Origin: a virus
Lineage: Duplodnaviria > Caudoviricetes
Virus record (IMG/VR): IMGVR_UViG_3300005077_000450
Span: 1 to 46,289 of that record
Length of the DNA stretch: 46,289 bases
Reading direction: 5' to 3' (one strand)
Below are positions 1-46,289 of this stretch, piece after piece; positions within the stretch are counted from its first letter, which is position 1; each line of letters starts with the position of its first letter. The notes beneath the pieces are model-generated. The model did not search any database and had not been told where the DNA came from. It worked only from the letters and a program-made list of their open reading frames with translations. The translations under genes were made by a program, and so were the position numbers.

Positions 1-1
1 C

Positions 2-358
2 ATGACCATCCGCGACGAACTGAAAGCGTTTCTGTCCGAGAAGCCATTCTCGAACCCGCTCACGGAGGAGGGACTGGATAAGCTGGCGGGGTGGGTGGAA
101 GAATACCACAAGGATGAAGTGTATTATTGCCCACATTGCTTTCGGATGGTGCATGGCATCAAGCCACACTACGACCTCGCGGCGAAGCTGAAGCGGCTTG
201 TAGATGCAGAATGTATTTTCAACTGGACGAACGACTCTCCGTGGATTGGCGCACCGGATGGAGCCTGGGGAACGGAAGGCATTGAGGACTTGCCGGACAT
301 CCCTGTCATCATCGACGCCGCCATCGCGGAGCTGGACAAGCGGGAGGCGGAGGTTTGA
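2..358 (+). CDS. hypothetical protein with CxxC motif
   Basis: ORF at the window edge; YCPHCF motif; start may lie upstream. Confidence 0.6.
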   Translation: MTIRDELKAFLSEKPFSNPLTEEGLDKLAGWVEEYHKDEVYYCPHCFRMVHGIKPHYDLAAKLKRLVDAECIFNWTNDSPWIGAPDGAWGTEGIEDLPDIPVIIDAAIAELDKREAEV

Positions 359-384
359 AATCCTAATGCGGTATTTGGTATAAT
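355..384 (+). promoter_or_regulatory. sigma70-type promoter of the phosphoesterase gene
   Basis: TTGAAA (355-360), 18 nt spacer, TGG-TATAAT (379-384, extended -10); RBS AAGGAAG before ATG 421. Confidence 0.6.
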
Positions 385-420
385 GTTCGCCGGCGGGACG
401 GGGAGAGAAAGGAAGAAACT

Positions 421-1839
421 ATGTTATCCCTTGTTCTGGTTTCCATTCTCGCACAAACAACGCTTTTTGATGGCGGGCTTATCTGCGGCAGGCCTAACGA
501 TCAAGGTTTTACAATCGGCTTTCGGCTTACCCAAACCGCAGATGTGATACTTGCCGTCGGAACCCAGCCAGGGCTTGCCGATGTCCATTTATCAACCACC
601 TATGCCGTCCTTCCCGGGAGCTACTTTCCCACGCTGAACGGGCTGTTCCCTGGGACCAGGTACTACTACCAAGCCGCAACGCGTCCAGGATCCATATGCA
701 GCGCAAAGCGCCGAGACTGGATTGTAACGCCTGTACATGAAGCCGTCACGCAGCGGGGCAACGGCGAATCATTCACCGCGTGCATCGTGGCGGACGAACA
801 CCTCTGGCCGATCGATCCAACGCAGCAGGTTTTATATGGAATCACGCTTGATAACATACTCGACAAGGGGCCGGACCTTCGATTTTCTCTCGGCGACTTC
901 AGTGGGTGTGAATCGTATGTTACATGGCCGATAGCCAACGTTGAAGAAGGCATCTACCGTTATTTCCTTCAGCGACAAGCCATGCAGGACGTAAACACCT
1001 GCGGCGCATTCTTCTTGGCGCTTGGCAACCATGAGGGCGAGCAAGGTTGGAGTGCCATCAAAGACGTTGCCTATCAATCGCGCCTCGCCGCTATTCCGAA
1101 TCCAATAACAGGAGGCTTACGGCAGAACTACTATTCTGTAGAATGGGGCGACGCGCTTTTTATAGTTCTTGATCCGTTTACATACACACAAAATAAACCG
1201 CACGACAATGGGCCAGGTACAGGAACCCATGACGGCTGGGACTGGACGCTTGGCGAAGATCAATATAATTGGCTTCATGGCGTCCTGGCCACCGCTGGCG
1301 CAACGTGGAAGTTTGTTTTAATACATCATCTAACAAGCACGATTGCGACAGGTTTTCAGGCATACTACGGGCGCGGAGGAATTGAAATCGCGTCTTATGC
1401 CGTTGCCGGGCGCCCATCCTTCGAATGGGGCGGCGAGGATGGCGATGGGCTTTGCGTGTTCAATTCTAAGCGGCCTGGCTGGCAATGGGGGCCGATTCAC
1501 CCGATGCTGGTGCAATATGGCGTAAATGCTGTTTTTCACGGCCATGATCACTTTTTCTGCTGGCAAGAATTGGACGGCATCGCCTATATCGAGTGTCCGC
1601 AGCCTGGCGACCAGACCTATGGGATGGGATGGAAAACCGGATCAGGCTATGTCAACGGCACGGCGCTGCCTAATTCGGGGTACATCACGTTAGACGTTTC
1701 ATCGAATGATGTGACGGTGCGCTATCGGCGGTCCTGGCTTCCCGGGGATGGGGTGAATGACGAGATTGCCTTTGAGAAAACATTCTTAGGGCTGCTATTT
1801 AGGAATTCAAAAAGTGCATGGAATAGGACGCGGCCTTAA
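421..1839 (+). CDS. secreted purple-acid-phosphatase-like metallophosphoesterase (FN3-like N-domain plus calcineurin-like domain)
   Basis: Hydrophobic signal peptide; motifs ADEH, LGDF, LGNHE, IHH, HGHDH. Confidence 0.85.
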   Translation: MLSLVLVSILAQTTLFDGGLICGRPNDQGFTIGFRLTQTADVILAVGTQPGLADVHLSTTYAVLPGSYFPTLNGLFPGTRYYYQAATRPGSICSAKRRDWIVTPVHEAVTQRGNGESFTACIVADEHLWPIDPTQQVLYGITLDNILDKGPDLRFSLGDFSGCESYVTWPIANVEEGIYRYFLQRQAMQDVNTCGAFFLALGNHEGEQGWSAIKDVAYQSRLAAIPNPITGGLRQNYYSVEWGDALFIVLDPFTYTQNKPHDNGPGTGTHDGWDWTLGEDQYNWLHGVLATAGATWKFVLIHHLTSTIATGFQAYYGRGGIEIASYAVAGRPSFEWGGEDGDGLCVFNSKRPGWQWGPIHPMLVQYGVNAVFHGHDHFFCWQELDGIAYIECPQPGDQTYGMGWKTGSGYVNGTALPNSGYITLDVSSNDVTVRYRRSWLPGDGVNDEIAFEKTFLGLLFRNSKSAWNRTRP

Positions 1840-2239
1840 TCAGCATCGGCGGGCAATATTGCAGTTTATTGGTTTAGGCGACAAAAGATGCGATGAACAA
1901 TTCCGTGTTTATAGGGTGTCTCCCGCCGCCAAGGCATTAAGGCCGAATGACAATGATGACATATATGACGAATTTAAAACGGATTACGTGCGCGTTATGG
2001 TCGTTCGCGATATCAATCTGTTATATCCTGAAAGCTGCGCTAAGTCGACGCTGGCGTTTCCTTGTGACAAATCGGGAAGAATCACATCTTGGATACTTTT
2101 GACAAGTCCCGGCGATGGAAGTGACTTTGCCTCGCCGCTAATCGAACTTGGATATCGTCTTTACAGCGGCGACAAAGAATACGGGACACCAGGCAGGCGC
2201 AGGCGGGGCATTGATTCAAAAATTATTGATTTGAATTAG
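1814..2239 (+). CDS. hypothetical protein
   Basis: Fills the gap in the + strand gene run. Confidence 0.5.
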   Translation: MHGIGRGLNQHRRAILQFIGLGDKRCDEQFRVYRVSPAAKALRPNDNDDIYDEFKTDYVRVMVVRDINLLYPESCAKSTLAFPCDKSGRITSWILLTSPGDGSDFASPLIELGYRLYSGDKEYGTPGRRRRGIDSKIIDLN

Positions 2240-2281
2240 TCATGGTGTAGGATTTCCGTAAAACATACCGGAGGCCGCATT

Positions 2282-2731
2282 ATGATTAAAGCGTTCGGGC
2301 TTGTTTATGAGGTGCAATTGTGCGATCGGATGGAAGACTCTGGCTGCTTTGATGCCGGTGAACAGGTGATTCAGATTTCAGCCGAGCAGCATAAGCAGCA
2401 ACAGCAACGCGCGCTGTTTCATGAGTGCCTCGAACTTGTTGTTTGTGAGTTATGCATTCCGATATCGCACGAGGATCTTTCTCGCATAGAAACAGGGCTT
2501 TTTCATGTCTTGACGTCTAACGGCGTTGTCATCGAATCTTTAATGAATGTCATCGATTATACAGACGAAAATGTTCAACCGATATCAGGCTTTGGGGTTC
2601 AGTCGAATAATGAGCGAGAGCGTGGTTCAGAGGTGGATAGCGTTTGCGGACATGATAACTCAAAAGCTTCAAAGAGGCGAAGCGCAGTTCGGGGACGTAG
2701 GGCTAACGTTCGACGACCAAAGGCTAAATGA
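2282..2731 (+). CDS. hypothetical protein, zincin-like (LFHECLE)
   Basis: RBS GGAGG; HExxE motif of small phage metallopeptidase-like proteins; C-terminus overlaps the next gene. Confidence 0.55.
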   Translation: MIKAFGLVYEVQLCDRMEDSGCFDAGEQVIQISAEQHKQQQQRALFHECLELVVCELCIPISHEDLSRIETGLFHVLTSNGVVIESLMNVIDYTDENVQPISGFGVQSNNERERGSEVDSVCGHDNSKASKRRSAVRGRRANVRRPKAK

Positions 2732-2876
2732 CGAGCGCGACGAGGAGCTATATGACGTGGTTGGATGGACGTTTTTAAAGTGGATGAAGCTTAGGCGCCC
2801 AAGGCGTCAGGGCCAGCACCCGCCGCCGCTTGGGCCTGATGAAGACCCGTATATGGGGGAGAGGGAATGCTACTAA
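2610..2876 (+). CDS. hypothetical protein (possible all-alpha NTP pyrophosphatase-like)
   Basis: Start re-placed at MSESVV; RGEAQFGD and DEELYD acidic motifs; adjacent to a phosphoesterase. Confidence 0.45.
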   Translation: MSESVVQRWIAFADMITQKLQRGEAQFGDVGLTFDDQRLNDERDEELYDVVGWTFLKWMKLRRPRRQGQHPPPLGPDEDPYMGERECY

Positions 2877-3547
2877 TCGCCGGGGGAGATTCGCACCATC
2901 CGATGAACGATAAAAGTCGGTGCGAAGTCTTTCTCGACGATATCCGCCGCCGCCAGCCGGATGCGGTTGTTCTCATGGGTGATATTTGGGACGCCTACCG
3001 CATAGCGCGGTTCACGCATACCATGAAGGACGCGCCGAATACCCTGGAAGAACTCGACTCGGTGCAGCGGTTTCTTTATTGGGTTCGCAAGGCCGCCGGG
3101 CCTGCTCGCGTTGTATACCTCAAGGGCAACCACGAGCTTCGCCTTGACAAACACATGGCCGACCGGGTGCCTGAGATTTACAAGCTCGAGGCGGCTAACC
3201 TTCCTGAACTTCTAAAACTTGCCGATATCGGTATCGAATGGGTTGACGATCACGACGATTTGGTTATGGATGGCGTAACCTACCGTCACGGCGACATCGT
3301 GCGGAAGGACCCAGGCAAGACGGCGCTCGAATACGTGAGTCGATACGCGGCGAGCTATGCTATCGGCCATTGTCACCGTATGGCAACCGTACAAAAGCGC
3401 GTAGGCGATAGCGTTTTAACCGGGATAGAATGCGGATGTCTCTGTTCCATGAAGGCGGCGTACGACTACTGTTACAAGCCGGATTGGTGCCGTGGGTATA
3501 TCGTGGTGCGCGACGGCGTGCCGGAACAGATAAAACTTGAAAGGTAA
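2867..3547 (+). CDS. calcineurin-like metallophosphoesterase
   Basis: Motifs GDSH, GDIWD, GNHE, HGD, GHCH. Confidence 0.9.
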   Translation: MLLIAGGDSHHPMNDKSRCEVFLDDIRRRQPDAVVLMGDIWDAYRIARFTHTMKDAPNTLEELDSVQRFLYWVRKAAGPARVVYLKGNHELRLDKHMADRVPEIYKLEAANLPELLKLADIGIEWVDDHDDLVMDGVTYRHGDIVRKDPGKTALEYVSRYAASYAIGHCHRMATVQKRVGDSVLTGIECGCLCSMKAAYDYCYKPDWCRGYIVVRDGVPEQIKLER

Positions 3548-3552
3548 AAGCG

Positions 3553-3747
3553 ATGGTTGCGCAAAGAAGCCTTAGCTATGCCGTTCTTAAGGCGTTTGCA
3601 AATAAGCTTGAAGATTGCTTGTCGCCCATGGAACTGAAGGGCGAAGGTGTAAGCGTTGAAGACTGGGAAGAGTTTTACGAAAAGGTTGATGCGGTTTATA
3701 TGGAAATGGGAACCATCATTGATTTCATGGATGGTAAAGACGTATGA
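3553..3747 (+). CDS. small acidic hypothetical protein
   Basis: ATGA overlap with the next ORF. Confidence 0.55.
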   Translation: MVAQRSLSYAVLKAFANKLEDCLSPMELKGEGVSVEDWEEFYEKVDAVYMEMGTIIDFMDGKDV

Positions 3748-4079
3748 AGTTCAACGACCTATCTGACAAGCTTATTTCGTGGTTGGCGGATAAAGGCATA
3801 AAGACGCACGAAGACCTCATGGTAGCGCCGGATTCGGCGTTCCACGTGACCGACGCATTAAGCCGTGGCGCATGGCGCGATCTGGCGATGTACTTCCGCG
3901 CTTGCGTGGAGGATCCCCGCGAATGCGTGTCAGAACCCCGCACAACGCCCGTATGCGCGGATTCGTCGCGGGACGTGGAACATCGCCTCTTGGATATAAT
4001 CGATCGCCTGACGGGCACCGTGCGGCTTACTGCGACGTCAACAACGGCTGCTGGCGGCATTCGGACATTCGATGATTGA
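3744..4079 (+). CDS. hypothetical protein
   Basis: Translationally coupled to the previous ORF. Confidence 0.55.
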   Translation: MKFNDLSDKLISWLADKGIKTHEDLMVAPDSAFHVTDALSRGAWRDLAMYFRACVEDPRECVSEPRTTPVCADSSRDVEHRLLDIIDRLTGTVRLTATSTTAAGGIRTFDD

Positions 4080-4080
4080 T

Positions 4081-4168
4081 AAAATTGCAGCAATCCGCCG
4101 CGAGCGCGTTTTTCTTCTCCTTTCACGCGGATCGGCCATAGAACTGATCGGCGCTTGCTGCAAGTTTT
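4081..4168 (+). ncRNA. hairpin-closed candidate antisense RNA
   Basis: Stem AAAATTGCAGCAA..CGCCG / CGGCG..TTGCTGCAAGTTTT; loop 4116-4136 matches 35904-35932 in three blocks. Confidence 0.55.
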
Positions 4169-4170
4169 CC

Positions 4171-4198
4171 TTGACTCGCGCGAACTACCCTTTACCCT
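4171..4198 (+). promoter_or_regulatory. candidate promoter upstream of the packaging operon
   Basis: TTGACT, 16 nt, TACCCT; same -10 hexamer as at 34177; TTGACTCGC recurs at 11693. Confidence 0.4.
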
Positions 4199-4417
4199 AG
4201 GGGGCTGGCGGTGTAAGAAGGGCACAACGATTGAGTAACTATTTTACAGAACTGAGACTCATAGAATGGCGACAAGAAGCTATAGCCGCTTCACCATGGT
4301 GGGTACAAGCAATCATATTAATCGATAATATTAATTTTAAGCAAGAGTACCTTTATGCCGCGTCACTAGCACCAAGACACCATATCGTATGCATCAATTA
4401 AGAGCGCACAAAATACA

Positions 4418-5077
4418 ATGAACAGACTATTTCCAGAATTCATAAAACCGTTACTGCTTATAGCTAAACCTTCTATAGTAATTGAAGTCGGCGCGCACGC
4501 TGGCGACAATACAGAAAAACTAATGGCTTGGTGCTTCGAAAATAATAGCATCCTGCACATGATAGACCCATCACCAAAGTTTGACTTCGCGGCCATGGAA
4601 AGAAAATATTCAGCACAATTCCGCGCGCATATCGATACCAGTCTAAACGCTTTAAAAAATATAGTGTGCGCCGATATGGTACTAATCGACGGCGACCATA
4701 ATTGGTACACCGTCATCAACGAACTGCGAATCCTAACCGAAAAAGCACAAGCCGCCGCTATCGCGCTACCAATTATTCTTCTTCACGACGTCGCCGAACC
4801 GTGCGCCTATCGCGATCACTACTACGCACCAGCAAGAATACCAGAACAATATAGGCACAAACATCATCCTGGCGGAGAACCGATACCGGCCATCGACAAA
4901 GACACGCCAAGAAACGGCGTGCTTTGCGCAGTAAAAGACTTCATGGCGGAATACCCAACAACGTACCAATTTAAAATGACGCATAAAGAGAACGGCCTAG
5001 GCGCATTGATAAGCGATCATCGGCTACAATCAATCGACGGCCTCGCGGGCTGGTTCAATGGGTTCGGTAGGTGCTAA
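4418..5077 (+). CDS. class I SAM-dependent methyltransferase (Methyltransf_24-like)
   Basis: IEVGAHAG, LIDGDHNWY and LLHD motifs. Confidence 0.85.
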   Translation: MNRLFPEFIKPLLLIAKPSIVIEVGAHAGDNTEKLMAWCFENNSILHMIDPSPKFDFAAMERKYSAQFRAHIDTSLNALKNIVCADMVLIDGDHNWYTVINELRILTEKAQAAAIALPIILLHDVAEPCAYRDHYYAPARIPEQYRHKHHPGGEPIPAIDKDTPRNGVLCAVKDFMAEYPTTYQFKMTHKENGLGALISDHRLQSIDGLAGWFNGFGRC

Positions 5078-5452
5078 ATGGGAAGGCCTAAAAAAGTAAT
5101 TGATGAAGAATTAGTGCGCGACCTTGCCAGCATCGGGTGCACATGGAAAGAGATAGCTTCTGTAGTTGGATGCGCGGAAACGCTTTTAATGCGCCGTTTT
5201 GCAAGCATTATAAAAGATGGACACGAGCATTTTAAATCATCGCTGAGAAGGTTGCAGTATAAGGCCGCACAAAATGGAAATGTGGCCATGCTGATATGGC
5301 TTGGAAAGCAAGTATTAGGACAACGCGAACGCGTCGAACACTCGGCTGATGAAGACACAGCAGACAAGGTGATAAAAGCCTTAAAGGCTATGGATGCAAC
5401 AATCGGAACAGACAATGGATCATCTGACGATAATAACGGCGACAAGAAATAG
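5078..5452 (+). CDS. terminase small subunit
   Basis: MGRPKK start, HTH, SLRRLQYKAAQNGNVAMLIWLGKQVLGQ motif; upstream of the large subunit. Confidence 0.8.
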   Translation: MGRPKKVIDEELVRDLASIGCTWKEIASVVGCAETLLMRRFASIIKDGHEHFKSSLRRLQYKAAQNGNVAMLIWLGKQVLGQRERVEHSADEDTADKVIKALKAMDATIGTDNGSSDDNNGDKK

Positions 5453-6206
5453 GCCGCGCGGAATCGAACTCGCCGGGCGCTGGATGCGCAACCAAAGCTA
5501 TTCAGGGCCGGTACGGTGGATCATCGTAGACGATGGCGAAGATCGGTGCGAGGCACCAACTGTAAAAACAAATTGGATTGTTGAAGTTATCCGCAGAGAC
5601 GTCGAAACAAATGAAATAGCAAGTTTCACGGGAAACCTTGAGACCGGGATTTCAGCTGTCGATGCCGAATCAAATACGGTCGCCATAATTGAGGACGATG
5701 ATTATTATCGGCCTGAATATCTTGAATTTATGCTGAAGGAAATGCACGACAGCCAGGTTAGCCTCGTCGGCATAAAGGCGCTGCACTACTATAATCTTCG
5801 TGATAAGCTATACGTCCCAATCGTCCCGATGTGTGCGGCCATGTGTACGACGTGCTTCAAGCGCACGATGTTCTCGCCGTTCCGATGGTCGCTTCGTCAC
5901 GCAAAGCGTATGCAAACAATTGACGTTGATTTCATCCTATGGACCAGCGCGGCTATCCAGCTTCCGCATAAGTACGTCTTCCCTTCCAGGGCGATTAATA
6001 TCGGCATGAAATGCATTCCTGGGAGAAGAAGAATCGGCGCACTTGGCTGGAAGGTTGACGAATCGCAGAAAGATAAATATCATATCGATCGGGACGGTAC
6101 AATATTGCGGCGTCTTATCGGAATAGAAGAAGACGCGCAAATTTATCTCGACTTAATCAAGGAGATTGAGGCCGATGTCAAAGCCGCTGCTTCGCATGGC
6201 GCCTAA
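5415..6206 (+). CDS. glycosyltransferase family 2 (GT-A fold)
   Basis: TIITATRNR, WIIVDDG and IIEDDDYY (DxD) motifs. Confidence 0.85.
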   Translation: MDHLTIITATRNRPRGIELAGRWMRNQSYSGPVRWIIVDDGEDRCEAPTVKTNWIVEVIRRDVETNEIASFTGNLETGISAVDAESNTVAIIEDDDYYRPEYLEFMLKEMHDSQVSLVGIKALHYYNLRDKLYVPIVPMCAAMCTTCFKRTMFSPFRWSLRHAKRMQTIDVDFILWTSAAIQLPHKYVFPSRAINIGMKCIPGRRRIGALGWKVDESQKDKYHIDRDGTILRRLIGIEEDAQIYLDLIKEIEADVKAAASHGA

Positions 6207-6537
6207 CGGGCGAATATTAGACGAACACGGCGATCCGGCGCGATTGGATGATATCGAGTCTGGATATGCCAACGTGCTTATGGGGCACCAGTCGGCAACA
6301 AAATCCCCGATTAAGCATCTAAAGACGCTGGCCATGATTGTGGCGGATATCTACAAGAACGCCATAACCAACGCGTATATTGGAATGCACAATAAATACC
6401 TGTTTAAAATATGGGAGTTTGAGGGCACTATTCCAACCGAATATCTTGAAAAGATAGCTGATGCGCTTGAAGAAATAGGCCCGTTTTCTCAGTCAGATAA
6501 AAAGGCTGCACAAAAAGAACCGCCGCCCGGCGAATGA
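6175..6537 (+). CDS. hypothetical protein
   Basis: Fills the gap between the glycosyltransferase and terminase; RBS GAGG. Confidence 0.55.
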   Translation: MSKPLLRMAPNGRILDEHGDPARLDDIESGYANVLMGHQSATKSPIKHLKTLAMIVADIYKNAITNAYIGMHNKYLFKIWEFEGTIPTEYLEKIADALEEIGPFSQSDKKAAQKEPPPGE

Positions 6538-7872
6538 TTGTTGCTAACGCCTCGATGGACGCAGCTTAGATACCATCCGGAACAGCGCCGCTTATGGGAC
6601 AGCTTGACGCGTTTTTGCGTCATCCATGCGGGACGAAGATCCGGGAAAACCGAACTCGCCAAGCGCAAGCTTGTCATGCGGGCGCTTGCCTATCATCATA
6701 CCAAAGACGGACATTTCGGCGCGTGCGCCCCGACATACTCACAAGCCAAGGCACTTTACTGGAACGACTTAAAGGCGCTTGTTCCGAAGCAATTTATCGG
6801 TGACATTTCAGAAAGCGAACTAACGATAACACTAAAGCCGGTGGCAACGCGCATTTCCGTCATCGGCATGGATAAGCCGTACCGCATCGAGGGAACGCCA
6901 TGGGATGGGCTTCTGCTTGATGAGTACGGCAACATGAAGCCTGGCGCATGGGGCCAGAACGTGAGGCCTGCGCTTTCGACGCCAGGGCGGCCTCCTGGAT
7001 GGGCGTGGCTGTTCGGCGTTCCAGAGGGATGCAACCACTACCACGAGCTATATCAATTCGCGAAGGATCCCGAGAATAATGACTGGGATGTCTTCTGGTG
7101 GAATAGCGCGGACATCCTTACCAAAGAAGAAATCGCGGCAGCCAAGGCGGAACTTGACCCTGTCATATTTCAGCAAGAGTACGAGGGGGCCTTTGTTTCT
7201 TTCGAGGGCAGGGCATACCACGCCTTCGAGGCGAGCGTTCATGCGCGGGACAGGTTGGAATATGATCCGGCGCTTCCGCTTTGCTTTTGCTTCGACTTTA
7301 ACATCGAGCCTGGCGTTGCTGCTGTACTGCAAGACCAGCGATATCGTGGTGGGCGTGGCGATGTGGCCGATCAAATAACCGCCGTCTTGGGTGAGGTACA
7401 CATCCGAAGAAACAGCAGGACGGATATTGTCGTTCGGAAGCTTTGCGAGGATTGGAAGCATCATACCGGACAAATAAGGTGCTACGGTGACGCGACGGGC
7501 GGCGCGGGCGGTTCTGCTAAGGTGGCCGGTTCTGATTGGCAAATAATCCGCAATATGCTTTCGCAGGCATGGCCGGAGCGCGTCGATGTGCGCGTGCCGA
7601 GAGAGAACCCGCGCGAACGCGTGCGTATCAACGCGCTAAATGGGCGGCTTCGAACTGCTGACGGAAAGATTCATATGCTGATAGATCCACGATGCAAGCG
7701 CATCATCGAGGATCTTGACAACGTGAGCGTGATTCCTGGATCTGCTGGCGAGCTTGATAAGACATCAAATCTTTTATTGACTCATTTAACGGATGCCTTA
7801 GGTTATTTCGTTGTGTACGAGCATCCGCTTCATGCAGGGGCGGAAACTGTTGCTATATCGGGGATTTATTAA
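6538..7872 (+). CDS. terL: terminase large subunit
   Basis: Walker A AGRRSGKT, Walker B LLLDE, FQQEYEG, nuclease DFN and HLTDALGY. Confidence 0.95.
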   Translation: MLLTPRWTQLRYHPEQRRLWDSLTRFCVIHAGRRSGKTELAKRKLVMRALAYHHTKDGHFGACAPTYSQAKALYWNDLKALVPKQFIGDISESELTITLKPVATRISVIGMDKPYRIEGTPWDGLLLDEYGNMKPGAWGQNVRPALSTPGRPPGWAWLFGVPEGCNHYHELYQFAKDPENNDWDVFWWNSADILTKEEIAAAKAELDPVIFQQEYEGAFVSFEGRAYHAFEASVHARDRLEYDPALPLCFCFDFNIEPGVAAVLQDQRYRGGRGDVADQITAVLGEVHIRRNSRTDIVVRKLCEDWKHHTGQIRCYGDATGGAGGSAKVAGSDWQIIRNMLSQAWPERVDVRVPRENPRERVRINALNGRLRTADGKIHMLIDPRCKRIIEDLDNVSVIPGSAGELDKTSNLLLTHLTDALGYFVVYEHPLHAGAETVAISGIY

Positions 7873-7955
7873 ATGGAAGGGCGACGCTCAAACTGGAACT
7901 GCGGCAGCTTCGGGTTGCGGGTTAATTGCATCGCCTGGGCCAAGCCCTTCCGTTT
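7871..7955 (+). ncRNA. hairpin-closed structured element
   Basis: 12-bp stem AAATGGAAGGGC / GCCCTTCCGTTT enclosing a C(UUCG)G sub-hairpin; followed by a T-rich tract. Confidence 0.4.
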
Positions 7956-7963
7956 TATTTTAA

Positions 7964-7981
7964 ATGGCGTGATTTCTCCTT
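7964..7981 (+). ncRNA. single-stranded segment antisense to the RBS/start of the 35725-35895 gene
   Basis: ATGGCGTGA-TT-TCTCCTT versus ATGGCGTGA-C-TCTCCTT at 35894-35910. Confidence 0.55.
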
Positions 7982-7989
7982 CTCCTTGT

Positions 7990-8037
7990 GCGCGGGCCGG
8001 GCGTGCTTTGGGCGGCGGGCCTGGCCTGCGCTTTTTT
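7990..8037 (+). terminator. intrinsic terminator
   Basis: GCGCGGGCCGGGC / GCCTGGCCTGCGC stem followed by TTTTTT. Confidence 0.7.
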
Positions 8038-8052
8038 ATTGGGTGATTATTT

Positions 8053-8370
8053 ATGGCGGATCAAAAAGCGATTGACGCGATTCGGGACGCGCTGAAGGAA
8101 TATTATACCGAACAATTTAATACCGTCGTTGTGCCGCTGTTGAACGGGGCGGTGGCCGATATTGAGGTTTACTTGTCGGCCATCGCAAAGGATGCAACCG
8201 AGGCGGCCATGGTTGGCGACATGGAGTCAAGGCGGCTTCTGGCGAACCAGCTTTCGGTATTGGCGGAAAAGCATCGTATCATCATGGCAAATTCCGCGCT
8301 TCACACGATTCTGTCCGTGATCGACGTCGGCATTGCCATAGTTCCCAAAGTATTAGGGGCGATTCCATGA
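8053..8370 (+). CDS. hypothetical protein with hydrophobic C-terminus
   Basis: ORF; ATGA overlap with the next gene. Confidence 0.65.
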   Translation: MADQKAIDAIRDALKEYYTEQFNTVVVPLLNGAVADIEVYLSAIAKDATEAAMVGDMESRRLLANQLSVLAEKHRIIMANSALHTILSVIDVGIAIVPKVLGAIP

Positions 8371-8744
8371 CAAGACGAATCTGCATCGGTGCGCCGATTA
8401 TCTTTACGCTGGCTTTGTCGTGCTGTTCTTTGGACACGAACATTGATAATAGCGCCATATTAGCCTCGGTATCGGATCTTGTGTCTATCCATGATGCATA
8501 CGTGGTGGTGGACGTTGATATTGACGCGGCGGTTAAAAGCGACGCGCTGTCGGAAAGCTACGAGTTAAAGTGCTATATTCAAAATAATGCTACCACGCCG
8601 AGGCAGTTATTTTTGATGCTGCTTAAACCCGTTGCGGCAAGATACGAGCATTATGTATGGACGGATGAAACGCTTACCGACTTGCAACGCCGCGTGAGGC
8701 TTCGGACATCAGATCTATTGAAGAGCTTGGCATACGAAATCTAA
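8367..8744 (+). CDS. putative lipoprotein
   Basis: Basic N-terminus, hydrophobic core and lipobox-like LALSC. Confidence 0.55.
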   Translation: MTRRICIGAPIIFTLALSCCSLDTNIDNSAILASVSDLVSIHDAYVVVDVDIDAAVKSDALSESYELKCYIQNNATTPRQLFLMLLKPVAARYEHYVWTDETLTDLQRRVRLRTSDLLKSLAYEI

Positions 8745-8762
8745 AGAACAGGGGCTGTCATC

Positions 8763-9023
8763 ATGGGCGAAGAAGAACACGGCGGCAATGATCGGGTATG
8801 GAAGGGCGAAGTCACCACGAAACTCGACAACATTCGAGAAGACATAAAGGATTTAAAGTCGTCTTTTGCCGCGCATCTTATGATGTGCGATCGGTCGCGA
8901 ATGAATTATATGGAGCGCGTATCGCGGCTTGAGGAAGCGTCCAATACAAGGCACAAACTGACAATGCTATTCCTTTCTATACTGTCCCTCGCGGTGGCGC
9001 TTGGGCTGTTTAAGGTCATATAG
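8763..9023 (+). CDS. holin/XhlA-like membrane protein
   Basis: Coiled-coil N-terminus (RVSRLEE) plus one C-terminal TM helix. Confidence 0.5.
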   Translation: MGEEEHGGNDRVWKGEVTTKLDNIREDIKDLKSSFAAHLMMCDRSRMNYMERVSRLEEASNTRHKLTMLFLSILSLAVALGLFKVI

Positions 9024-9027
9024 ACAA

Positions 9028-10461
9028 ATGGAAGCGAAGGTAAACACGCCGTGTTCGTCTTGGGTGAAAATGGAACAGAAGTGGCGGCTTGTGCGGGCGC
9101 TTCTCGGCGGAACCATGGCGATGCGGGAAGCCGCAGCAGACTTTCTGCCGCAATATCCAAAGGAAGAGGCAGACGTTTACAAGCACCGGCTGGAATGTTC
9201 TTTCTTGAAAGGTTTCTACGCGGATGCCGTTGAAAACGTTGTATCCCTACCATTCTCGAAGGAAGTAAGCTTCGATGGCGAGCTTCCGTCGCCGCTTGAG
9301 CCAATGCTTGATAATATCGACCGCGAGGGAAACAACATCACGCAGTTTGCGCGCGCCTTGTTTCGCGATGCGGTCGCCTATGGCAAGAGCCACATACTCG
9401 TCGAATATCCTACGGTGACGGAAAACGAAAACGACATCGTGCGGGCGGAGCGCGGGATATATCCGTACTTTGTACATGTCAAGGCGGATCAGCTTATTGG
9501 ATGGCAACAATCGGACATTGATGATGGCGTGGACCCGTCACAGATGCTTTCTCAAGTCAGGATTAAAACTCAGGAGGTGCGAGCCAAGGGCGATTATGGC
9601 GAAGAACTCGTTCATATCGTGCGCGTCTATTCGCAGTCCGATTATGCGACCTATGAAAGCATTAATGGGAGCGAGTATGTATTGAACCAAGACAAAAGCG
9701 GGTTGCATACATTCGGGAAGATCCCGCTTTATACCGTCTATGCTGGCCGCGAAAACTTCCTTGTTGGATACCCGCCGATGTATCGCGTGGCCGAGACGGA
9801 GCTTGAATACTGGCAAAGCGCGAGCGACCAGCGGAACATATTATCTGTTGCAAGATTCCCCGTGTTGTTCGGTTCCGGCTGGAGCGAGCAGCAGGCGACA
9901 AAGCTTAAAGTGCTTGGGCCTACGCGCATGATAACGCACCAGGACGAGAAGTCGGATTTGAAGTTTGTAGAACATTCAGGGGCGTCCATTGCGGCTGGCG
10001 AGCGTGATCTTGATCGGCTTGAGAGATTGATTCTATATTTTGGGGTTCAGCCGCTAATGCGCCAGGGCGGCGATGTGACGGCTACAGGCGAGGGAATCGG
10101 TGCGCGGAACAAGGAGGCGCGGGTTCAGACATGGGTTAGAAATTTGGAATATTGTCTGAATCAGGCCATGCAGGCAGCGGCCGATATCACAAACCAAGAC
10201 ATCGGCGATTTTAGTTTTAATGTTTACAACGAGTATGCGCTGCCGGTTATCGGCCAGGGCGACGTCGCTACGCTTGCGCAGCTATTTATAAATAACAAGC
10301 TGCCGGCGGCGGCGTTCTTCGAGGAAATCAAGAGGCGCGGTATCATTTCCGAGCAATGGGACACGGATAAGCTTGCCAGGGACGTAGACAATTCTATCAA
10401 CATTCCGGAATTTCCGGATAGTTCGACAGATAACAATCTTCCGCCTGCCGATGATGAATAA
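9028..10461 (+). CDS. portal protein (DUF4055 family)
   Basis: GGTMAMREAA..FLPQYPKEE..YKHRL N-terminal motif; YGKSHILVEYP; position after terL. Confidence 0.9.
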   Translation: MEAKVNTPCSSWVKMEQKWRLVRALLGGTMAMREAAADFLPQYPKEEADVYKHRLECSFLKGFYADAVENVVSLPFSKEVSFDGELPSPLEPMLDNIDREGNNITQFARALFRDAVAYGKSHILVEYPTVTENENDIVRAERGIYPYFVHVKADQLIGWQQSDIDDGVDPSQMLSQVRIKTQEVRAKGDYGEELVHIVRVYSQSDYATYESINGSEYVLNQDKSGLHTFGKIPLYTVYAGRENFLVGYPPMYRVAETELEYWQSASDQRNILSVARFPVLFGSGWSEQQATKLKVLGPTRMITHQDEKSDLKFVEHSGASIAAGERDLDRLERLILYFGVQPLMRQGGDVTATGEGIGARNKEARVQTWVRNLEYCLNQAMQAAADITNQDIGDFSFNVYNEYALPVIGQGDVATLAQLFINNKLPAAAFFEEIKRRGIISEQWDTDKLARDVDNSINIPEFPDSSTDNNLPPADDE

Positions 10462-11684
10462 TGGTATCTAAAGACACATTAGACCAGGCCAAGGGATTGA
10501 CGGCATCAGCGAATGGAAAGCTATTTGATGCCGTCATTCGTCACATGACGTATTTGGAGCGCATTGAAACGGAACAGGCGCGGCGGATATTGAGTTTTTT
10601 TGATAGGCGGATTATTCCCGATTATATGGCATTGTTGAAAGAAAAGCTTGAGCGTCTTAATGGGCAGCGCGAGCTTAAGAATTGGAACATTAGAGAGCTT
10701 GAAGCGCGGATTGCCGAGACGATACAAGCCTTTCAGGCTGGAATCCGGGCGGCGGGTGAGGCGGCACAGGCGCAGCTTATTCCTCTTGCCATTGCCGAAT
10801 CTTCGTGGGCGAAGATTGTATTAAACGGAGCCATACCGAAACCGCTTGAGGTATCCTTTCGCGTTCCGTCGATAGGCGTCCTCGAACAGATTGTTAAAAA
10901 CAAGCCATTTTTGAATCATACGTTCGGCCAATGGTGGAAGGGCCTGGCACGCGGGGCAAAAACAGCGACGATTGATGCGCTAAGGACGGGCATCGGCGAG
11001 GGAAAGCGCGTAGAACAGATTGCGCCTCGTGTCCGCGAGATCACGGGGCAGATTAGGCGTGACGCTGAAACCCTTGTAAGGACGGCGGTAAATCACACAT
11101 CAAGCAACGCGCGGTTCGCAACGCTGGCGGCGAACGATGACGTGCTTGCCGGATACCAATTATCGGTAACGTTCGACACAAGGACATCGGATATTTGTGC
11201 GAAGATTGGGCAGGAAAACAAGGTTTACAAGTTCGACGATCCTGGTGCGCCTATTCCGCCGCTGCATCATAATTGCCGGACTACGATTCGCCCCGTAGTA
11301 AAGTCGCTTCAAGACCTCGGCGTCGCTGGCTTTCCGATAAACGACTTGGGGCCGGGTGATCGTGCGTCGCTTGGTGGGCCTGTGTCGGCCAATATCAATT
11401 ATGGCGAATGGCTAAAACTGCAATCGCTTGAGATGAAGCAATTAAAGATGGGGAAGAAATGGGGCGAGAAGTATCACAACGGCGAAGTGTCTTTTGATGA
11501 GTATTTGCAGCGAACCGGCAAAATACCGAAACCAACGATCACGAAAGACAAGCCAGGAAAGGCCGCGCAATATTCAACGAATGAATATTTGAAGCGCATG
11601 GAAGAAATTGAAAAAACAACGGCGCTTCGCGTGTTGCGTGAATCTGGAAAAGCCGCCGACGATGTATTTAATAAATTCAGATAA
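10461..11684 (+). CDS. minor head morphogenesis protein (SPP1 gp7 / Mu F)
   Basis: AETLVRTA, DTRTSDIC and PPLHHNCRT motifs. Confidence 0.9.
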   Translation: MVSKDTLDQAKGLTASANGKLFDAVIRHMTYLERIETEQARRILSFFDRRIIPDYMALLKEKLERLNGQRELKNWNIRELEARIAETIQAFQAGIRAAGEAAQAQLIPLAIAESSWAKIVLNGAIPKPLEVSFRVPSIGVLEQIVKNKPFLNHTFGQWWKGLARGAKTATIDALRTGIGEGKRVEQIAPRVREITGQIRRDAETLVRTAVNHTSSNARFATLAANDDVLAGYQLSVTFDTRTSDICAKIGQENKVYKFDDPGAPIPPLHHNCRTTIRPVVKSLQDLGVAGFPINDLGPGDRASLGGPVSANINYGEWLKLQSLEMKQLKMGKKWGEKYHNGEVSFDEYLQRTGKIPKPTITKDKPGKAAQYSTNEYLKRMEEIEKTTALRVLRESGKAADDVFNKFR

Positions 11685-11771
11685 CAAAAATATTGACTCG
11701 CTTCGCGTTTCTGTTATGCGTTGCGATTAATCGGCAGAGGGATTCTGCGATATTTTACGGAGTTATTATTC

Positions 11772-12617
11772 ATGGCTTTGAAGGCAGTAATTGACAAGGC
11801 GGGCTTTGACGCTTTAGACGGCGCGATCAAGTCTGAGTATAGGCCGATGCCAGGGCATGACGGGATGTATATGCTTGACGCCGAGGCCGTTACCGTCGGG
11901 AAGTCGGTATATTCGCTTGAAGATGTAGCCGGACTGAAAAATGCGTTGGCTTCTGAGCGGCAGAGGGCCGAAGCGTTTGAGTCAAAGCAGCGCGAGTTTG
12001 CGGATCTTGATCCTAAGAAGGCGCGGGAGGCGTTGACTAAGATAAAGGAAATGGCGTCGTGGACGCCGGAGCAAAAGGTGAAGGAGCAAATCGAGGCGAT
12101 CCAGAAGCAGCTCGAGGACAAGTACGGCGCGGAGCGGAAGGGTTGGGAATCCGAGCGCGATGAACTTACAAACGGGCTTAATGATGCGCTTATTCGCGCG
12201 ACGGCGGCGGCCATTCTTGGGCGCGAGGATGTCAAGGGGGACGCCGAGCTGCTTATGCCGCACATCATGTCCAGGACGCGCGTGAAGCGCGTTGAGCAGA
12301 ACGGCAAGGCGAGTCGCGTCGCGGAAGTGTTCGATCCATCAACCGGCAATCCGGTCTTGACGCGCAAGCAAGGCAGCGCCGATCCAATGGGCGTTGAAGA
12401 ATTGATTATTTCCATGAAAAAGGGCGAGTTTGGGAATTCGCTGGCCAGGGCGTTCGACGGATCGGGCGCATCGGGAAGTGGCGCCAGGACGGGCGGGTCG
12501 AGCGGATCGGTGCGCAGATTGACGCGCGACGAGATGAAAGATCCAGGAACGTACGCGCGGGCGAAGGAGGCAGCCGAAAAGGCTGGCGTTTCCGTATTTG
12601 ATATTCTGCCGCAGTAA
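11772..12617 (+). CDS. capsid scaffolding protein
   Basis: MALKA..YMLD..EDVAGLKNALASER motif, coiled coil, GSGASGSG C-terminal motif; immediately before the capsid gene. Confidence 0.8.
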   Translation: MALKAVIDKAGFDALDGAIKSEYRPMPGHDGMYMLDAEAVTVGKSVYSLEDVAGLKNALASERQRAEAFESKQREFADLDPKKAREALTKIKEMASWTPEQKVKEQIEAIQKQLEDKYGAERKGWESERDELTNGLNDALIRATAAAILGREDVKGDAELLMPHIMSRTRVKRVEQNGKASRVAEVFDPSTGNPVLTRKQGSADPMGVEELIISMKKGEFGNSLARAFDGSGASGSGARTGGSSGSVRRLTRDEMKDPGTYARAKEAAEKAGVSVFDILPQ

Positions 12618-12657
12618 CGATTAATTTAGTTTTACGGTTCTTTCTAAATCAAAGTCT

Positions 12658-12712
12658 TCTCTCGTGAACGAGCGCGGGACGCCTCGGGGCGGGATGCCCA
12701 ACGATAGAGACG
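12658..12712 (+). promoter_or_regulatory. structured capsid 5' leader with tandem GGGA-loop hairpins
   Basis: GCG-CGGGA-CGC and GGGC-GGGAT-GCCC hairpins inside a TCTCTCGT / ACGATAGAGA stem, upstream of SD CAGGAGG. Confidence 0.45.
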
Positions 12713-12740
12713 CGGTTCAACCTTTACAGGAGGTTCAATC

Positions 12741-13928
12741 ATGTCTAACACGTTGGGTTATTATAACCCGTACTTTTACGCCAATGAGGCGTTGATTCAT
12801 CTTCGGAATGCCCTCGGCATGGCATCCCGTGTTCACATGGGGTTTGATGCGGAGCGGCGCGCCTTTAACAAGGGCGAGTACGTCAATATCCGCAAGCCTT
12901 CCACGTTTACTGCTACGGACGTTGTTTCTTCCTCCGGCGGAACTACCGCTGATCTCGCGACGGAAAGCGTGCAGGTCCAGCTTTCGAACTGGAAGGAAGT
13001 CAAGTTCTCGCTGACTGACAAAGAGCTTTCTTTCACGTCCGAGCGGATCATTTCCGACCATATCGCGCCTGCTGCGTATGCGCTGGCGAACGATATCGAT
13101 TCTGCGTTGTGCGACCTCTATAAGAAAGTCCCTGCAACCGTTTATATTGCTTCCGGTTCTGTTGCCGCGACCAGCGTCACGCAGGTTTGGGAAAAGATGT
13201 TTGACATGGGAATTCCCATGAACGACGTCAACAACCTGCATTTCATGGTCAACGGCAATGCGACCAGGGAGTTGCTTGACGAGACCGCCTTCACGTCGTG
13301 GAGCGTGGCAGGCGACAACGCTGGTCCTAACCTCATCAATGGAACCCTTGGGCGTCGTTATGGGTTTAACTTCTTCTCTAACCAGAACGTTAAGACTCAT
13401 ACCGGCGGCGTATACACCGATGGCGCTGGCGCCATTGACTCCGGAAGCTCGACTGGCTATGCCAAGGGAACGACCACCGTACACATCGACGCGTTGACTT
13501 CGGACGATGTTTTCGCGATTGGCGATTCCTTTTACATCACGGGCTACAAGCACCCGTACGCGCTGACCTCAGCCGTTACCATAACGAGTTCGGCCGAGGC
13601 CGACTTCGCGATTTATCCGGATCTGCATGAGGCGATTGCAGAGAATGCAGTTGTTACCTTCGGATCCGGCGGGACCACGAAGAGTGGATACGCAAACCTT
13701 GCTTTCCACAAGAACGCGTTCGCGCTTGTAACCGCGCCTCTCTCTGACATGGGCAATGAACTCGGCGCGAAAATCGCCGTGGTTCAGGATCCCGTCACCG
13801 GATTGTCGCTGCGCTCGCGCATCTGGTACGAGGGCGATTACAGCCGCGTGAAGGTCGGCCTGGATGTCCTGTACGGCGTCCAGGTGCTTGACGGACACTT
13901 GGCGTGCCGCCTGTTGGCCACCACGTAA
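12741..13928 (+). CDS. major capsid protein (P22 gp5 coat family)
   Basis: GEYVNIRKP, ALANDID, NLAFHKNAFALV and LDVLYG motifs; strong RBS. Confidence 0.9.
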   Translation: MSNTLGYYNPYFYANEALIHLRNALGMASRVHMGFDAERRAFNKGEYVNIRKPSTFTATDVVSSSGGTTADLATESVQVQLSNWKEVKFSLTDKELSFTSERIISDHIAPAAYALANDIDSALCDLYKKVPATVYIASGSVAATSVTQVWEKMFDMGIPMNDVNNLHFMVNGNATRELLDETAFTSWSVAGDNAGPNLINGTLGRRYGFNFFSNQNVKTHTGGVYTDGAGAIDSGSSTGYAKGTTTVHIDALTSDDVFAIGDSFYITGYKHPYALTSAVTITSSAEADFAIYPDLHEAIAENAVVTFGSGGTTKSGYANLAFHKNAFALVTAPLSDMGNELGAKIAVVQDPVTGLSLRSRIWYEGDYSRVKVGLDVLYGVQVLDGHLACRLLATT

Positions 13929-13941
13929 CGTAACGATTCAA

Positions 13942-13977
13942 AGGCTCGGGTGCCGCAAGGCGCCCGGGCCTCCTTTC
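13942..13977 (+). terminator. GCAA-tetraloop hairpin after the capsid gene (weak terminator or stabiliser)
   Basis: AGGCTCGGGTGCC-GCAA-GGCGCCCGGGCCT; short U tract. Confidence 0.5.
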
Positions 13978-13988
13978 GAGGTGGACGC

Positions 13989-14201
13989 ATGGCACCGAGT
14001 AAACCTAACCACATCGCCATCTACGGCCCTAAGGGGCATTTATTGATCGACAAAAGCGAATTGCAGGCGTGGCTGGATCGCGGGTATGTCCGGGAATCCG
14101 AGATGGCGGCAACGCTTCCAGTCACGGATGACGAGACAAGCGCGGAAGACGTTAAGAAACCGCGCAAGCGGAAGGTGAAACAGGATGCGGGCCTTTCTTG
14201 A
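13989..14201 (+). CDS. small hypothetical protein after the capsid gene
   Basis: RBS GAGGTGG; basic C-terminus KKPRKRK. Confidence 0.65.
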   Translation: MAPSKPNHIAIYGPKGHLLIDKSELQAWLDRGYVRESEMAATLPVTDDETSAEDVKKPRKRKVKQDAGLS

Positions 14202-14358
14202 AGTACTTAAGCGTTGCTGGATCTTTTTGCGGCCCGTGGTTATTCAGGCTTCGGTCGCGGCGATTCGGGCGACGCTTCAATGGACGGCGGCGAAGCTAAG
14301 GGCGTTCAAGGAAAAGAAGCAGGAGGGCCACAAAGATGGCGGCGACGTTCGTAGTTGA
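14185..14358 (+). CDS. 57-aa amphipathic hypothetical protein (not in the ORF track)
   Basis: MRAFLEVLKRCWIFLRPVVIQ..GGDVRS*; bridges the gap between its neighbours. Confidence 0.45.
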   Translation: MRAFLEVLKRCWIFLRPVVIQASVAAIRATLQWTAAKLRAFKEKKQEGHKDGGDVRS

Positions 14359-14860
14359 GGACGGAACAGCCAAGACGAATTCAAACAGTTATTTGTCGGT
14401 GGCCGACCTACAATCCTATTGGGAGAATCACGGGAATCCAGACGACATATCCGGCGCGACAGATGCCGCGCTTGAAGAGGCGCTTCGCATCGCGTCGCAA
14501 TGGGTAGACCTTGAGTACGGATCAAGATACAAGGGAAAGAAATATTCATCCGACCAGGCAATGAAATGGCCGCGCTATGATGTTTGGGACGATGACGGGT
14601 ATGAAATCGACACAGATGTTATACCACAGGCGCTTAAAGATGCCGTATCGGAGGCGGCCTATCGACAATTGACCGTATCCGGCGGACTGATGGCCGATCT
14701 ATCCGATCCCGCGCCGATCATATCCTATTCAATTTCCGTCGGGCCTATCAGCGAGAAGACGGATTATCAAGGCGGCAATCCTGCGCGGGATGAGTTCACA
14801 AAAATAGATAGACTTATGGAATCACTTTTACAGCCTGCCGGAACGTTCTGGCGCGGCTAA
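14336..14860 (+). CDS. head-tail adaptor (DnaT-like annotation family)
   Basis: FVVEDGT..NSNSYLSVAD, QAMKWPR and IPQALKDA motifs. Confidence 0.85.
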   Translation: MAATFVVEDGTAKTNSNSYLSVADLQSYWENHGNPDDISGATDAALEEALRIASQWVDLEYGSRYKGKKYSSDQAMKWPRYDVWDDDGYEIDTDVIPQALKDAVSEAAYRQLTVSGGLMADLSDPAPIISYSISVGPISEKTDYQGGNPARDEFTKIDRLMESLLQPAGTFWRG

Positions 14861-14875
14861 TTGGAGGTTATTTTA

Positions 14876-15241
14876 ATGGCTGACTATATCCATGACGATG
14901 TTTTAGATGCCGCGTTAGGGATTATTGATAACGCGACGATCCTTCATATCTGTTCCTCGCAGCCAGCGAACTTCGCTGGTATCGCGAGCGTTACCCTTGG
15001 CAACAAATCCAGCCCTGGGTTTACTGGCCCTGCAAACGGCGATACGAGCGGGCGCAAGATCACGATTAATGCAATCACGGACGGAAGCGTGACGGCTACC
15101 GGCACGGCGTCGCACTTTGCGCTTGCGGATTCTACTCGGCTTCTCGCGGCGGGCGACCTCGCAAGTTCGCAGTCGGTGACGAGCGGAAATACGTTCACGC
15201 TTGCGGCGTTCGATATCGAGATTCCGGACCCGTCCACGTAA
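14876..15241 (+). CDS. small beta-rich virion structural protein
   Basis: TGTASHFAL..GDLASSQSVTSGNTFTL; RBS GGAGG; in the neck region. Confidence 0.7.
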   Translation: MADYIHDDVLDAALGIIDNATILHICSSQPANFAGIASVTLGNKSSPGFTGPANGDTSGRKITINAITDGSVTATGTASHFALADSTRLLAAGDLASSQSVTSGNTFTLAAFDIEIPDPST

Positions 15242-15259
15242 TAGAGGGACCATCGACAC

Positions 15260-17911
15260 ATGGCTCAGGAGATCATCCGGCCTAACTCGGACATGAACAC
15301 AACATGGACTCCTAGCGGGGCTGCAACCCGTTATGAGTGCGTGGACGATGTTACGCCGGATGATGCTTCTACCTATATTCAGTCGCCAGCATCGACGCTT
15401 GTTCAGCAGCTTGGCCTTAACGCGCCAACAGGCATACCAGCCGGTTCGACAATCAACGGATGCTCGCTTTATGTAAGATATTTGGTCACCGGGACCAACA
15501 ACATCCGCGTCGGGTTGCGCATTGGCTCAACCAACTACACGGCGGATTATACGCCTGGCAGCACAGGCACGTGGCTTGAGATTTACCATACCTATTCGAC
15601 AAATCCAGCAACAAGCGACTATTGGGAACTATCGGACTTTGACAGCATAGGCGCTATCGTTCGCAATAATAATATCTCGCAGAATTATTATGTGACGATG
15701 GTTGCTCTTGTCATAAACTACACTGAACCGGGCGCGCATAATCTAACTGCCTTAGATATTACGGTGGGCGCACCGCTTGTCGATGCCCCTGCGATCGGGC
15801 AGAAGCACGCGCTAACTGCATCGGATGTTTTAGCGGGCGCCGCAGCGGTTGACGCCCCGGCGTTGGGACAGAAGCACGCCCTCTCGGCGTCTGACATTGC
15901 CATTGGCGTCGCGACAATCGACGCGCCTGCGCTCGGGCATATTTACGCGCTGACGGCCCCGGACATCTTGGCTGGCGCTGCATTGATTGACGCCCCAGCC
16001 ATCGGGCAGGTTCATTCTTTATCTGCCGCCGACGTTGCAGCCGGTGCCTTGTTGATTGAGGGGCCAGCGATAGGGCAAAAGCACGTCCTATCTGCGCCTG
16101 ACATTTTAATCGGCGCGGCATTAATTGACGCCCCTGCCGTAGGACAGTCCCACGCGTTATCCGCGCAAGATATTCTTATCGGGGCGCCTCTTGTAGACGC
16201 GCCCGCGCTATCCGAAGAATCCGGCCTTCTGCCCCTTGACATAACAATCGGCGCACCAGCTATTGATGCCCCGCCACTCGGGCAAAAACACGCCTTAACT
16301 GCACCGGATGTAGTTATTGGCGCAGCATTGATGGATGCCCCGTCGATTGGCCAAGTTCATTCGATAGCGGCGTCCGATATGGCTATCGGTGCGCCGCTAT
16401 TGGATTCCCCGCAAGTCGGGCAAAAGCACGCGCTCGTTGCATCCGACGTCGCTATCGGTTCTGCTGCTATCGATGCGCCCGTTATTGGACAAATCCACGC
16501 GCTTTCGGCAGCGGACTTGGCGGCGGGGGCTGCCGTGCTCGACGCGCCAGCGTTGGGCCAGGTGCATGGCCTTGAGGCCTCGGACATCTCGATTGGTGCG
16601 CCTTTAATCGATGCGCCGATCCTCGGTACGGACAACTCGCTAACCGCGCTTGACATCACGATGGGTGTGCCTGCGGTAGACGCGCCCGCGCTTGGCCAGG
16701 TTCACGGGCTATCCGTCCCGGACGTGCTGGCGGGTGCCACCGCCATCGACGCGCCCATGCTTGGACAGGCGCACAAGATTCGCGCTTCCGAGATCACCAT
16801 CGGCGCGCCGCTGATCGATGCGCCCGCGCTTACCTCGGATGATGTACTTGTCGCTCTGGACGTTCTAATTGGCGCACCAGCGATTGATTCGCCTGCGGTT
16901 GGACAGAACCACGCGCTAACCGCCGAAGACGTCGCCACGGGCGCTGTAGACGTCGAGGCGCCGTCTGTAGGGCAGGCCCACGGCCTATCCGCGTCCGATA
17001 TCGTATGCGGATCCCCTGCGATTGATTCTCCGGCCCTTGTTGCCTTTGCGTCTCTAACCGCACTTGATATTTCGCTTGGTGCTGCGGCAATCGATGCCCC
17101 GGCAATCGGCCAATATCACGTACTCGTCGCCGGGGAAATTGCTATCGGTTCTCCGAGAATCGATAGACCAGCAATCAACGCGGCGCAGGCCGTTGTCAAC
17201 GATGGATCGCTTGTTTACAAAATATATACGATCGTCCAGGCATACGGGAAAACGGCAACATACATCGGCACATTATCCCAAGACGTTAAAACAACGCCGC
17301 CGTATCCTGTTACCGATAAGATGCTTCGCGATGATATTCTTCGCGTGGGCGACGCGATGGCGTATTTACCGGCTGCCGGATTATCTGAAACGCCAGCCGC
17401 CGGGCACTATTTATTAATAGACGGCAGAAAATGGATTATAGTAAGGCTTGACAAGGTATTTACCGGAGACGGTTCGTCGGTAGGTGCCTATGGATTATAT
17501 CTAAGGCGATTTGGGAAAAGCCTTGCATCAGCGTCTACCAGTTCGACGAAGCTTGACGCGCGTCTTCGGTCACGCATTGCGTCACTGATATCGACTAAGG
17601 GGCAGGACGCGGTTTTTGCCGTGTGGGATCCTGGGACGTACGATCCTGCGACGCTTACCATATCAGGCGGAAGCACAAGCAACAGCACCGAGAAGGTTGT
17701 TCTTGTGTCCATGGGGGATGAGTTTTTACAGCCTGGCGATATTAAGACGGCTGGTCGTATAAAGGCGTTCCTTCCTGCCTATGGAATATCATTTACCCCT
17801 GCTGCTGGTATGACGGTAACGGCGGCAGGCGCGTCGTGGAAAATAGTGGATGATGGCCCTATTTATACCGGCGAGCAAGTCGGCCTCTATCAGCTTGTAT
17901 TGGAGCGTTAG
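15260..17911 (+). CDS. repeat-fibre protein fused to two head-closure-like domains
   Basis: ~159-aa N-domain, 21 x 23-aa repeats, then two domains ending WIIV..YGLYLRR and WKIV..YQLVLER; occupies the stopper gene position. Confidence 0.7.
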   Translation: MAQEIIRPNSDMNTTWTPSGAATRYECVDDVTPDDASTYIQSPASTLVQQLGLNAPTGIPAGSTINGCSLYVRYLVTGTNNIRVGLRIGSTNYTADYTPGSTGTWLEIYHTYSTNPATSDYWELSDFDSIGAIVRNNNISQNYYVTMVALVINYTEPGAHNLTALDITVGAPLVDAPAIGQKHALTASDVLAGAAAVDAPALGQKHALSASDIAIGVATIDAPALGHIYALTAPDILAGAALIDAPAIGQVHSLSAADVAAGALLIEGPAIGQKHVLSAPDILIGAALIDAPAVGQSHALSAQDILIGAPLVDAPALSEESGLLPLDITIGAPAIDAPPLGQKHALTAPDVVIGAALMDAPSIGQVHSIAASDMAIGAPLLDSPQVGQKHALVASDVAIGSAAIDAPVIGQIHALSAADLAAGAAVLDAPALGQVHGLEASDISIGAPLIDAPILGTDNSLTALDITMGVPAVDAPALGQVHGLSVPDVLAGATAIDAPMLGQAHKIRASEITIGAPLIDAPALTSDDVLVALDVLIGAPAIDSPAVGQNHALTAEDVATGAVDVEAPSVGQAHGLSASDIVCGSPAIDSPALVAFASLTALDISLGAAAIDAPAIGQYHVLVAGEIAIGSPRIDRPAINAAQAVVNDGSLVYKIYTIVQAYGKTATYIGTLSQDVKTTPPYPVTDKMLRDDILRVGDAMAYLPAAGLSETPAAGHYLLIDGRKWIIVRLDKVFTGDGSSVGAYGLYLRRFGKSLASASTSSTKLDARLRSRIASLISTKGQDAVFAVWDPGTYDPATLTISGGSTSNSTEKVVLVSMGDEFLQPGDIKTAGRIKAFLPAYGISFTPAAGMTVTAAGASWKIVDDGPIYTGEQVGLYQLVLER
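15737..17185 (+). repeat. 21 tandem 69-bp (23-aa) coding repeats
   Basis: Consensus HALxAxDIxIGAPxIDAPAIGQx, counted by eye. Confidence 0.9.
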
Positions 17912-17913
17912 CC

Positions 17914-18420
17914 GTGCCGATTAATGGGCTGAAACAATTTCAGGCGGATCTTGAGAACTTCGTGTTGAACGTTGTTCCGACGAAGCTGACAACGCTTCAG
18001 AGGGCCATTTGTTTCGAGGCGCTTGGCAAAATCATCGAAAGGACGCCGCGCGACATCGGCCAGACGGTTGGAAACTGGCAAGTGACGGTAAACTATAAGC
18101 CGAACGCCGACGTTGAGAGACATTTTCAAACAAAGGGCAATGCTGATAAAAGCGGAAGTGCAACTTTGGCGCGTGGCATGAGAGCGATTGCGACCATTCC
18201 GCCATTCTGCACGGTGTTCATTACCAACAATTCAGAACATATCCGCGTTCTTGAAGAAGGGCTTTTCGACCCGCCGGATCCCGGGCCTTCCAAGGATCCA
18301 CGGCCAGACAGGAAGGGAAAAATCCTCGTTGCGGGCGGCTATAGCGTGCAGGCGCCGCATGGGATGGTGGCCGTTACGATTCAAGATTTGCGCACAAAAT
18401 ACATGGGGGGCGGTACATGA
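17914..18420 (+). CDS. neck / tail completion protein (HK97 gp10-like)
   Basis: RTPRDIG..GNWQV, FITNN..LEEG and SVQAPHGMV motifs. Confidence 0.8.
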   Translation: MPINGLKQFQADLENFVLNVVPTKLTTLQRAICFEALGKIIERTPRDIGQTVGNWQVTVNYKPNADVERHFQTKGNADKSGSATLARGMRAIATIPPFCTVFITNNSEHIRVLEEGLFDPPDPGPSKDPRPDRKGKILVAGGYSVQAPHGMVAVTIQDLRTKYMGGGT

Positions 18421-18845
18421 CAAAGTGGAAAGCAATAAAGGCCGCCATCCAAAGCCGGATGCAGGATGAAATAGGAACGCCATACGGAGTTCAAATTCAG
18501 TATGACAACGATGATTCGTTTTCATTGAACGAGTCAAGCCTTGGCGATTATTCCTGCTGGTGCCGATTCTTTATTATCCCGGGCGCCGACGAACAGGCCG
18601 ACATCTGCGACAACCCGCGCTTTCGTTCTTCTGGCGTTGCGCAAGCGCAATTATTGACGCCGCTATTTAGTGGCGAAGGCGATATCATGGATCTTGCCGA
18701 GCTTGTCGGCGCAGCTTTCAGGGCGACCAACGCGGACGGGATAACATATCGGGCACCATATACAACCGCCGGAAAGAGGGAAATGCATTGGTACAGATTA
18801 GACGTTTGGATTCCGTATTTTGCAGAGTTTTTCAAAGACGATTAG
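18417..18845 (+). CDS. tail terminator protein
   Basis: Position before the tail tube; WCRF and WYRLDVWIPY pattern. Confidence 0.7.
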   Translation: MTKWKAIKAAIQSRMQDEIGTPYGVQIQYDNDDSFSLNESSLGDYSCWCRFFIIPGADEQADICDNPRFRSSGVAQAQLLTPLFSGEGDIMDLAELVGAAFRATNADGITYRAPYTTAGKREMHWYRLDVWIPYFAEFFKDD

Positions 18846-18857
18846 GAGGCCGATTAG

Positions 18858-20060
18858 ATGTCAGATAGTAACAGAGTCAGATTAATGTATGTGCCGACCA
18901 CGAGCACGTCGCAGCCAGTAATGCTGACGTCTCAACCAGCGCAGTCGGAAGCTGGATACGTTCTGCGGTATACGTCCGAAAATCTTCACGAGGAAACGGA
19001 TACTGTCGTTAGCCAGGAGATTAGATCGGACCGGCAGGTCACCGATTTGATCCGTACCAGCATCAAGGGCATGGGATCCATTAACTACGAGTGGAGCCAT
19101 GGTGCATACGACAACTTTCTTGCGTATGTGTTGCAGGATGCCGACGCGGCGTTTTCAACGAGTACGTCGACGACAACGACTCTTTCGGCAACCACTTCTA
19201 CGGTGTCTGCATCGTCCGGGTCTCCGTTTTCGTTTTTGACGGCTGGTGACTGGGTATATATGTATGGGTGGAGTACTGCAACCCCACTAAACAATGCGCC
19301 TTTTCATGTGTCGGCGGTTTCGAGCGATAATAGGACGCTAACGCTTACCGAGGGCTTTACAGCATTAACGTCTTCAACGACACAATCTGATATTTCGGTA
19401 AGAAAAAGCCCTATGGTTCGAAACGGGACGTTTCAGAAGACCATTTTCATTGAAAAGAAGTTCGAAGACCTTACGACGGAATACGCGATCTATTGGAATA
19501 TGTTCCTCGACAAGTGGACTATTGATTTTAACGCGCGCGGCGTCGTTGGCGGTTCATTTGAATTTCTCGGGCAGAAAGAGGTTAGTTCTACTTCAGCTCT
19601 TAGCACATCGACCAGCGCAGCGGCCACAAACAGCGTGTTGAATACTGTCGATAATGTGTACGTTTATGAAGGGACAAGTACGACTGCACTAAAGGTTGCG
19701 CAGGGTTCGATTACGCTTTCAAATAACCTGCGTGACAGGGCGGCCGTCGGATACCTCGGGCCGGAAAGCATCGGAAGCGGCACCGTCTCTGTTTCGGGTA
19801 GTCTTCAGCTGTATTATTCCGACAAGACGTACATTGACAAGTACCTCGGACAGACGGCGACCTCGCTTCGCGTTTTTCTGTATGATTCGACCGCTTCACC
19901 AAGTTGGTACCTTATTGATCTTCCGCGCGTGAAGCTTTCCAAGGGTGATCGCATTGCCGGGGGGATTAATCAGGACGTTTTCAGCAACATCGAATTCACC
20001 GCTTATATGCATCCGACGTACAGCTATACGGCGAAGGTGGTGAAAGTAGATGCTGCGTAG
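18858..20060 (+). CDS. major tail tube protein with Ser/Thr-rich insertion
   Basis: SQEIRSDRQ, FIEKKFED, VSGSLQLYY and LPRVK motifs. Confidence 0.85.
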   Translation: MSDSNRVRLMYVPTTSTSQPVMLTSQPAQSEAGYVLRYTSENLHEETDTVVSQEIRSDRQVTDLIRTSIKGMGSINYEWSHGAYDNFLAYVLQDADAAFSTSTSTTTTLSATTSTVSASSGSPFSFLTAGDWVYMYGWSTATPLNNAPFHVSAVSSDNRTLTLTEGFTALTSSTTQSDISVRKSPMVRNGTFQKTIFIEKKFEDLTTEYAIYWNMFLDKWTIDFNARGVVGGSFEFLGQKEVSSTSALSTSTSAAATNSVLNTVDNVYVYEGTSTTALKVAQGSITLSNNLRDRAAVGYLGPESIGSGTVSVSGSLQLYYSDKTYIDKYLGQTATSLRVFLYDSTASPSWYLIDLPRVKLSKGDRIAGGINQDVFSNIEFTAYMHPTYSYTAKVVKVDAA

Positions 20061-20080
20061 TATTTTAGGGAACCATTGAA

Positions 20081-20512
20081 ATGCAAGATGCCGTTGAAAA
20101 AGTTGCGAATACGTTGAAGCTTCTTCGCGGCAATCCGGAAAAGGAGCGGGCGGGCGTCAAGCTTGAATGCCCGCTTGCTCCTGGCGTTTTTGTCTGGATT
20201 GCACGAATGGGAAGCGCCGAATACGATGAAGAAATCGCCAGGCTGTTGAAACCGCACAGGGCCAGATATCGAAGGAACATTCCAGACGATGTTATGGATG
20301 CTGTGACAAAAGAAGCCGTCGCTAATTGCATCTGCAAGGGTTGGGAAGGCATTTCCGGGCCTGACGGCAAAGACATTCCGTATTCGCCAGAAAAGGCGCT
20401 TGAGCTGTTCAAAGACAAATCGCTTTATCACTTTTACAGGTGGATCATAACTGAATCGAACGCCGCTTCGAATTATGAGGCGGAAGAGGCGGAAGAGTCG
20501 GTAAAAAACTAA
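20081..20512 (+). CDS. tail assembly chaperone (G)
   Basis: KGWEGI..IPYSPEKALEL; ends in the slippery A AAA AAC TAA. Confidence 0.85.
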   Translation: MQDAVEKVANTLKLLRGNPEKERAGVKLECPLAPGVFVWIARMGSAEYDEEIARLLKPHRARYRRNIPDDVMDAVTKEAVANCICKGWEGISGPDGKDIPYSPEKALELFKDKSLYHFYRWIITESNAASNYEAEEAEESVKN

Positions 20513-20829
20513 CTGCGCTCCTCGATTGGCAATTAAGCATCGGGGGGCCAGACAAAATAGATTGGCTTGAGCGTTTGGCCGCAAGCGGATATGAAGTTCC
20601 GGAGATTGACAATAGGCCGACGCTCAAGCCCTACGACGCACCGGCATGGGAGGCGTTTATTGATTTGTCTGACGAAAGGATGGATGGCGGCGGAATATCA
20701 TCGTCTTCAATCGAGGCGTGGCTTCGCGTGCGCGGGTATTGTGACTCGTCCCGAAGAGAACATATTTACAGGGTTGTCAAGTCGCTTGATCGCGAATACC
20801 AACAGCGACTACGGGAGCAAAATCGGTGA
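20503..20829 (+). CDS. -1 frameshift extension of the tail chaperone (GT)
   Basis: The -1 frame is open from the A_AAA_AAC heptamer (20503-20509) through LTALLDWQ..AWEAFIDLS..LDREY to 20829. Confidence 0.8.
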   Translation, partial: KKLTALLDWQLSIGGPDKIDWLERLAASGYEVPEIDNRPTLKPYDAPAWEAFIDLSDERMDGGGISSSSIEAWLRVRGYCDSSRREHIYRVVKSLDREYQQRLREQNR

Positions 20830-23800
20830 GTGAACTTACAAGCCTTCACATTGCCATATCATCCGAGCAAGCGAAGTCTGAGGCGAAGCAGACCGGCGAC
20901 GCCATTCGCCGCATGGGCAAAGAGGCGGACGGCGCCGGGAAAGATGTCAAAGCACTTGACAAGAATCTGAACGTTCTCGGGGACACCGGGGCGAAGGTGA
21001 AGCGGTACATAACCGGCGCTTTTGCCGGGTTGTCTGCCGGGCTTGTACTGCGTGACATAACGCGAACTGTAGCCGACTTTTCTCAGGCGATGGCGACGAA
21101 CCGTGCCGTGTCTCGTGCAAGCGCCGACGAAATGACAATCCTCGAGGATGCCGCGCGGCGCATGGGTGCCACAACAAAATATAGCGCGGCAGAAGCTGCT
21201 TCCGGCATGACGGATATTTTGAAGGCCGGAAACGACGCGGTCGCAACCGTTGAAATACTTCCGAACGTTTTAAATCTCGCATCCGCCGGCGCGATCGGGC
21301 TGGCGCAATCCAGCGAAATACTCATTTCCACACTAAGCCAGTTTCAGCTTGCCGCCTCGGAGTCTGCGAGGGTGACGGACGTTCTTGCCAAGGCTGATAA
21401 CCTGGCGCTTGTGGCCATTAGCGATTTGGGCCAGGCGCTTGGCAACGTCGGTCCTCTTGCGTCGGCGTTGAATGTGCCGCTTGAAACCACGGCTGCCGCC
21501 CTTAGCGTTCTCGGAGACAACGCCATTCGCGGCGGCGAGGCTGGTACGGGACTGAAAACTGTACTGGCTGATCTTGTCAATCCAGTAAGCAGCGTGCGTG
21601 CTGAGATTGAAAGCTTGATCGGACCGTTTGACAAAATAGATGTAAGCGGAAATGGCCTTATAGATATATTTGGGCGACTTAATGCGGCGGGAATGGACGC
21701 AGCATCGGCATTTAAAATATTTGGATCGTATGGAGTAACGGCGGCCACGGCGCTGGCAAGCAACGTTAATAAGTTTGCCTATTTCAATGAGGAATTACAG
21801 AAGGCCGGTGGATTCGCTTCCGAGACGGCAGAGATTATGAGTAACAATCTCGCCAATTCGTTCAAGGGGCTGCGATCCGCGATTGAAGAAGCTTATCTTC
21901 AGGTTGGCGATGCTGGCTTTGCTGGCGGTATGCGATCGGCCATTGATACCGGAACGGAAATGGTTCGCATCCTAACCGGGATGAGTGATGGCGCCGGGGA
22001 ATATTCCGAGGCGGCGAATGTTGCGCTTGACGTAACGAAGGTGCTTGCGATCCAGCTTGGTGCCATTGCAGCGGCCAAGGTAGCGATTCATATCATTGCG
22101 TTATCAAAGGCGTTTTATACGGCGGCGGCAGCCGCAATGGCAACGACTGCAAGCGTATCGGCGCTTGACGCCGCGATGGGGGTGACAGCCATACGGGCAA
22201 CAGCGGCGACCAGCGCTATGGCGGGGCTTCGCGCCGTGATGGTTTCGCATCCAATAGGGGCGCTTGCTACGATTCTTGGGACGGTTGGGGCGGCATGGGT
22301 TATCGTCAATAATCGGGTGGACGAGGCCACCGAACGGCTGAAGAATTTTAAGGCTGCTGCTGCTTCTCTTGACGATATGGCGAACGCGCAGCAGCGGCTA
22401 AACAACGCGTTTAGCATGGCGTATTCTTCGGACGATACGGCGCGTCAGGCCAAAGCCGTTCAGAGTATAATCGATAACCTTAACAGGGCGATCGATGAGA
22501 TTGCAGAATCCGGCGCGCGCGTTGATATTGACGATCTGGTTAAATTCAATACCGACGTCGCCGGGTTTAGCGAACTCAAGGCAACGCTTCAGCAGAATTA
22601 TATATCGGCATATCGCGAGGCGTTATCTGGTGCTGGCACAGCAGCAGAGATTAGAAATATCGTCGAAGATGCTGCAAAATATTTTAATATTAGCGCGCGC
22701 GATATTATGTCCGCACCGCTTGAGTTCCAAGTATCTTATTCGGCGCCGATTGCGGGTTCTGTAGAGAAGACGAACGAATCCATCGAAGAAATGAAAAGGC
22801 GCATCGATGCCGCCATAACATCGGCAGAGCTGATAGGCGTCGACGGTGCGCAGGCCATTGACCTGCTGAATCAATCATTAAAATCAACCACGGAATATTT
22901 GGCTGAAATAACTTCCGTGCCAGAAGCCGTTGAGATTATAGATCCGCGCCAGGTAGAGGTTATTAAAAGCCTGAACGACGGACTTGGAGAAATTCTGTCA
23001 TCCATTGAAAAGGAAATAAGCCTTATCGGGATGACATCTGAACAGCGCGAGAAGATGAAGCTTCTCGAAGAGGCTTGGGCCGCAACGGCCAAGCTTGGGC
23101 TGTCCGAGCGATTCGCGGCTATGCAGCTTGTTTCCGATAAATTTGATGAGCTTATCGAGAAGCAGAAATCACTTAATGAAACATCCGGCGCGCCTGTCAG
23201 TATTGCGTGGAACATACCGGACGCTTCACAGACTATAGAGGGGCTTGATGAACATCTTCGTTCGCTTGGGCAAACAGCCAGCGAGGCGCGTATTGATCGA
23301 ACCATGCAAAGCGCAAGAATTGAGGCGGAAGCATTCGCGCAGGTTAAGTTCGATCAGATAAAACAACAGATTCAAGACGGCGTTGCATCCTGGGATGATT
23401 TAGCAGCGGCGGAATATGAGGCCGGAAGAAACATCGATTATGTAGTCGCGCAGGCAAAGAAGCTTGAAGAAGCAGCCATCCAGGCCGAGAAGCTTCGCGT
23501 ACAGGCGGAGGGGATCGGGTACGCGTTCGGGGATACAGCCGAGTCGGTGATTCTGGATTCCGAAGATATCGGAGACGCTATCGAACGGCTTGCAAAAGAC
23601 ATCGCAAGCCAAACATGGAGAATAAATGTAACACAGCCGATTGCCGAACAGCTTGGCGCATTGGGCGGTGGCGGTGTTGGCCTTGCTGAAACGGCTGGAT
23701 CCGAGGCGATGGTTGAAGCTGGGGTGAGTTTGTCTTCAATCCTTGCGGAAGGCGCGGCGACCGCATCAACCGAACTTGTCACGGCAGGCGCGGATGTCTC

Positions 23801-24275
23801 GATGTCTATCACGACGGGCGGGTCTACGGCATCAACGGAACTCATTGCCGCAGGCAACGCCGTCATGGCATCCATGATCGAAGGTGCTACGCAGGCGGCG
23901 GCTATCATGTCTTCGTCTTCTGCGGCGTCTTCCGTTGGCGGCGCTTCGACGAGTGCGAAAGGCAATGTCTTTAATCAATCCGGCATGATTCATTCTTTCG
24001 GGTATGGCGGCGTGGTGAGTGACGAGACATACTTTACTTATGGTGCTGGCAAGCTTGGGAGAATGGCCGAGAACGAACCGGAAGCCATCATGCCGCTTGC
24101 GAGGGGATCATCTGGAAGGCTTGGCGTCGAGGCCGTCGGCGCATCCGGCAAGTCAACGGTAAACAACTATAATATATCCATGACGGTGAATGCTAAGGAT
24201 GCGGCGTCGTTTGCGGACAGGCAGACGCAGCGCCAAATAATCGGCAATCTTAACCGCGCGATGGGGCGGAAATAA
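20826..24275 (+). CDS. tape measure protein (TP901-type core)
   Basis: ARRMGATTKYSAAEAASG and GGEAGTGLK motifs; C-terminal AKGNVF..MAENEPEAIMPL. Confidence 0.95.
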   Translation: MSELTSLHIAISSEQAKSEAKQTGDAIRRMGKEADGAGKDVKALDKNLNVLGDTGAKVKRYITGAFAGLSAGLVLRDITRTVADFSQAMATNRAVSRASADEMTILEDAARRMGATTKYSAAEAASGMTDILKAGNDAVATVEILPNVLNLASAGAIGLAQSSEILISTLSQFQLAASESARVTDVLAKADNLALVAISDLGQALGNVGPLASALNVPLETTAAALSVLGDNAIRGGEAGTGLKTVLADLVNPVSSVRAEIESLIGPFDKIDVSGNGLIDIFGRLNAAGMDAASAFKIFGSYGVTAATALASNVNKFAYFNEELQKAGGFASETAEIMSNNLANSFKGLRSAIEEAYLQVGDAGFAGGMRSAIDTGTEMVRILTGMSDGAGEYSEAANVALDVTKVLAIQLGAIAAAKVAIHIIALSKAFYTAAAAAMATTASVSALDAAMGVTAIRATAATSAMAGLRAVMVSHPIGALATILGTVGAAWVIVNNRVDEATERLKNFKAAAASLDDMANAQQRLNNAFSMAYSSDDTARQAKAVQSIIDNLNRAIDEIAESGARVDIDDLVKFNTDVAGFSELKATLQQNYISAYREALSGAGTAAEIRNIVEDAAKYFNISARDIMSAPLEFQVSYSAPIAGSVEKTNESIEEMKRRIDAAITSAELIGVDGAQAIDLLNQSLKSTTEYLAEITSVPEAVEIIDPRQVEVIKSLNDGLGEILSSIEKEISLIGMTSEQREKMKLLEEAWAATAKLGLSERFAAMQLVSDKFDELIEKQKSLNETSGAPVSIAWNIPDASQTIEGLDEHLRSLGQTASEARIDRTMQSARIEAEAFAQVKFDQIKQQIQDGVASWDDLAAAEYEAGRNIDYVVAQAKKLEEAAIQAEKLRVQAEGIGYAFGDTAESVILDSEDIGDAIERLAKDIASQTWRINVTQPIAEQLGALGGGGVGLAETAGSEAMVEAGVSLSSILAEGAATASTELVTAGADVSMSITTGGSTASTELIAAGNAVMASMIEGATQAAAIMSSSSAASSVGGASTSAKGNVFNQSGMIHSFGYGGVVSDETYFTYGAGKLGRMAENEPEAIMPLARGSSGRLGVEAVGASGKSTVNNYNISMTVNAKDAASFADRQTQRQIIGNLNRAMGRK

Positions 24276-24276
24276 T

Positions 24277-25320
24277 ATGGTAGGAACTTTTGACGAGGTT
24301 CGGTTTCCAGAAGAGTTCAGCTTTGATTCAAGCGTATCGCTTGGCTATAGAAACGCGGCGCATAAGTCGTCGGATGGAAGCGATTATAGTATTCAATTTC
24401 ACGGGCACCCGCTTAGAAAATACGAAGTTCGGCTATCTGGCAGAACGCGCGCCGAGCTTCGAGAACTTTACAGCTTCTACATGGCGCGCAACGGCGGCGT
24501 AAATGGCTTTCGACTGAAGGATCCTACGGATTTTACATCTTCGCTTGATGGTGTATCCGCGCATTCTCGTTACGATCAAGTTATGGCGTTTTCGTTTTCA
24601 ACATCGACGATGCCGGAATATCCAACTTATAGCCCGCTGATATATCAGCTTGTTAAACATTATGCGGATGCTGGCGGATTTTATAAACGCATTATCACAA
24701 AGCCGGTTTCTGGCACTACCATGGAAGCGGCAAACGGCGGAACGTACACAAAATTTACGGTTGATACTGCAACCGGCCTTGTTACGCAGGACGATTATAA
24801 CGAGGGATATTTAATAACGGCAGGATTTGAGTTCGACGTTCCGGTGATTTTCTCGCCGGAGACGGATAGGATCATGCAGGCCGCGTTGAAGGGCGACAAC
24901 TCGAGCGATGTTATGATAACGTTGCACGAAATACCGATATTGCACGCATTAAAGCAATCTGGATCCAAGGTGTACCCTGTGCAAGACGAACACGATGCGG
25001 GTGGATATAAAAACCTTGGCGCTATTTACGATTCCGTTTATGTAACCGGCGCTGAAGCGCGCGTATGGGCCATGACGCCGATGGTGAATTCTCTAAAAGT
25101 ATATATAGACGATCCTTCGCTATATCCACCGGGTGGGCCGCATTTGATTCTCATTAACCAGTCAACGACGCGTACGATGGAGGTATGCAACAAAAATACA
25201 GGCGCTGCGATAGATACGATCTATGCGGCGCCAGCAACGTCAAACTCTAGGGCAACGTTGATGTTTGTTGTTTATGAGAATGCTTACATTTGGATTTCAT
25301 CGTCGCGGACAGGAGCCTAG
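24277..25320 (+). CDS. distal tail protein, DUF2460 family, copy 1 with C-terminal extension
   Basis: FDEVRFP, GFRLKDPTDF, YQLVKHY, ITKPV and TAGFEFDVPV motifs. Confidence 0.85.
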   Translation: MVGTFDEVRFPEEFSFDSSVSLGYRNAAHKSSDGSDYSIQFHGHPLRKYEVRLSGRTRAELRELYSFYMARNGGVNGFRLKDPTDFTSSLDGVSAHSRYDQVMAFSFSTSTMPEYPTYSPLIYQLVKHYADAGGFYKRIITKPVSGTTMEAANGGTYTKFTVDTATGLVTQDDYNEGYLITAGFEFDVPVIFSPETDRIMQAALKGDNSSDVMITLHEIPILHALKQSGSKVYPVQDEHDAGGYKNLGAIYDSVYVTGAEARVWAMTPMVNSLKVYIDDPSLYPPGGPHLILINQSTTRTMEVCNKNTGAAIDTIYAAPATSNSRATLMFVVYENAYIWISSSRTGA

Positions 25321-25323
25321 GCC

Positions 25324-26274
25324 ATGCATAATGTAAGGCTTCCAGACAAGTACGACTGGGAGAGCGAAAACGGGATAGGATTTGAGTCGTTCTTGGTGCC
25401 TTCCGATACGGGGGGGGTTGCGGGGCAGGCGCGCGTTACGACTCCGACGCGCCGATATCGCCTTATTGGGCTAAAAAGCCAATCTGATCTTGCCGAGCTT
25501 CGCCGCTTCTGGCTGGCGCGGAATGCCAATCTTCATTCGTTCCGGTTCAAAGATAAGTATGATTTTACAACGGCGACGGACGGCATAAGCACGCCAAATT
25601 ATAACGATGTAAATCTTGGAACGCAGGCGGCCAATACGCGACTTATTCAGCTTTATAAGAAATATACGTACGGATCAACGACGCACAGCAGGCCATTAAA
25701 AAAGATTGTCGAGGGAACCGTTCGCGTTGGCTATAACGGATCCGAGATAACGTCCGGCTTTTCCGTCAACCATTCGCAGGGAATATTATGTTTCACGAAC
25801 TACGTTGGAACATCCGGGCCCGTAACGTTCGGCTGCGAGTTTGACGTTCCGGTGAAATTTACTAGTGAGTGCGCGTCTTACTTTCCATGCAGCATGGAAT
25901 TTTATGACTACGCAAGCACGGAAATAAGCATCATAGAAACCTCGGAAGTTCCGATTTTCAATGAAGGATTCTTGGCTGGTGGAAGCCAGTACACGGCTTT
26001 ATCGGGTACGACTTCATATACGATGCCAGCGGAACAAAAGGATATTTTCTGCCATCTAATATATCCGCTGTCTGGAAATTCTACAATAACGCTGCCTGCG
26101 CCGTCGCTTCCGGCGGATAACGGGCCGTTCGTAAAATGGATATTTAACTATAGTGCAGTATATACCCTTACCATAAATAATGATATTGGCTGGACCGTTG
26201 GAACAATAGGGCCGAGGTGCTGTCAAGGGCTGTTCTGTTCATCTGGCTTTTACATGGGCGGGCCGCAGCAATGA
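25324..26274 (+). CDS. distal tail protein, DUF2460 family, copy 2 with C-terminal extension
   Basis: SFRFKDKYDF, QLYKKY and FGCEFDVPVKF motifs. Confidence 0.85.
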   Translation: MHNVRLPDKYDWESENGIGFESFLVPSDTGGVAGQARVTTPTRRYRLIGLKSQSDLAELRRFWLARNANLHSFRFKDKYDFTTATDGISTPNYNDVNLGTQAANTRLIQLYKKYTYGSTTHSRPLKKIVEGTVRVGYNGSEITSGFSVNHSQGILCFTNYVGTSGPVTFGCEFDVPVKFTSECASYFPCSMEFYDYASTEISIIETSEVPIFNEGFLAGGSQYTALSGTTSYTMPAEQKDIFCHLIYPLSGNSTITLPAPSLPADNGPFVKWIFNYSAVYTLTINNDIGWTVGTIGPRCCQGLFCSSGFYMGGPQQ

Positions 26275-26594
26275 TGCTTCAAACAAAATTCAAGGGAGGG
26301 TACTTAAGCAAAACAACAAATCCGATGCGTCTCAACCCATGGTCCGCGCGTCATTGGAAATTGGCTGCGCCATGTACTCAAATAATATTGCCGTACGTTT
26401 ATGCGCAACATTCGCCGTTTTCGGTGCTTGGCGGGCCGAAATTTCTTATTGAGGCGACATCCGCAGGAATACGCGTCGATACGTGGAGCGGATCAACAAT
26501 CATAGCGGAGCTTACGGCAAATAAGATGTACGAGTTTTATTTAACTGATAATTCGACAACTGGCGGTGCATGGGCCTGGATAATGTGGGATTAA
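26271..26594 (+). CDS. small tail protein resembling the DUF2460 C-terminal extensions
   Basis: GGY..ARHW..GGPKFLI compared with GGY..ARVW..GGPHLIL in copy 1. Confidence 0.6.
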   Translation: MMLQTKFKGGYLSKTTNPMRLNPWSARHWKLAAPCTQIILPYVYAQHSPFSVLGGPKFLIEATSAGIRVDTWSGSTIIAELTANKMYEFYLTDNSTTGGAWAWIMWD

Positions 26595-26598
26595 GTAA

Positions 26599-27489
26599 AT
26601 GTATCCACTTACAAAGCAAGCGCAGGGGATGCTAAAGCATAAGATTTTTCGGCCAGCGAAACTCTACTACATCCAGATGACAAACGGCGACTATCTTCTG
26701 CTAACCGATCATGACCAGCGCATCTTATATAATGGATCTTGGTACTTCCCTGGCTTCGGCGTGTCTGGTTCGAACGTAGAGCAAAGCGGAACGTTTGACG
26801 CATCGAACCAGGAAATACTTGGCGTCTTCGATACTGATGCATTCGTAACAAGCTATAACGGTGCGTCGATAACGTTAGAAGATGTTTCGGCAGGCTTCTT
26901 TCGTGGCGCCAAGGTTGTTGAAGCTATTATCGACTGGTATTACCCGTGGCTTGTTTATGAATACAACACTTACTACGTCGGCGATGTGAAATACGACGAT
27001 CAGCGGTGGAATGTTGAATTGCTCGGGCTGGAATCCAGGCTTGACGTCGTTCGCGGAAAAACCATTTCCAATAGATGCGGATATGTTTACGGCAAGGGCG
27101 ATTGTGCCCCAACTGGTGTCTTTTCGGCTACATTTACCGTTGCTGAAATATCAGAACAGCGAATATACTTTAGGGTATCCACGCTTAATCCACAATATAC
27201 GGGTTATTACGATAACGGCGTGATACAATGGACAGGCGGGGACAATCTAAATTTCTATTCGTTGATTAGCCTATATGTTTATGACGCCTCGCAAAGCTGG
27301 ATCACTTTGCTTGAACCGACTGTTTACGATATATCCGTAGGCGATGCGGCTACGATGACGCGCGCTTGTCAGAAAACGTTTGAAGATTGCGTATTGCATG
27401 GAATGTATGCGAGATTCGACGGGGTGCCGGATCCGCCCGGGGAGGATGCGCTTGTCGCAGGGCAAGATTGTTCGCAACCGCCGCCATAG
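26599..27489 (+). CDS. tail hub protein (DUF2163 / BR0599, RcGTA-like)
   Basis: LTDHDQ, C..GKGDC, WTGGDN and ACQKTFEDC..FDGVPDPPG motifs. Confidence 0.85.
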   Translation: MYPLTKQAQGMLKHKIFRPAKLYYIQMTNGDYLLLTDHDQRILYNGSWYFPGFGVSGSNVEQSGTFDASNQEILGVFDTDAFVTSYNGASITLEDVSAGFFRGAKVVEAIIDWYYPWLVYEYNTYYVGDVKYDDQRWNVELLGLESRLDVVRGKTISNRCGYVYGKGDCAPTGVFSATFTVAEISEQRIYFRVSTLNPQYTGYYDNGVIQWTGGDNLNFYSLISLYVYDASQSWITLLEPTVYDISVGDAATMTRACQKTFEDCVLHGMYARFDGVPDPPGEDALVAGQDCSQPPP

Positions 27490-27913
27490 TGATGATTTTA
27501 TTTCAGCGGCAAGATCGTTTATAGGGACGCCGTTCAGGCATCAGGGACGGCGCCCTGGCGTTGGGCTTGATTGCATTGGCGTTATGGTTTGTGCTGCATG
27601 GGCTGCCGGATACGAGGTAGACGATATCGCTAATTATTCGCGCCGACCAAACGGGCAATTAATACCGAACCTCGAAAGGCAGCTTGATAGCATTCCGATA
27701 GATGATGCAGAACCCGGTGACATTGTTGCATTCTGGATTACGCGTTGCGGCAATCCTCAACACATCGGAGTTTTGAGTTTTATAAATCCGATGACCATAA
27801 TTCATGCCCGGCTTGTTCCGCGCAGCGTTAAAGGATCGTTTGTTTGCGAGTCGCAGTTGTCGCCAGACGAGATAGCGCGTTTACATCCTCGCGCCTTCCG
27901 GTTGAGAGACTAA
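27446..27913 (+). CDS. NlpC/P60 tail-associated peptidase
   Basis: ARSFIGTPFRHQGR..GLDCIG, PGD, HIG and IIHA motifs; start uncertain. Confidence 0.9.
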   Translation: MRLSQGKIVRNRRHSDDFISAARSFIGTPFRHQGRRPGVGLDCIGVMVCAAWAAGYEVDDIANYSRRPNGQLIPNLERQLDSIPIDDAEPGDIVAFWITRCGNPQHIGVLSFINPMTIIHARLVPRSVKGSFVCESQLSPDEIARLHPRAFRLRD

Positions 27914-27917
27914 TAAA

Positions 27918-30620
27918 ATGCAAGTAGCATTCGGCGTTGTCATTGGTGCGTATGTCGGGATTGCCCAAGGCCGTTATCCATGGTGGATAGGTGGTCCTGG
28001 CGGATACTTGGCGCACGCGATCGGAAAATGGATCGGCTGGCAAGACTGGAAAGATCCAAAGATTTCCGAAATGCCGAAGCTTGGCGAGATTGCGTTCTCC
28101 GGCGCAAGCGAAGGCCAGCCGGTTCCGTTCTGCGTTGGGAATGAAACGCGCGTACCTGGGACATACGTCTATATTAGTGCGTTGCGAACCGCGCGCGGTT
28201 CGCCAGAAAGATTTATTGGCAAAGGCGGCGGCGGCGATAGGCCGGATGCTCCGGTTCAGACTTTTTACTTCAAGGATGTGGCGCTTGTATGGTCCAGCAC
28301 AAAAGATGTATATTATGCCGCCGTACCCGTTAAGCGAATCCTTGCTAATGGGCGGCTAATTTATCTTGCCAACCATTCATCATCACAATCAAGCAACCAG
28401 ATATCTATTTACCAGGGTTCACATACTGACGAGATGGCGCTTTATTGCCCTTATACTGGGCCTTCGGGCTTCGATTTTAGAAAATTCGCCGCTGGAATAA
28501 ATATTACCATATCCGGATGCTCTAAGGCTGCGAACAACGGCACGTTTCTGGTTAAGGGGGTATATTATGATCCAGAATGGGCCGAAACAATTATGCTTAT
28601 TCATAATCCTGCCGGACAAAACGAAGCGGCGGGAGCCAACATCACGTGCACGCAGACATGGTCAAGCTGGCAAGACGAAGTTATCGGCATCATAAAAAAT
28701 TATCGTTCACTTGCTGGACACAATCTCCCGTCGGACGATCCACTAAAAGATTATTACGGCGACTATCCGCCTGGGTTTGGACGAAGATGTTTTTCATCTA
28801 TTGGCGGATTGTCGCTTATGCAGTTTTCAAACCAAATTCCGCGCATGGACGCGATCATCGGGCCATTAAGCGAGGGTATGTCTTCCTGCGGCTATAGCGA
28901 TGCTATCGATATATTTTGCAGGCGAGCGGATTTTTACGACATCGATGGGACAACCGCGATGTTTAATACGTCCCTCGTCAATGGTACGTGCAACGGATAT
29001 AATACCTATGGGCCTGGCCGCGTATCTGAACAAATCCACCCGCTAATGGTTGCTGCGAATGTTGCGACGCAAGAACGCAACGGCGTATTATATTTCTTTA
29101 GCAGGCAGAACGCGGATGAAGTAACCGTTGACGAATCGGACCTGGGAATCGTACAGGAGAATCAACAGCATCAAAAGAAGGTCGAAGTCAACGATCATAA
29201 AGATACGCGGATCCCTTCTACCGTAGCGATTGAGTTTGTGGATATGCACAACAACTACGAGAAGGCCGTCGAAGTATACGCGCCGGATATGAATGAACTT
29301 ATCGGCTATGGAACGAACAAAAAAAAGACGGCAGATATTATGAACATCTCGCTTGGCGTTGCCATGAGCAGGCCCGAGGCGGCGTGCATTGCCAAGCGGC
29401 TTCTGGGGATGGCGCGGGTAGGCAGGCTGTGGGTGAATGCAACGCTTCCTTTTAATTACATTCACATCCTTAAAAACGATAAGGTGATTTTAAGCGCCTA
29501 CGATACATCGTGGAAAATACTGGTACAGGAACGAACGCGGACGCCGGATTATAAGATTCAGATCGGCGGGCCTGTCGTTTACGATTCATTGCTGGAACTA
29601 GAATTCGAAGACACCGAATTAGACCGTGCGCTAAATATGCCTCCCGGCCCGCTTCAATTGTTTTTTGCGATTGTCGATGCATCCCCGCTGCAAGATGTCG
29701 ATGCAACGTCGCCATGTGTTTATTTTGCCATATCTCGGCTTAATATAGGCGCACCATTTAGAGGCGCGGCGATCTATGAAAGTGACGATGGCGCGACCTG
29801 GCATGAACTCGTAAAGGTTACAGAACAATCCGCGACGGGTTATTTGATGTCCGAGCTTCCAGGATGCACAGCGCCAGAAATTATAGATAACGCGAACACG
29901 CTTGAGGTTGAAGTCGCGTCAGACGATGAACTCGAAAGCGTGACGGAAGCAGAAATGCTATCTGGCGCGAATAGAATGGCCATTATCGATAGTGATGGGA
30001 CTACAGAAATAATTGGATACACAACGGCAACGCTTGCGGATCGCCGGTATGGTTGCGGCACCATCTATAATCTCACCGGGCTGTGGCGCGGGCTATGCAA
30101 TACCGAAGAGTCGGCCATCGCCGGGCATGATGCCCTTTCCAAGATTGTGTTTTTGAACAAACCTGGGCTTATAAAGCATCCAATTAATATTCGAATGAAC
30201 GGCGGTACGCGATATTATAAAGCTGTCCCTGTTGCTGGCGATCCTACGGATGATGACAATTATCCACCAATAACGCACGTGCATTCGGTTGGTTCGATCC
30301 GGCCTTACCAGGTATGCCATGCGCGGGCAGTTAGATCCGCAACGGGCGGAATCACGCTTTACTGGCAGCCGAGAACGCGTGGGATCACGCGCCTTTTTAC
30401 CGCAGCGAAGCCGCGATTCGAAGATGAGGCTTACGAGATAGACGTCATGGACGGCGAGACGGTGGTTCGGACGCTTACCGGGACGAGCACCAGGACGGCG
30501 ACATATTCCTTGGCTAATTTAACGGCGGATGGATTTACCGCCTTTGAGTCGATTACGTTTAAGTTTTATCAGATATCTCCGCTGATTGGGCGGGGCAAGG
30601 AGCTGGAGGTCACGTTATGA
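27918..30620 (+). CDS. central tail / baseplate protein (RcGTA megatron-like)
   Basis: GASEGQPVPF, GANRMAI..EIIGY, LWRGLCNTE, WQPRTR and YEIDV motifs. Confidence 0.8.
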   Translation: MQVAFGVVIGAYVGIAQGRYPWWIGGPGGYLAHAIGKWIGWQDWKDPKISEMPKLGEIAFSGASEGQPVPFCVGNETRVPGTYVYISALRTARGSPERFIGKGGGGDRPDAPVQTFYFKDVALVWSSTKDVYYAAVPVKRILANGRLIYLANHSSSQSSNQISIYQGSHTDEMALYCPYTGPSGFDFRKFAAGINITISGCSKAANNGTFLVKGVYYDPEWAETIMLIHNPAGQNEAAGANITCTQTWSSWQDEVIGIIKNYRSLAGHNLPSDDPLKDYYGDYPPGFGRRCFSSIGGLSLMQFSNQIPRMDAIIGPLSEGMSSCGYSDAIDIFCRRADFYDIDGTTAMFNTSLVNGTCNGYNTYGPGRVSEQIHPLMVAANVATQERNGVLYFFSRQNADEVTVDESDLGIVQENQQHQKKVEVNDHKDTRIPSTVAIEFVDMHNNYEKAVEVYAPDMNELIGYGTNKKKTADIMNISLGVAMSRPEAACIAKRLLGMARVGRLWVNATLPFNYIHILKNDKVILSAYDTSWKILVQERTRTPDYKIQIGGPVVYDSLLELEFEDTELDRALNMPPGPLQLFFAIVDASPLQDVDATSPCVYFAISRLNIGAPFRGAAIYESDDGATWHELVKVTEQSATGYLMSELPGCTAPEIIDNANTLEVEVASDDELESVTEAEMLSGANRMAIIDSDGTTEIIGYTTATLADRRYGCGTIYNLTGLWRGLCNTEESAIAGHDALSKIVFLNKPGLIKHPINIRMNGGTRYYKAVPVAGDPTDDDNYPPITHVHSVGSIRPYQVCHARAVRSATGGITLYWQPRTRGITRLFTAAKPRFEDEAYEIDVMDGETVVRTLTGTSTRTATYSLANLTADGFTAFESITFKFYQISPLIGRGKELEVTL

Positions 30621-31096
30621 CATACTCACCCATTGGCGGGCTATCCTATCATGTGCCGGGCGAGATTGGATCCGAGACAACGGTTAATGCCAACTATAAT
30701 CGATTGGAGACCATGGCCTGGTTGTTAATCAAGGATCGCGATCTAACGGCGCCGCCCGGGTCACCGGCGAACGGGGACGCGTATCTTGTAGCGGCGACGG
30801 CCACGGGCGCATGGACGGGCCAGGAAGGAAAAATCGCTGTCTACTATGATGGGTGGGTATTTGTAGCCCTGAAGGGCGGTGCCATTGCCTATGTCCAGGA
30901 CGAGGGCGAATGGCTTGGGTACACCGGGGCGGCTTGGGTGACGTTCCGCGCGATACATGGGCTTGTCGTATCAGATATCCTCGCAGGTGCCGCCGAGGTT
31001 GAAGCGGTTGCCTTGTCTCAAGTGCATGGCCTTACGGCTTCGGATATCATGGCTGGGGCGGCGGAGCTGGACGCGCCCGCCGTGGCCGAGGCCTGA
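30617..31096 (+). CDS. DUF2793 tail protein with two C-terminal 23-aa repeats
   Basis: DRDLTAPPGSPANGDAYLVAATATGAWTGQ motif; the last 46 aa are two copies of the 15737-17185 repeat. Confidence 0.85.
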   Translation: MTYSPIGGLSYHVPGEIGSETTVNANYNRLETMAWLLIKDRDLTAPPGSPANGDAYLVAATATGAWTGQEGKIAVYYDGWVFVALKGGAIAYVQDEGEWLGYTGAAWVTFRAIHGLVVSDILAGAAEVEAVALSQVHGLTASDIMAGAAELDAPAVAEA

Positions 31097-31123
31097 TCCA
31101 CTACGCATCGTGCGTTACGCATG

Positions 31124-31163
31124 GCCGGGATCCATAGGATAGCTATGGGTTCCGGCTGTTTTT
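31124..31163 (+). terminator. intrinsic terminator ending the late operon
   Basis: GCCGGGATCCATAG / CTATGGGTTCCGGC stem followed by TGTTTTT. Confidence 0.75.
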
Positions 31164-31243
31164 GTTAGCAAGCCGCCGTAAACCCGCAATATATACCAGT
31201 TTATAACGCCTAAAAAAAATCTGCTAAAATCTCAAGAATACTG

Positions 31244-31272
31244 TAGACACGCGTCGATAGATAGGATATTAT
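31244..31272 (+). promoter_or_regulatory. promoter of the accessory/ibrAB operon
   Basis: TAGACA, 17 nt, TATTAT, preceded by an A-rich UP-like tract. Confidence 0.55.
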
Positions 31273-31303
31273 TAGGGCGTTGACAACGAACGAAACCTTA
31301 AAC

Positions 31304-31659
31304 CGAAAGGAGCGAGCGATGAATCAAGAAATAAAGAGAGCGATGGAAGAGGCCAAGATGTCGCCGGTTATGGTGATGGAACAAGCAGAGGACTTTGAGA
31401 GCGAGGCAGCCATAGAGGCGCTTACGGCGATGAACAAGGCCGAAAACACTGGCAATGCTATCGACGCGGCAAACGCGATGACCGCCTGCGCGAAGTGGAT
31501 TGAGAAAAACGAGGATGCGGCATTACAGATCATCCGCAAGCGCATCCTTGCCCGCGCTGCATTAGCGGAGCGCGATGCGCGACCGATGACACCCGGTGAG
31601 GTTGATAAGCTGCTTGGGATGTAATATGAGGCAACCAGAGCGAAAGGAGCGAGCGATGA
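31304..31659 (+). repeat. 19-bp direct repeat spanning RBS and ATG of two adjacent genes
   Basis: CGAAAGGAGCGAGCGATGA at 31304-31322 and 31641-31659. Confidence 0.9.
31319..31624 (+). CDS. hypothetical protein
   Basis: ATG inside the RBS repeat. Confidence 0.7.
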   Translation: MNQEIKRAMEEAKMSPVMVMEQAEDFESEAAIEALTAMNKAENTGNAIDAANAMTACAKWIEKNEDAALQIIRKRILARAALAERDARPMTPGEVDKLLGM

Positions 31660-31934
31660 TACTAAAATACAACCATACAAACGACACTGACTCATACCAG
31701 GTAGTTGCTAACTATCATATTGTCATTGCCAGCGGGCTCAGCCGGGAACAATGTAGGGCAGAGATCGAGAAAATAGACATAGACAATAGTCCTTGGGGGG
31801 TGGTTGATCCTGTCGCACCTGGACAATCCATAAGCGGAGAGCTTGAATCGCCGGATGTCAAAGCGGAGGAACAAACGCAGTACGACGATATTTTCGGTTT
31901 TGGATTACCAGATGAAGGCCGCGATAAAAATTGA
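31656..31934 (+). CDS. acidic hypothetical protein
   Basis: ATG inside the second RBS repeat. Confidence 0.65.
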   Translation: MILKYNHTNDTDSYQVVANYHIVIASGLSREQCRAEIEKIDIDNSPWGVVDPVAPGQSISGELESPDVKAEEQTQYDDIFGFGLPDEGRDKN

Positions 31935-32283
31935 AGCAATCGGAGATAACTCTTACAGCCTATTTGAACAGCTCGGTAAAATATCTCCGCTTTTTGGTGG
32001 CACTACAAGGCCATATGGTGTTAGCGAGGTGTTTTGCGACCGCATAACTGGCGAGATACACCTAATGGCTATACGTGGTCGCAAGGACTACTCCAAAGCG
32101 AACAGCAAAGGTTCGCGCGGCGTATATCTCAATTATGTCATTGAGAGCGGGCATCTATATTTTGTCCGCGAGGCCGTATCGTGGAAGCGCATACGCGAAT
32201 ATTTTTGCCTAGCATCGGAAGACGGTGAAGTTGTCGAATTAAATGATACGGAGGCTATGTCGTGGCTGGCAAAAAATTCTTAG
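31912..32283 (+). CDS. hypothetical protein directly upstream of ibrA
   Basis: KDYSKANSKGSRGVY motif; overlaps the ibrA start. Confidence 0.7.
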   Translation: MKAAIKIEAIGDNSYSLFEQLGKISPLFGGTTRPYGVSEVFCDRITGEIHLMAIRGRKDYSKANSKGSRGVYLNYVIESGHLYFVREAVSWKRIREYFCLASEDGEVVELNDTEAMSWLAKNS

Positions 32284-33464
32284 GCATCAATGTATTGGAC
32301 GCTGCCAGAGCGAGGATTGCATGGGTATTCGATAACATCCCGCGCGTCTATGTATCTTTTAGCGGCGGGAAAGACTCTACAGTTATGCTGCATCTTGTGG
32401 CCGAGGAGGCCAGAAAGCGCAACAAAAGATTCGGACTGCTATTTGTAGACCTTGAAGGGCAATACAGGCTAACTATTGAACACGTGGCCGCGTGCTATGA
32501 TATGTACTCCGACATCGTGGAGCCTTACTGGGTGGCGCTTCCTATTCACCTCCGCAATGCCGTATCTCAATTCGAGACACATTGGCTCTGCTGGGACAAG
32601 GCGCGCGAAGCTGATTGGGTTAGGTCTCGGCATATAACATCCATAGGCAACGAATCGTTCTTTCCGTTTTTCCGAAGCGGAATGGAGTTCGAAGAGTTCA
32701 CGCCAGCATTCGGCCATTGGTTCGGCGACGGCAAGCTGACTGCGTGCTTTGTTGGGATTAGAACGGCCGAATCCTTAAACCGGTGGCGTACGATTGCCGC
32801 TGGGAGAAAGCAGGCCATGGACGGGAAGTGTTGGACTACGTGGTGCGGCGAGTCGTTGTGGAATATCTATCCAATCTACGACTGGAAAACCGAAGACATA
32901 TGGACCTATCATGGAAAGTATCCAGATAGGCCATATAACAAGCTATATGACAGAATGTATCAGGCTGGTCTTACCATTCATCAAGCGCGAATCTGCCAGC
33001 CTTATGGTGACGACCAACGCAAAGGATTATGACTTTTTCACGTTATAGAGCCGGAGACGTGGGCCCGCGTTGTGGCTCGCGTCAACGGAGCCAACCAGGG
33101 CGCTATCTATGCGCAGGAGAGCGGGAACGTATTGGGGAGGATAACCATATCCAAACCAGAGAATCATTCGTGGCAATCGTTCGCGATGCTGCTGCTTGAA
33201 AGCCAGCCACCAAAAACGCAGGAACATTTTCGAAATAAAATTGCAGTTTTTTTAAAATGGTATGCTGACAGAGGTTTCTCGAATGGCATTCCTGATGATG
33301 GACCTCTAGACAAAAGCGCGCCATCATGGAAGCGAATATGCAAAGCTCTGCTGCGGAATGACTATTGGTGCAAAGGGCTTTCTTTTACTCAGCACAAGTC
33401 CGCCGCTTATCAAAAATACTTGAAGCTCATGGAGAGGAGGCGCAGAGAATGGAAGTTGATTTAA
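32262..33464 (+). pseudogene. ibrA: IbrA/YbdN-like PAPS-reductase-family protein (DUF3440) with an in-frame TGA
   Basis: SFSGGKDS, GIRTAES and YPIYDW motifs; the frame continues QRKGL*LFHVIEPETWARVVARVNG with TGA at 33030-33032; NDYWCKGL. Confidence 0.8.
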
Positions 33465-33976
33465 CATGGACCACTAATCATCCGGTGTCCCGCGTGCAAT
33501 GGCTACCCGTTGAGCAACTGCACGCTAATGACTATAATCCGAATGCCGTGGCGCCGCCGGAGATGAAGTTGCTCAGGATCTCTATTGAAAGTGACGGGTA
33601 TACTCAGCCGATTGTTGCATGGATTGTAGACGAAAACGAGTACGAGGTCGTGGATGGCTTTCACCGTTACAAGGTAGGTGTCGAGCTTGGGCTGAGTCAC
33701 CTTCCTGTTGTTGTTATAAACGCCGCCAGAGCTGACCGGAGCGACCGCATTGCCGCGACGATTCGGCATAATAGGGCTCGCGGCAAACATCAGGTCGGAG
33801 CCATGAGCGATATCGTGCAAGAACTTGCGCGGCGCAATTGGAGTGACCAGAAGATTGCGCGCGAGCTTGGCATGGAACCAGACGAAGTTTTGAGGCTCAA
33901 ACAGATTACCGGACTTGCCGAGTTATTTGCTGACCGTGAATTTTCCGAGGCCTGGGAGGGCGATCCAGATGCATGA
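33449..33976 (+). CDS. ibrB: IbrB/YbdM-like ParB-family protein
   Basis: ANDYNPNAVAPPE, DGYTQPIV, VVDGFHR and TIRHNRARGKH motifs. Confidence 0.9.
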   Translation: MEVDLTWTTNHPVSRVQWLPVEQLHANDYNPNAVAPPEMKLLRISIESDGYTQPIVAWIVDENEYEVVDGFHRYKVGVELGLSHLPVVVINAARADRSDRIAATIRHNRARGKHQVGAMSDIVQELARRNWSDQKIARELGMEPDEVLRLKQITGLAELFADREFSEAWEGDPDA

Positions 33977-34157
33977 TACCTTCACCGTCTCTGAGGCCGC
34001 CCGCATTCTCGGCGTCCACCGATCCCGCGTCTGGGTGCTGGTGCGGGACGGCCGCATCAAGGCGACCAGGGCCGGGCCGATCTGGCTCATCGAGCGCGCC
34101 GACCTGGACCGATACAGGGCGCTTCCGCCGGCGCCTCCGGGGCGGAAACGCGGTTGA
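33969..34157 (+). CDS. excisionase-like HTH_17 DNA-binding protein
   Basis: TVSEAARILGVHRSRV..GRIKA..WLI. Confidence 0.85.
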   Translation: MHDTFTVSEAARILGVHRSRVWVLVRDGRIKATRAGPIWLIERADLDRYRALPPAPPGRKRG

Positions 34158-34182
34158 CCTTCCAGCCGCCCTTGGTTACCCT
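34154..34182 (+). promoter_or_regulatory. integrase promoter (probably leaderless mRNA)
   Basis: TTGACC, 17 nt, TACCCT; ATG 34190 follows after 7 nt with no SD. Confidence 0.55.
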
Positions 34183-34189
34183 TCTCGCC

Positions 34190-35728
34190 ATGGGCCGCGC
34201 CATCCTATATATCAGAGTCTCCACCGAGGACCAGGTCGCCGGGACCAGCCTCGCCACCCAAGAGGAGGCGTGCCGCGCTGCCGCCGCCCGGGGCGGGTTC
34301 GAGGTTGCGTCGGTGTTCCGGGACGAGGGCGAGTCGGCCAGGACAACGGACCGGCCCGGCCTCATGGCCGCCCTGGCCGCCGCCCGGAAGAAGGACGCGA
34401 ACGCCCTCATCGTCTATAAAATCGACCGCCTAAGCCGGAACCAACTTGACTTCCTCACCATCAAAACGGCGCTCCTGTCTTGGCAGGTGCAGCTTATATC
34501 GGCCACGGAGCCTATGACCGAAGACCCGGCGGGACGGCTCACGGCCTCCCTCCTGGCGGCCATAGCGCAGTTCGACAACGAGGTTCGCGGCGCCCGGGCG
34601 AGAAGCGGCATGGAAGCCCGGGCTAAAGCGGGCGGCTGGGTATGGGTTGCGCCCCTGGGGTTCGAGAATGCCCGTAGTCAAGCGGGAGGCCCTACGTTGA
34701 CCCTGGACACCATCCGGGCCGAGAAATTGCGTCCTGCGTGGTCCTGGGCGCTTGCTGGCGTGCCTTTGGCCGAAATTGCGGCGCGGCTTGAGGCGGCTGG
34801 ATTAAAACCGGCCCGAAATGGACAGCTCACCGGGCGCACCGTCTGGCGGATGCTCCGCTCCCCGGTCTACGCCGGGATGATGAAGACCCGGCTTGCAGAC
34901 GGGCGGATGATGCGCGGGGACTGGCCGGCGATCGTGGACGCCGAGACGTGGTGGGCCGTGCAGGAGAAGCTCGAGGGCAAGGCGCAGGCCAGGCCAAGGG
35001 TGACGGACCGGGACGACTTGCCGCTTCGGGGGTGGGTGCGGTGCGGATCCTGCGGGCGTCCGCTTACCGGATCGTGGAGCCGGGGACGCCGTGGCGGGCG
35101 CTACGCCTACTACCATTGCCACGAACGGTGCCGTGGCGTCAACGTGCGGGCGGATCGGCTTGAGGCCATGCTGCTGGAGGCCTTGGACGGCCTGGCGCTC
35201 CGACCGGAAGCGGCGAAGATTATCCGGGAAGAGGGAATCCGGGTTGCCCGGGAGCGTGAACTTATCAGCCGGACAGCGAAGAACGCCTCCGCGCAGGAAG
35301 CGGCACACCTGACACGCCAGCAAGACCGGCTCCTTGACCTCTACTTGGCTGGGCATCTGGACGCCGACGCCTACCACAACCGGGCTGGCAAAATCGCCGT
35401 GGAGCTGCTGAAGGCACGGGACCGGGCCGAAGCTGCGGCGGTGGAACACGCCGACTACCGGGCCATGATAGACGAGGCGCTGGCTCTTGTCGAACACCCG
35501 CGCCGATGGTGGCAAGCCTCGACCCTCAAAGAACGTAGGGCAATCGGTGCGCTGTTCTTTCCGTCGCCGCCGATTTTCGATGGAGAGGCTTGTCGAACCC
35601 CCGTAATTAACGAAGCCGTGCTACTTTATACGCAGCACGGCCTCGATGGTTCACGGTGGCACGCCACTTTGAACGAACTTGGAACCCTTATGCACTTTTT
35701 TTCGAAGGCTATAAGTATCGCGTCTTAA
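34190..35728 (+). CDS. int: large serine integrase
   Basis: YIRVST, DEGESA..RPGL, DRLSR, recombinase domain, Zn ribbon CGSCG..YYHC..C, coiled coil. Confidence 0.95.
   Translation: MGRAILYIRVSTEDQVAGTSLATQEEACRAAAARGGFEVASVFRDEGESARTTDRPGLMAALAAARKKDANALIVYKIDRLSRNQLDFLTIKTALLSWQVQLISATEPMTEDPAGRLTASLLAAIAQFDNEVRGARARSGMEARAKAGGWVWVAPLGFENARSQAGGPTLTLDTIRAEKLRPAWSWALAGVPLAEIAARLEAAGLKPARNGQLTGRTVWRMLRSPVYAGMMKTRLADGRMMRGDWPAIVDAETWWAVQEKLEGKAQARPRVTDRDDLPLRGWVRCGSCGRPLTGSWSRGRRGGRYAYYHCHERCRGVNVRADRLEAMLLEALDGLALRPEAAKIIREEGIRVARERELISRTAKNASAQEAAHLTRQQDRLLDLYLAGHLDADAYHNRAGKIAVELLKARDRAEAAAVEHADYRAMIDEALALVEHPRRWWQASTLKERRAIGALFFPSPPIFDGEACRTPVINEAVLLYTQHGLDGSRWHATLNELGTLMHFFSKAISIAS
35649..35674. 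other. candidate attP within the integrase 3' end
   Basis: GTTCA-cg-GTGGC-[AC]-GCCAC-tt-TGAAC inverted repeat around a central dinucleotide. Confidence 0.5.
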
Positions 35729-35895
35729 TCCATTTCCGCAAGGCGACGTTCCTGTGCGGCGAGTTCGGCCTTCTCGGTCTTCGCGTTGTTTTCGGCAGCC
35801 TCTTTTTCAAGCGCCTCTTTGGCCGTTACGCCGATAATCGTCAAAACAAAAACAGCCGCAGAGATTAAAATAACAATCATTGGAAAATCTGACAT
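35725..35895 (-). CDS. 56-aa single-pass membrane protein in the repressor operon (not in the ORF track)
   Basis: MSDFPMIVILISAAVFVLTIIGVTAKEALEKEAAENNAKTEKAELAAQERRLAEMD*; RBS AAGGAGAG directly after the repressor stop. Confidence 0.75.
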   Translation of the reverse strand: MSDFPMIVILISAAVFVLTIIGVTAKEALEKEAAENNAKTEKAELAAQERRLAEMD

Positions 35896-35910
35896 GGCGT
35901 GACTCTCCTT

Positions 35911-36576
35911 TCACTTACGCGGAACGATCGGCACCTCCCCACCGCGCTTCGAATCTACCGGATACATTCTTATTATCTCTGACTTTTTCATCGTGCGGGA
36001 CTGCCCGCGACTTGTGCTGAGTACCACCGTCTCCCCGTTTAATTCAACAAACCGAAGCAGGGCTTGCCCATCCCCAAGGCGCACCACCACCATATCACCC
36101 GTCTTTGCCGTCCTTGTCATATGGAACTTAACCTGATCCCCTCCTTCGACATAAGGTGCCATGTCATCGCCCTCCACGACCGCATACCCATACTCCTCCA
36201 CTATTCCCTCCCAGTTGACAAACCCTCCTCCTTCTGCCGTTGCCGATACTGTTCCCGAAATTTTTAGGCTTAGCATGAACGTGGCTCCCGAACGGCCCGA
36301 AGATACCCCGGATAAAGAAACTTGTCCAATAAAATCCGGAATATCCTGAATGGTTTCCTCGCCCAGCCACCAGCCTACGGATAGGCCGGTAGCGGCGGCT
36401 AACGCCTCGACGGCTTTTAGGCCTGGGGACCGATCGCCCGTCAAATATCGGGATATAAAACCGCGCTGGAAGCCGTGTTCTACCTCAAAATCCTGCTGCT
36501 TTTTTCCCTTAAAGTACTGCCCTAACCTTTGTCTAAATGCGGCCTTCTGTTTGCTTGAAAGATTTTTTCCTACCAT
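35911..36576 (-). CDS. CI-like repressor (XRE HTH plus degenerate S24 domain)
   Basis: ISRYLTGDRSPG..LAAATGLSVGWWLG HTH; VEGDDMAP and GDMVVV S24-like fold; divergent from the early genes. Confidence 0.85.
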   Translation of the reverse strand: MVGKNLSSKQKAAFRQRLGQYFKGKKQQDFEVEHGFQRGFISRYLTGDRSPGLKAVEALAAATGLSVGWWLGEETIQDIPDFIGQVSLSGVSSGRSGATFMLSLKISGTVSATAEGGGFVNWEGIVEEYGYAVVEGDDMAPYVEGGDQVKFHMTRTAKTGDMVVVRLGDGQALLRFVELNGETVVLSTSRGQSRTMKKSEIIRMYPVDSKRGGEVPIVPRK

Positions 36577-36617
36577 GGCGGATTTTTGGTTGAATCCTTT
36601 CCACCAAAAGCCGATAT

Positions 36618-36648
36618 ATTGGTAGAACGCTCATGGAAATCTACCAAT
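36618..36648. promoter_or_regulatory. operator-like inverted repeat in the immunity region
   Basis: ATTGGTAGA..13 nt..TCTACCAAT; AAATCTACCAAT recurs near 36803. Confidence 0.45.
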
Positions 36649-36910
36649 GCAGAATCAACAAAAAATACAGATAGCCGACCCGGGGGTGGGAGAGACACGC
36701 CAGCAACAGCGTAGTTTCCATGAGCAACCCACTCTCGGGCTCGGCTTTTATTCCATTAGGCCGGAAGCGGGCTGCGAACGCCCCTCCCACCGCGCAGAGG
36801 CAAAATCTACCAATCCAATCGACAAATCGCAACAGGAAAATCTGCGCGCGTGGGCGCGGGCGTATTGGACGGCCGTCTTCGACCGGATGGAAAGGGGAGT
36901 CAAGTCATGA
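36647..36910 (+). CDS. first early gene, hypothetical
   Basis: ORF with ATGA overlap to the next gene; start uncertain. Confidence 0.45.
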   Translation: MQNQQKIQIADPGVGETRQQQRSFHEQPTLGLGFYSIRPEAGCERPSHRAEAKSTNPIDKSQQENLRAWARAYWTAVFDRMERGVKS

Positions 36911-37155
36911 AACATACCCTCTACACCCGCAAGATCGGCGCCCGTGATTGGGTGCCAGTCTGCTACGCCGTGACCCGCGACGAGGTGCGGCGGCTGCTGG
37001 ACCTCAAGGCCGCAGCCGAAATCGAGTTGCCCGGCAATGAGTACTGGCTGCAAGACGGCGAGGCCCCGCCAGAACCAGAGCCGGTCATCTGCAAGTGCGT
37101 TGAGTGGGAAGAGCGCGAAATCGAAGAGCGGAAGCTCGGGAGGTATCCATGGTAA
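36907..37155 (+). CDS. hypothetical protein
   Basis: RBS GGGGAG; coupled to neighbours. Confidence 0.65.
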   Translation: MKHTLYTRKIGARDWVPVCYAVTRDEVRRLLDLKAAAEIELPGNEYWLQDGEAPPEPEPVICKCVEWEEREIEERKLGRYPW

Positions 37156-37385
37156 CTGACGCCATGAATCGCCTCGTCGATGAACTTCATCGCCTCGGAG
37201 AAGTCGATGCGCCAATCCATATCAACCGAATCGAAACCGGCGACGGTCCGCATTGGGCCATGACGGTGCATTTACACAATGGCAAGGCTTACCGCAGAAC
37301 GGCGGCATCAATCACCGAATCCGCCGAATCCATCATCGCGCAGCTTGAAACGCTGCCAAGCTTCGAAAGGAGTATCCAATGTTAA
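37149..37385 (+). CDS. hypothetical protein
   Basis: RBS GGAGGT. Confidence 0.65.
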   Translation: MVTDAMNRLVDELHRLGEVDAPIHINRIETGDGPHWAMTVHLHNGKAYRRTAASITESAESIIAQLETLPSFERSIQC

Positions 37386-38326
37386 AGGGAGTGACACGCG
37401 GCAAGCGCCGCCCGCCTAGGGTGGTTCTGTACGGGCCGCCAGGTGTTGGGAAAAGTACGTTCGGCGCGGATGCCGAGTCGCCGTTGTTCGTCCCGACGGA
37501 GGATGGGGTTGATAACGTCCCCGTGGACGCCTTCGGCAAAGCGGCATCCTGGACCGAACTACTTGAGAACGTGCGCCAGGTGGCAACCGAGAAGCACGAT
37601 TACAAGACGCTTGTGATCGATACGCTGAACGGCGCGGCGGAACTCTGCGCCGACCACATCGTAAAGACGCTGTTCGGCGGCCAGCGTATCGCCCAGAAAG
37701 GCAACGGCGGATACGAAGCGTTCGGCAAGGGAGAAAAGGCCACGGCGGAAGAAATGCGGGCGTTGCTTGCCTTGATGGACGATTGCCGGGCTCGAGGGAT
37801 GACGGTACTTCTTCTCGGCCATACCGGCCTTCAGAACGTGCAGCACCCGACGGAAGGCGGCTATACGAAGTTCGCGCCGGAAATGCCTAAGGCCGCGTGG
37901 GCCAAGGTGTCGGCCTGGGCGGACATCGTGCTTCGCGCCGACTACGAATACACCATCCTAAAGAATGGCGGACCGAAGGGCCGGGCTATCGGATCGTCCA
38001 CGCGCATCGTCTATGCGGCTGGCGAAGCCGCCGCCGACGCTAAGTGCCGCGTCGGCTACGAACTGCCAGACACGTTCGGACTTAGCTACGACGAGTTCGC
38101 CGCCCACCTCGGATCCGGCGCATCGACCCTTGAGGAAATCAAAACCCTATGGCCGTTGCTTTCGGAGCAGCAGGCCCGCGAGGCAATCGCATGGCTTGGC
38201 TGCGACGACATAGCGGACGCGCCGCTGACTAAGGCACGCAAACTATTGAACAGGCTGCGGCAGATCGCGGCCGAGAAAAACAACAATCAGGCCGACGAGG
38301 CTGAGAATAAGGAGAAGGTAGCATGA
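37379..38326 (+). CDS. AAA_24 / Sak4-like recombination ATPase
   Basis: YGPPGVGKST, YKTLVIDT and WADIV motifs. Confidence 0.9.
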   Translation: MLKGVTRGKRRPPRVVLYGPPGVGKSTFGADAESPLFVPTEDGVDNVPVDAFGKAASWTELLENVRQVATEKHDYKTLVIDTLNGAAELCADHIVKTLFGGQRIAQKGNGGYEAFGKGEKATAEEMRALLALMDDCRARGMTVLLLGHTGLQNVQHPTEGGYTKFAPEMPKAAWAKVSAWADIVLRADYEYTILKNGGPKGRAIGSSTRIVYAAGEAAADAKCRVGYELPDTFGLSYDEFAAHLGSGASTLEEIKTLWPLLSEQQAREAIAWLGCDDIADAPLTKARKLLNRLRQIAAEKNNNQADEAENKEKVA

Positions 38327-38808
38327 GCGAGAATAACATTCATCCTGCGGGACAGTTCGCGGCGACCGTCGCCGACCACGGAATCACGAAAACCAGTAAC
38401 GGCAAGGAACAGGTGGCCGTCAAGTTCGAGACAGAACACGGATTTATCACCGGGTTTTTCGCGCTGTCCGAGAAGGCCATCGAATACACGCTGGAAAAGC
38501 TACAGGCGTGCGGGTTCGACGGATCGTCGCTGCTGGAATTGCAGAGTGACCCGCCGAGACTTGCTGGAAACAAGTGCAGCATCAAAGTCGTACATGAGGA
38601 ATACGATGGCAAGACCAACGCTAAGGTTCAGTTTGTGAACCCCGATGGCTACGTTGGCTTCGAACTCAAGAAGGACACGGACGCTGCCGCCAACGCAGCC
38701 AAGAAGTACGACGCGCTGCTGCGTGCACGGATCGGTTCAAAGTCAGCACAAACAAAACTCGCGCAAGGCGCGGACTTCCCCGCCAACGACGGCGACGTGC
38801 CGTTTTAA
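38323..38808 (+). CDS. single-stranded DNA-binding protein
   Basis: Follows the Sak4-like gene; HEEYDGK and acidic tail DGDVPF. Confidence 0.75.
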   Translation: MSENNIHPAGQFAATVADHGITKTSNGKEQVAVKFETEHGFITGFFALSEKAIEYTLEKLQACGFDGSSLLELQSDPPRLAGNKCSIKVVHEEYDGKTNAKVQFVNPDGYVGFELKKDTDAAANAAKKYDALLRARIGSKSAQTKLAQGADFPANDGDVPF

Positions 38809-38816
38809 GGTGCATC

Positions 38817-39734
38817 ATGAAGGTGCTTACATCCTCTTCCTTGAGCGCCTTCCGGGACTGCCCGCGCAAGTACTTTCATCAGTACGAGCGCGGGCGCGTC
38901 CCGCTTGCCGAGAGCGAGGCGCTTACGCTCGGCAAATGGATCCACGCCGCATTGGATGCGTGGTGGCGCATCGACGGCACCATTCAAGACAGGCACCTTG
39001 CGGCCGTAGAAGCCGCGCCGCTTGATTTGATGCCCGAACAAACCATGGCGCGCGCGCTTGCAATGCTGTATCACTACGCGCCGCCCGTAGACCAATTTAA
39101 TGTGCTGGCTGTTGAGCAGCCGTTCGAAGTGAAAATCGAGAACGGCAATGGCAAGGGCCGATCGTTCTACGGGTACCGCCTCGCCGGAAAAATCGACGTT
39201 GTTCTGAAGCGCAAAGATACCGGCGACATTTGGATCATGGACCACAAGACTACAACGCGCGAGATTGTCGGCTTCGGTTCTTACTGGCAACGGCTTCAAG
39301 TCGACGGCCAGATGTCGAACTACTGCCTTGCGTTCAACGCGCGCGGGTTCATCTACGACGCGCTTAGAGTGCCGTCCGTGCGATTGTGCGGCAAAGACGA
39401 AGCAGAGGCCGCAAAAACCGGAACCGATCCATCCGAAGCTTATATGCAACGGTGCATCAGCATAATCGCGGAAGATCCGGCTCAATGGTATCAATGGCGA
39501 GAATATACCAAGACAAACGACGATATGGCCGAGGCGCGTCAAGACCTCTGGCAACAAGTCGAGATGTTCCGCTCGTGCGACACCGCAGCGCGCTGGCCGC
39601 GCAATCCCAATGCGTGTGTTGGCCTTTACGGGACGTGTCCTTATTTGGATGTTTGTACCGGCAAGGCTGACCTGGACGATGATGCGCTGTTCCGCACGAA
39701 GGCGGAAGCGCACGAGGAATTAAACGAATTATGA
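38817..39734 (+). CDS. PD-(D/E)XK exonuclease (RecB/Cas4-like)
   Basis: SSLSAFRDCPRKY, GKWIH, GKID..IMDHKT, QMSNY, C..CPY..C. Confidence 0.9.
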   Translation: MKVLTSSSLSAFRDCPRKYFHQYERGRVPLAESEALTLGKWIHAALDAWWRIDGTIQDRHLAAVEAAPLDLMPEQTMARALAMLYHYAPPVDQFNVLAVEQPFEVKIENGNGKGRSFYGYRLAGKIDVVLKRKDTGDIWIMDHKTTTREIVGFGSYWQRLQVDGQMSNYCLAFNARGFIYDALRVPSVRLCGKDEAEAAKTGTDPSEAYMQRCISIIAEDPAQWYQWREYTKTNDDMAEARQDLWQQVEMFRSCDTAARWPRNPNACVGLYGTCPYLDVCTGKADLDDDALFRTKAEAHEELNEL

Positions 39735-39743
39735 TTATTTGTT

Positions 39744-40566
39744 CTGGCGCCCGCGCGAATACCAAAACAGTTACCGCTAGCCGGGTACTGAAGGATCGGT
39801 ACGCGCGCGGGGCCAGCCTTGCAAATATGCCCGTCGCTCTTATTGCCGCACGACCGGCGGTGGAGACAACCGGAACATCGCCGGGGCATGGGGCGACGGG
39901 CTTTGACACAAGAAGGGCAAGCGTCGTCGCCCGGCGAAGTGGCGGTAGGGTGGGCGGCGACAGCAAGCCTTATACGACTTCAATCGTCGGATAAATGCCC
40001 CGACGGTTTGTTCTTTGAAAAAGGCGGGCTGGGAGGAAACAGTGTTATTTAACAATAATCTGTTGGCGAGGCTTACGGCGCTTTGCAAGAGTGATGCCGT
40101 AAAATAACGACTAATGTGCGTTCGCTCTGATTTGTTGTTTAAGGCTTTTAACGCTGTATTTCCCCGGAAGCTTTTGTGTGTGTATTTCATCTAGTATCCC
40201 TTCCAGCCCGCCGTTTTTAATCAGCAAAAATAATCGTTCTTTGACATGGCGGCTCGGCAAGATCTAAGGGCCTGATGGATGGCAACAATTTATTCCTATG
40301 TTGGAATAAGCCATGTATTTTTAGATGTCTGCATACACGACATCGCCAAACAAAAGGCCGCAGCGGAAGTCCTAAACGAGTGCCGAGCCGCCACCTTTAA
40401 CACACAACGGCCGCCGCGCCTCACGCACCTGAGGTAGCGGTAACCGCCTCAGAGGCAAGGCGGCCTACTTTTACACCATGACGCGCACCAGGGAAAAATT
40501 GGCGGTACTTTACCATCTTGATATGTAGACGCACGATCAGCAACGCGCAATGCGCCGATTGCTGAT
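39744..40566 (+). ncRNA. array of about eight stem-closed structured RNA elements with boxA-like linkers
   Basis: Stems at 39744-39816, 39829-39901, 39923-39961, 39983-40007, 40023-40212, 40247-40393, 40409-40465 and 40536-40566. Confidence 0.65.
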
Positions 40567-40591
40567 TTGTAGGCAAGAATTGGAGAATACC

Positions 40592-40831
40592 ATGCAGGTA
40601 AAAATATTAGGCAACAAGCAATCTCGGTGGGTACGCATAAAGCACGGCGCGACTGCCAATCCCGCGCCGAATTTCATGGACCCCTCCGACGCAGAGCCCG
40701 GGCCTGGCGTCCTGTTACGCGCCGAGGCCCGGGCGTTTTTCATTGCCTGGGTTGTTGGCGTCTTGGCGTTCTTGCTTCTTCTCGGGCTCGTGATTGCGTG
40801 CGGGTATCCGCTGATTGGCGGTGGCGCATGA
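40592..40831 (+). CDS. small membrane protein
   Basis: RBS GGAG; C-terminal TM helix. Confidence 0.65.
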   Translation: MQVKILGNKQSRWVRIKHGATANPAPNFMDPSDAEPGPGVLLRAEARAFFIAWVVGVLAFLLLLGLVIACGYPLIGGGA

Positions 40832-41040
40832 GCAAGAAGCCGAACAACTGCCGGACGTGTCGGTGGTGGCATAAGATAGGCCGTATGGAATCCGTCAACG
40901 AATGGTACGGATCCTGCGACGCGCCCGTTCCTTTTTGGGTTCTATGCACAATTGCGGGGCAACCAACGCGGGCCACAGATGGCCGCGACTGCGCCTGCTG
41001 GAAAGGCACGAACAACACGCCGAAGATGGGGGAATCATGA
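40828..41040 (+). CDS. small Cys-rich hypothetical protein
   Basis: CRTCRWW..GSC..CACW; ATGA-coupled. Confidence 0.6.
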   Translation: MSKKPNNCRTCRWWHKIGRMESVNEWYGSCDAPVPFWVLCTIAGQPTRATDGRDCACWKGTNNTPKMGES

Positions 41041-41258
41041 ACACCAGCTTAGAACCCGGCAGCTTCTACCGATTCGCTTTGTCAATCGGCACCCACCATT
41101 GCCACGAGTGCCGTAAGGTGCTCAACAACGGAACACCATACGCCGTTAAGTACAAGCTGGACGAACGCGGCATCGAACAAGTGCTCGAGGTACTTTGCCT
41201 CGATGTCTGCTTCCTCAAGCGAATCAATCTGGCCGAGAAAGAAGGAGCGGCGGCGTGA
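41037..41258 (+). CDS. small zinc-binding hypothetical protein
   Basis: CHEC..CLDVC; ATGA-coupled. Confidence 0.6.
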   Translation: MNTSLEPGSFYRFALSIGTHHCHECRKVLNNGTPYAVKYKLDERGIEQVLEVLCLDVCFLKRINLAEKEGAAA

Positions 41259-42091
41259 TCTACCGCATTCGGGACTGGGATAGCAATTTCGAAAACAACC
41301 GGACGCGCAACCGTCCGAAGCTCGGATGGGTGCCGGTTCCGAACAAGCACGACGGAGAAGGATTCCGGCGCATCATGGCCGAGGCCGACGGCATCGTCAT
41401 CTATGGGTGCTGGCACCTAATCCTACAGGTGGCATCCAAGTGCGCGCCCCGTGGCACCCTCGTGCGCTACGATGGCACCCCCCTGCAAGCGGCCGATATT
41501 GCCCTTCGAACCGGCTGGCGGAAGGAAAAGGACGTTCAACGAGCCTTGGAGTTCTGTTCATCGCCGGAAGTCGGTTGGCTGGAAATAGTTGCATACCCCT
41601 GGCACGACGGTGACACCCCCCTGGCAACAGAGTGCGCACAGGGTGCCCTGAAAGAAAGAATAGAAGAGAATAGAAGAGAAGAGAATAGAAGAGAAGAGAA
41701 AGAACCGGACGCGGCTAGCGCCGCTGTTTCTTGCCCTCATCAGGAAATCATCCAAGCATACCACGAAGAATGCCGGGCGCTGCCAGCCGTGAAGACGTGG
41801 AACGGATCCGGGCGTACCGCGCTGGCTACCCGCTGGAAGGAAGAACCGGAACGGCAATCGGTGGATTGGTGGCGGGCGTTCTTCCGCGACCAGGTCGCCA
41901 CGTCCGACTTTCTAATGGGCCGTGCTACCGACTTCCGCGCAACCCTCAACTGGCTTGTCGGGCCAAAGAACTTCGAGAAAGTGCTGAACGGGCAATACGT
42001 CAACCGCAGCGCGGCGGCATCGGTGGCAAGCTACGAATCGCCGCTTGAGAAATATCGACGCGAAAGGGATTCAAAAAATGGAAGTAAGTGA
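41255..42091 (+). CDS. replication initiator protein
   Basis: RIRDW..FE N-terminus, EENRREE linker, SDFLMG..ATLNWL..NFEKVLNGQY C-terminal domain. Confidence 0.8.
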   Translation: MIYRIRDWDSNFENNRTRNRPKLGWVPVPNKHDGEGFRRIMAEADGIVIYGCWHLILQVASKCAPRGTLVRYDGTPLQAADIALRTGWRKEKDVQRALEFCSSPEVGWLEIVAYPWHDGDTPLATECAQGALKERIEENRREENRREEKEPDAASAAVSCPHQEIIQAYHEECRALPAVKTWNGSGRTALATRWKEEPERQSVDWWRAFFRDQVATSDFLMGRATDFRATLNWLVGPKNFEKVLNGQYVNRSAAASVASYESPLEKYRRERDSKNGSK

Positions 42092-42695
42092 ACCAGTCCG
42101 CGTATTTGCGGAAGAGATAAACAGCCGATTTGATTCACCGCTAAAAGCGGCGCTTGTAGAAGATATTCAGCGCGACATTTTCGATTCCATGCACCCCACG
42201 GATGCCGAGGTGGACGCGGCGCTGAAGCACATTCGGCAGACGTGCGAACGCAAGCCGTCCTTGAAAGTGATTCTTGAAGCCTTTCTTCTGGCGCGTCGCG
42301 GCGCTGGTTTATCTTGGCGTGTTGGCCAGCCATGCAAGAACTGTGGCGGCGTGGGCTGGATGCGTACATGGCGCGGCGACTGGCCGAATCCGCATTGGTT
42401 CAACGCACCGTGTTCGTGCGGCAACGCGCCGCAATGGGCGCGGCAACTTCCACGGTTCAACCATATCGAAGGCATGTCCATGAACGCGTTCGAGTCGTTC
42501 GCTGGCCGCCGGTTCATGGAAAGCGACTTCGATTTCAAACGGCGCACGCGTGAATTAATGGCGACGGTGAAGCCGGAAATGCGGGCATGGGCCGAGAAGC
42601 ATGTTGGTAAGGATTTTAGGAACGTGCCGGACAGCGAACGCGGCGGCGACGTGGAACGGATAGCCGATTATGACGATGGGGAGTTCGACCTATGA
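42078..42695 (+). CDS. replication-associated protein with Zn finger
   Basis: Follows the initiator; CKNCGGVGW..PCSC. Confidence 0.55.
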   Translation: MEVSEPVRVFAEEINSRFDSPLKAALVEDIQRDIFDSMHPTDAEVDAALKHIRQTCERKPSLKVILEAFLLARRGAGLSWRVGQPCKNCGGVGWMRTWRGDWPNPHWFNAPCSCGNAPQWARQLPRFNHIEGMSMNAFESFAGRRFMESDFDFKRRTRELMATVKPEMRAWAEKHVGKDFRNVPDSERGGDVERIADYDDGEFDL

Positions 42696-43102
42696 CGGGC
42701 GGTATGAGAGAAACAACCATCACCGGCCGCGTGCTGGTTCTTCGCGGCCTACCGTGGCCGCCGAGCGTGAATCGCTATTATCGGCACGTCAGCCTCAAAG
42801 GCCGGCACGCAACCCTCATCAGCCGGGAAGGCCGGTTGTTCCGAAACAAGGTAGCCGAGTATTGCTTAATTAACCAGACGCCGACGATGACCGGACAACT
42901 CGACTTGTCCGTTTACTTGGAACCACCGGACAAGAGAATCCGCGACGTGGACAACTCGCTGAAGTCGCTGCTGGATGCGTTGCAGCACGCCAAGGTGATC
43001 GAGAACGATTCGCAGATTTACCGGCTTGAAGCAATCAAGGCCGCGCCGCATAAGGGCGGGCGCGTGACCGTGACCATTATTCCGTATGTGGCGGATCTTT
43101 AA
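42692..43102 (+). CDS. rusA: RusA-like Holliday junction resolvase
   Basis: LPWPPSVN, PPDKRIRDVDN..KSLLDAL and NDSQI motifs. Confidence 0.9.
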   Translation: MTGGMRETTITGRVLVLRGLPWPPSVNRYYRHVSLKGRHATLISREGRLFRNKVAEYCLINQTPTMTGQLDLSVYLEPPDKRIRDVDNSLKSLLDALQHAKVIENDSQIYRLEAIKAAPHKGGRVTVTIIPYVADL

Positions 43103-43123
43103 CGTTTTTACAAGGAGCATATC

Positions 43124-43927
43124 ATGGAGCAGGATATTATAAAACAGGAAGCATTTTATCTCGCCACCATTACACCAGAGATTGCCGAACGGTGGCTGGA
43201 ATATAACAATATTCATAACAGGCCACTTCAAAACAAATGCGTCTATAATTTAGCGAAGGAAATGAAAGAAGGTAGGTGGGTTGTTAATGGCGACACTATT
43301 AGATTTTCAAAAAATAGAACGCTATTGGACGGGCAACATCGGCTATGGGCCTGCATAGAAGCGAATGTCCCTTTTCAGTCGTATGTTATTTGTGGATTGG
43401 ATATGGATGTTTTTGACACTTTAGACAGTGGAAAGCGCCGCACTGGGGCGGATGTATTATCAATTTATGGAGAACAAAACACGGCTTGCCTTGCCGCAGC
43501 TCTTGCTCTTGTAGATCGGTATATGACAAGCAGAATGTACCCAGGCGTCAGATACGCGAACTCTGAGTTATTAGACTTGGCTAAAAAATATCCAAAAGTA
43601 CGCGATAGCACATCTAAGGCCTGCGGCAACCTAAAAGGGCTGCTCCCTAATTCCATTATGGCTGCGTGTCATTATTTATTTTCATTGAAAGATCCAAAAC
43701 TTGCCGACGAGGTAATGGAAAAAGTGAGAAAAGGAACATACCTCGCAGACGATGATCCCATTCGAGTATTCCGAGAGCGGCTATTGAATAATTCCATATC
43801 TAAAGCAAAGCTCAGCCGGGAATATATCATGGCGCTTTTTATTAAAGCATGGAATGCCGCGAGGGCTGGTCGGCCGGTTCGCGCATTGCGGTATCAAAAG
43901 GACGAGGCATTCCCGGTTGTACAGTAA
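43124..43927 (+). CDS. ParB-like / DGQHR-motif protein
   Basis: ITPEIAERWL..NRP, LLDGQHRL and DSGKRRT motifs. Confidence 0.75.
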   Translation: MEQDIIKQEAFYLATITPEIAERWLEYNNIHNRPLQNKCVYNLAKEMKEGRWVVNGDTIRFSKNRTLLDGQHRLWACIEANVPFQSYVICGLDMDVFDTLDSGKRRTGADVLSIYGEQNTACLAAALALVDRYMTSRMYPGVRYANSELLDLAKKYPKVRDSTSKACGNLKGLLPNSIMAACHYLFSLKDPKLADEVMEKVRKGTYLADDDPIRVFRERLLNNSISKAKLSREYIMALFIKAWNAARAGRPVRALRYQKDEAFPVVQ

Positions 43928-43954
43928 ATTGAGCATAATAATGGAGTCTGTTTT

Positions 43955-45004
43955 ATGAACGATGCCGTACTCGCAAGGCTGGATATAGCACGCGCCGCGC
44001 TTGAGAAGGCGGACACTGTAGATGAGATAAAACAGATTGCGGACATTGCGGCGGCCGCGATTGTTTTCGCGCGGCGCGTGAACCGCAGCGTCGAGGTCAT
44101 CAACAAGGGTCTCTCAATCAAGACCCGCGCGGAGCGGAAGCTGGGCCAGGCGATTAAGGACGGCCAGGAGCGTGGGGAGCTTCGCAAAGCTGGCGGCTCC
44201 GGTGATTCTGTAAAAAGTACAAAATCATTCGAAGACCTCGGCATAGATTCCAACCAGTCGCGGAAGTCGCGCACCCTGGCAGCGATTCCCGACGATGTCT
44301 TCGAAGAGACATTGGCGCAGGTGGAGGAAGCGCCGGTACGGCTCAATGAATCCGAGATTTTGCGAATCGCGAGCGCGTTAAAGGCCAAGAAGGTCAAGCG
44401 CAAGAAGCCAGGGCTGGTTTACGACGTTAACAAAAACGAGTCGGCCATATGCAGTCTTGAATCTTTGATCGCCGATGGTTCAAAATTCGGAACTATCTAT
44501 GCGGATCCTCCGTGGCGCTACGGAAACCAGGGCACGCGCGCAGCAACTGATAATCACTACGTCACCATGACGCCCGCTGAGATTGCCGCGTTGCCAATCG
44601 CCTCGCTTGCCGCAGAGCAAGCCCACCTGCACCTGTGGACAACCAACGCTTTTCTGTTCGATTCCAAGGCAATTATCGAGGCTTGGGGGTTCGAATACAA
44701 AAGCGTATTTGTTTGGGTAAAGCCACAAATGGGCATTGGAAATTACTGGCGCGTATCCCATGAGCTAATGTTGCTTGGAGTTCGTGGAGGTCTTACGTTT
44801 CCAGACAAAAATATGAAAAGCTGGATTGAGGCGAGCAGAACTAAACACAGTTCAAAGCCTGCAGAGATTAGAAAGCTGATCGAGCGGGCGAGTCCGGGGC
44901 CGCGCCTTGAATTATTTGGTCGGCAAACGTCGCCAGGCTGGACGGTCTGGGGAAATGAAATAGAAAAAACGCTCTTTAATGGGGAGGCATTCGCCAATGG
45001 GTAA
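43955..45004 (+). CDS. MT-A70 family adenine methyltransferase with N-terminal helical domain
   Basis: IYADPPW, LHLWTT, WGFEYK, HSSKP and LELFGR motifs. Confidence 0.9.
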   Translation: MNDAVLARLDIARAALEKADTVDEIKQIADIAAAAIVFARRVNRSVEVINKGLSIKTRAERKLGQAIKDGQERGELRKAGGSGDSVKSTKSFEDLGIDSNQSRKSRTLAAIPDDVFEETLAQVEEAPVRLNESEILRIASALKAKKVKRKKPGLVYDVNKNESAICSLESLIADGSKFGTIYADPPWRYGNQGTRAATDNHYVTMTPAEIAALPIASLAAEQAHLHLWTTNAFLFDSKAIIEAWGFEYKSVFVWVKPQMGIGNYWRVSHELMLLGVRGGLTFPDKNMKSWIEASRTKHSSKPAEIRKLIERASPGPRLELFGRQTSPGWTVWGNEIEKTLFNGEAFANG

Positions 45005-45590
45005 CGGATACGAAGAGGCATGCGCCGTAGAAAAAAAGGCCATGCTGGATCTTGTTCCCTTTTTACGAGACAACATTGCGTTCGAAGGACGTTTTGTTGT
45101 TACCAGCAAGGGCAGGCTTGCACCAATGCTGCAAAAGTCAGTAGGTGATGTCCTTGTCAATACTGACGCTGAAACGCTGTGGTCTGTTGAAATAAAATCA
45201 GAAGCCAGAACAACCGGAAATCTGTTTCTTGAGACGTGGTCTAATTCACCGCGCTTTACGCTTGGATGGATGTATACGCTCAACGCGGATATTCTATGGT
45301 ATTATTTTATGGATACCGGCAAGTTGTATTCCATGTCCTTTCCGTCTCTAAAGAGATGGGCTTTTTACGATAGAAATAAGCATGGCGTTGCTGGAAAGCT
45401 GTACGAATACCGAGAAGTAGAACAGAAGAAGCACGCGCAATTAAATATAACCTGCGGAAGAATTGTCCCTATTGTTGACATTGAATGTGCAATAGGAATG
45501 AAAACGTGGCACGTCGCGAGCAATGAACTTGTAAAAGATGCAAAGCCACCTAAACAGCAGTCACTATTTGGAGGCGATAAAGCGGCATGA
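44997..45590 (+). CDS. putative PD-(D/E)XK-fold nuclease
   Basis: VGD..VEIKSE..GNLFLETWSN..GW pattern. Confidence 0.5.
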   Translation: MGNGYEEACAVEKKAMLDLVPFLRDNIAFEGRFVVTSKGRLAPMLQKSVGDVLVNTDAETLWSVEIKSEARTTGNLFLETWSNSPRFTLGWMYTLNADILWYYFMDTGKLYSMSFPSLKRWAFYDRNKHGVAGKLYEYREVEQKKHAQLNITCGRIVPIVDIECAIGMKTWHVASNELVKDAKPPKQQSLFGGDKAA

Positions 45591-46003
45591 TTTATTTAGC
45601 ATCCCCACTAACCCACGAAAGCCTCGGCGTCATGGAGCGCCGCATCGACGCGACGGCGAAGGTGTACGCCAGGCTTCATCGGCAGGGCATCTACACCATC
45701 GCGCCGACGGTTGCCTCATGGGAGCTTGCGCGGCGCAGCGGCCTTCCTACCGACTGGAATTTCTGGCGGCCGTGGTGCCTCGCGCTGCTTCGGCGGTGTT
45801 CTGGAATGTATATCCTGCGTTTGCCGGGCTGGGAGCGAAGCGTTGGGAACGCGAAGGAGTACGTAGAATTGACACATGACACCCACGCCGTTCGGATCAA
45901 CCGGCGAATAATCCTACTTAGGCTTTTTCCCATGGCGCATCTTTTCATCAACTACCTCACATCAAGCCGCCCCGGGCGGCGTGGGTTCTTTTTTGTTTCT
46001 TAA
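45587..46003 (+). CDS. DUF1937-like protein with aberrant C-terminus
   Basis: MIYLASP, LPTDWNFW and LPGWERSVG motifs; family resemblance is lost after ~45850, where the ORF reads through a hairpin element. Confidence 0.7.
   Translation: MIYLASPLTHESLGVMERRIDATAKVYARLHRQGIYTIAPTVASWELARRSGLPTDWNFWRPWCLALLRRCSGMYILRLPGWERSVGNAKEYVELTHDTHAVRINRRIILLRLFPMAHLFINYLTSSRPGRRGFFFVS
45881..45994 (+). ncRNA. hairpin-closed candidate antisense RNA / large-loop terminator
   Basis: 15-bp stem ACCCACGCCGTTCGG / CCGGGCGGCGTGGGT plus TCTTTTTT; loop resembles 36480-36508 and 36564-36580. Confidence 0.55.
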
Positions 46004-46020
46004 TTCAAGGAGGTGAATCA

Positions 46021-46289
46021 ATGGTAGCTTTTTCGAAAGACACGATGGATTATTTGGCTGCGGCTGCTGCCGTAAAGACTGTGAAGGTGACGCCAACAGA
46101 AAGCATCGACGCTGCGCTGGCGCAGCTTCCAAACGGCGGCGTGCTTTTTATGGAGGGTGAGTTTAATGACATCAACAACCGCTTGCGCCTGAACAACCGG
46201 CGGTATACGAAGGAATCGCCGCTGATTATTGACGGGCAGGATAAGACGGTTCACGGGCCGAGTGTTAGCGTGCAGGATTCGCAATGGAT
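46021..46289 (+). CDS. 5' part of a probable parallel beta-helix (pectate-lyase-like) protein, truncated by the window end
   Basis: RBS AAGGAGGTGA; open frame MVAFSKDTMDY..SIDAALAQLPNGGVLFMEGEF..PLIIDGQ; not in the ORF track. Confidence 0.6.
   Translation, partial: MVAFSKDTMDYLAAAAAVKTVKVTPTESIDAALAQLPNGGVLFMEGEFNDINNRLRLNNRRYTKESPLIIDGQDKTVHGPSVSVQDSQW

Follow-up and report, generated by a model that had tools for sequence, protein, structure and literature searches.

Possible trans-acting antisense RNAs directed at the start of a small gene beside the repressor of an uncultured temperate phage

In the sequence of an uncultured temperate phage (Caudoviricetes; record IMGVR_UViG_3300005077_000450, whose whole analysed stretch of 46,289 nt is called the window here), two plus-strand segments, E1 (4081-4170) and E2 (7873-8037), may give rise to antisense RNAs that would act in trans to silence a 56-codon gene, orf56, and not the neighbouring repressor gene cI. 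This is a tentative reading of the sequence, held with clearly less than even confidence. Together with a 10-mer at 40242-40251 (E3b), E1 and E2 cover the ribosome-binding site (RBS) and start codon of orf56. What is left of the original prediction, a multi-locus system directed against the immunity operon, is a putative set of two or three RNAs aimed at the orf56 start, supported by a single genome at p values of about 0.002-0.02 according to the statistic used; these statistics were picked once the matches were known, and the stretch itself was chosen from a very large scan.

The repressor, a cI-like protein of 221 aa with HTH and S24 peptidase domain matches, is encoded on the minus strand (35911-36576), as is orf56 (35725-35895). 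These had been described as the sole convincing minus-strand genes, and they do have the two best scores among 210 minus-strand ORFs and are the only positive-scoring ones without coverage by a plus-strand gene. The orf56 product, like the small hydrophobic proteins of type I toxin-antitoxin systems, is short (56 aa), with one hydrophobic segment at its N-terminus (hydropathy peak 2.76), followed by a charged helical tail; a single-sequence model predicts one helix over residues 4-55 (pLDDT 85.8). A homolog search with orf56 returned only the query itself, all Atlas leads being below 0.9. Because of its position between cI and the integrase gene, and of its single hydrophobic helix, orf56 probably encodes a lysogeny accessory membrane protein, acting in superinfection exclusion or as an abortive effector. 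The target zone in the cI-orf56 mRNA (35890-35932, minus strand) comprises the last codons and stop of cI, the Shine-Dalgarno sequence (SD) AAAGGAG, a spacer and the orf56 AUG, and translation of orf56 is probably coupled to that of cI. The cI ATG has no SD before it (SD duplex energy +2.0), from which we infer that the cI mRNA is possibly leaderless. The orf56 SD is predicted to pair with the early orf56 coding region, and this argues against silencing by an external RNA, the site being already paired in the predicted fold.

E1 lies directly behind a candidate extended -10 promoter (4077-4085); the motif TGnTAWAAT has three sites in the window, all intergenic and on the plus strand, against 2.98 expected, which is the chance level. 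The putative E1 RNA (4085-4163) is predicted to form a three-way junction, in which the loop 4110-4124 holds an anti-SD sequence. Its fold z-score of -2.28 falls to -0.30, with loss of significance, when the start is placed at 4092. At 4116-4136, E1 copies the target in blocks of 9, 5 and 7 nt, the longest exact run being 11. E2 follows terL directly and consists of a hairpin (7873-7953), a linker (7954-7989) and a GC-rich, terminator-like predicted stem (7990-8031) with a U tract (fold z -2.21 and -3.78). The linker is mostly unpaired in the prediction and carries two anti-SD boxes; its segment 7964-7981 copies 35894-35910 with 16 identities, one wobble and one bulge. An ORF of 57 aa is called across E2 (7873-8046), a point against the antisense reading, but a protein-coding role is unlikely because of a negative codon score, the lack of a family and the position of the AUG within a 10-bp stem. 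E3b is exactly complementary to positions -4 to +6 of the orf56 start, with half of it locked in a predicted 13-bp stem that starts at 40247. It belongs to a structured intergenic region (39995-40480) with three domains of GC stem plus U tract (z -5.01; 0/100 shuffles). Finally, E4 (45881-45995; z -3.44) is a long, terminator-like stem whose loop is rich in pyrimidines, in the 3' tail of an ORF of 138 aa (45587-46003).

All seven gapped copies of the operon's plus strand that had been proposed align where they were placed, and the predicted folds bear out their location in or beside stems. The proposed length range of 16-21 nt is not confirmed, the match at 40242 being a 10-mer. Four of the seven matches lie at RBSs or start codons, as proposed, whereas three fall within coding regions, and these three are at chance level. 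The label "non-coding" needs similar qualification: 45910-45937 and 7964-7981 lie within the called ORFs of 138 and 57 aa, although both stretches have negative codon scores, and 40342-40363 is within an uncalled ORF of 52 aa. The matches at 40342-40363 and 40433-40456 were rejected (genome ranks 15/1247 and 118/678), as was the match of 45910 to 36489.

We compared the orf56 start with the other starts in the window, with decoy starts taken from 63 fetched loci (n = 563, or 556 in cofolding; 52 of them carry AAGGAG), and with SD-fixed nulls, in which the SD and ATG of the orf56 start were held constant (n = 3000). The orf56 start ranks first in the window and is equalled by 1/563 decoys and 17/3000 SD-fixed nulls. 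Three separate pieces form exact helices of 11, 10 and 9 at this start, a combination equalled by none of 400 element shuffles and by 0.33% of 15,416 windows; sixteen loci, the two strands together, reach the helix score of orf56. Taken from the minus strand, these pieces score 23, which is the null mean. When the accessibilities of both partners are scored, the orf56 start is 2/61 for E1 and 2/60 for E2 (1/61 and 2/60 when only the query's accessibility is counted), and the SD-fixed nulls reach the E1 value in 43, the E2 value in 5 and the E1+E2 sum in 3 of 3000 cases. The E2-orf56 pair is the top of 784 pairs, and the best-two sum of orf56 is the first of 61 starts. The sum of E1 and E2 was reached by none of the 563 decoys. 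On the plus strand, TCTCCTT is confined to E1, the target and E2, which has two copies, and CTCCTT occurs four times in 2.5 kb of non-coding sequence versus once in 42.9 kb of coding sequence. The best genome-wide partner of the E2 reverse complement is 35894-35916. E3b contributes by its exact match; its energy does not improve on the null (1872/3000) and it fails all energy tests.

Support for orf56 targeting is dependent on the model used. The rank of E1 varies from 1 to 15 of 61 over all models: without accessibility it is 4/61, with 58/563 decoys equal, and in whole-molecule cofolding it is 9/61, with 69/556 decoys equal, or 15/61 with the start at 4092. For E2, raw duplex energy gives 16/61, whereas accessibility-aware models give 1-2 of 60; in cofolding it is 1/60, but the starts at 31319, 38323 and 30617 follow at less than 1 kcal/mol, and 22/556 decoys are as good. 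E3 and E4 fail. When E1 or E3b is left out, the orf56 signal drops to p about 0.05 (82/1500 and 76/1500), and when more of the start context is fixed the null rises to 60-118/3000.

Chance and a broader anti-SD activity are close rivals of the best reading. There is a real prospect, amounting to a substantial minority of the probability, that the matches were merely selected out of a large search space and that the elements are terminators, leaders and processing stems of the usual kind, whose spacers are rich in pyrimidines. This would agree with the p values near 0.05 on leaving out single elements, with the null outcome of the whole-operon tests and with the fate of the seven matches, four of which fail while a fifth passes on exact length alone. 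Two control segments behave similarly: c12618 reaches z -2.5 against orf56, and for c4171 the cI start comes 2/60. In addition, the score for the best two of 13 elements is reached by 5/563 unrelated starts, and therefore about 0.5 of the 61 starts would be expected to reach it. Chance does not readily account for an orf56 signal that persists under three different nulls, nor for plus-strand anti-SD words found almost only in non-coding, predicted-unpaired sites; moreover, the outlier is one of the two minus-strand starts, the only ones that a direct-copy search could cover.

Rather less probable, but still worth weighing, is that E1 and E2 are anti-SD small RNAs with many targets, damping AAGGAG-type RBSs in general, with orf56 just one of them; the targets would include the early genes at 31319, 31656 and 37379, ssb (38323), the tail fibre gene at 30617 and host genes. 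For example, GAAAGGAG occurs six times against 1.2 expected (0/100 shuffles), serves as the SD at 31319, 31656, 37379 and orf56, and has an antisense copy in the E1 loop. The longest exact helix of E2 (10 bp) is formed by its second box with the ssb RBS, E2-30617 is the second of the 784 pairs, and the cofolding near-ties point the same way, as does the location of E1, which follows a candidate promoter at the early/late boundary. Conversely, the longest E1 helix is with orf56 (11 versus 8-9), with two further blocks in addition, the 9-mer by which E2 spans the spacer and AUG is no SD match, and none of the 52 AAGGAG decoys reaches E1+E2.

Silencing of the whole operon fared worse. In the original prediction, at least five dispersed small RNAs together silence cI and orf56 and commit the phage to lysis, a model that we consider scarcely tenable and that the rank tests already largely refute. 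No element exceeds other 876-nt windows: for four named intergenic regions and three scorings, all 12 tests give p≥0.05 (0.052-0.98), though the loosest alignment scoring falls in the linear regime and carries no information. For the operon, the sum of the five top exact helices is equalled in 132/400 element shuffles. The expectation that the operon would beat shuffled controls and other starts stood for the orf56 start region, where the matches at 4116, 7964 and 40242 are jointly above the nulls, the only ones to be so, and failed for cI. With both accessibilities, among about 61 starts in the window, the cI start ranks 23/61, 40/60, 61/61, 53/61, 61/61 and 31/60 for six elements, and its exact-helix score is the null mean, equalled in 236/400 shuffles. 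On start ranks, decoys, SD-fixed nulls and shuffles we rejected cI as an RNA target, and the bolder proposal, that RNAs silence the repressor, is not supported. The sole favourable result for cI is the pair with E4, fifth of 784 and reached by 18/800 Markov nulls; the underlying 8-nt match to the cI start is not robust, and 56/563 decoys equal it. It is also true that CGCCATG precedes both minus-strand starts and no plus-strand start in the window (1/563 decoys), and that ATGGCG is present in E2, E3b and E4, but ATGGCG is frequent on this strand (46 copies). The top genome-wide site of E4 is within the cI coding region (36071-36100), but the top match of a control strand is the same site (36067-36100). 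A two-start pair statistic gives p 0.004-0.01, which is carried by orf56, whereas cI alone is at the null (70/563 decoys). Furthermore, the best E4 duplex takes bases that precede the cI AUG by about 20-33 nt, which counts against cI targeting, since a leaderless mRNA would lack them.

Returning to orf56 as the preferred target, E1 and E2 would be lytic-strand small RNAs, or exposed leader or 3'-UTR segments, pairing in trans with the orf56 RBS and start codon and blocking translation, while the cI start would be spared. The complementarity, its excess over several nulls and the genome layout are seen in the sequence, whereas the folds are predictions. E1 would begin pairing at its anti-SD loop and extend the duplex upstream across the cI stop and last codons, and E2 would cover the SD, spacer and AUG with its unpaired linker; the 10-mer at 40242 is possibly a third lytic-strand segment that pairs with the orf56 start. 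These RNAs would uncouple orf56 from cI, so that the phage would escape its own protein during lytic growth; alternatively, with a constitutive E1 promoter, orf56 would be held down in the lysogen. A more elaborate version, which we regard as unlikely, is a relay in which three unrelated structured RNAs, E1, E2 and E3b, from the early/late-boundary, late and early lytic parts, respectively, mask one RBS in turn and would serve as dispersed antitoxins, that is, as a multi-locus, RNA-only escape from the phage's own membrane exclusion or abortive protein. How an induced prophage evades the exclusion or abortive proteins that it encodes itself is still an open question, and is called so for the BTP1 immunity RNA in the available text of PMC7067206. 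If true, remote small RNAs cut from lytic transcripts would be a simple way to silence an accessory gene of the repressor operon, and sequence screens could look for them.

A cis-acting antisense transcript could also reach orf56. The serine integrase gene (int, 34154-35728, plus strand), which follows the excisionase gene (33969-34157), converges on orf56, and its stop (35728) overlaps that of orf56 (35725). No terminator-like site was found at the int/orf56 junction on either strand, and folding there is not significant, so that xis-int read-through might enter orf56 and cI, with the dispersed matches incidental. We consider this improbable: it leaves unexplained why E1 and E2 have more complementarity than expected, and Rho-dependent termination is invisible to terminator scans.

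Among known systems, C4 of P1/P7 is described in the available text of PMC5320573 as an antisense RNA of about 77 nt that keeps lysogeny, with a loop that occludes an RBS by short complementarity and with two loops, a' and b', in use. E1 is of similar size, and its loop 4110-4124 is predicted to be unpaired and is complementary to the orf56 SD. Unlike C4 as described there, E1 has its other match blocks (4125-4136) in stems, outside its second loop; it is not matched by Rfam C4-type models (window, E≤1), and its putative target, about 30 kb distant, is on the lysogeny side. C4 is cut by RNase P from a longer transcript, and its second loop confers specificity at an upstream site. Both sar and sas of P22 are cis-encoded. 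In the portions available to us, a review calls them antisense RNAs and describes lambda OOP as overlapping the cII 3' end and able to suppress Rex exclusion (PMC12197685), and sas is said to regulate the SieB exclusion protein (PMC7067206). E1 resembles OOP, as described, in covering the 3' end of a gene together with the intercistronic region that follows. In contrast to OOP, sar and sas, E1 and E2 are remote from orf56 (28-32 kb) and their matches are short and imperfect; they neither overlap it nor lie opposite to it, as int read-through alone would.

In the rac cryptic prophage, 16 nt of complementarity with RalA block translation of the toxic gene ralR, which adjoins ralA and encodes a DNase, according to the available part of PMC4041452. 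E2 has 16 identities plus one wobble, and the orf56 product is small and hydrophobic; however, in contrast to that account, there are two or three candidate RNAs here, remote and in lytic operons. The only local antisense source next to orf56, adjacency being usual for type I toxin-antitoxin pairs, would be int read-through. The lambda pR'-tR' 6S RNA is a late leader. E1 is placed similarly, at the early/late boundary, and since E2 ends in a predicted terminator within the late region, control of read-through would be implied; the difference is that neither a Q-like antiterminator in the window nor a strong terminator closing E1 was found. 6S is listed as Hfq-dependent in the available text of PMC12197685.

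Close relatives of the phage were not found. The cI protein had no match in annotated phages or viral contigs, recovered only itself among 777 candidates, and gave one of 73 hits below 1e-10 in a 1.84-billion library; the search with gene 8053 returned nothing. Using terL (42 loci, best 57%), the exonuclease (best 57%), the major capsid protein (4 loci, best 51%) and the integrase (1 locus, 25%), we collected 67 loci, which contain no cI or orf56 homolog and no credible element copy; a 20-nt hit of the E2 linker in L064 was rejected, since it runs antisense within a terminase gene. In viral contigs, exact searches for the E1 and E2 seeds gave 0 hits, and annotated phages had no blastn match to E1, E2 or E3 below E 0.05. 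The window has no Rfam hit at E≤1, local scans at E≤5 gave only three sub-threshold unrelated hits, and the tRNA scan was negative.

We also considered whether the matches are copies of an operator, and rejected this, as they sit at the cI 3' end, outside the cI-cro gap. Separately, a palindrome, TTGCNGCAA, flanks E1 twice and has two further copies in coding regions (four found; 5/100 shuffles), and an operator-copy reading may apply to this palindrome.

The window, a complete contig of 46,289 bases, represents a temperate siphophage with genes for terminase, portal, capsid and tail, a PAPS-reductase/ParB block, an excisionase and a serine integrase, after which follow the repressor cI (35911-36576; HTH and S24 peptidase), Sak4, ssb, an exonuclease, a replication initiator and RusA. 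The + strand carries nearly every gene. Among 210 minus-strand ORFs of at least 40 aa, codon usage placed cI and orf56 (35725-35895) as the top two and the sole positive scorers without overlying + strand genes, which bears out the proposal that they are the only convincing minus-strand genes. The 56-aa orf56 protein combines a charged helical tail with a single hydrophobic segment; its gene has a strong SD, and searches found no homolog. No SD was found upstream of the cI start, and cI may be leaderless, as lambda cI is. Both genes share a CGCC-ATG start context (35893-35899 and 36574-36580), absent from all + strand starts of the window and present at one of 563 decoys, i.e., unrelated starts automatically called in 63 fetched loci. 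Four CTACCA half-sites near the cI start (36570-36646 and 36807-36812), two of them an inverted pair at 36620-36646, are candidate repressor operators. One exonuclease homolog (47% identity) belongs to a cluster in which another member takes its name from a Lentisphaeria MAG, a weak hint of the host.

The original prediction held that at least five scattered + strand hairpin RNAs silence cI and orf56 together in trans. All seven gapped matches behind it align as proposed, but most are ordinary compared to controls; the copies were described as 16-21 nt long and clustered on RBSs and start codons, whereas three of the seven lie within coding sequence and one is just 10 nt long. Of the matches from elements described as non-coding, 45910-45937 lies within the 3' tail of the called ORF 45587-46003 and 7964-7981 within the called ORF 7873-8046; the codon scores of both stretches are negative, so a non-coding nature is still plausible, though not clean. 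The whole 876-nt operon did not rise above shuffled controls: with three scorings of the four named intergenic regions, p was 0.085-0.98 against shuffles and 0.052-0.98 against 282-290 other windows, and its five best exact helices were equalled in 132 of 400 element shuffles.

Targets were ranked with a custom seed-and-accessibility model (7-bp seed, loops of up to 8, ViennaRNA loop energies, no dangles), which gave -31.6 for one test duplex compared to -33.3 from RNAduplex. Start codons were picked automatically and probably include some errors; the genome-wide ranking takes in the six named elements and six of the seven controls, and the pair matrix sets 13 elements against 61 starts (784 pairs). 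Targeting of cI is not supported: with accessibility included, its start ranked 23/61 for the + strand candidate RNA element E1 (4081-4170), 40/60 for E2 (7873-8037), 61/61, 53/61 and 61/61 for the further elements E3a, E3b and E3c, and 31/60 for E4 (45881-45995). The sole candidate against cI is E4, whose score at the cI start was reached by 18 of 800 nulls and is fifth of the 784 pairs; E4 itself ranks this start 6/60 in the pair matrix and 30/60 in cofolding, 56 of 563 decoys equal it, and an unnamed control segment places the cI start at 2/60. The top genome-wide site of E4 lies within the cI coding region, and the same site tops the matches of a control strand. If the cI mRNA is leaderless, part of the predicted E4-cI duplex would be lost. 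We regard the full multi-element system against both genes as very improbable.

What stands of the proposed trans targeting concerns two or three elements and orf56 alone. The copy of 35904-35932 in E1 consists of blocks of 9, 5 and 7, the first starting in a predicted 15-nt loop; E2 has its copy of 35894-35910 in a linker that is predicted to stay largely unpaired, flanked by a hairpin and a terminator-like stem; and a 10-mer at 40242 spans the orf56 start from -4 to +6. With both accessibilities, the orf56 start ranked 2/61 for E1 and 2/60 for E2, and nulls with the SD and ATG held fixed reached the scores in 43 (E1), 5 (E2) and 3 (their sum) of 3000 cases. In the pair matrix, E2-orf56 is first and E1-orf56 twelfth of 784, and orf56 is first of 61 starts on the best two elements. 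None of the 563 decoys reached the E1+E2 score, and five reached the best-two-of-13 score, a statistic that allows for the choice of elements. An energy-free comparison of all non-coding pieces with orf56 found exact helices of 11, 10 and 9, each from a separate piece; their sum tops the window, where the next best are 29 and 28, and is equalled by 1/563 decoys, 1/52 AAGGAG decoys, 17/3000 SD-fixed nulls, 0/400 element shuffles and 0.33% of 15,416 windows. On the + strand, anti-SD words are concentrated in these non-coding element sites. Directly before E1 lies a TGnTAWAAT extended -10 motif (4077-4085), a candidate promoter for E1 or the late region; the window has only two others, at 376-384, which may drive the phosphoesterase gene at 421, and at 31222-31230, which may drive the operon that leads to xis-int, and all three are intergenic on the + strand. 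Allowing for two minus-strand starts, the signal at the orf56 start is at most suggestive (overall p about 0.005-0.02), with statistics picked once the matches were already known and a window drawn from a very large scan.

Chance may quite possibly explain these matches. In whole-molecule cofolding, E1 ranks orf56 9/61, with 69 of 556 decoys equally good; E2 ranks it first, but three other AAGGAG starts lie within 1 kcal/mol (22/556 decoys). By raw duplex energy E2 ranks orf56 16/61, and without accessibility E1 ranks it 4/61; the E1 fold loses significance if its start is 4092. The 40242 match, half buried in a predicted 13-bp stem, fails all energy tests. In the exact-helix test, dropping E1 or the 40242 piece gives p of about 0.05, holding more of the sequence around the start fixed lifts the null to 2-4%, and sixteen loci, both strands counted, reach the orf56 score. 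It is also possible, though rather unlikely, that E1 and E2 are generic anti-SD sRNAs: GAAAGGAG is found at four SDs and in the E1 loop.

We tentatively favor, as the most likely reading, that E1 and E2 work in trans on the region where orf56 translation initiates. Directly after the cI stop comes the orf56 SD, for which pairing with orf56's own coding region is predicted; this would fit translational coupling of orf56 to cI. An RNA over this junction would silence orf56 and leave cI initiation untouched. The position between cI and integrase and the single hydrophobic helix suggest, in the light of lysogeny modules in general, that orf56 could be an exclusion or abortive protein; switching it off would benefit a phage entering lysis. 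Integrase (+) and orf56 (-) are convergent, with stop codons overlapping at 35725-35728, and xis-int is opposed to cI in orientation. No terminator was found at this junction, so read-through could yield a cis antisense RNA to orf56 and cI, an explanation we consider improbable.

The proposed RNAs would resemble C4 in placing a loop over an RBS (PMC5320573), OOP and sas in RNA control of exclusion functions (PMC12197685, PMC7067206), if orf56 has the role proposed, and the prophage-borne RalA in short trans pairing, 16 nt in that case (PMC4041452). The proposed system belongs to none of these, since the candidate RNAs have no Rfam match, are not cis-encoded and are not adjacent to the target. 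The mostly open-access literature covered, largely at abstract level, describes no case in which multiple remote RNAs from the lytic strand converge on the accessory gene of a repressor operon. Database searches found no close relatives of cI, orf56 or gene 8053; 67 loci fetched via terL, exonuclease, capsid and integrase (25-57% identity) held no copy of the elements or operon, and pattern and blastn searches for the elements were empty or at chance level.

Several other features were observed. The intergenic region 39995-40480 (+) is strongly structured (z -5.0), with a 30-bp inverted repeat around 162 nt followed by two more domains of GC stem and U tract; it matched no Rfam family or homolog and is possibly a processing or attenuation element. 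A hairpin after the major capsid gene (13943-13985, +; z -3.3) has at its end an anti-SD octamer, shortly ahead of the SD of gene 13989, a possible cis control. The hairpin that follows the tail-fibre gene has, on its U-tract side (31153-31166), a 14-nt exact inverted copy of orf56 sense 35845-35858, probably low-complexity. The 19-nt RBS and start sequence is the same in the neighbouring genes 31319 and 31656 (31304-31322, 31641-31659), and its SD octamer recurs at 37379 and orf56. The PAPS-reductase-like gene is divided between the ORFs 32262-33032 and 33072-33464, whose matches cover consecutive portions of a single PHROG family, as in a split gene or a frameshift. In the gene for an 883-aa protein (15260-17911), 69-nt (23-codon) repeats form an array at about 15742-17164, fused to a C-terminal head-closure domain. 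Identical TTGACTCGC 9-mers at 4171-4179 and 11693-11701, at the starts of two intergenic stretches, are possible shared -35 elements.

Follow-up and report, generated by a model that had tools for sequence, protein, structure and literature searches.

Does the untranslated tail of a terminase transcript carry an RNA that acts on the lysogeny genes of the same phage? This question is raised by an 18-nt segment, ATGGCGTGATTTCTCCTT, which occurs only once, at positions 7964-7981 (+), in the window, i.e., in the whole stretch of DNA that we analyzed, the 46,289-nt linear record of a temperate phage (CheckV completeness estimate, 59%). The segment lies in a 180-nt spacer between the gene for the terminase large subunit, terL (6538-7872, +; PHROG 2, E 1e-30), and gene 8053, and is contained in the terL 3' UTR. 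The portal gene (from 9028), the capsid gene (12741-13928), and tail genes are also found in the window, and the early genes run rightward from 36907. The lysogeny genes comprise a serine integrase (34190-35728, +) and a leftward operon, in which cI (35911-36576; HTH and Peptidase_S24 domains) is followed by a second gene, an ORF of 56 amino acids (35725-35895, -) that begins 15 nt past the cI stop. An excisionase-like gene is present as well. The GC content of the excisionase-integrase module (33915-36000) is 59%-68%, versus about 51% elsewhere, which suggests a module swap. Other observations on the gene setting concern accessory genes: a region at 421-6537 (+) with two metallophosphoesterases, a methyltransferase, and a glycosyltransferase around terS; a PAPS-reductase and ParB-domain gene pair at 32262-33976 (+) that precedes the excisionase; and an MT-A70 methyltransferase at 43955.

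The first-pass annotation had described the segment as single-stranded between two hairpins, the second of which is a terminator, and our folding agrees with this description. A branched stem-loop (7873-7953, +; closed by 7873-7882/7944-7953) begins at the base after the terL stop. It is followed by an exposed segment of 36 nt (7954-7989, +), which consists of an AU-rich stretch (7954-7963), possibly a processing site, the candidate seed (7964-7981), and a second anti-SD word (7981-7987). Within the seed, 7964-7972 is the non-SD part, which matches a start tag of the lysogeny genes (see below), and 7975-7981 is the first anti-SD word. On the plus strand, TCTCCTT words outside the target occur only at 4116, 7975, and 7981. 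Next comes a predicted intrinsic terminator (7990-8039, +), a GC hairpin (7990-8031) and then the U-tract UUUUUUAU; at -35.9 kcal/mol, no hairpin with a U-tract elsewhere in the contig is stronger. In the terminated transcript, 7964-7981 is unpaired with a mean probability of 0.71. Hairpins were observed at two other places. Downstream of the capsid gene (13945-13991, +), one hairpin precedes a second, small one by which the SD of gene 13989 is masked, and a strong terminator-like hairpin with a U-tract (40690-40743, +; -33.7) lies within the putative ORF 40592-40831.

A gene caller places an ORF of 57 amino acids (7873-8046) across the spacer, in which the anti-SD words would be Ser-Pro codons. 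We rejected it as a real gene: its codon score (-0.11) is below those of all 206 in-frame windows and equals the median of 162 open off-frame windows, and it has no Atlas or Pfam match. Because its codon score resembles that of off-frame windows, the spacer is treated as non-coding. We also rejected a gene running leftward from the two SD-like words of the minus strand, since no start codon follows them. The spacer contains no sigma-70-type promoter. ARAGORN found nothing, and Rfam gave no match up to E=1 in the window. The seed-plus-terminator layout proposed in the first-pass annotation is thus borne out by a non-coding spacer, an exposed seed, and a strong predicted terminator.

The folding also bears on a purely local role, in which the segment, when transcription reads through, extends the terminator stem and masks the SD of gene 8053, so as to tune the downstream genes, or else serves as an attenuator. 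In the read-through transcript, 10 of the 12 bases of 7969-7980 are mostly paired (unpaired probabilities down to 0.02-0.43), and their partner is 8041-8050, the SD region of gene 8053. Nevertheless, this pairing includes mismatches and gains no more than about 4 kcal/mol; the terminator hairpin forms with a probability of about 1, regardless of whether a ribosome blocks 7873-7885; and the 5' seed is left unexplained. Folding found no competing structure for the terminator region, and attenuator or riboswitch switching was therefore rejected. We consider a role in cis only to be very improbable.

The named partner of the segment is AAGGAGAGTCACGCCAT at 35894-35910 (-), which spans the SD, the spacer, and the AT of the start codon of the 56-amino-acid ORF. 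RNAduplex reproduced the pairing at the positions originally given, in the order 9 bp, a bulged U, a G-U pair, and 7 bp. In other words, the duplex has 17 pairs (16 Watson-Crick and one G-U) and one bulge, with an energy of -25.3 kcal/mol for the exact pair and -26.3 kcal/mol with flanks, and it joins two sites 28 kb apart (all lysogeny targets, at 34190-36576, are 26-29 kb away). On both strands, this start is the best non-self partner of the 18-mer, and the next best is 36687-36703 (+) at -24.3. Start sites were ranked with ViennaRNA duplex, constraint, and cofold runs. Against the phage starts, the 18-mer ranks the 56-amino-acid start 1/63, with the runner-up (-19.6) 6.7 kcal/mol behind. 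None of 450 foreign starts reaches -22 with the 18-mer; these starts were called with a crude ORF finder, and their SDs are on average weaker. For the SD of the 56-amino-acid gene itself, pairing in cis with codons 3-5 is predicted as well.

The target gene has coding-like codon use, and its product has one N-terminal hydrophobic helix (hydropathy of a 19-residue window, 2.76) and a charged tail. Homologue searches with this protein returned only itself, and its Atlas matches are below 0.9 and serve as leads only. From its place behind cI, our guess is an exclusion-type membrane protein. A small hydrophobic protein is also a feature of type I toxin-antitoxin systems, whose antitoxin RNA adjoins or overlaps the toxin gene, whereas the candidate RNA is not adjacent to the 56-amino-acid gene. 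An overlap with the target of a second element at 4116-4135 (+) had been pointed out earlier. By sequence this is correct, with 11 contiguous pairs to the same target, but the element is largely folded, and in the folded state its binding falls to -6.2 (rank 19/64), so that it gives little independent support.

How surprising is such a match? When all spacers were compared with all starts, an equally good match was found in 44 of 200 shuffles. Across eight scoring/window settings the figure was 12-97 of 150 shuffles (8%-65%), and with real spacers or starts from unrelated phages it was 12%-53% of the resamples; the loci used as foreign controls are viral loci matched by the early-leader pattern. 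The single match is therefore not clearly above chance. With the anti-SD core held fixed, only 1/600 shuffled and 16/600 random flanks do as well, figures that precede correction for the several anti-SD words available. Three spacers converge on the 56-amino-acid start, and this convergence depends on the scoring: under strict scoring it was equaled in 0-5 of 150 shuffles and 0%-4% of the tests with foreign sequence, and under looser scoring in 21-109 of 150 and 14%-27%, respectively.

The exposed stretch extends to 7989 and thereby carries two tandem anti-SD words, which changes the ranking. The 26-mer 7964-7989 pairs better with the start region of a DUF2793 tail gene (gene 30617; 30594-30619, +; -31.2) than with the named target (-29.6), which becomes 2/63. 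When the costs of opening the structures are included, the 56-amino-acid start ranks 4 and 4 (of 63), and 2 and 5 (of 64), according to the context length. The 18-mer alone puts the named target first, whereas with the full segment or with accessibility some other starts pair as well or better, so that the equal pairing to other ribosome-binding sites that would speak against the first-pass reading is in part observed. Because the full segment and accessibility put the target only second to fifth, the signal is in part generic anti-SD pairing. A general anti-SD small RNA, whose tandem UCUCCUU words would cover strong ribosome-binding sites in large numbers, in the host or in the phage (those of gene 30617 and the early gene 38323 included), with the 56-amino-acid gene as just one of its targets, accounts for the two words and for the net binding with accessibility at these two sites (-21 to -24; many other starts lie at -12 to -16). 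Small RNAs with CU-rich seeds that target the SD are known, according to the available portion of PMC12205990. On the other hand, the 5' half of the segment adds nine perfect pairs specific to the 56-amino-acid start and prefers the tagged genes, and late repression of a tail gene makes little sense. We regard this explanation as improbable. As to the tail gene itself, a 69-nt (23-amino-acid) repeat array at 15742-17120 (+), within a virion protein of 883 amino acids, has a repeat unit that also ends the DUF2793 protein (30617-31096). Further downstream, a 15-nt ribosome-binding region is duplicated ahead of two small genes (31304-31321 and 31641-31658, +); a sigma-70-like promoter and, near 31158, a strong terminator lie upstream of it.

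The best three partners of the 26-mer in the whole genome, 36681-36703, 30594-30619, and 35893-35918, are all leader or start regions. Two partners that had no part in the selection reach -31.2 or better, where 1.03 Mb of foreign sequence would lead one to expect 0.18. Moderate matches at -24 are not enriched genome-wide (12 seen versus 16 expected). A score for three partners together makes the 26-mer the best of 162 spacer windows and is matched by 2% of 1000 pseudo-genomes, although this last figure is favored by windows registered on 7964 and includes the buried partner at 36681; for the top-1 score and the starts-only score, 52% and 26% of the pseudo-genomes match the 26-mer.

The buried partner (36681-36703, +) belongs to the early leader, where it forms part of the 5' arm of a double stem-loop like that of CI, and it has been considered whether this leader RNA (36673-36745), rather than the lysogeny starts, is the true partner, with the segment as its target or as a binder of its 5' arm while the transcript is nascent. 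Its duplex is the best in the genome by raw energy (-32.7), and it ranks 1/64 (-22.8) when the leader is cut before the 3' arm. However, the net binding to the folded RNA is only -0.3, since the stem is stable and the toehold is 2 nt. A variant of this idea is a DNA motif read by a protein, with family members at 7965, 30605, 35895, and 36687; the motif has no dyad, and in three genes the tag is in register with ATG, which points to translation rather than to a DNA site. Even taken together, these two possibilities seem very remote to us.

The early leader is of interest in its own right. The region 36627-36910 (+) has a layout like those of P4 CI, P1 c4, and IsrK. Its double stem-loop (36673-36745; z -4.8) has G-U pairs that favor the plus strand, a 9-nt bulge, and an 8-nt loop, and the bulge and the 3' arm pair with 36629-36644 (-24.0). 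This site covers the start region of a leader ORF of 87 amino acids (36647-36910); the stop of this ORF and the ATG of the first early gene overlap. Rfam gave no match for the leader, and a search with the Rfam C4 model (RF01695) found none, although the controls gave no match either. Among 110 viral matches to the early-leader pattern, none had the inverted partner within 250 nt. A minus-strand copy of the leader binds the 56-amino-acid start second worst (rank 63/64). The early leader is probably a stronger RNA candidate than the segment at 7964. Two leftward TGGTAGATT boxes (36640-36648 and 36804-36812, -) resemble extended -10 promoters; they can also be read as a direct repeat (ATCTACCAAT), a possible operator. 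In the region 40007-40260 (+), a further candidate antisense element, 40243-40253, follows a long stem (arms 40007-40036 and 40199-40228) and is predicted to pair with the 56-amino-acid start (rank 1/64, -24.9) and with the cI start codon.

Support for the segment at 7964 is added by a feature that the first-pass annotation does not mention, the match of its non-SD half to a tag on the lysogeny starts. CGCC directly precedes ATG in only three of the 64 starts, and these are the integrase (34186-34192, +), the 56-amino-acid gene (35893-35899, -), and cI (36574-36580, -). The background is low among foreign starts (1/450; 1/73 among the GC-rich ones), and among all ATGs of the window the counts are 5/857 and 15/728 on the two strands. 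Only 3 of 41,664 triples of starts have four bases in common in this way, the lysogeny triple among them; the tag was found after the fact, and cI and the integrase had no part in the choice of the segment. Judged from the start sequences, it is unlikely that the three genes have this tag in common by chance. The consensus extends to TC(N)CGCCAT. Against it, the 9-nt seed is fully complementary in the 56-amino-acid gene, has one mismatch in the integrase, and has one bulge in cI, and these starts take ranks 1, 2, and 3 of 64 with it. In the first test of the non-SD half, the best starts were those of the 56-amino-acid gene, cI, the tail gene, and the integrase. The cI start (36574-36587, -) has no SD near it and forms 11 pairs with one bulge (-13.8), and the integrase start (34184-34192, +), which has no SD, forms 8 of 9 pairs.

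The tag is a likeness among starts and is not in itself proof that an RNA from the terL tail reads it. The pairing with cI and the integrase is ordinary, being equaled by 147 of 1663 foreign blocks. In their contexts, cI ranks 24-55 and the integrase 35-45 of 64, and the whole 18-mer ranks them 12 and 20. The pairing summed over the three tagged starts is matched by only one of the 1663 foreign blocks, while two other spacers of the phage, at 40243 and 4290, come within 2 kcal/mol of the segment's sum. In addition, predicted cis hairpins are present at all three tagged starts and may explain part of their context.

These observations bring us to the main rival, in which the spacer is an ordinary 3' UTR with a terminator (or with processing or stabilizing hairpins), the match is a chance pyrimidine-rich extension, and the common CGCC has to do with the context of the start codon or with cis hairpins through which translation of the lysogeny genes stays weak. 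It agrees with the shuffling results for the single match, with the cis hairpins just mentioned, and with the number of moderate matches genome-wide, and a similar hairpin with a CU-rich tail is indeed found after the capsid gene (13945-13975). It must, however, leave to chance also the coincidence of the tag with cI, the integrase, and the 56-amino-acid gene, the exposed position before the best terminator, and the two strong unselected partners. We therefore think of it as a serious possibility, but not a probable one.

The reading we prefer, from sequence and folding models, is that the 3' end of the terL transcript may be a 3'UTR-derived trans-acting RNA aimed at the starts of the lysogeny genes, a proposal for and against which we would wager equally. 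Transcription would stop near 8037, and an RNA some 75-165 nt in length would be freed by cleavage in the AU-rich stretch, or would be active as the tail of the mRNA. The 5' seed would nucleate on the CGCCAUG tag, and the anti-SD half would then zip over the SD of the 56-amino-acid gene and open its cis hairpin; on cI and the integrase, where the duplexes are shorter, the help of a chaperone such as Hfq would be required. The seed would thus cover the start codons of the lysogeny genes, that of the 56-amino-acid gene most strongly, and block their translation in lytic growth, so that the repressor, the integrase, and the probable exclusion-type membrane protein would be turned off once the packaging genes are expressed. 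By the late stage of lytic growth, lambdoid phages have normally shut off the cI operon, and the need for such an RNA is for this reason not obvious. A more ambitious version, which we put forward only tentatively and rather doubt, is an RNA of lytic commitment, one seed of which reads a private CGCCAUG tag and silences together the repressor, the integrase, and the exclusion protein from two distant operons. Somewhat speculatively again, it might do the reverse of what the c4/CI immunity RNAs do, in a phage whose early leader has a CI-like RNA.

Sequence relatives are few. The exact 18-mer has no match in viral_contigs. For cI, there was none in viral_contigs and one 20-residue match in metagenomes, and only cI itself was found among 777 candidates. 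The search with gene 8053 returned only itself, and scans with the AAA ATPase, the portal, and the integrase yielded no loci. Relatives were obtained for terL (42 + 4 loci, 32%-57% identity) and for the capsid (4 loci, 45%-51%). Downstream of terL, the spacer was in none of the sequences covered (40 of the 42 viral loci; 43 terL 3' ends), and most terL relatives run directly into the next gene. blastn of the spacer against 161 loci gave a single 22-nt match (E 0.02), and against annotated phages nothing below E 0.1. The relatives are all distant and have no homologous spacer, and none is near enough to show covariation. A search for sequencing runs listed none, RNA runs included.

How does the candidate compare with known systems? 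The Sar RNA of phage P22 is encoded opposite its target and is fully complementary to it. Unlike cis-antisense RNAs such as Sar and OOP, the candidate would be trans-encoded, 28 kb away, and would form an imperfect duplex. According to the available text of PMC12197685, Sar, by base pairing, prevents translation of a lysis-lysogeny regulator from being initiated, and a block of initiation by pairing is also what we propose for the candidate. The same text describes VpdS (VP882) and PreS (lambda) as trans-acting phage small RNAs that favor lytic development, with mostly host RNAs as the targets described. The candidate would likewise be phage-encoded, trans-acting, and pro-lytic, and in the portion of the VpdS/PreS literature available, a common start-codon tag on cI and an integrase was not found.

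Among 3'UTR-derived small RNAs, a class reviewed in PMC7821165, NarS is described in the available part of PMC7038943 as a terminator-ended, trans-acting RNA. The candidate resembles this class in its non-coding mRNA tail, exposed seed, intrinsic terminator with a U-tract, and distant SD/start target, and it differs in that it would be phage-encoded, derived from the terminase operon, aimed at the phage's own lysogeny genes, and predicted from sequence. StxS, as the accessible text of PMC7547250 presents it, binds Hfq and is derived from a late phage transcript that is terminated; its pairing partners are mRNAs of the phage and of the host. The candidate would similarly be a short RNA from such a transcript; according to the same text, StxS represents the 5' end (PR'-tR') and is produced in lysogeny, whereas the candidate would be the 3' end of the terL transcript. 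The c4 RNA of P1/P7 and the CI RNA of P4 are, in the available portions of PMC8198154 and PMC4825925, antisense RNAs that lie in the operon they control and enforce lysogeny. The control of the lysis-lysogeny decision through short tags to which the RNA pairs at two or more sites, described there, is a feature they would have in common with the candidate, which in contrast does not lie in the leader of its target operon (7964 versus 34190-36576) and would favor lysis. In the literature available to our search, with subscription papers mostly outside its scope, we found no RNA from a terminase operon aimed at the starts of cI and an integrase. The available part of PMC12205990 also reminds us that predictions of small RNA function routinely give false positives.

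The known antisense RNAs of the lysis-lysogeny decision mostly adjoin their target and protect lysogeny, and an RNA from the packaging operon would differ from them. If the match is due to chance, the locus is a clear example of how easily anti-SD stretches beside terminators mimic small RNAs. If the proposal is true, it gives a rule for searching other phages, namely, to look for a tag that the starts of cI and int have in common and for a complement of it just ahead of a late terminator, and the phage would have a post-transcriptional lock on the lytic state that works through one common start-codon tag.
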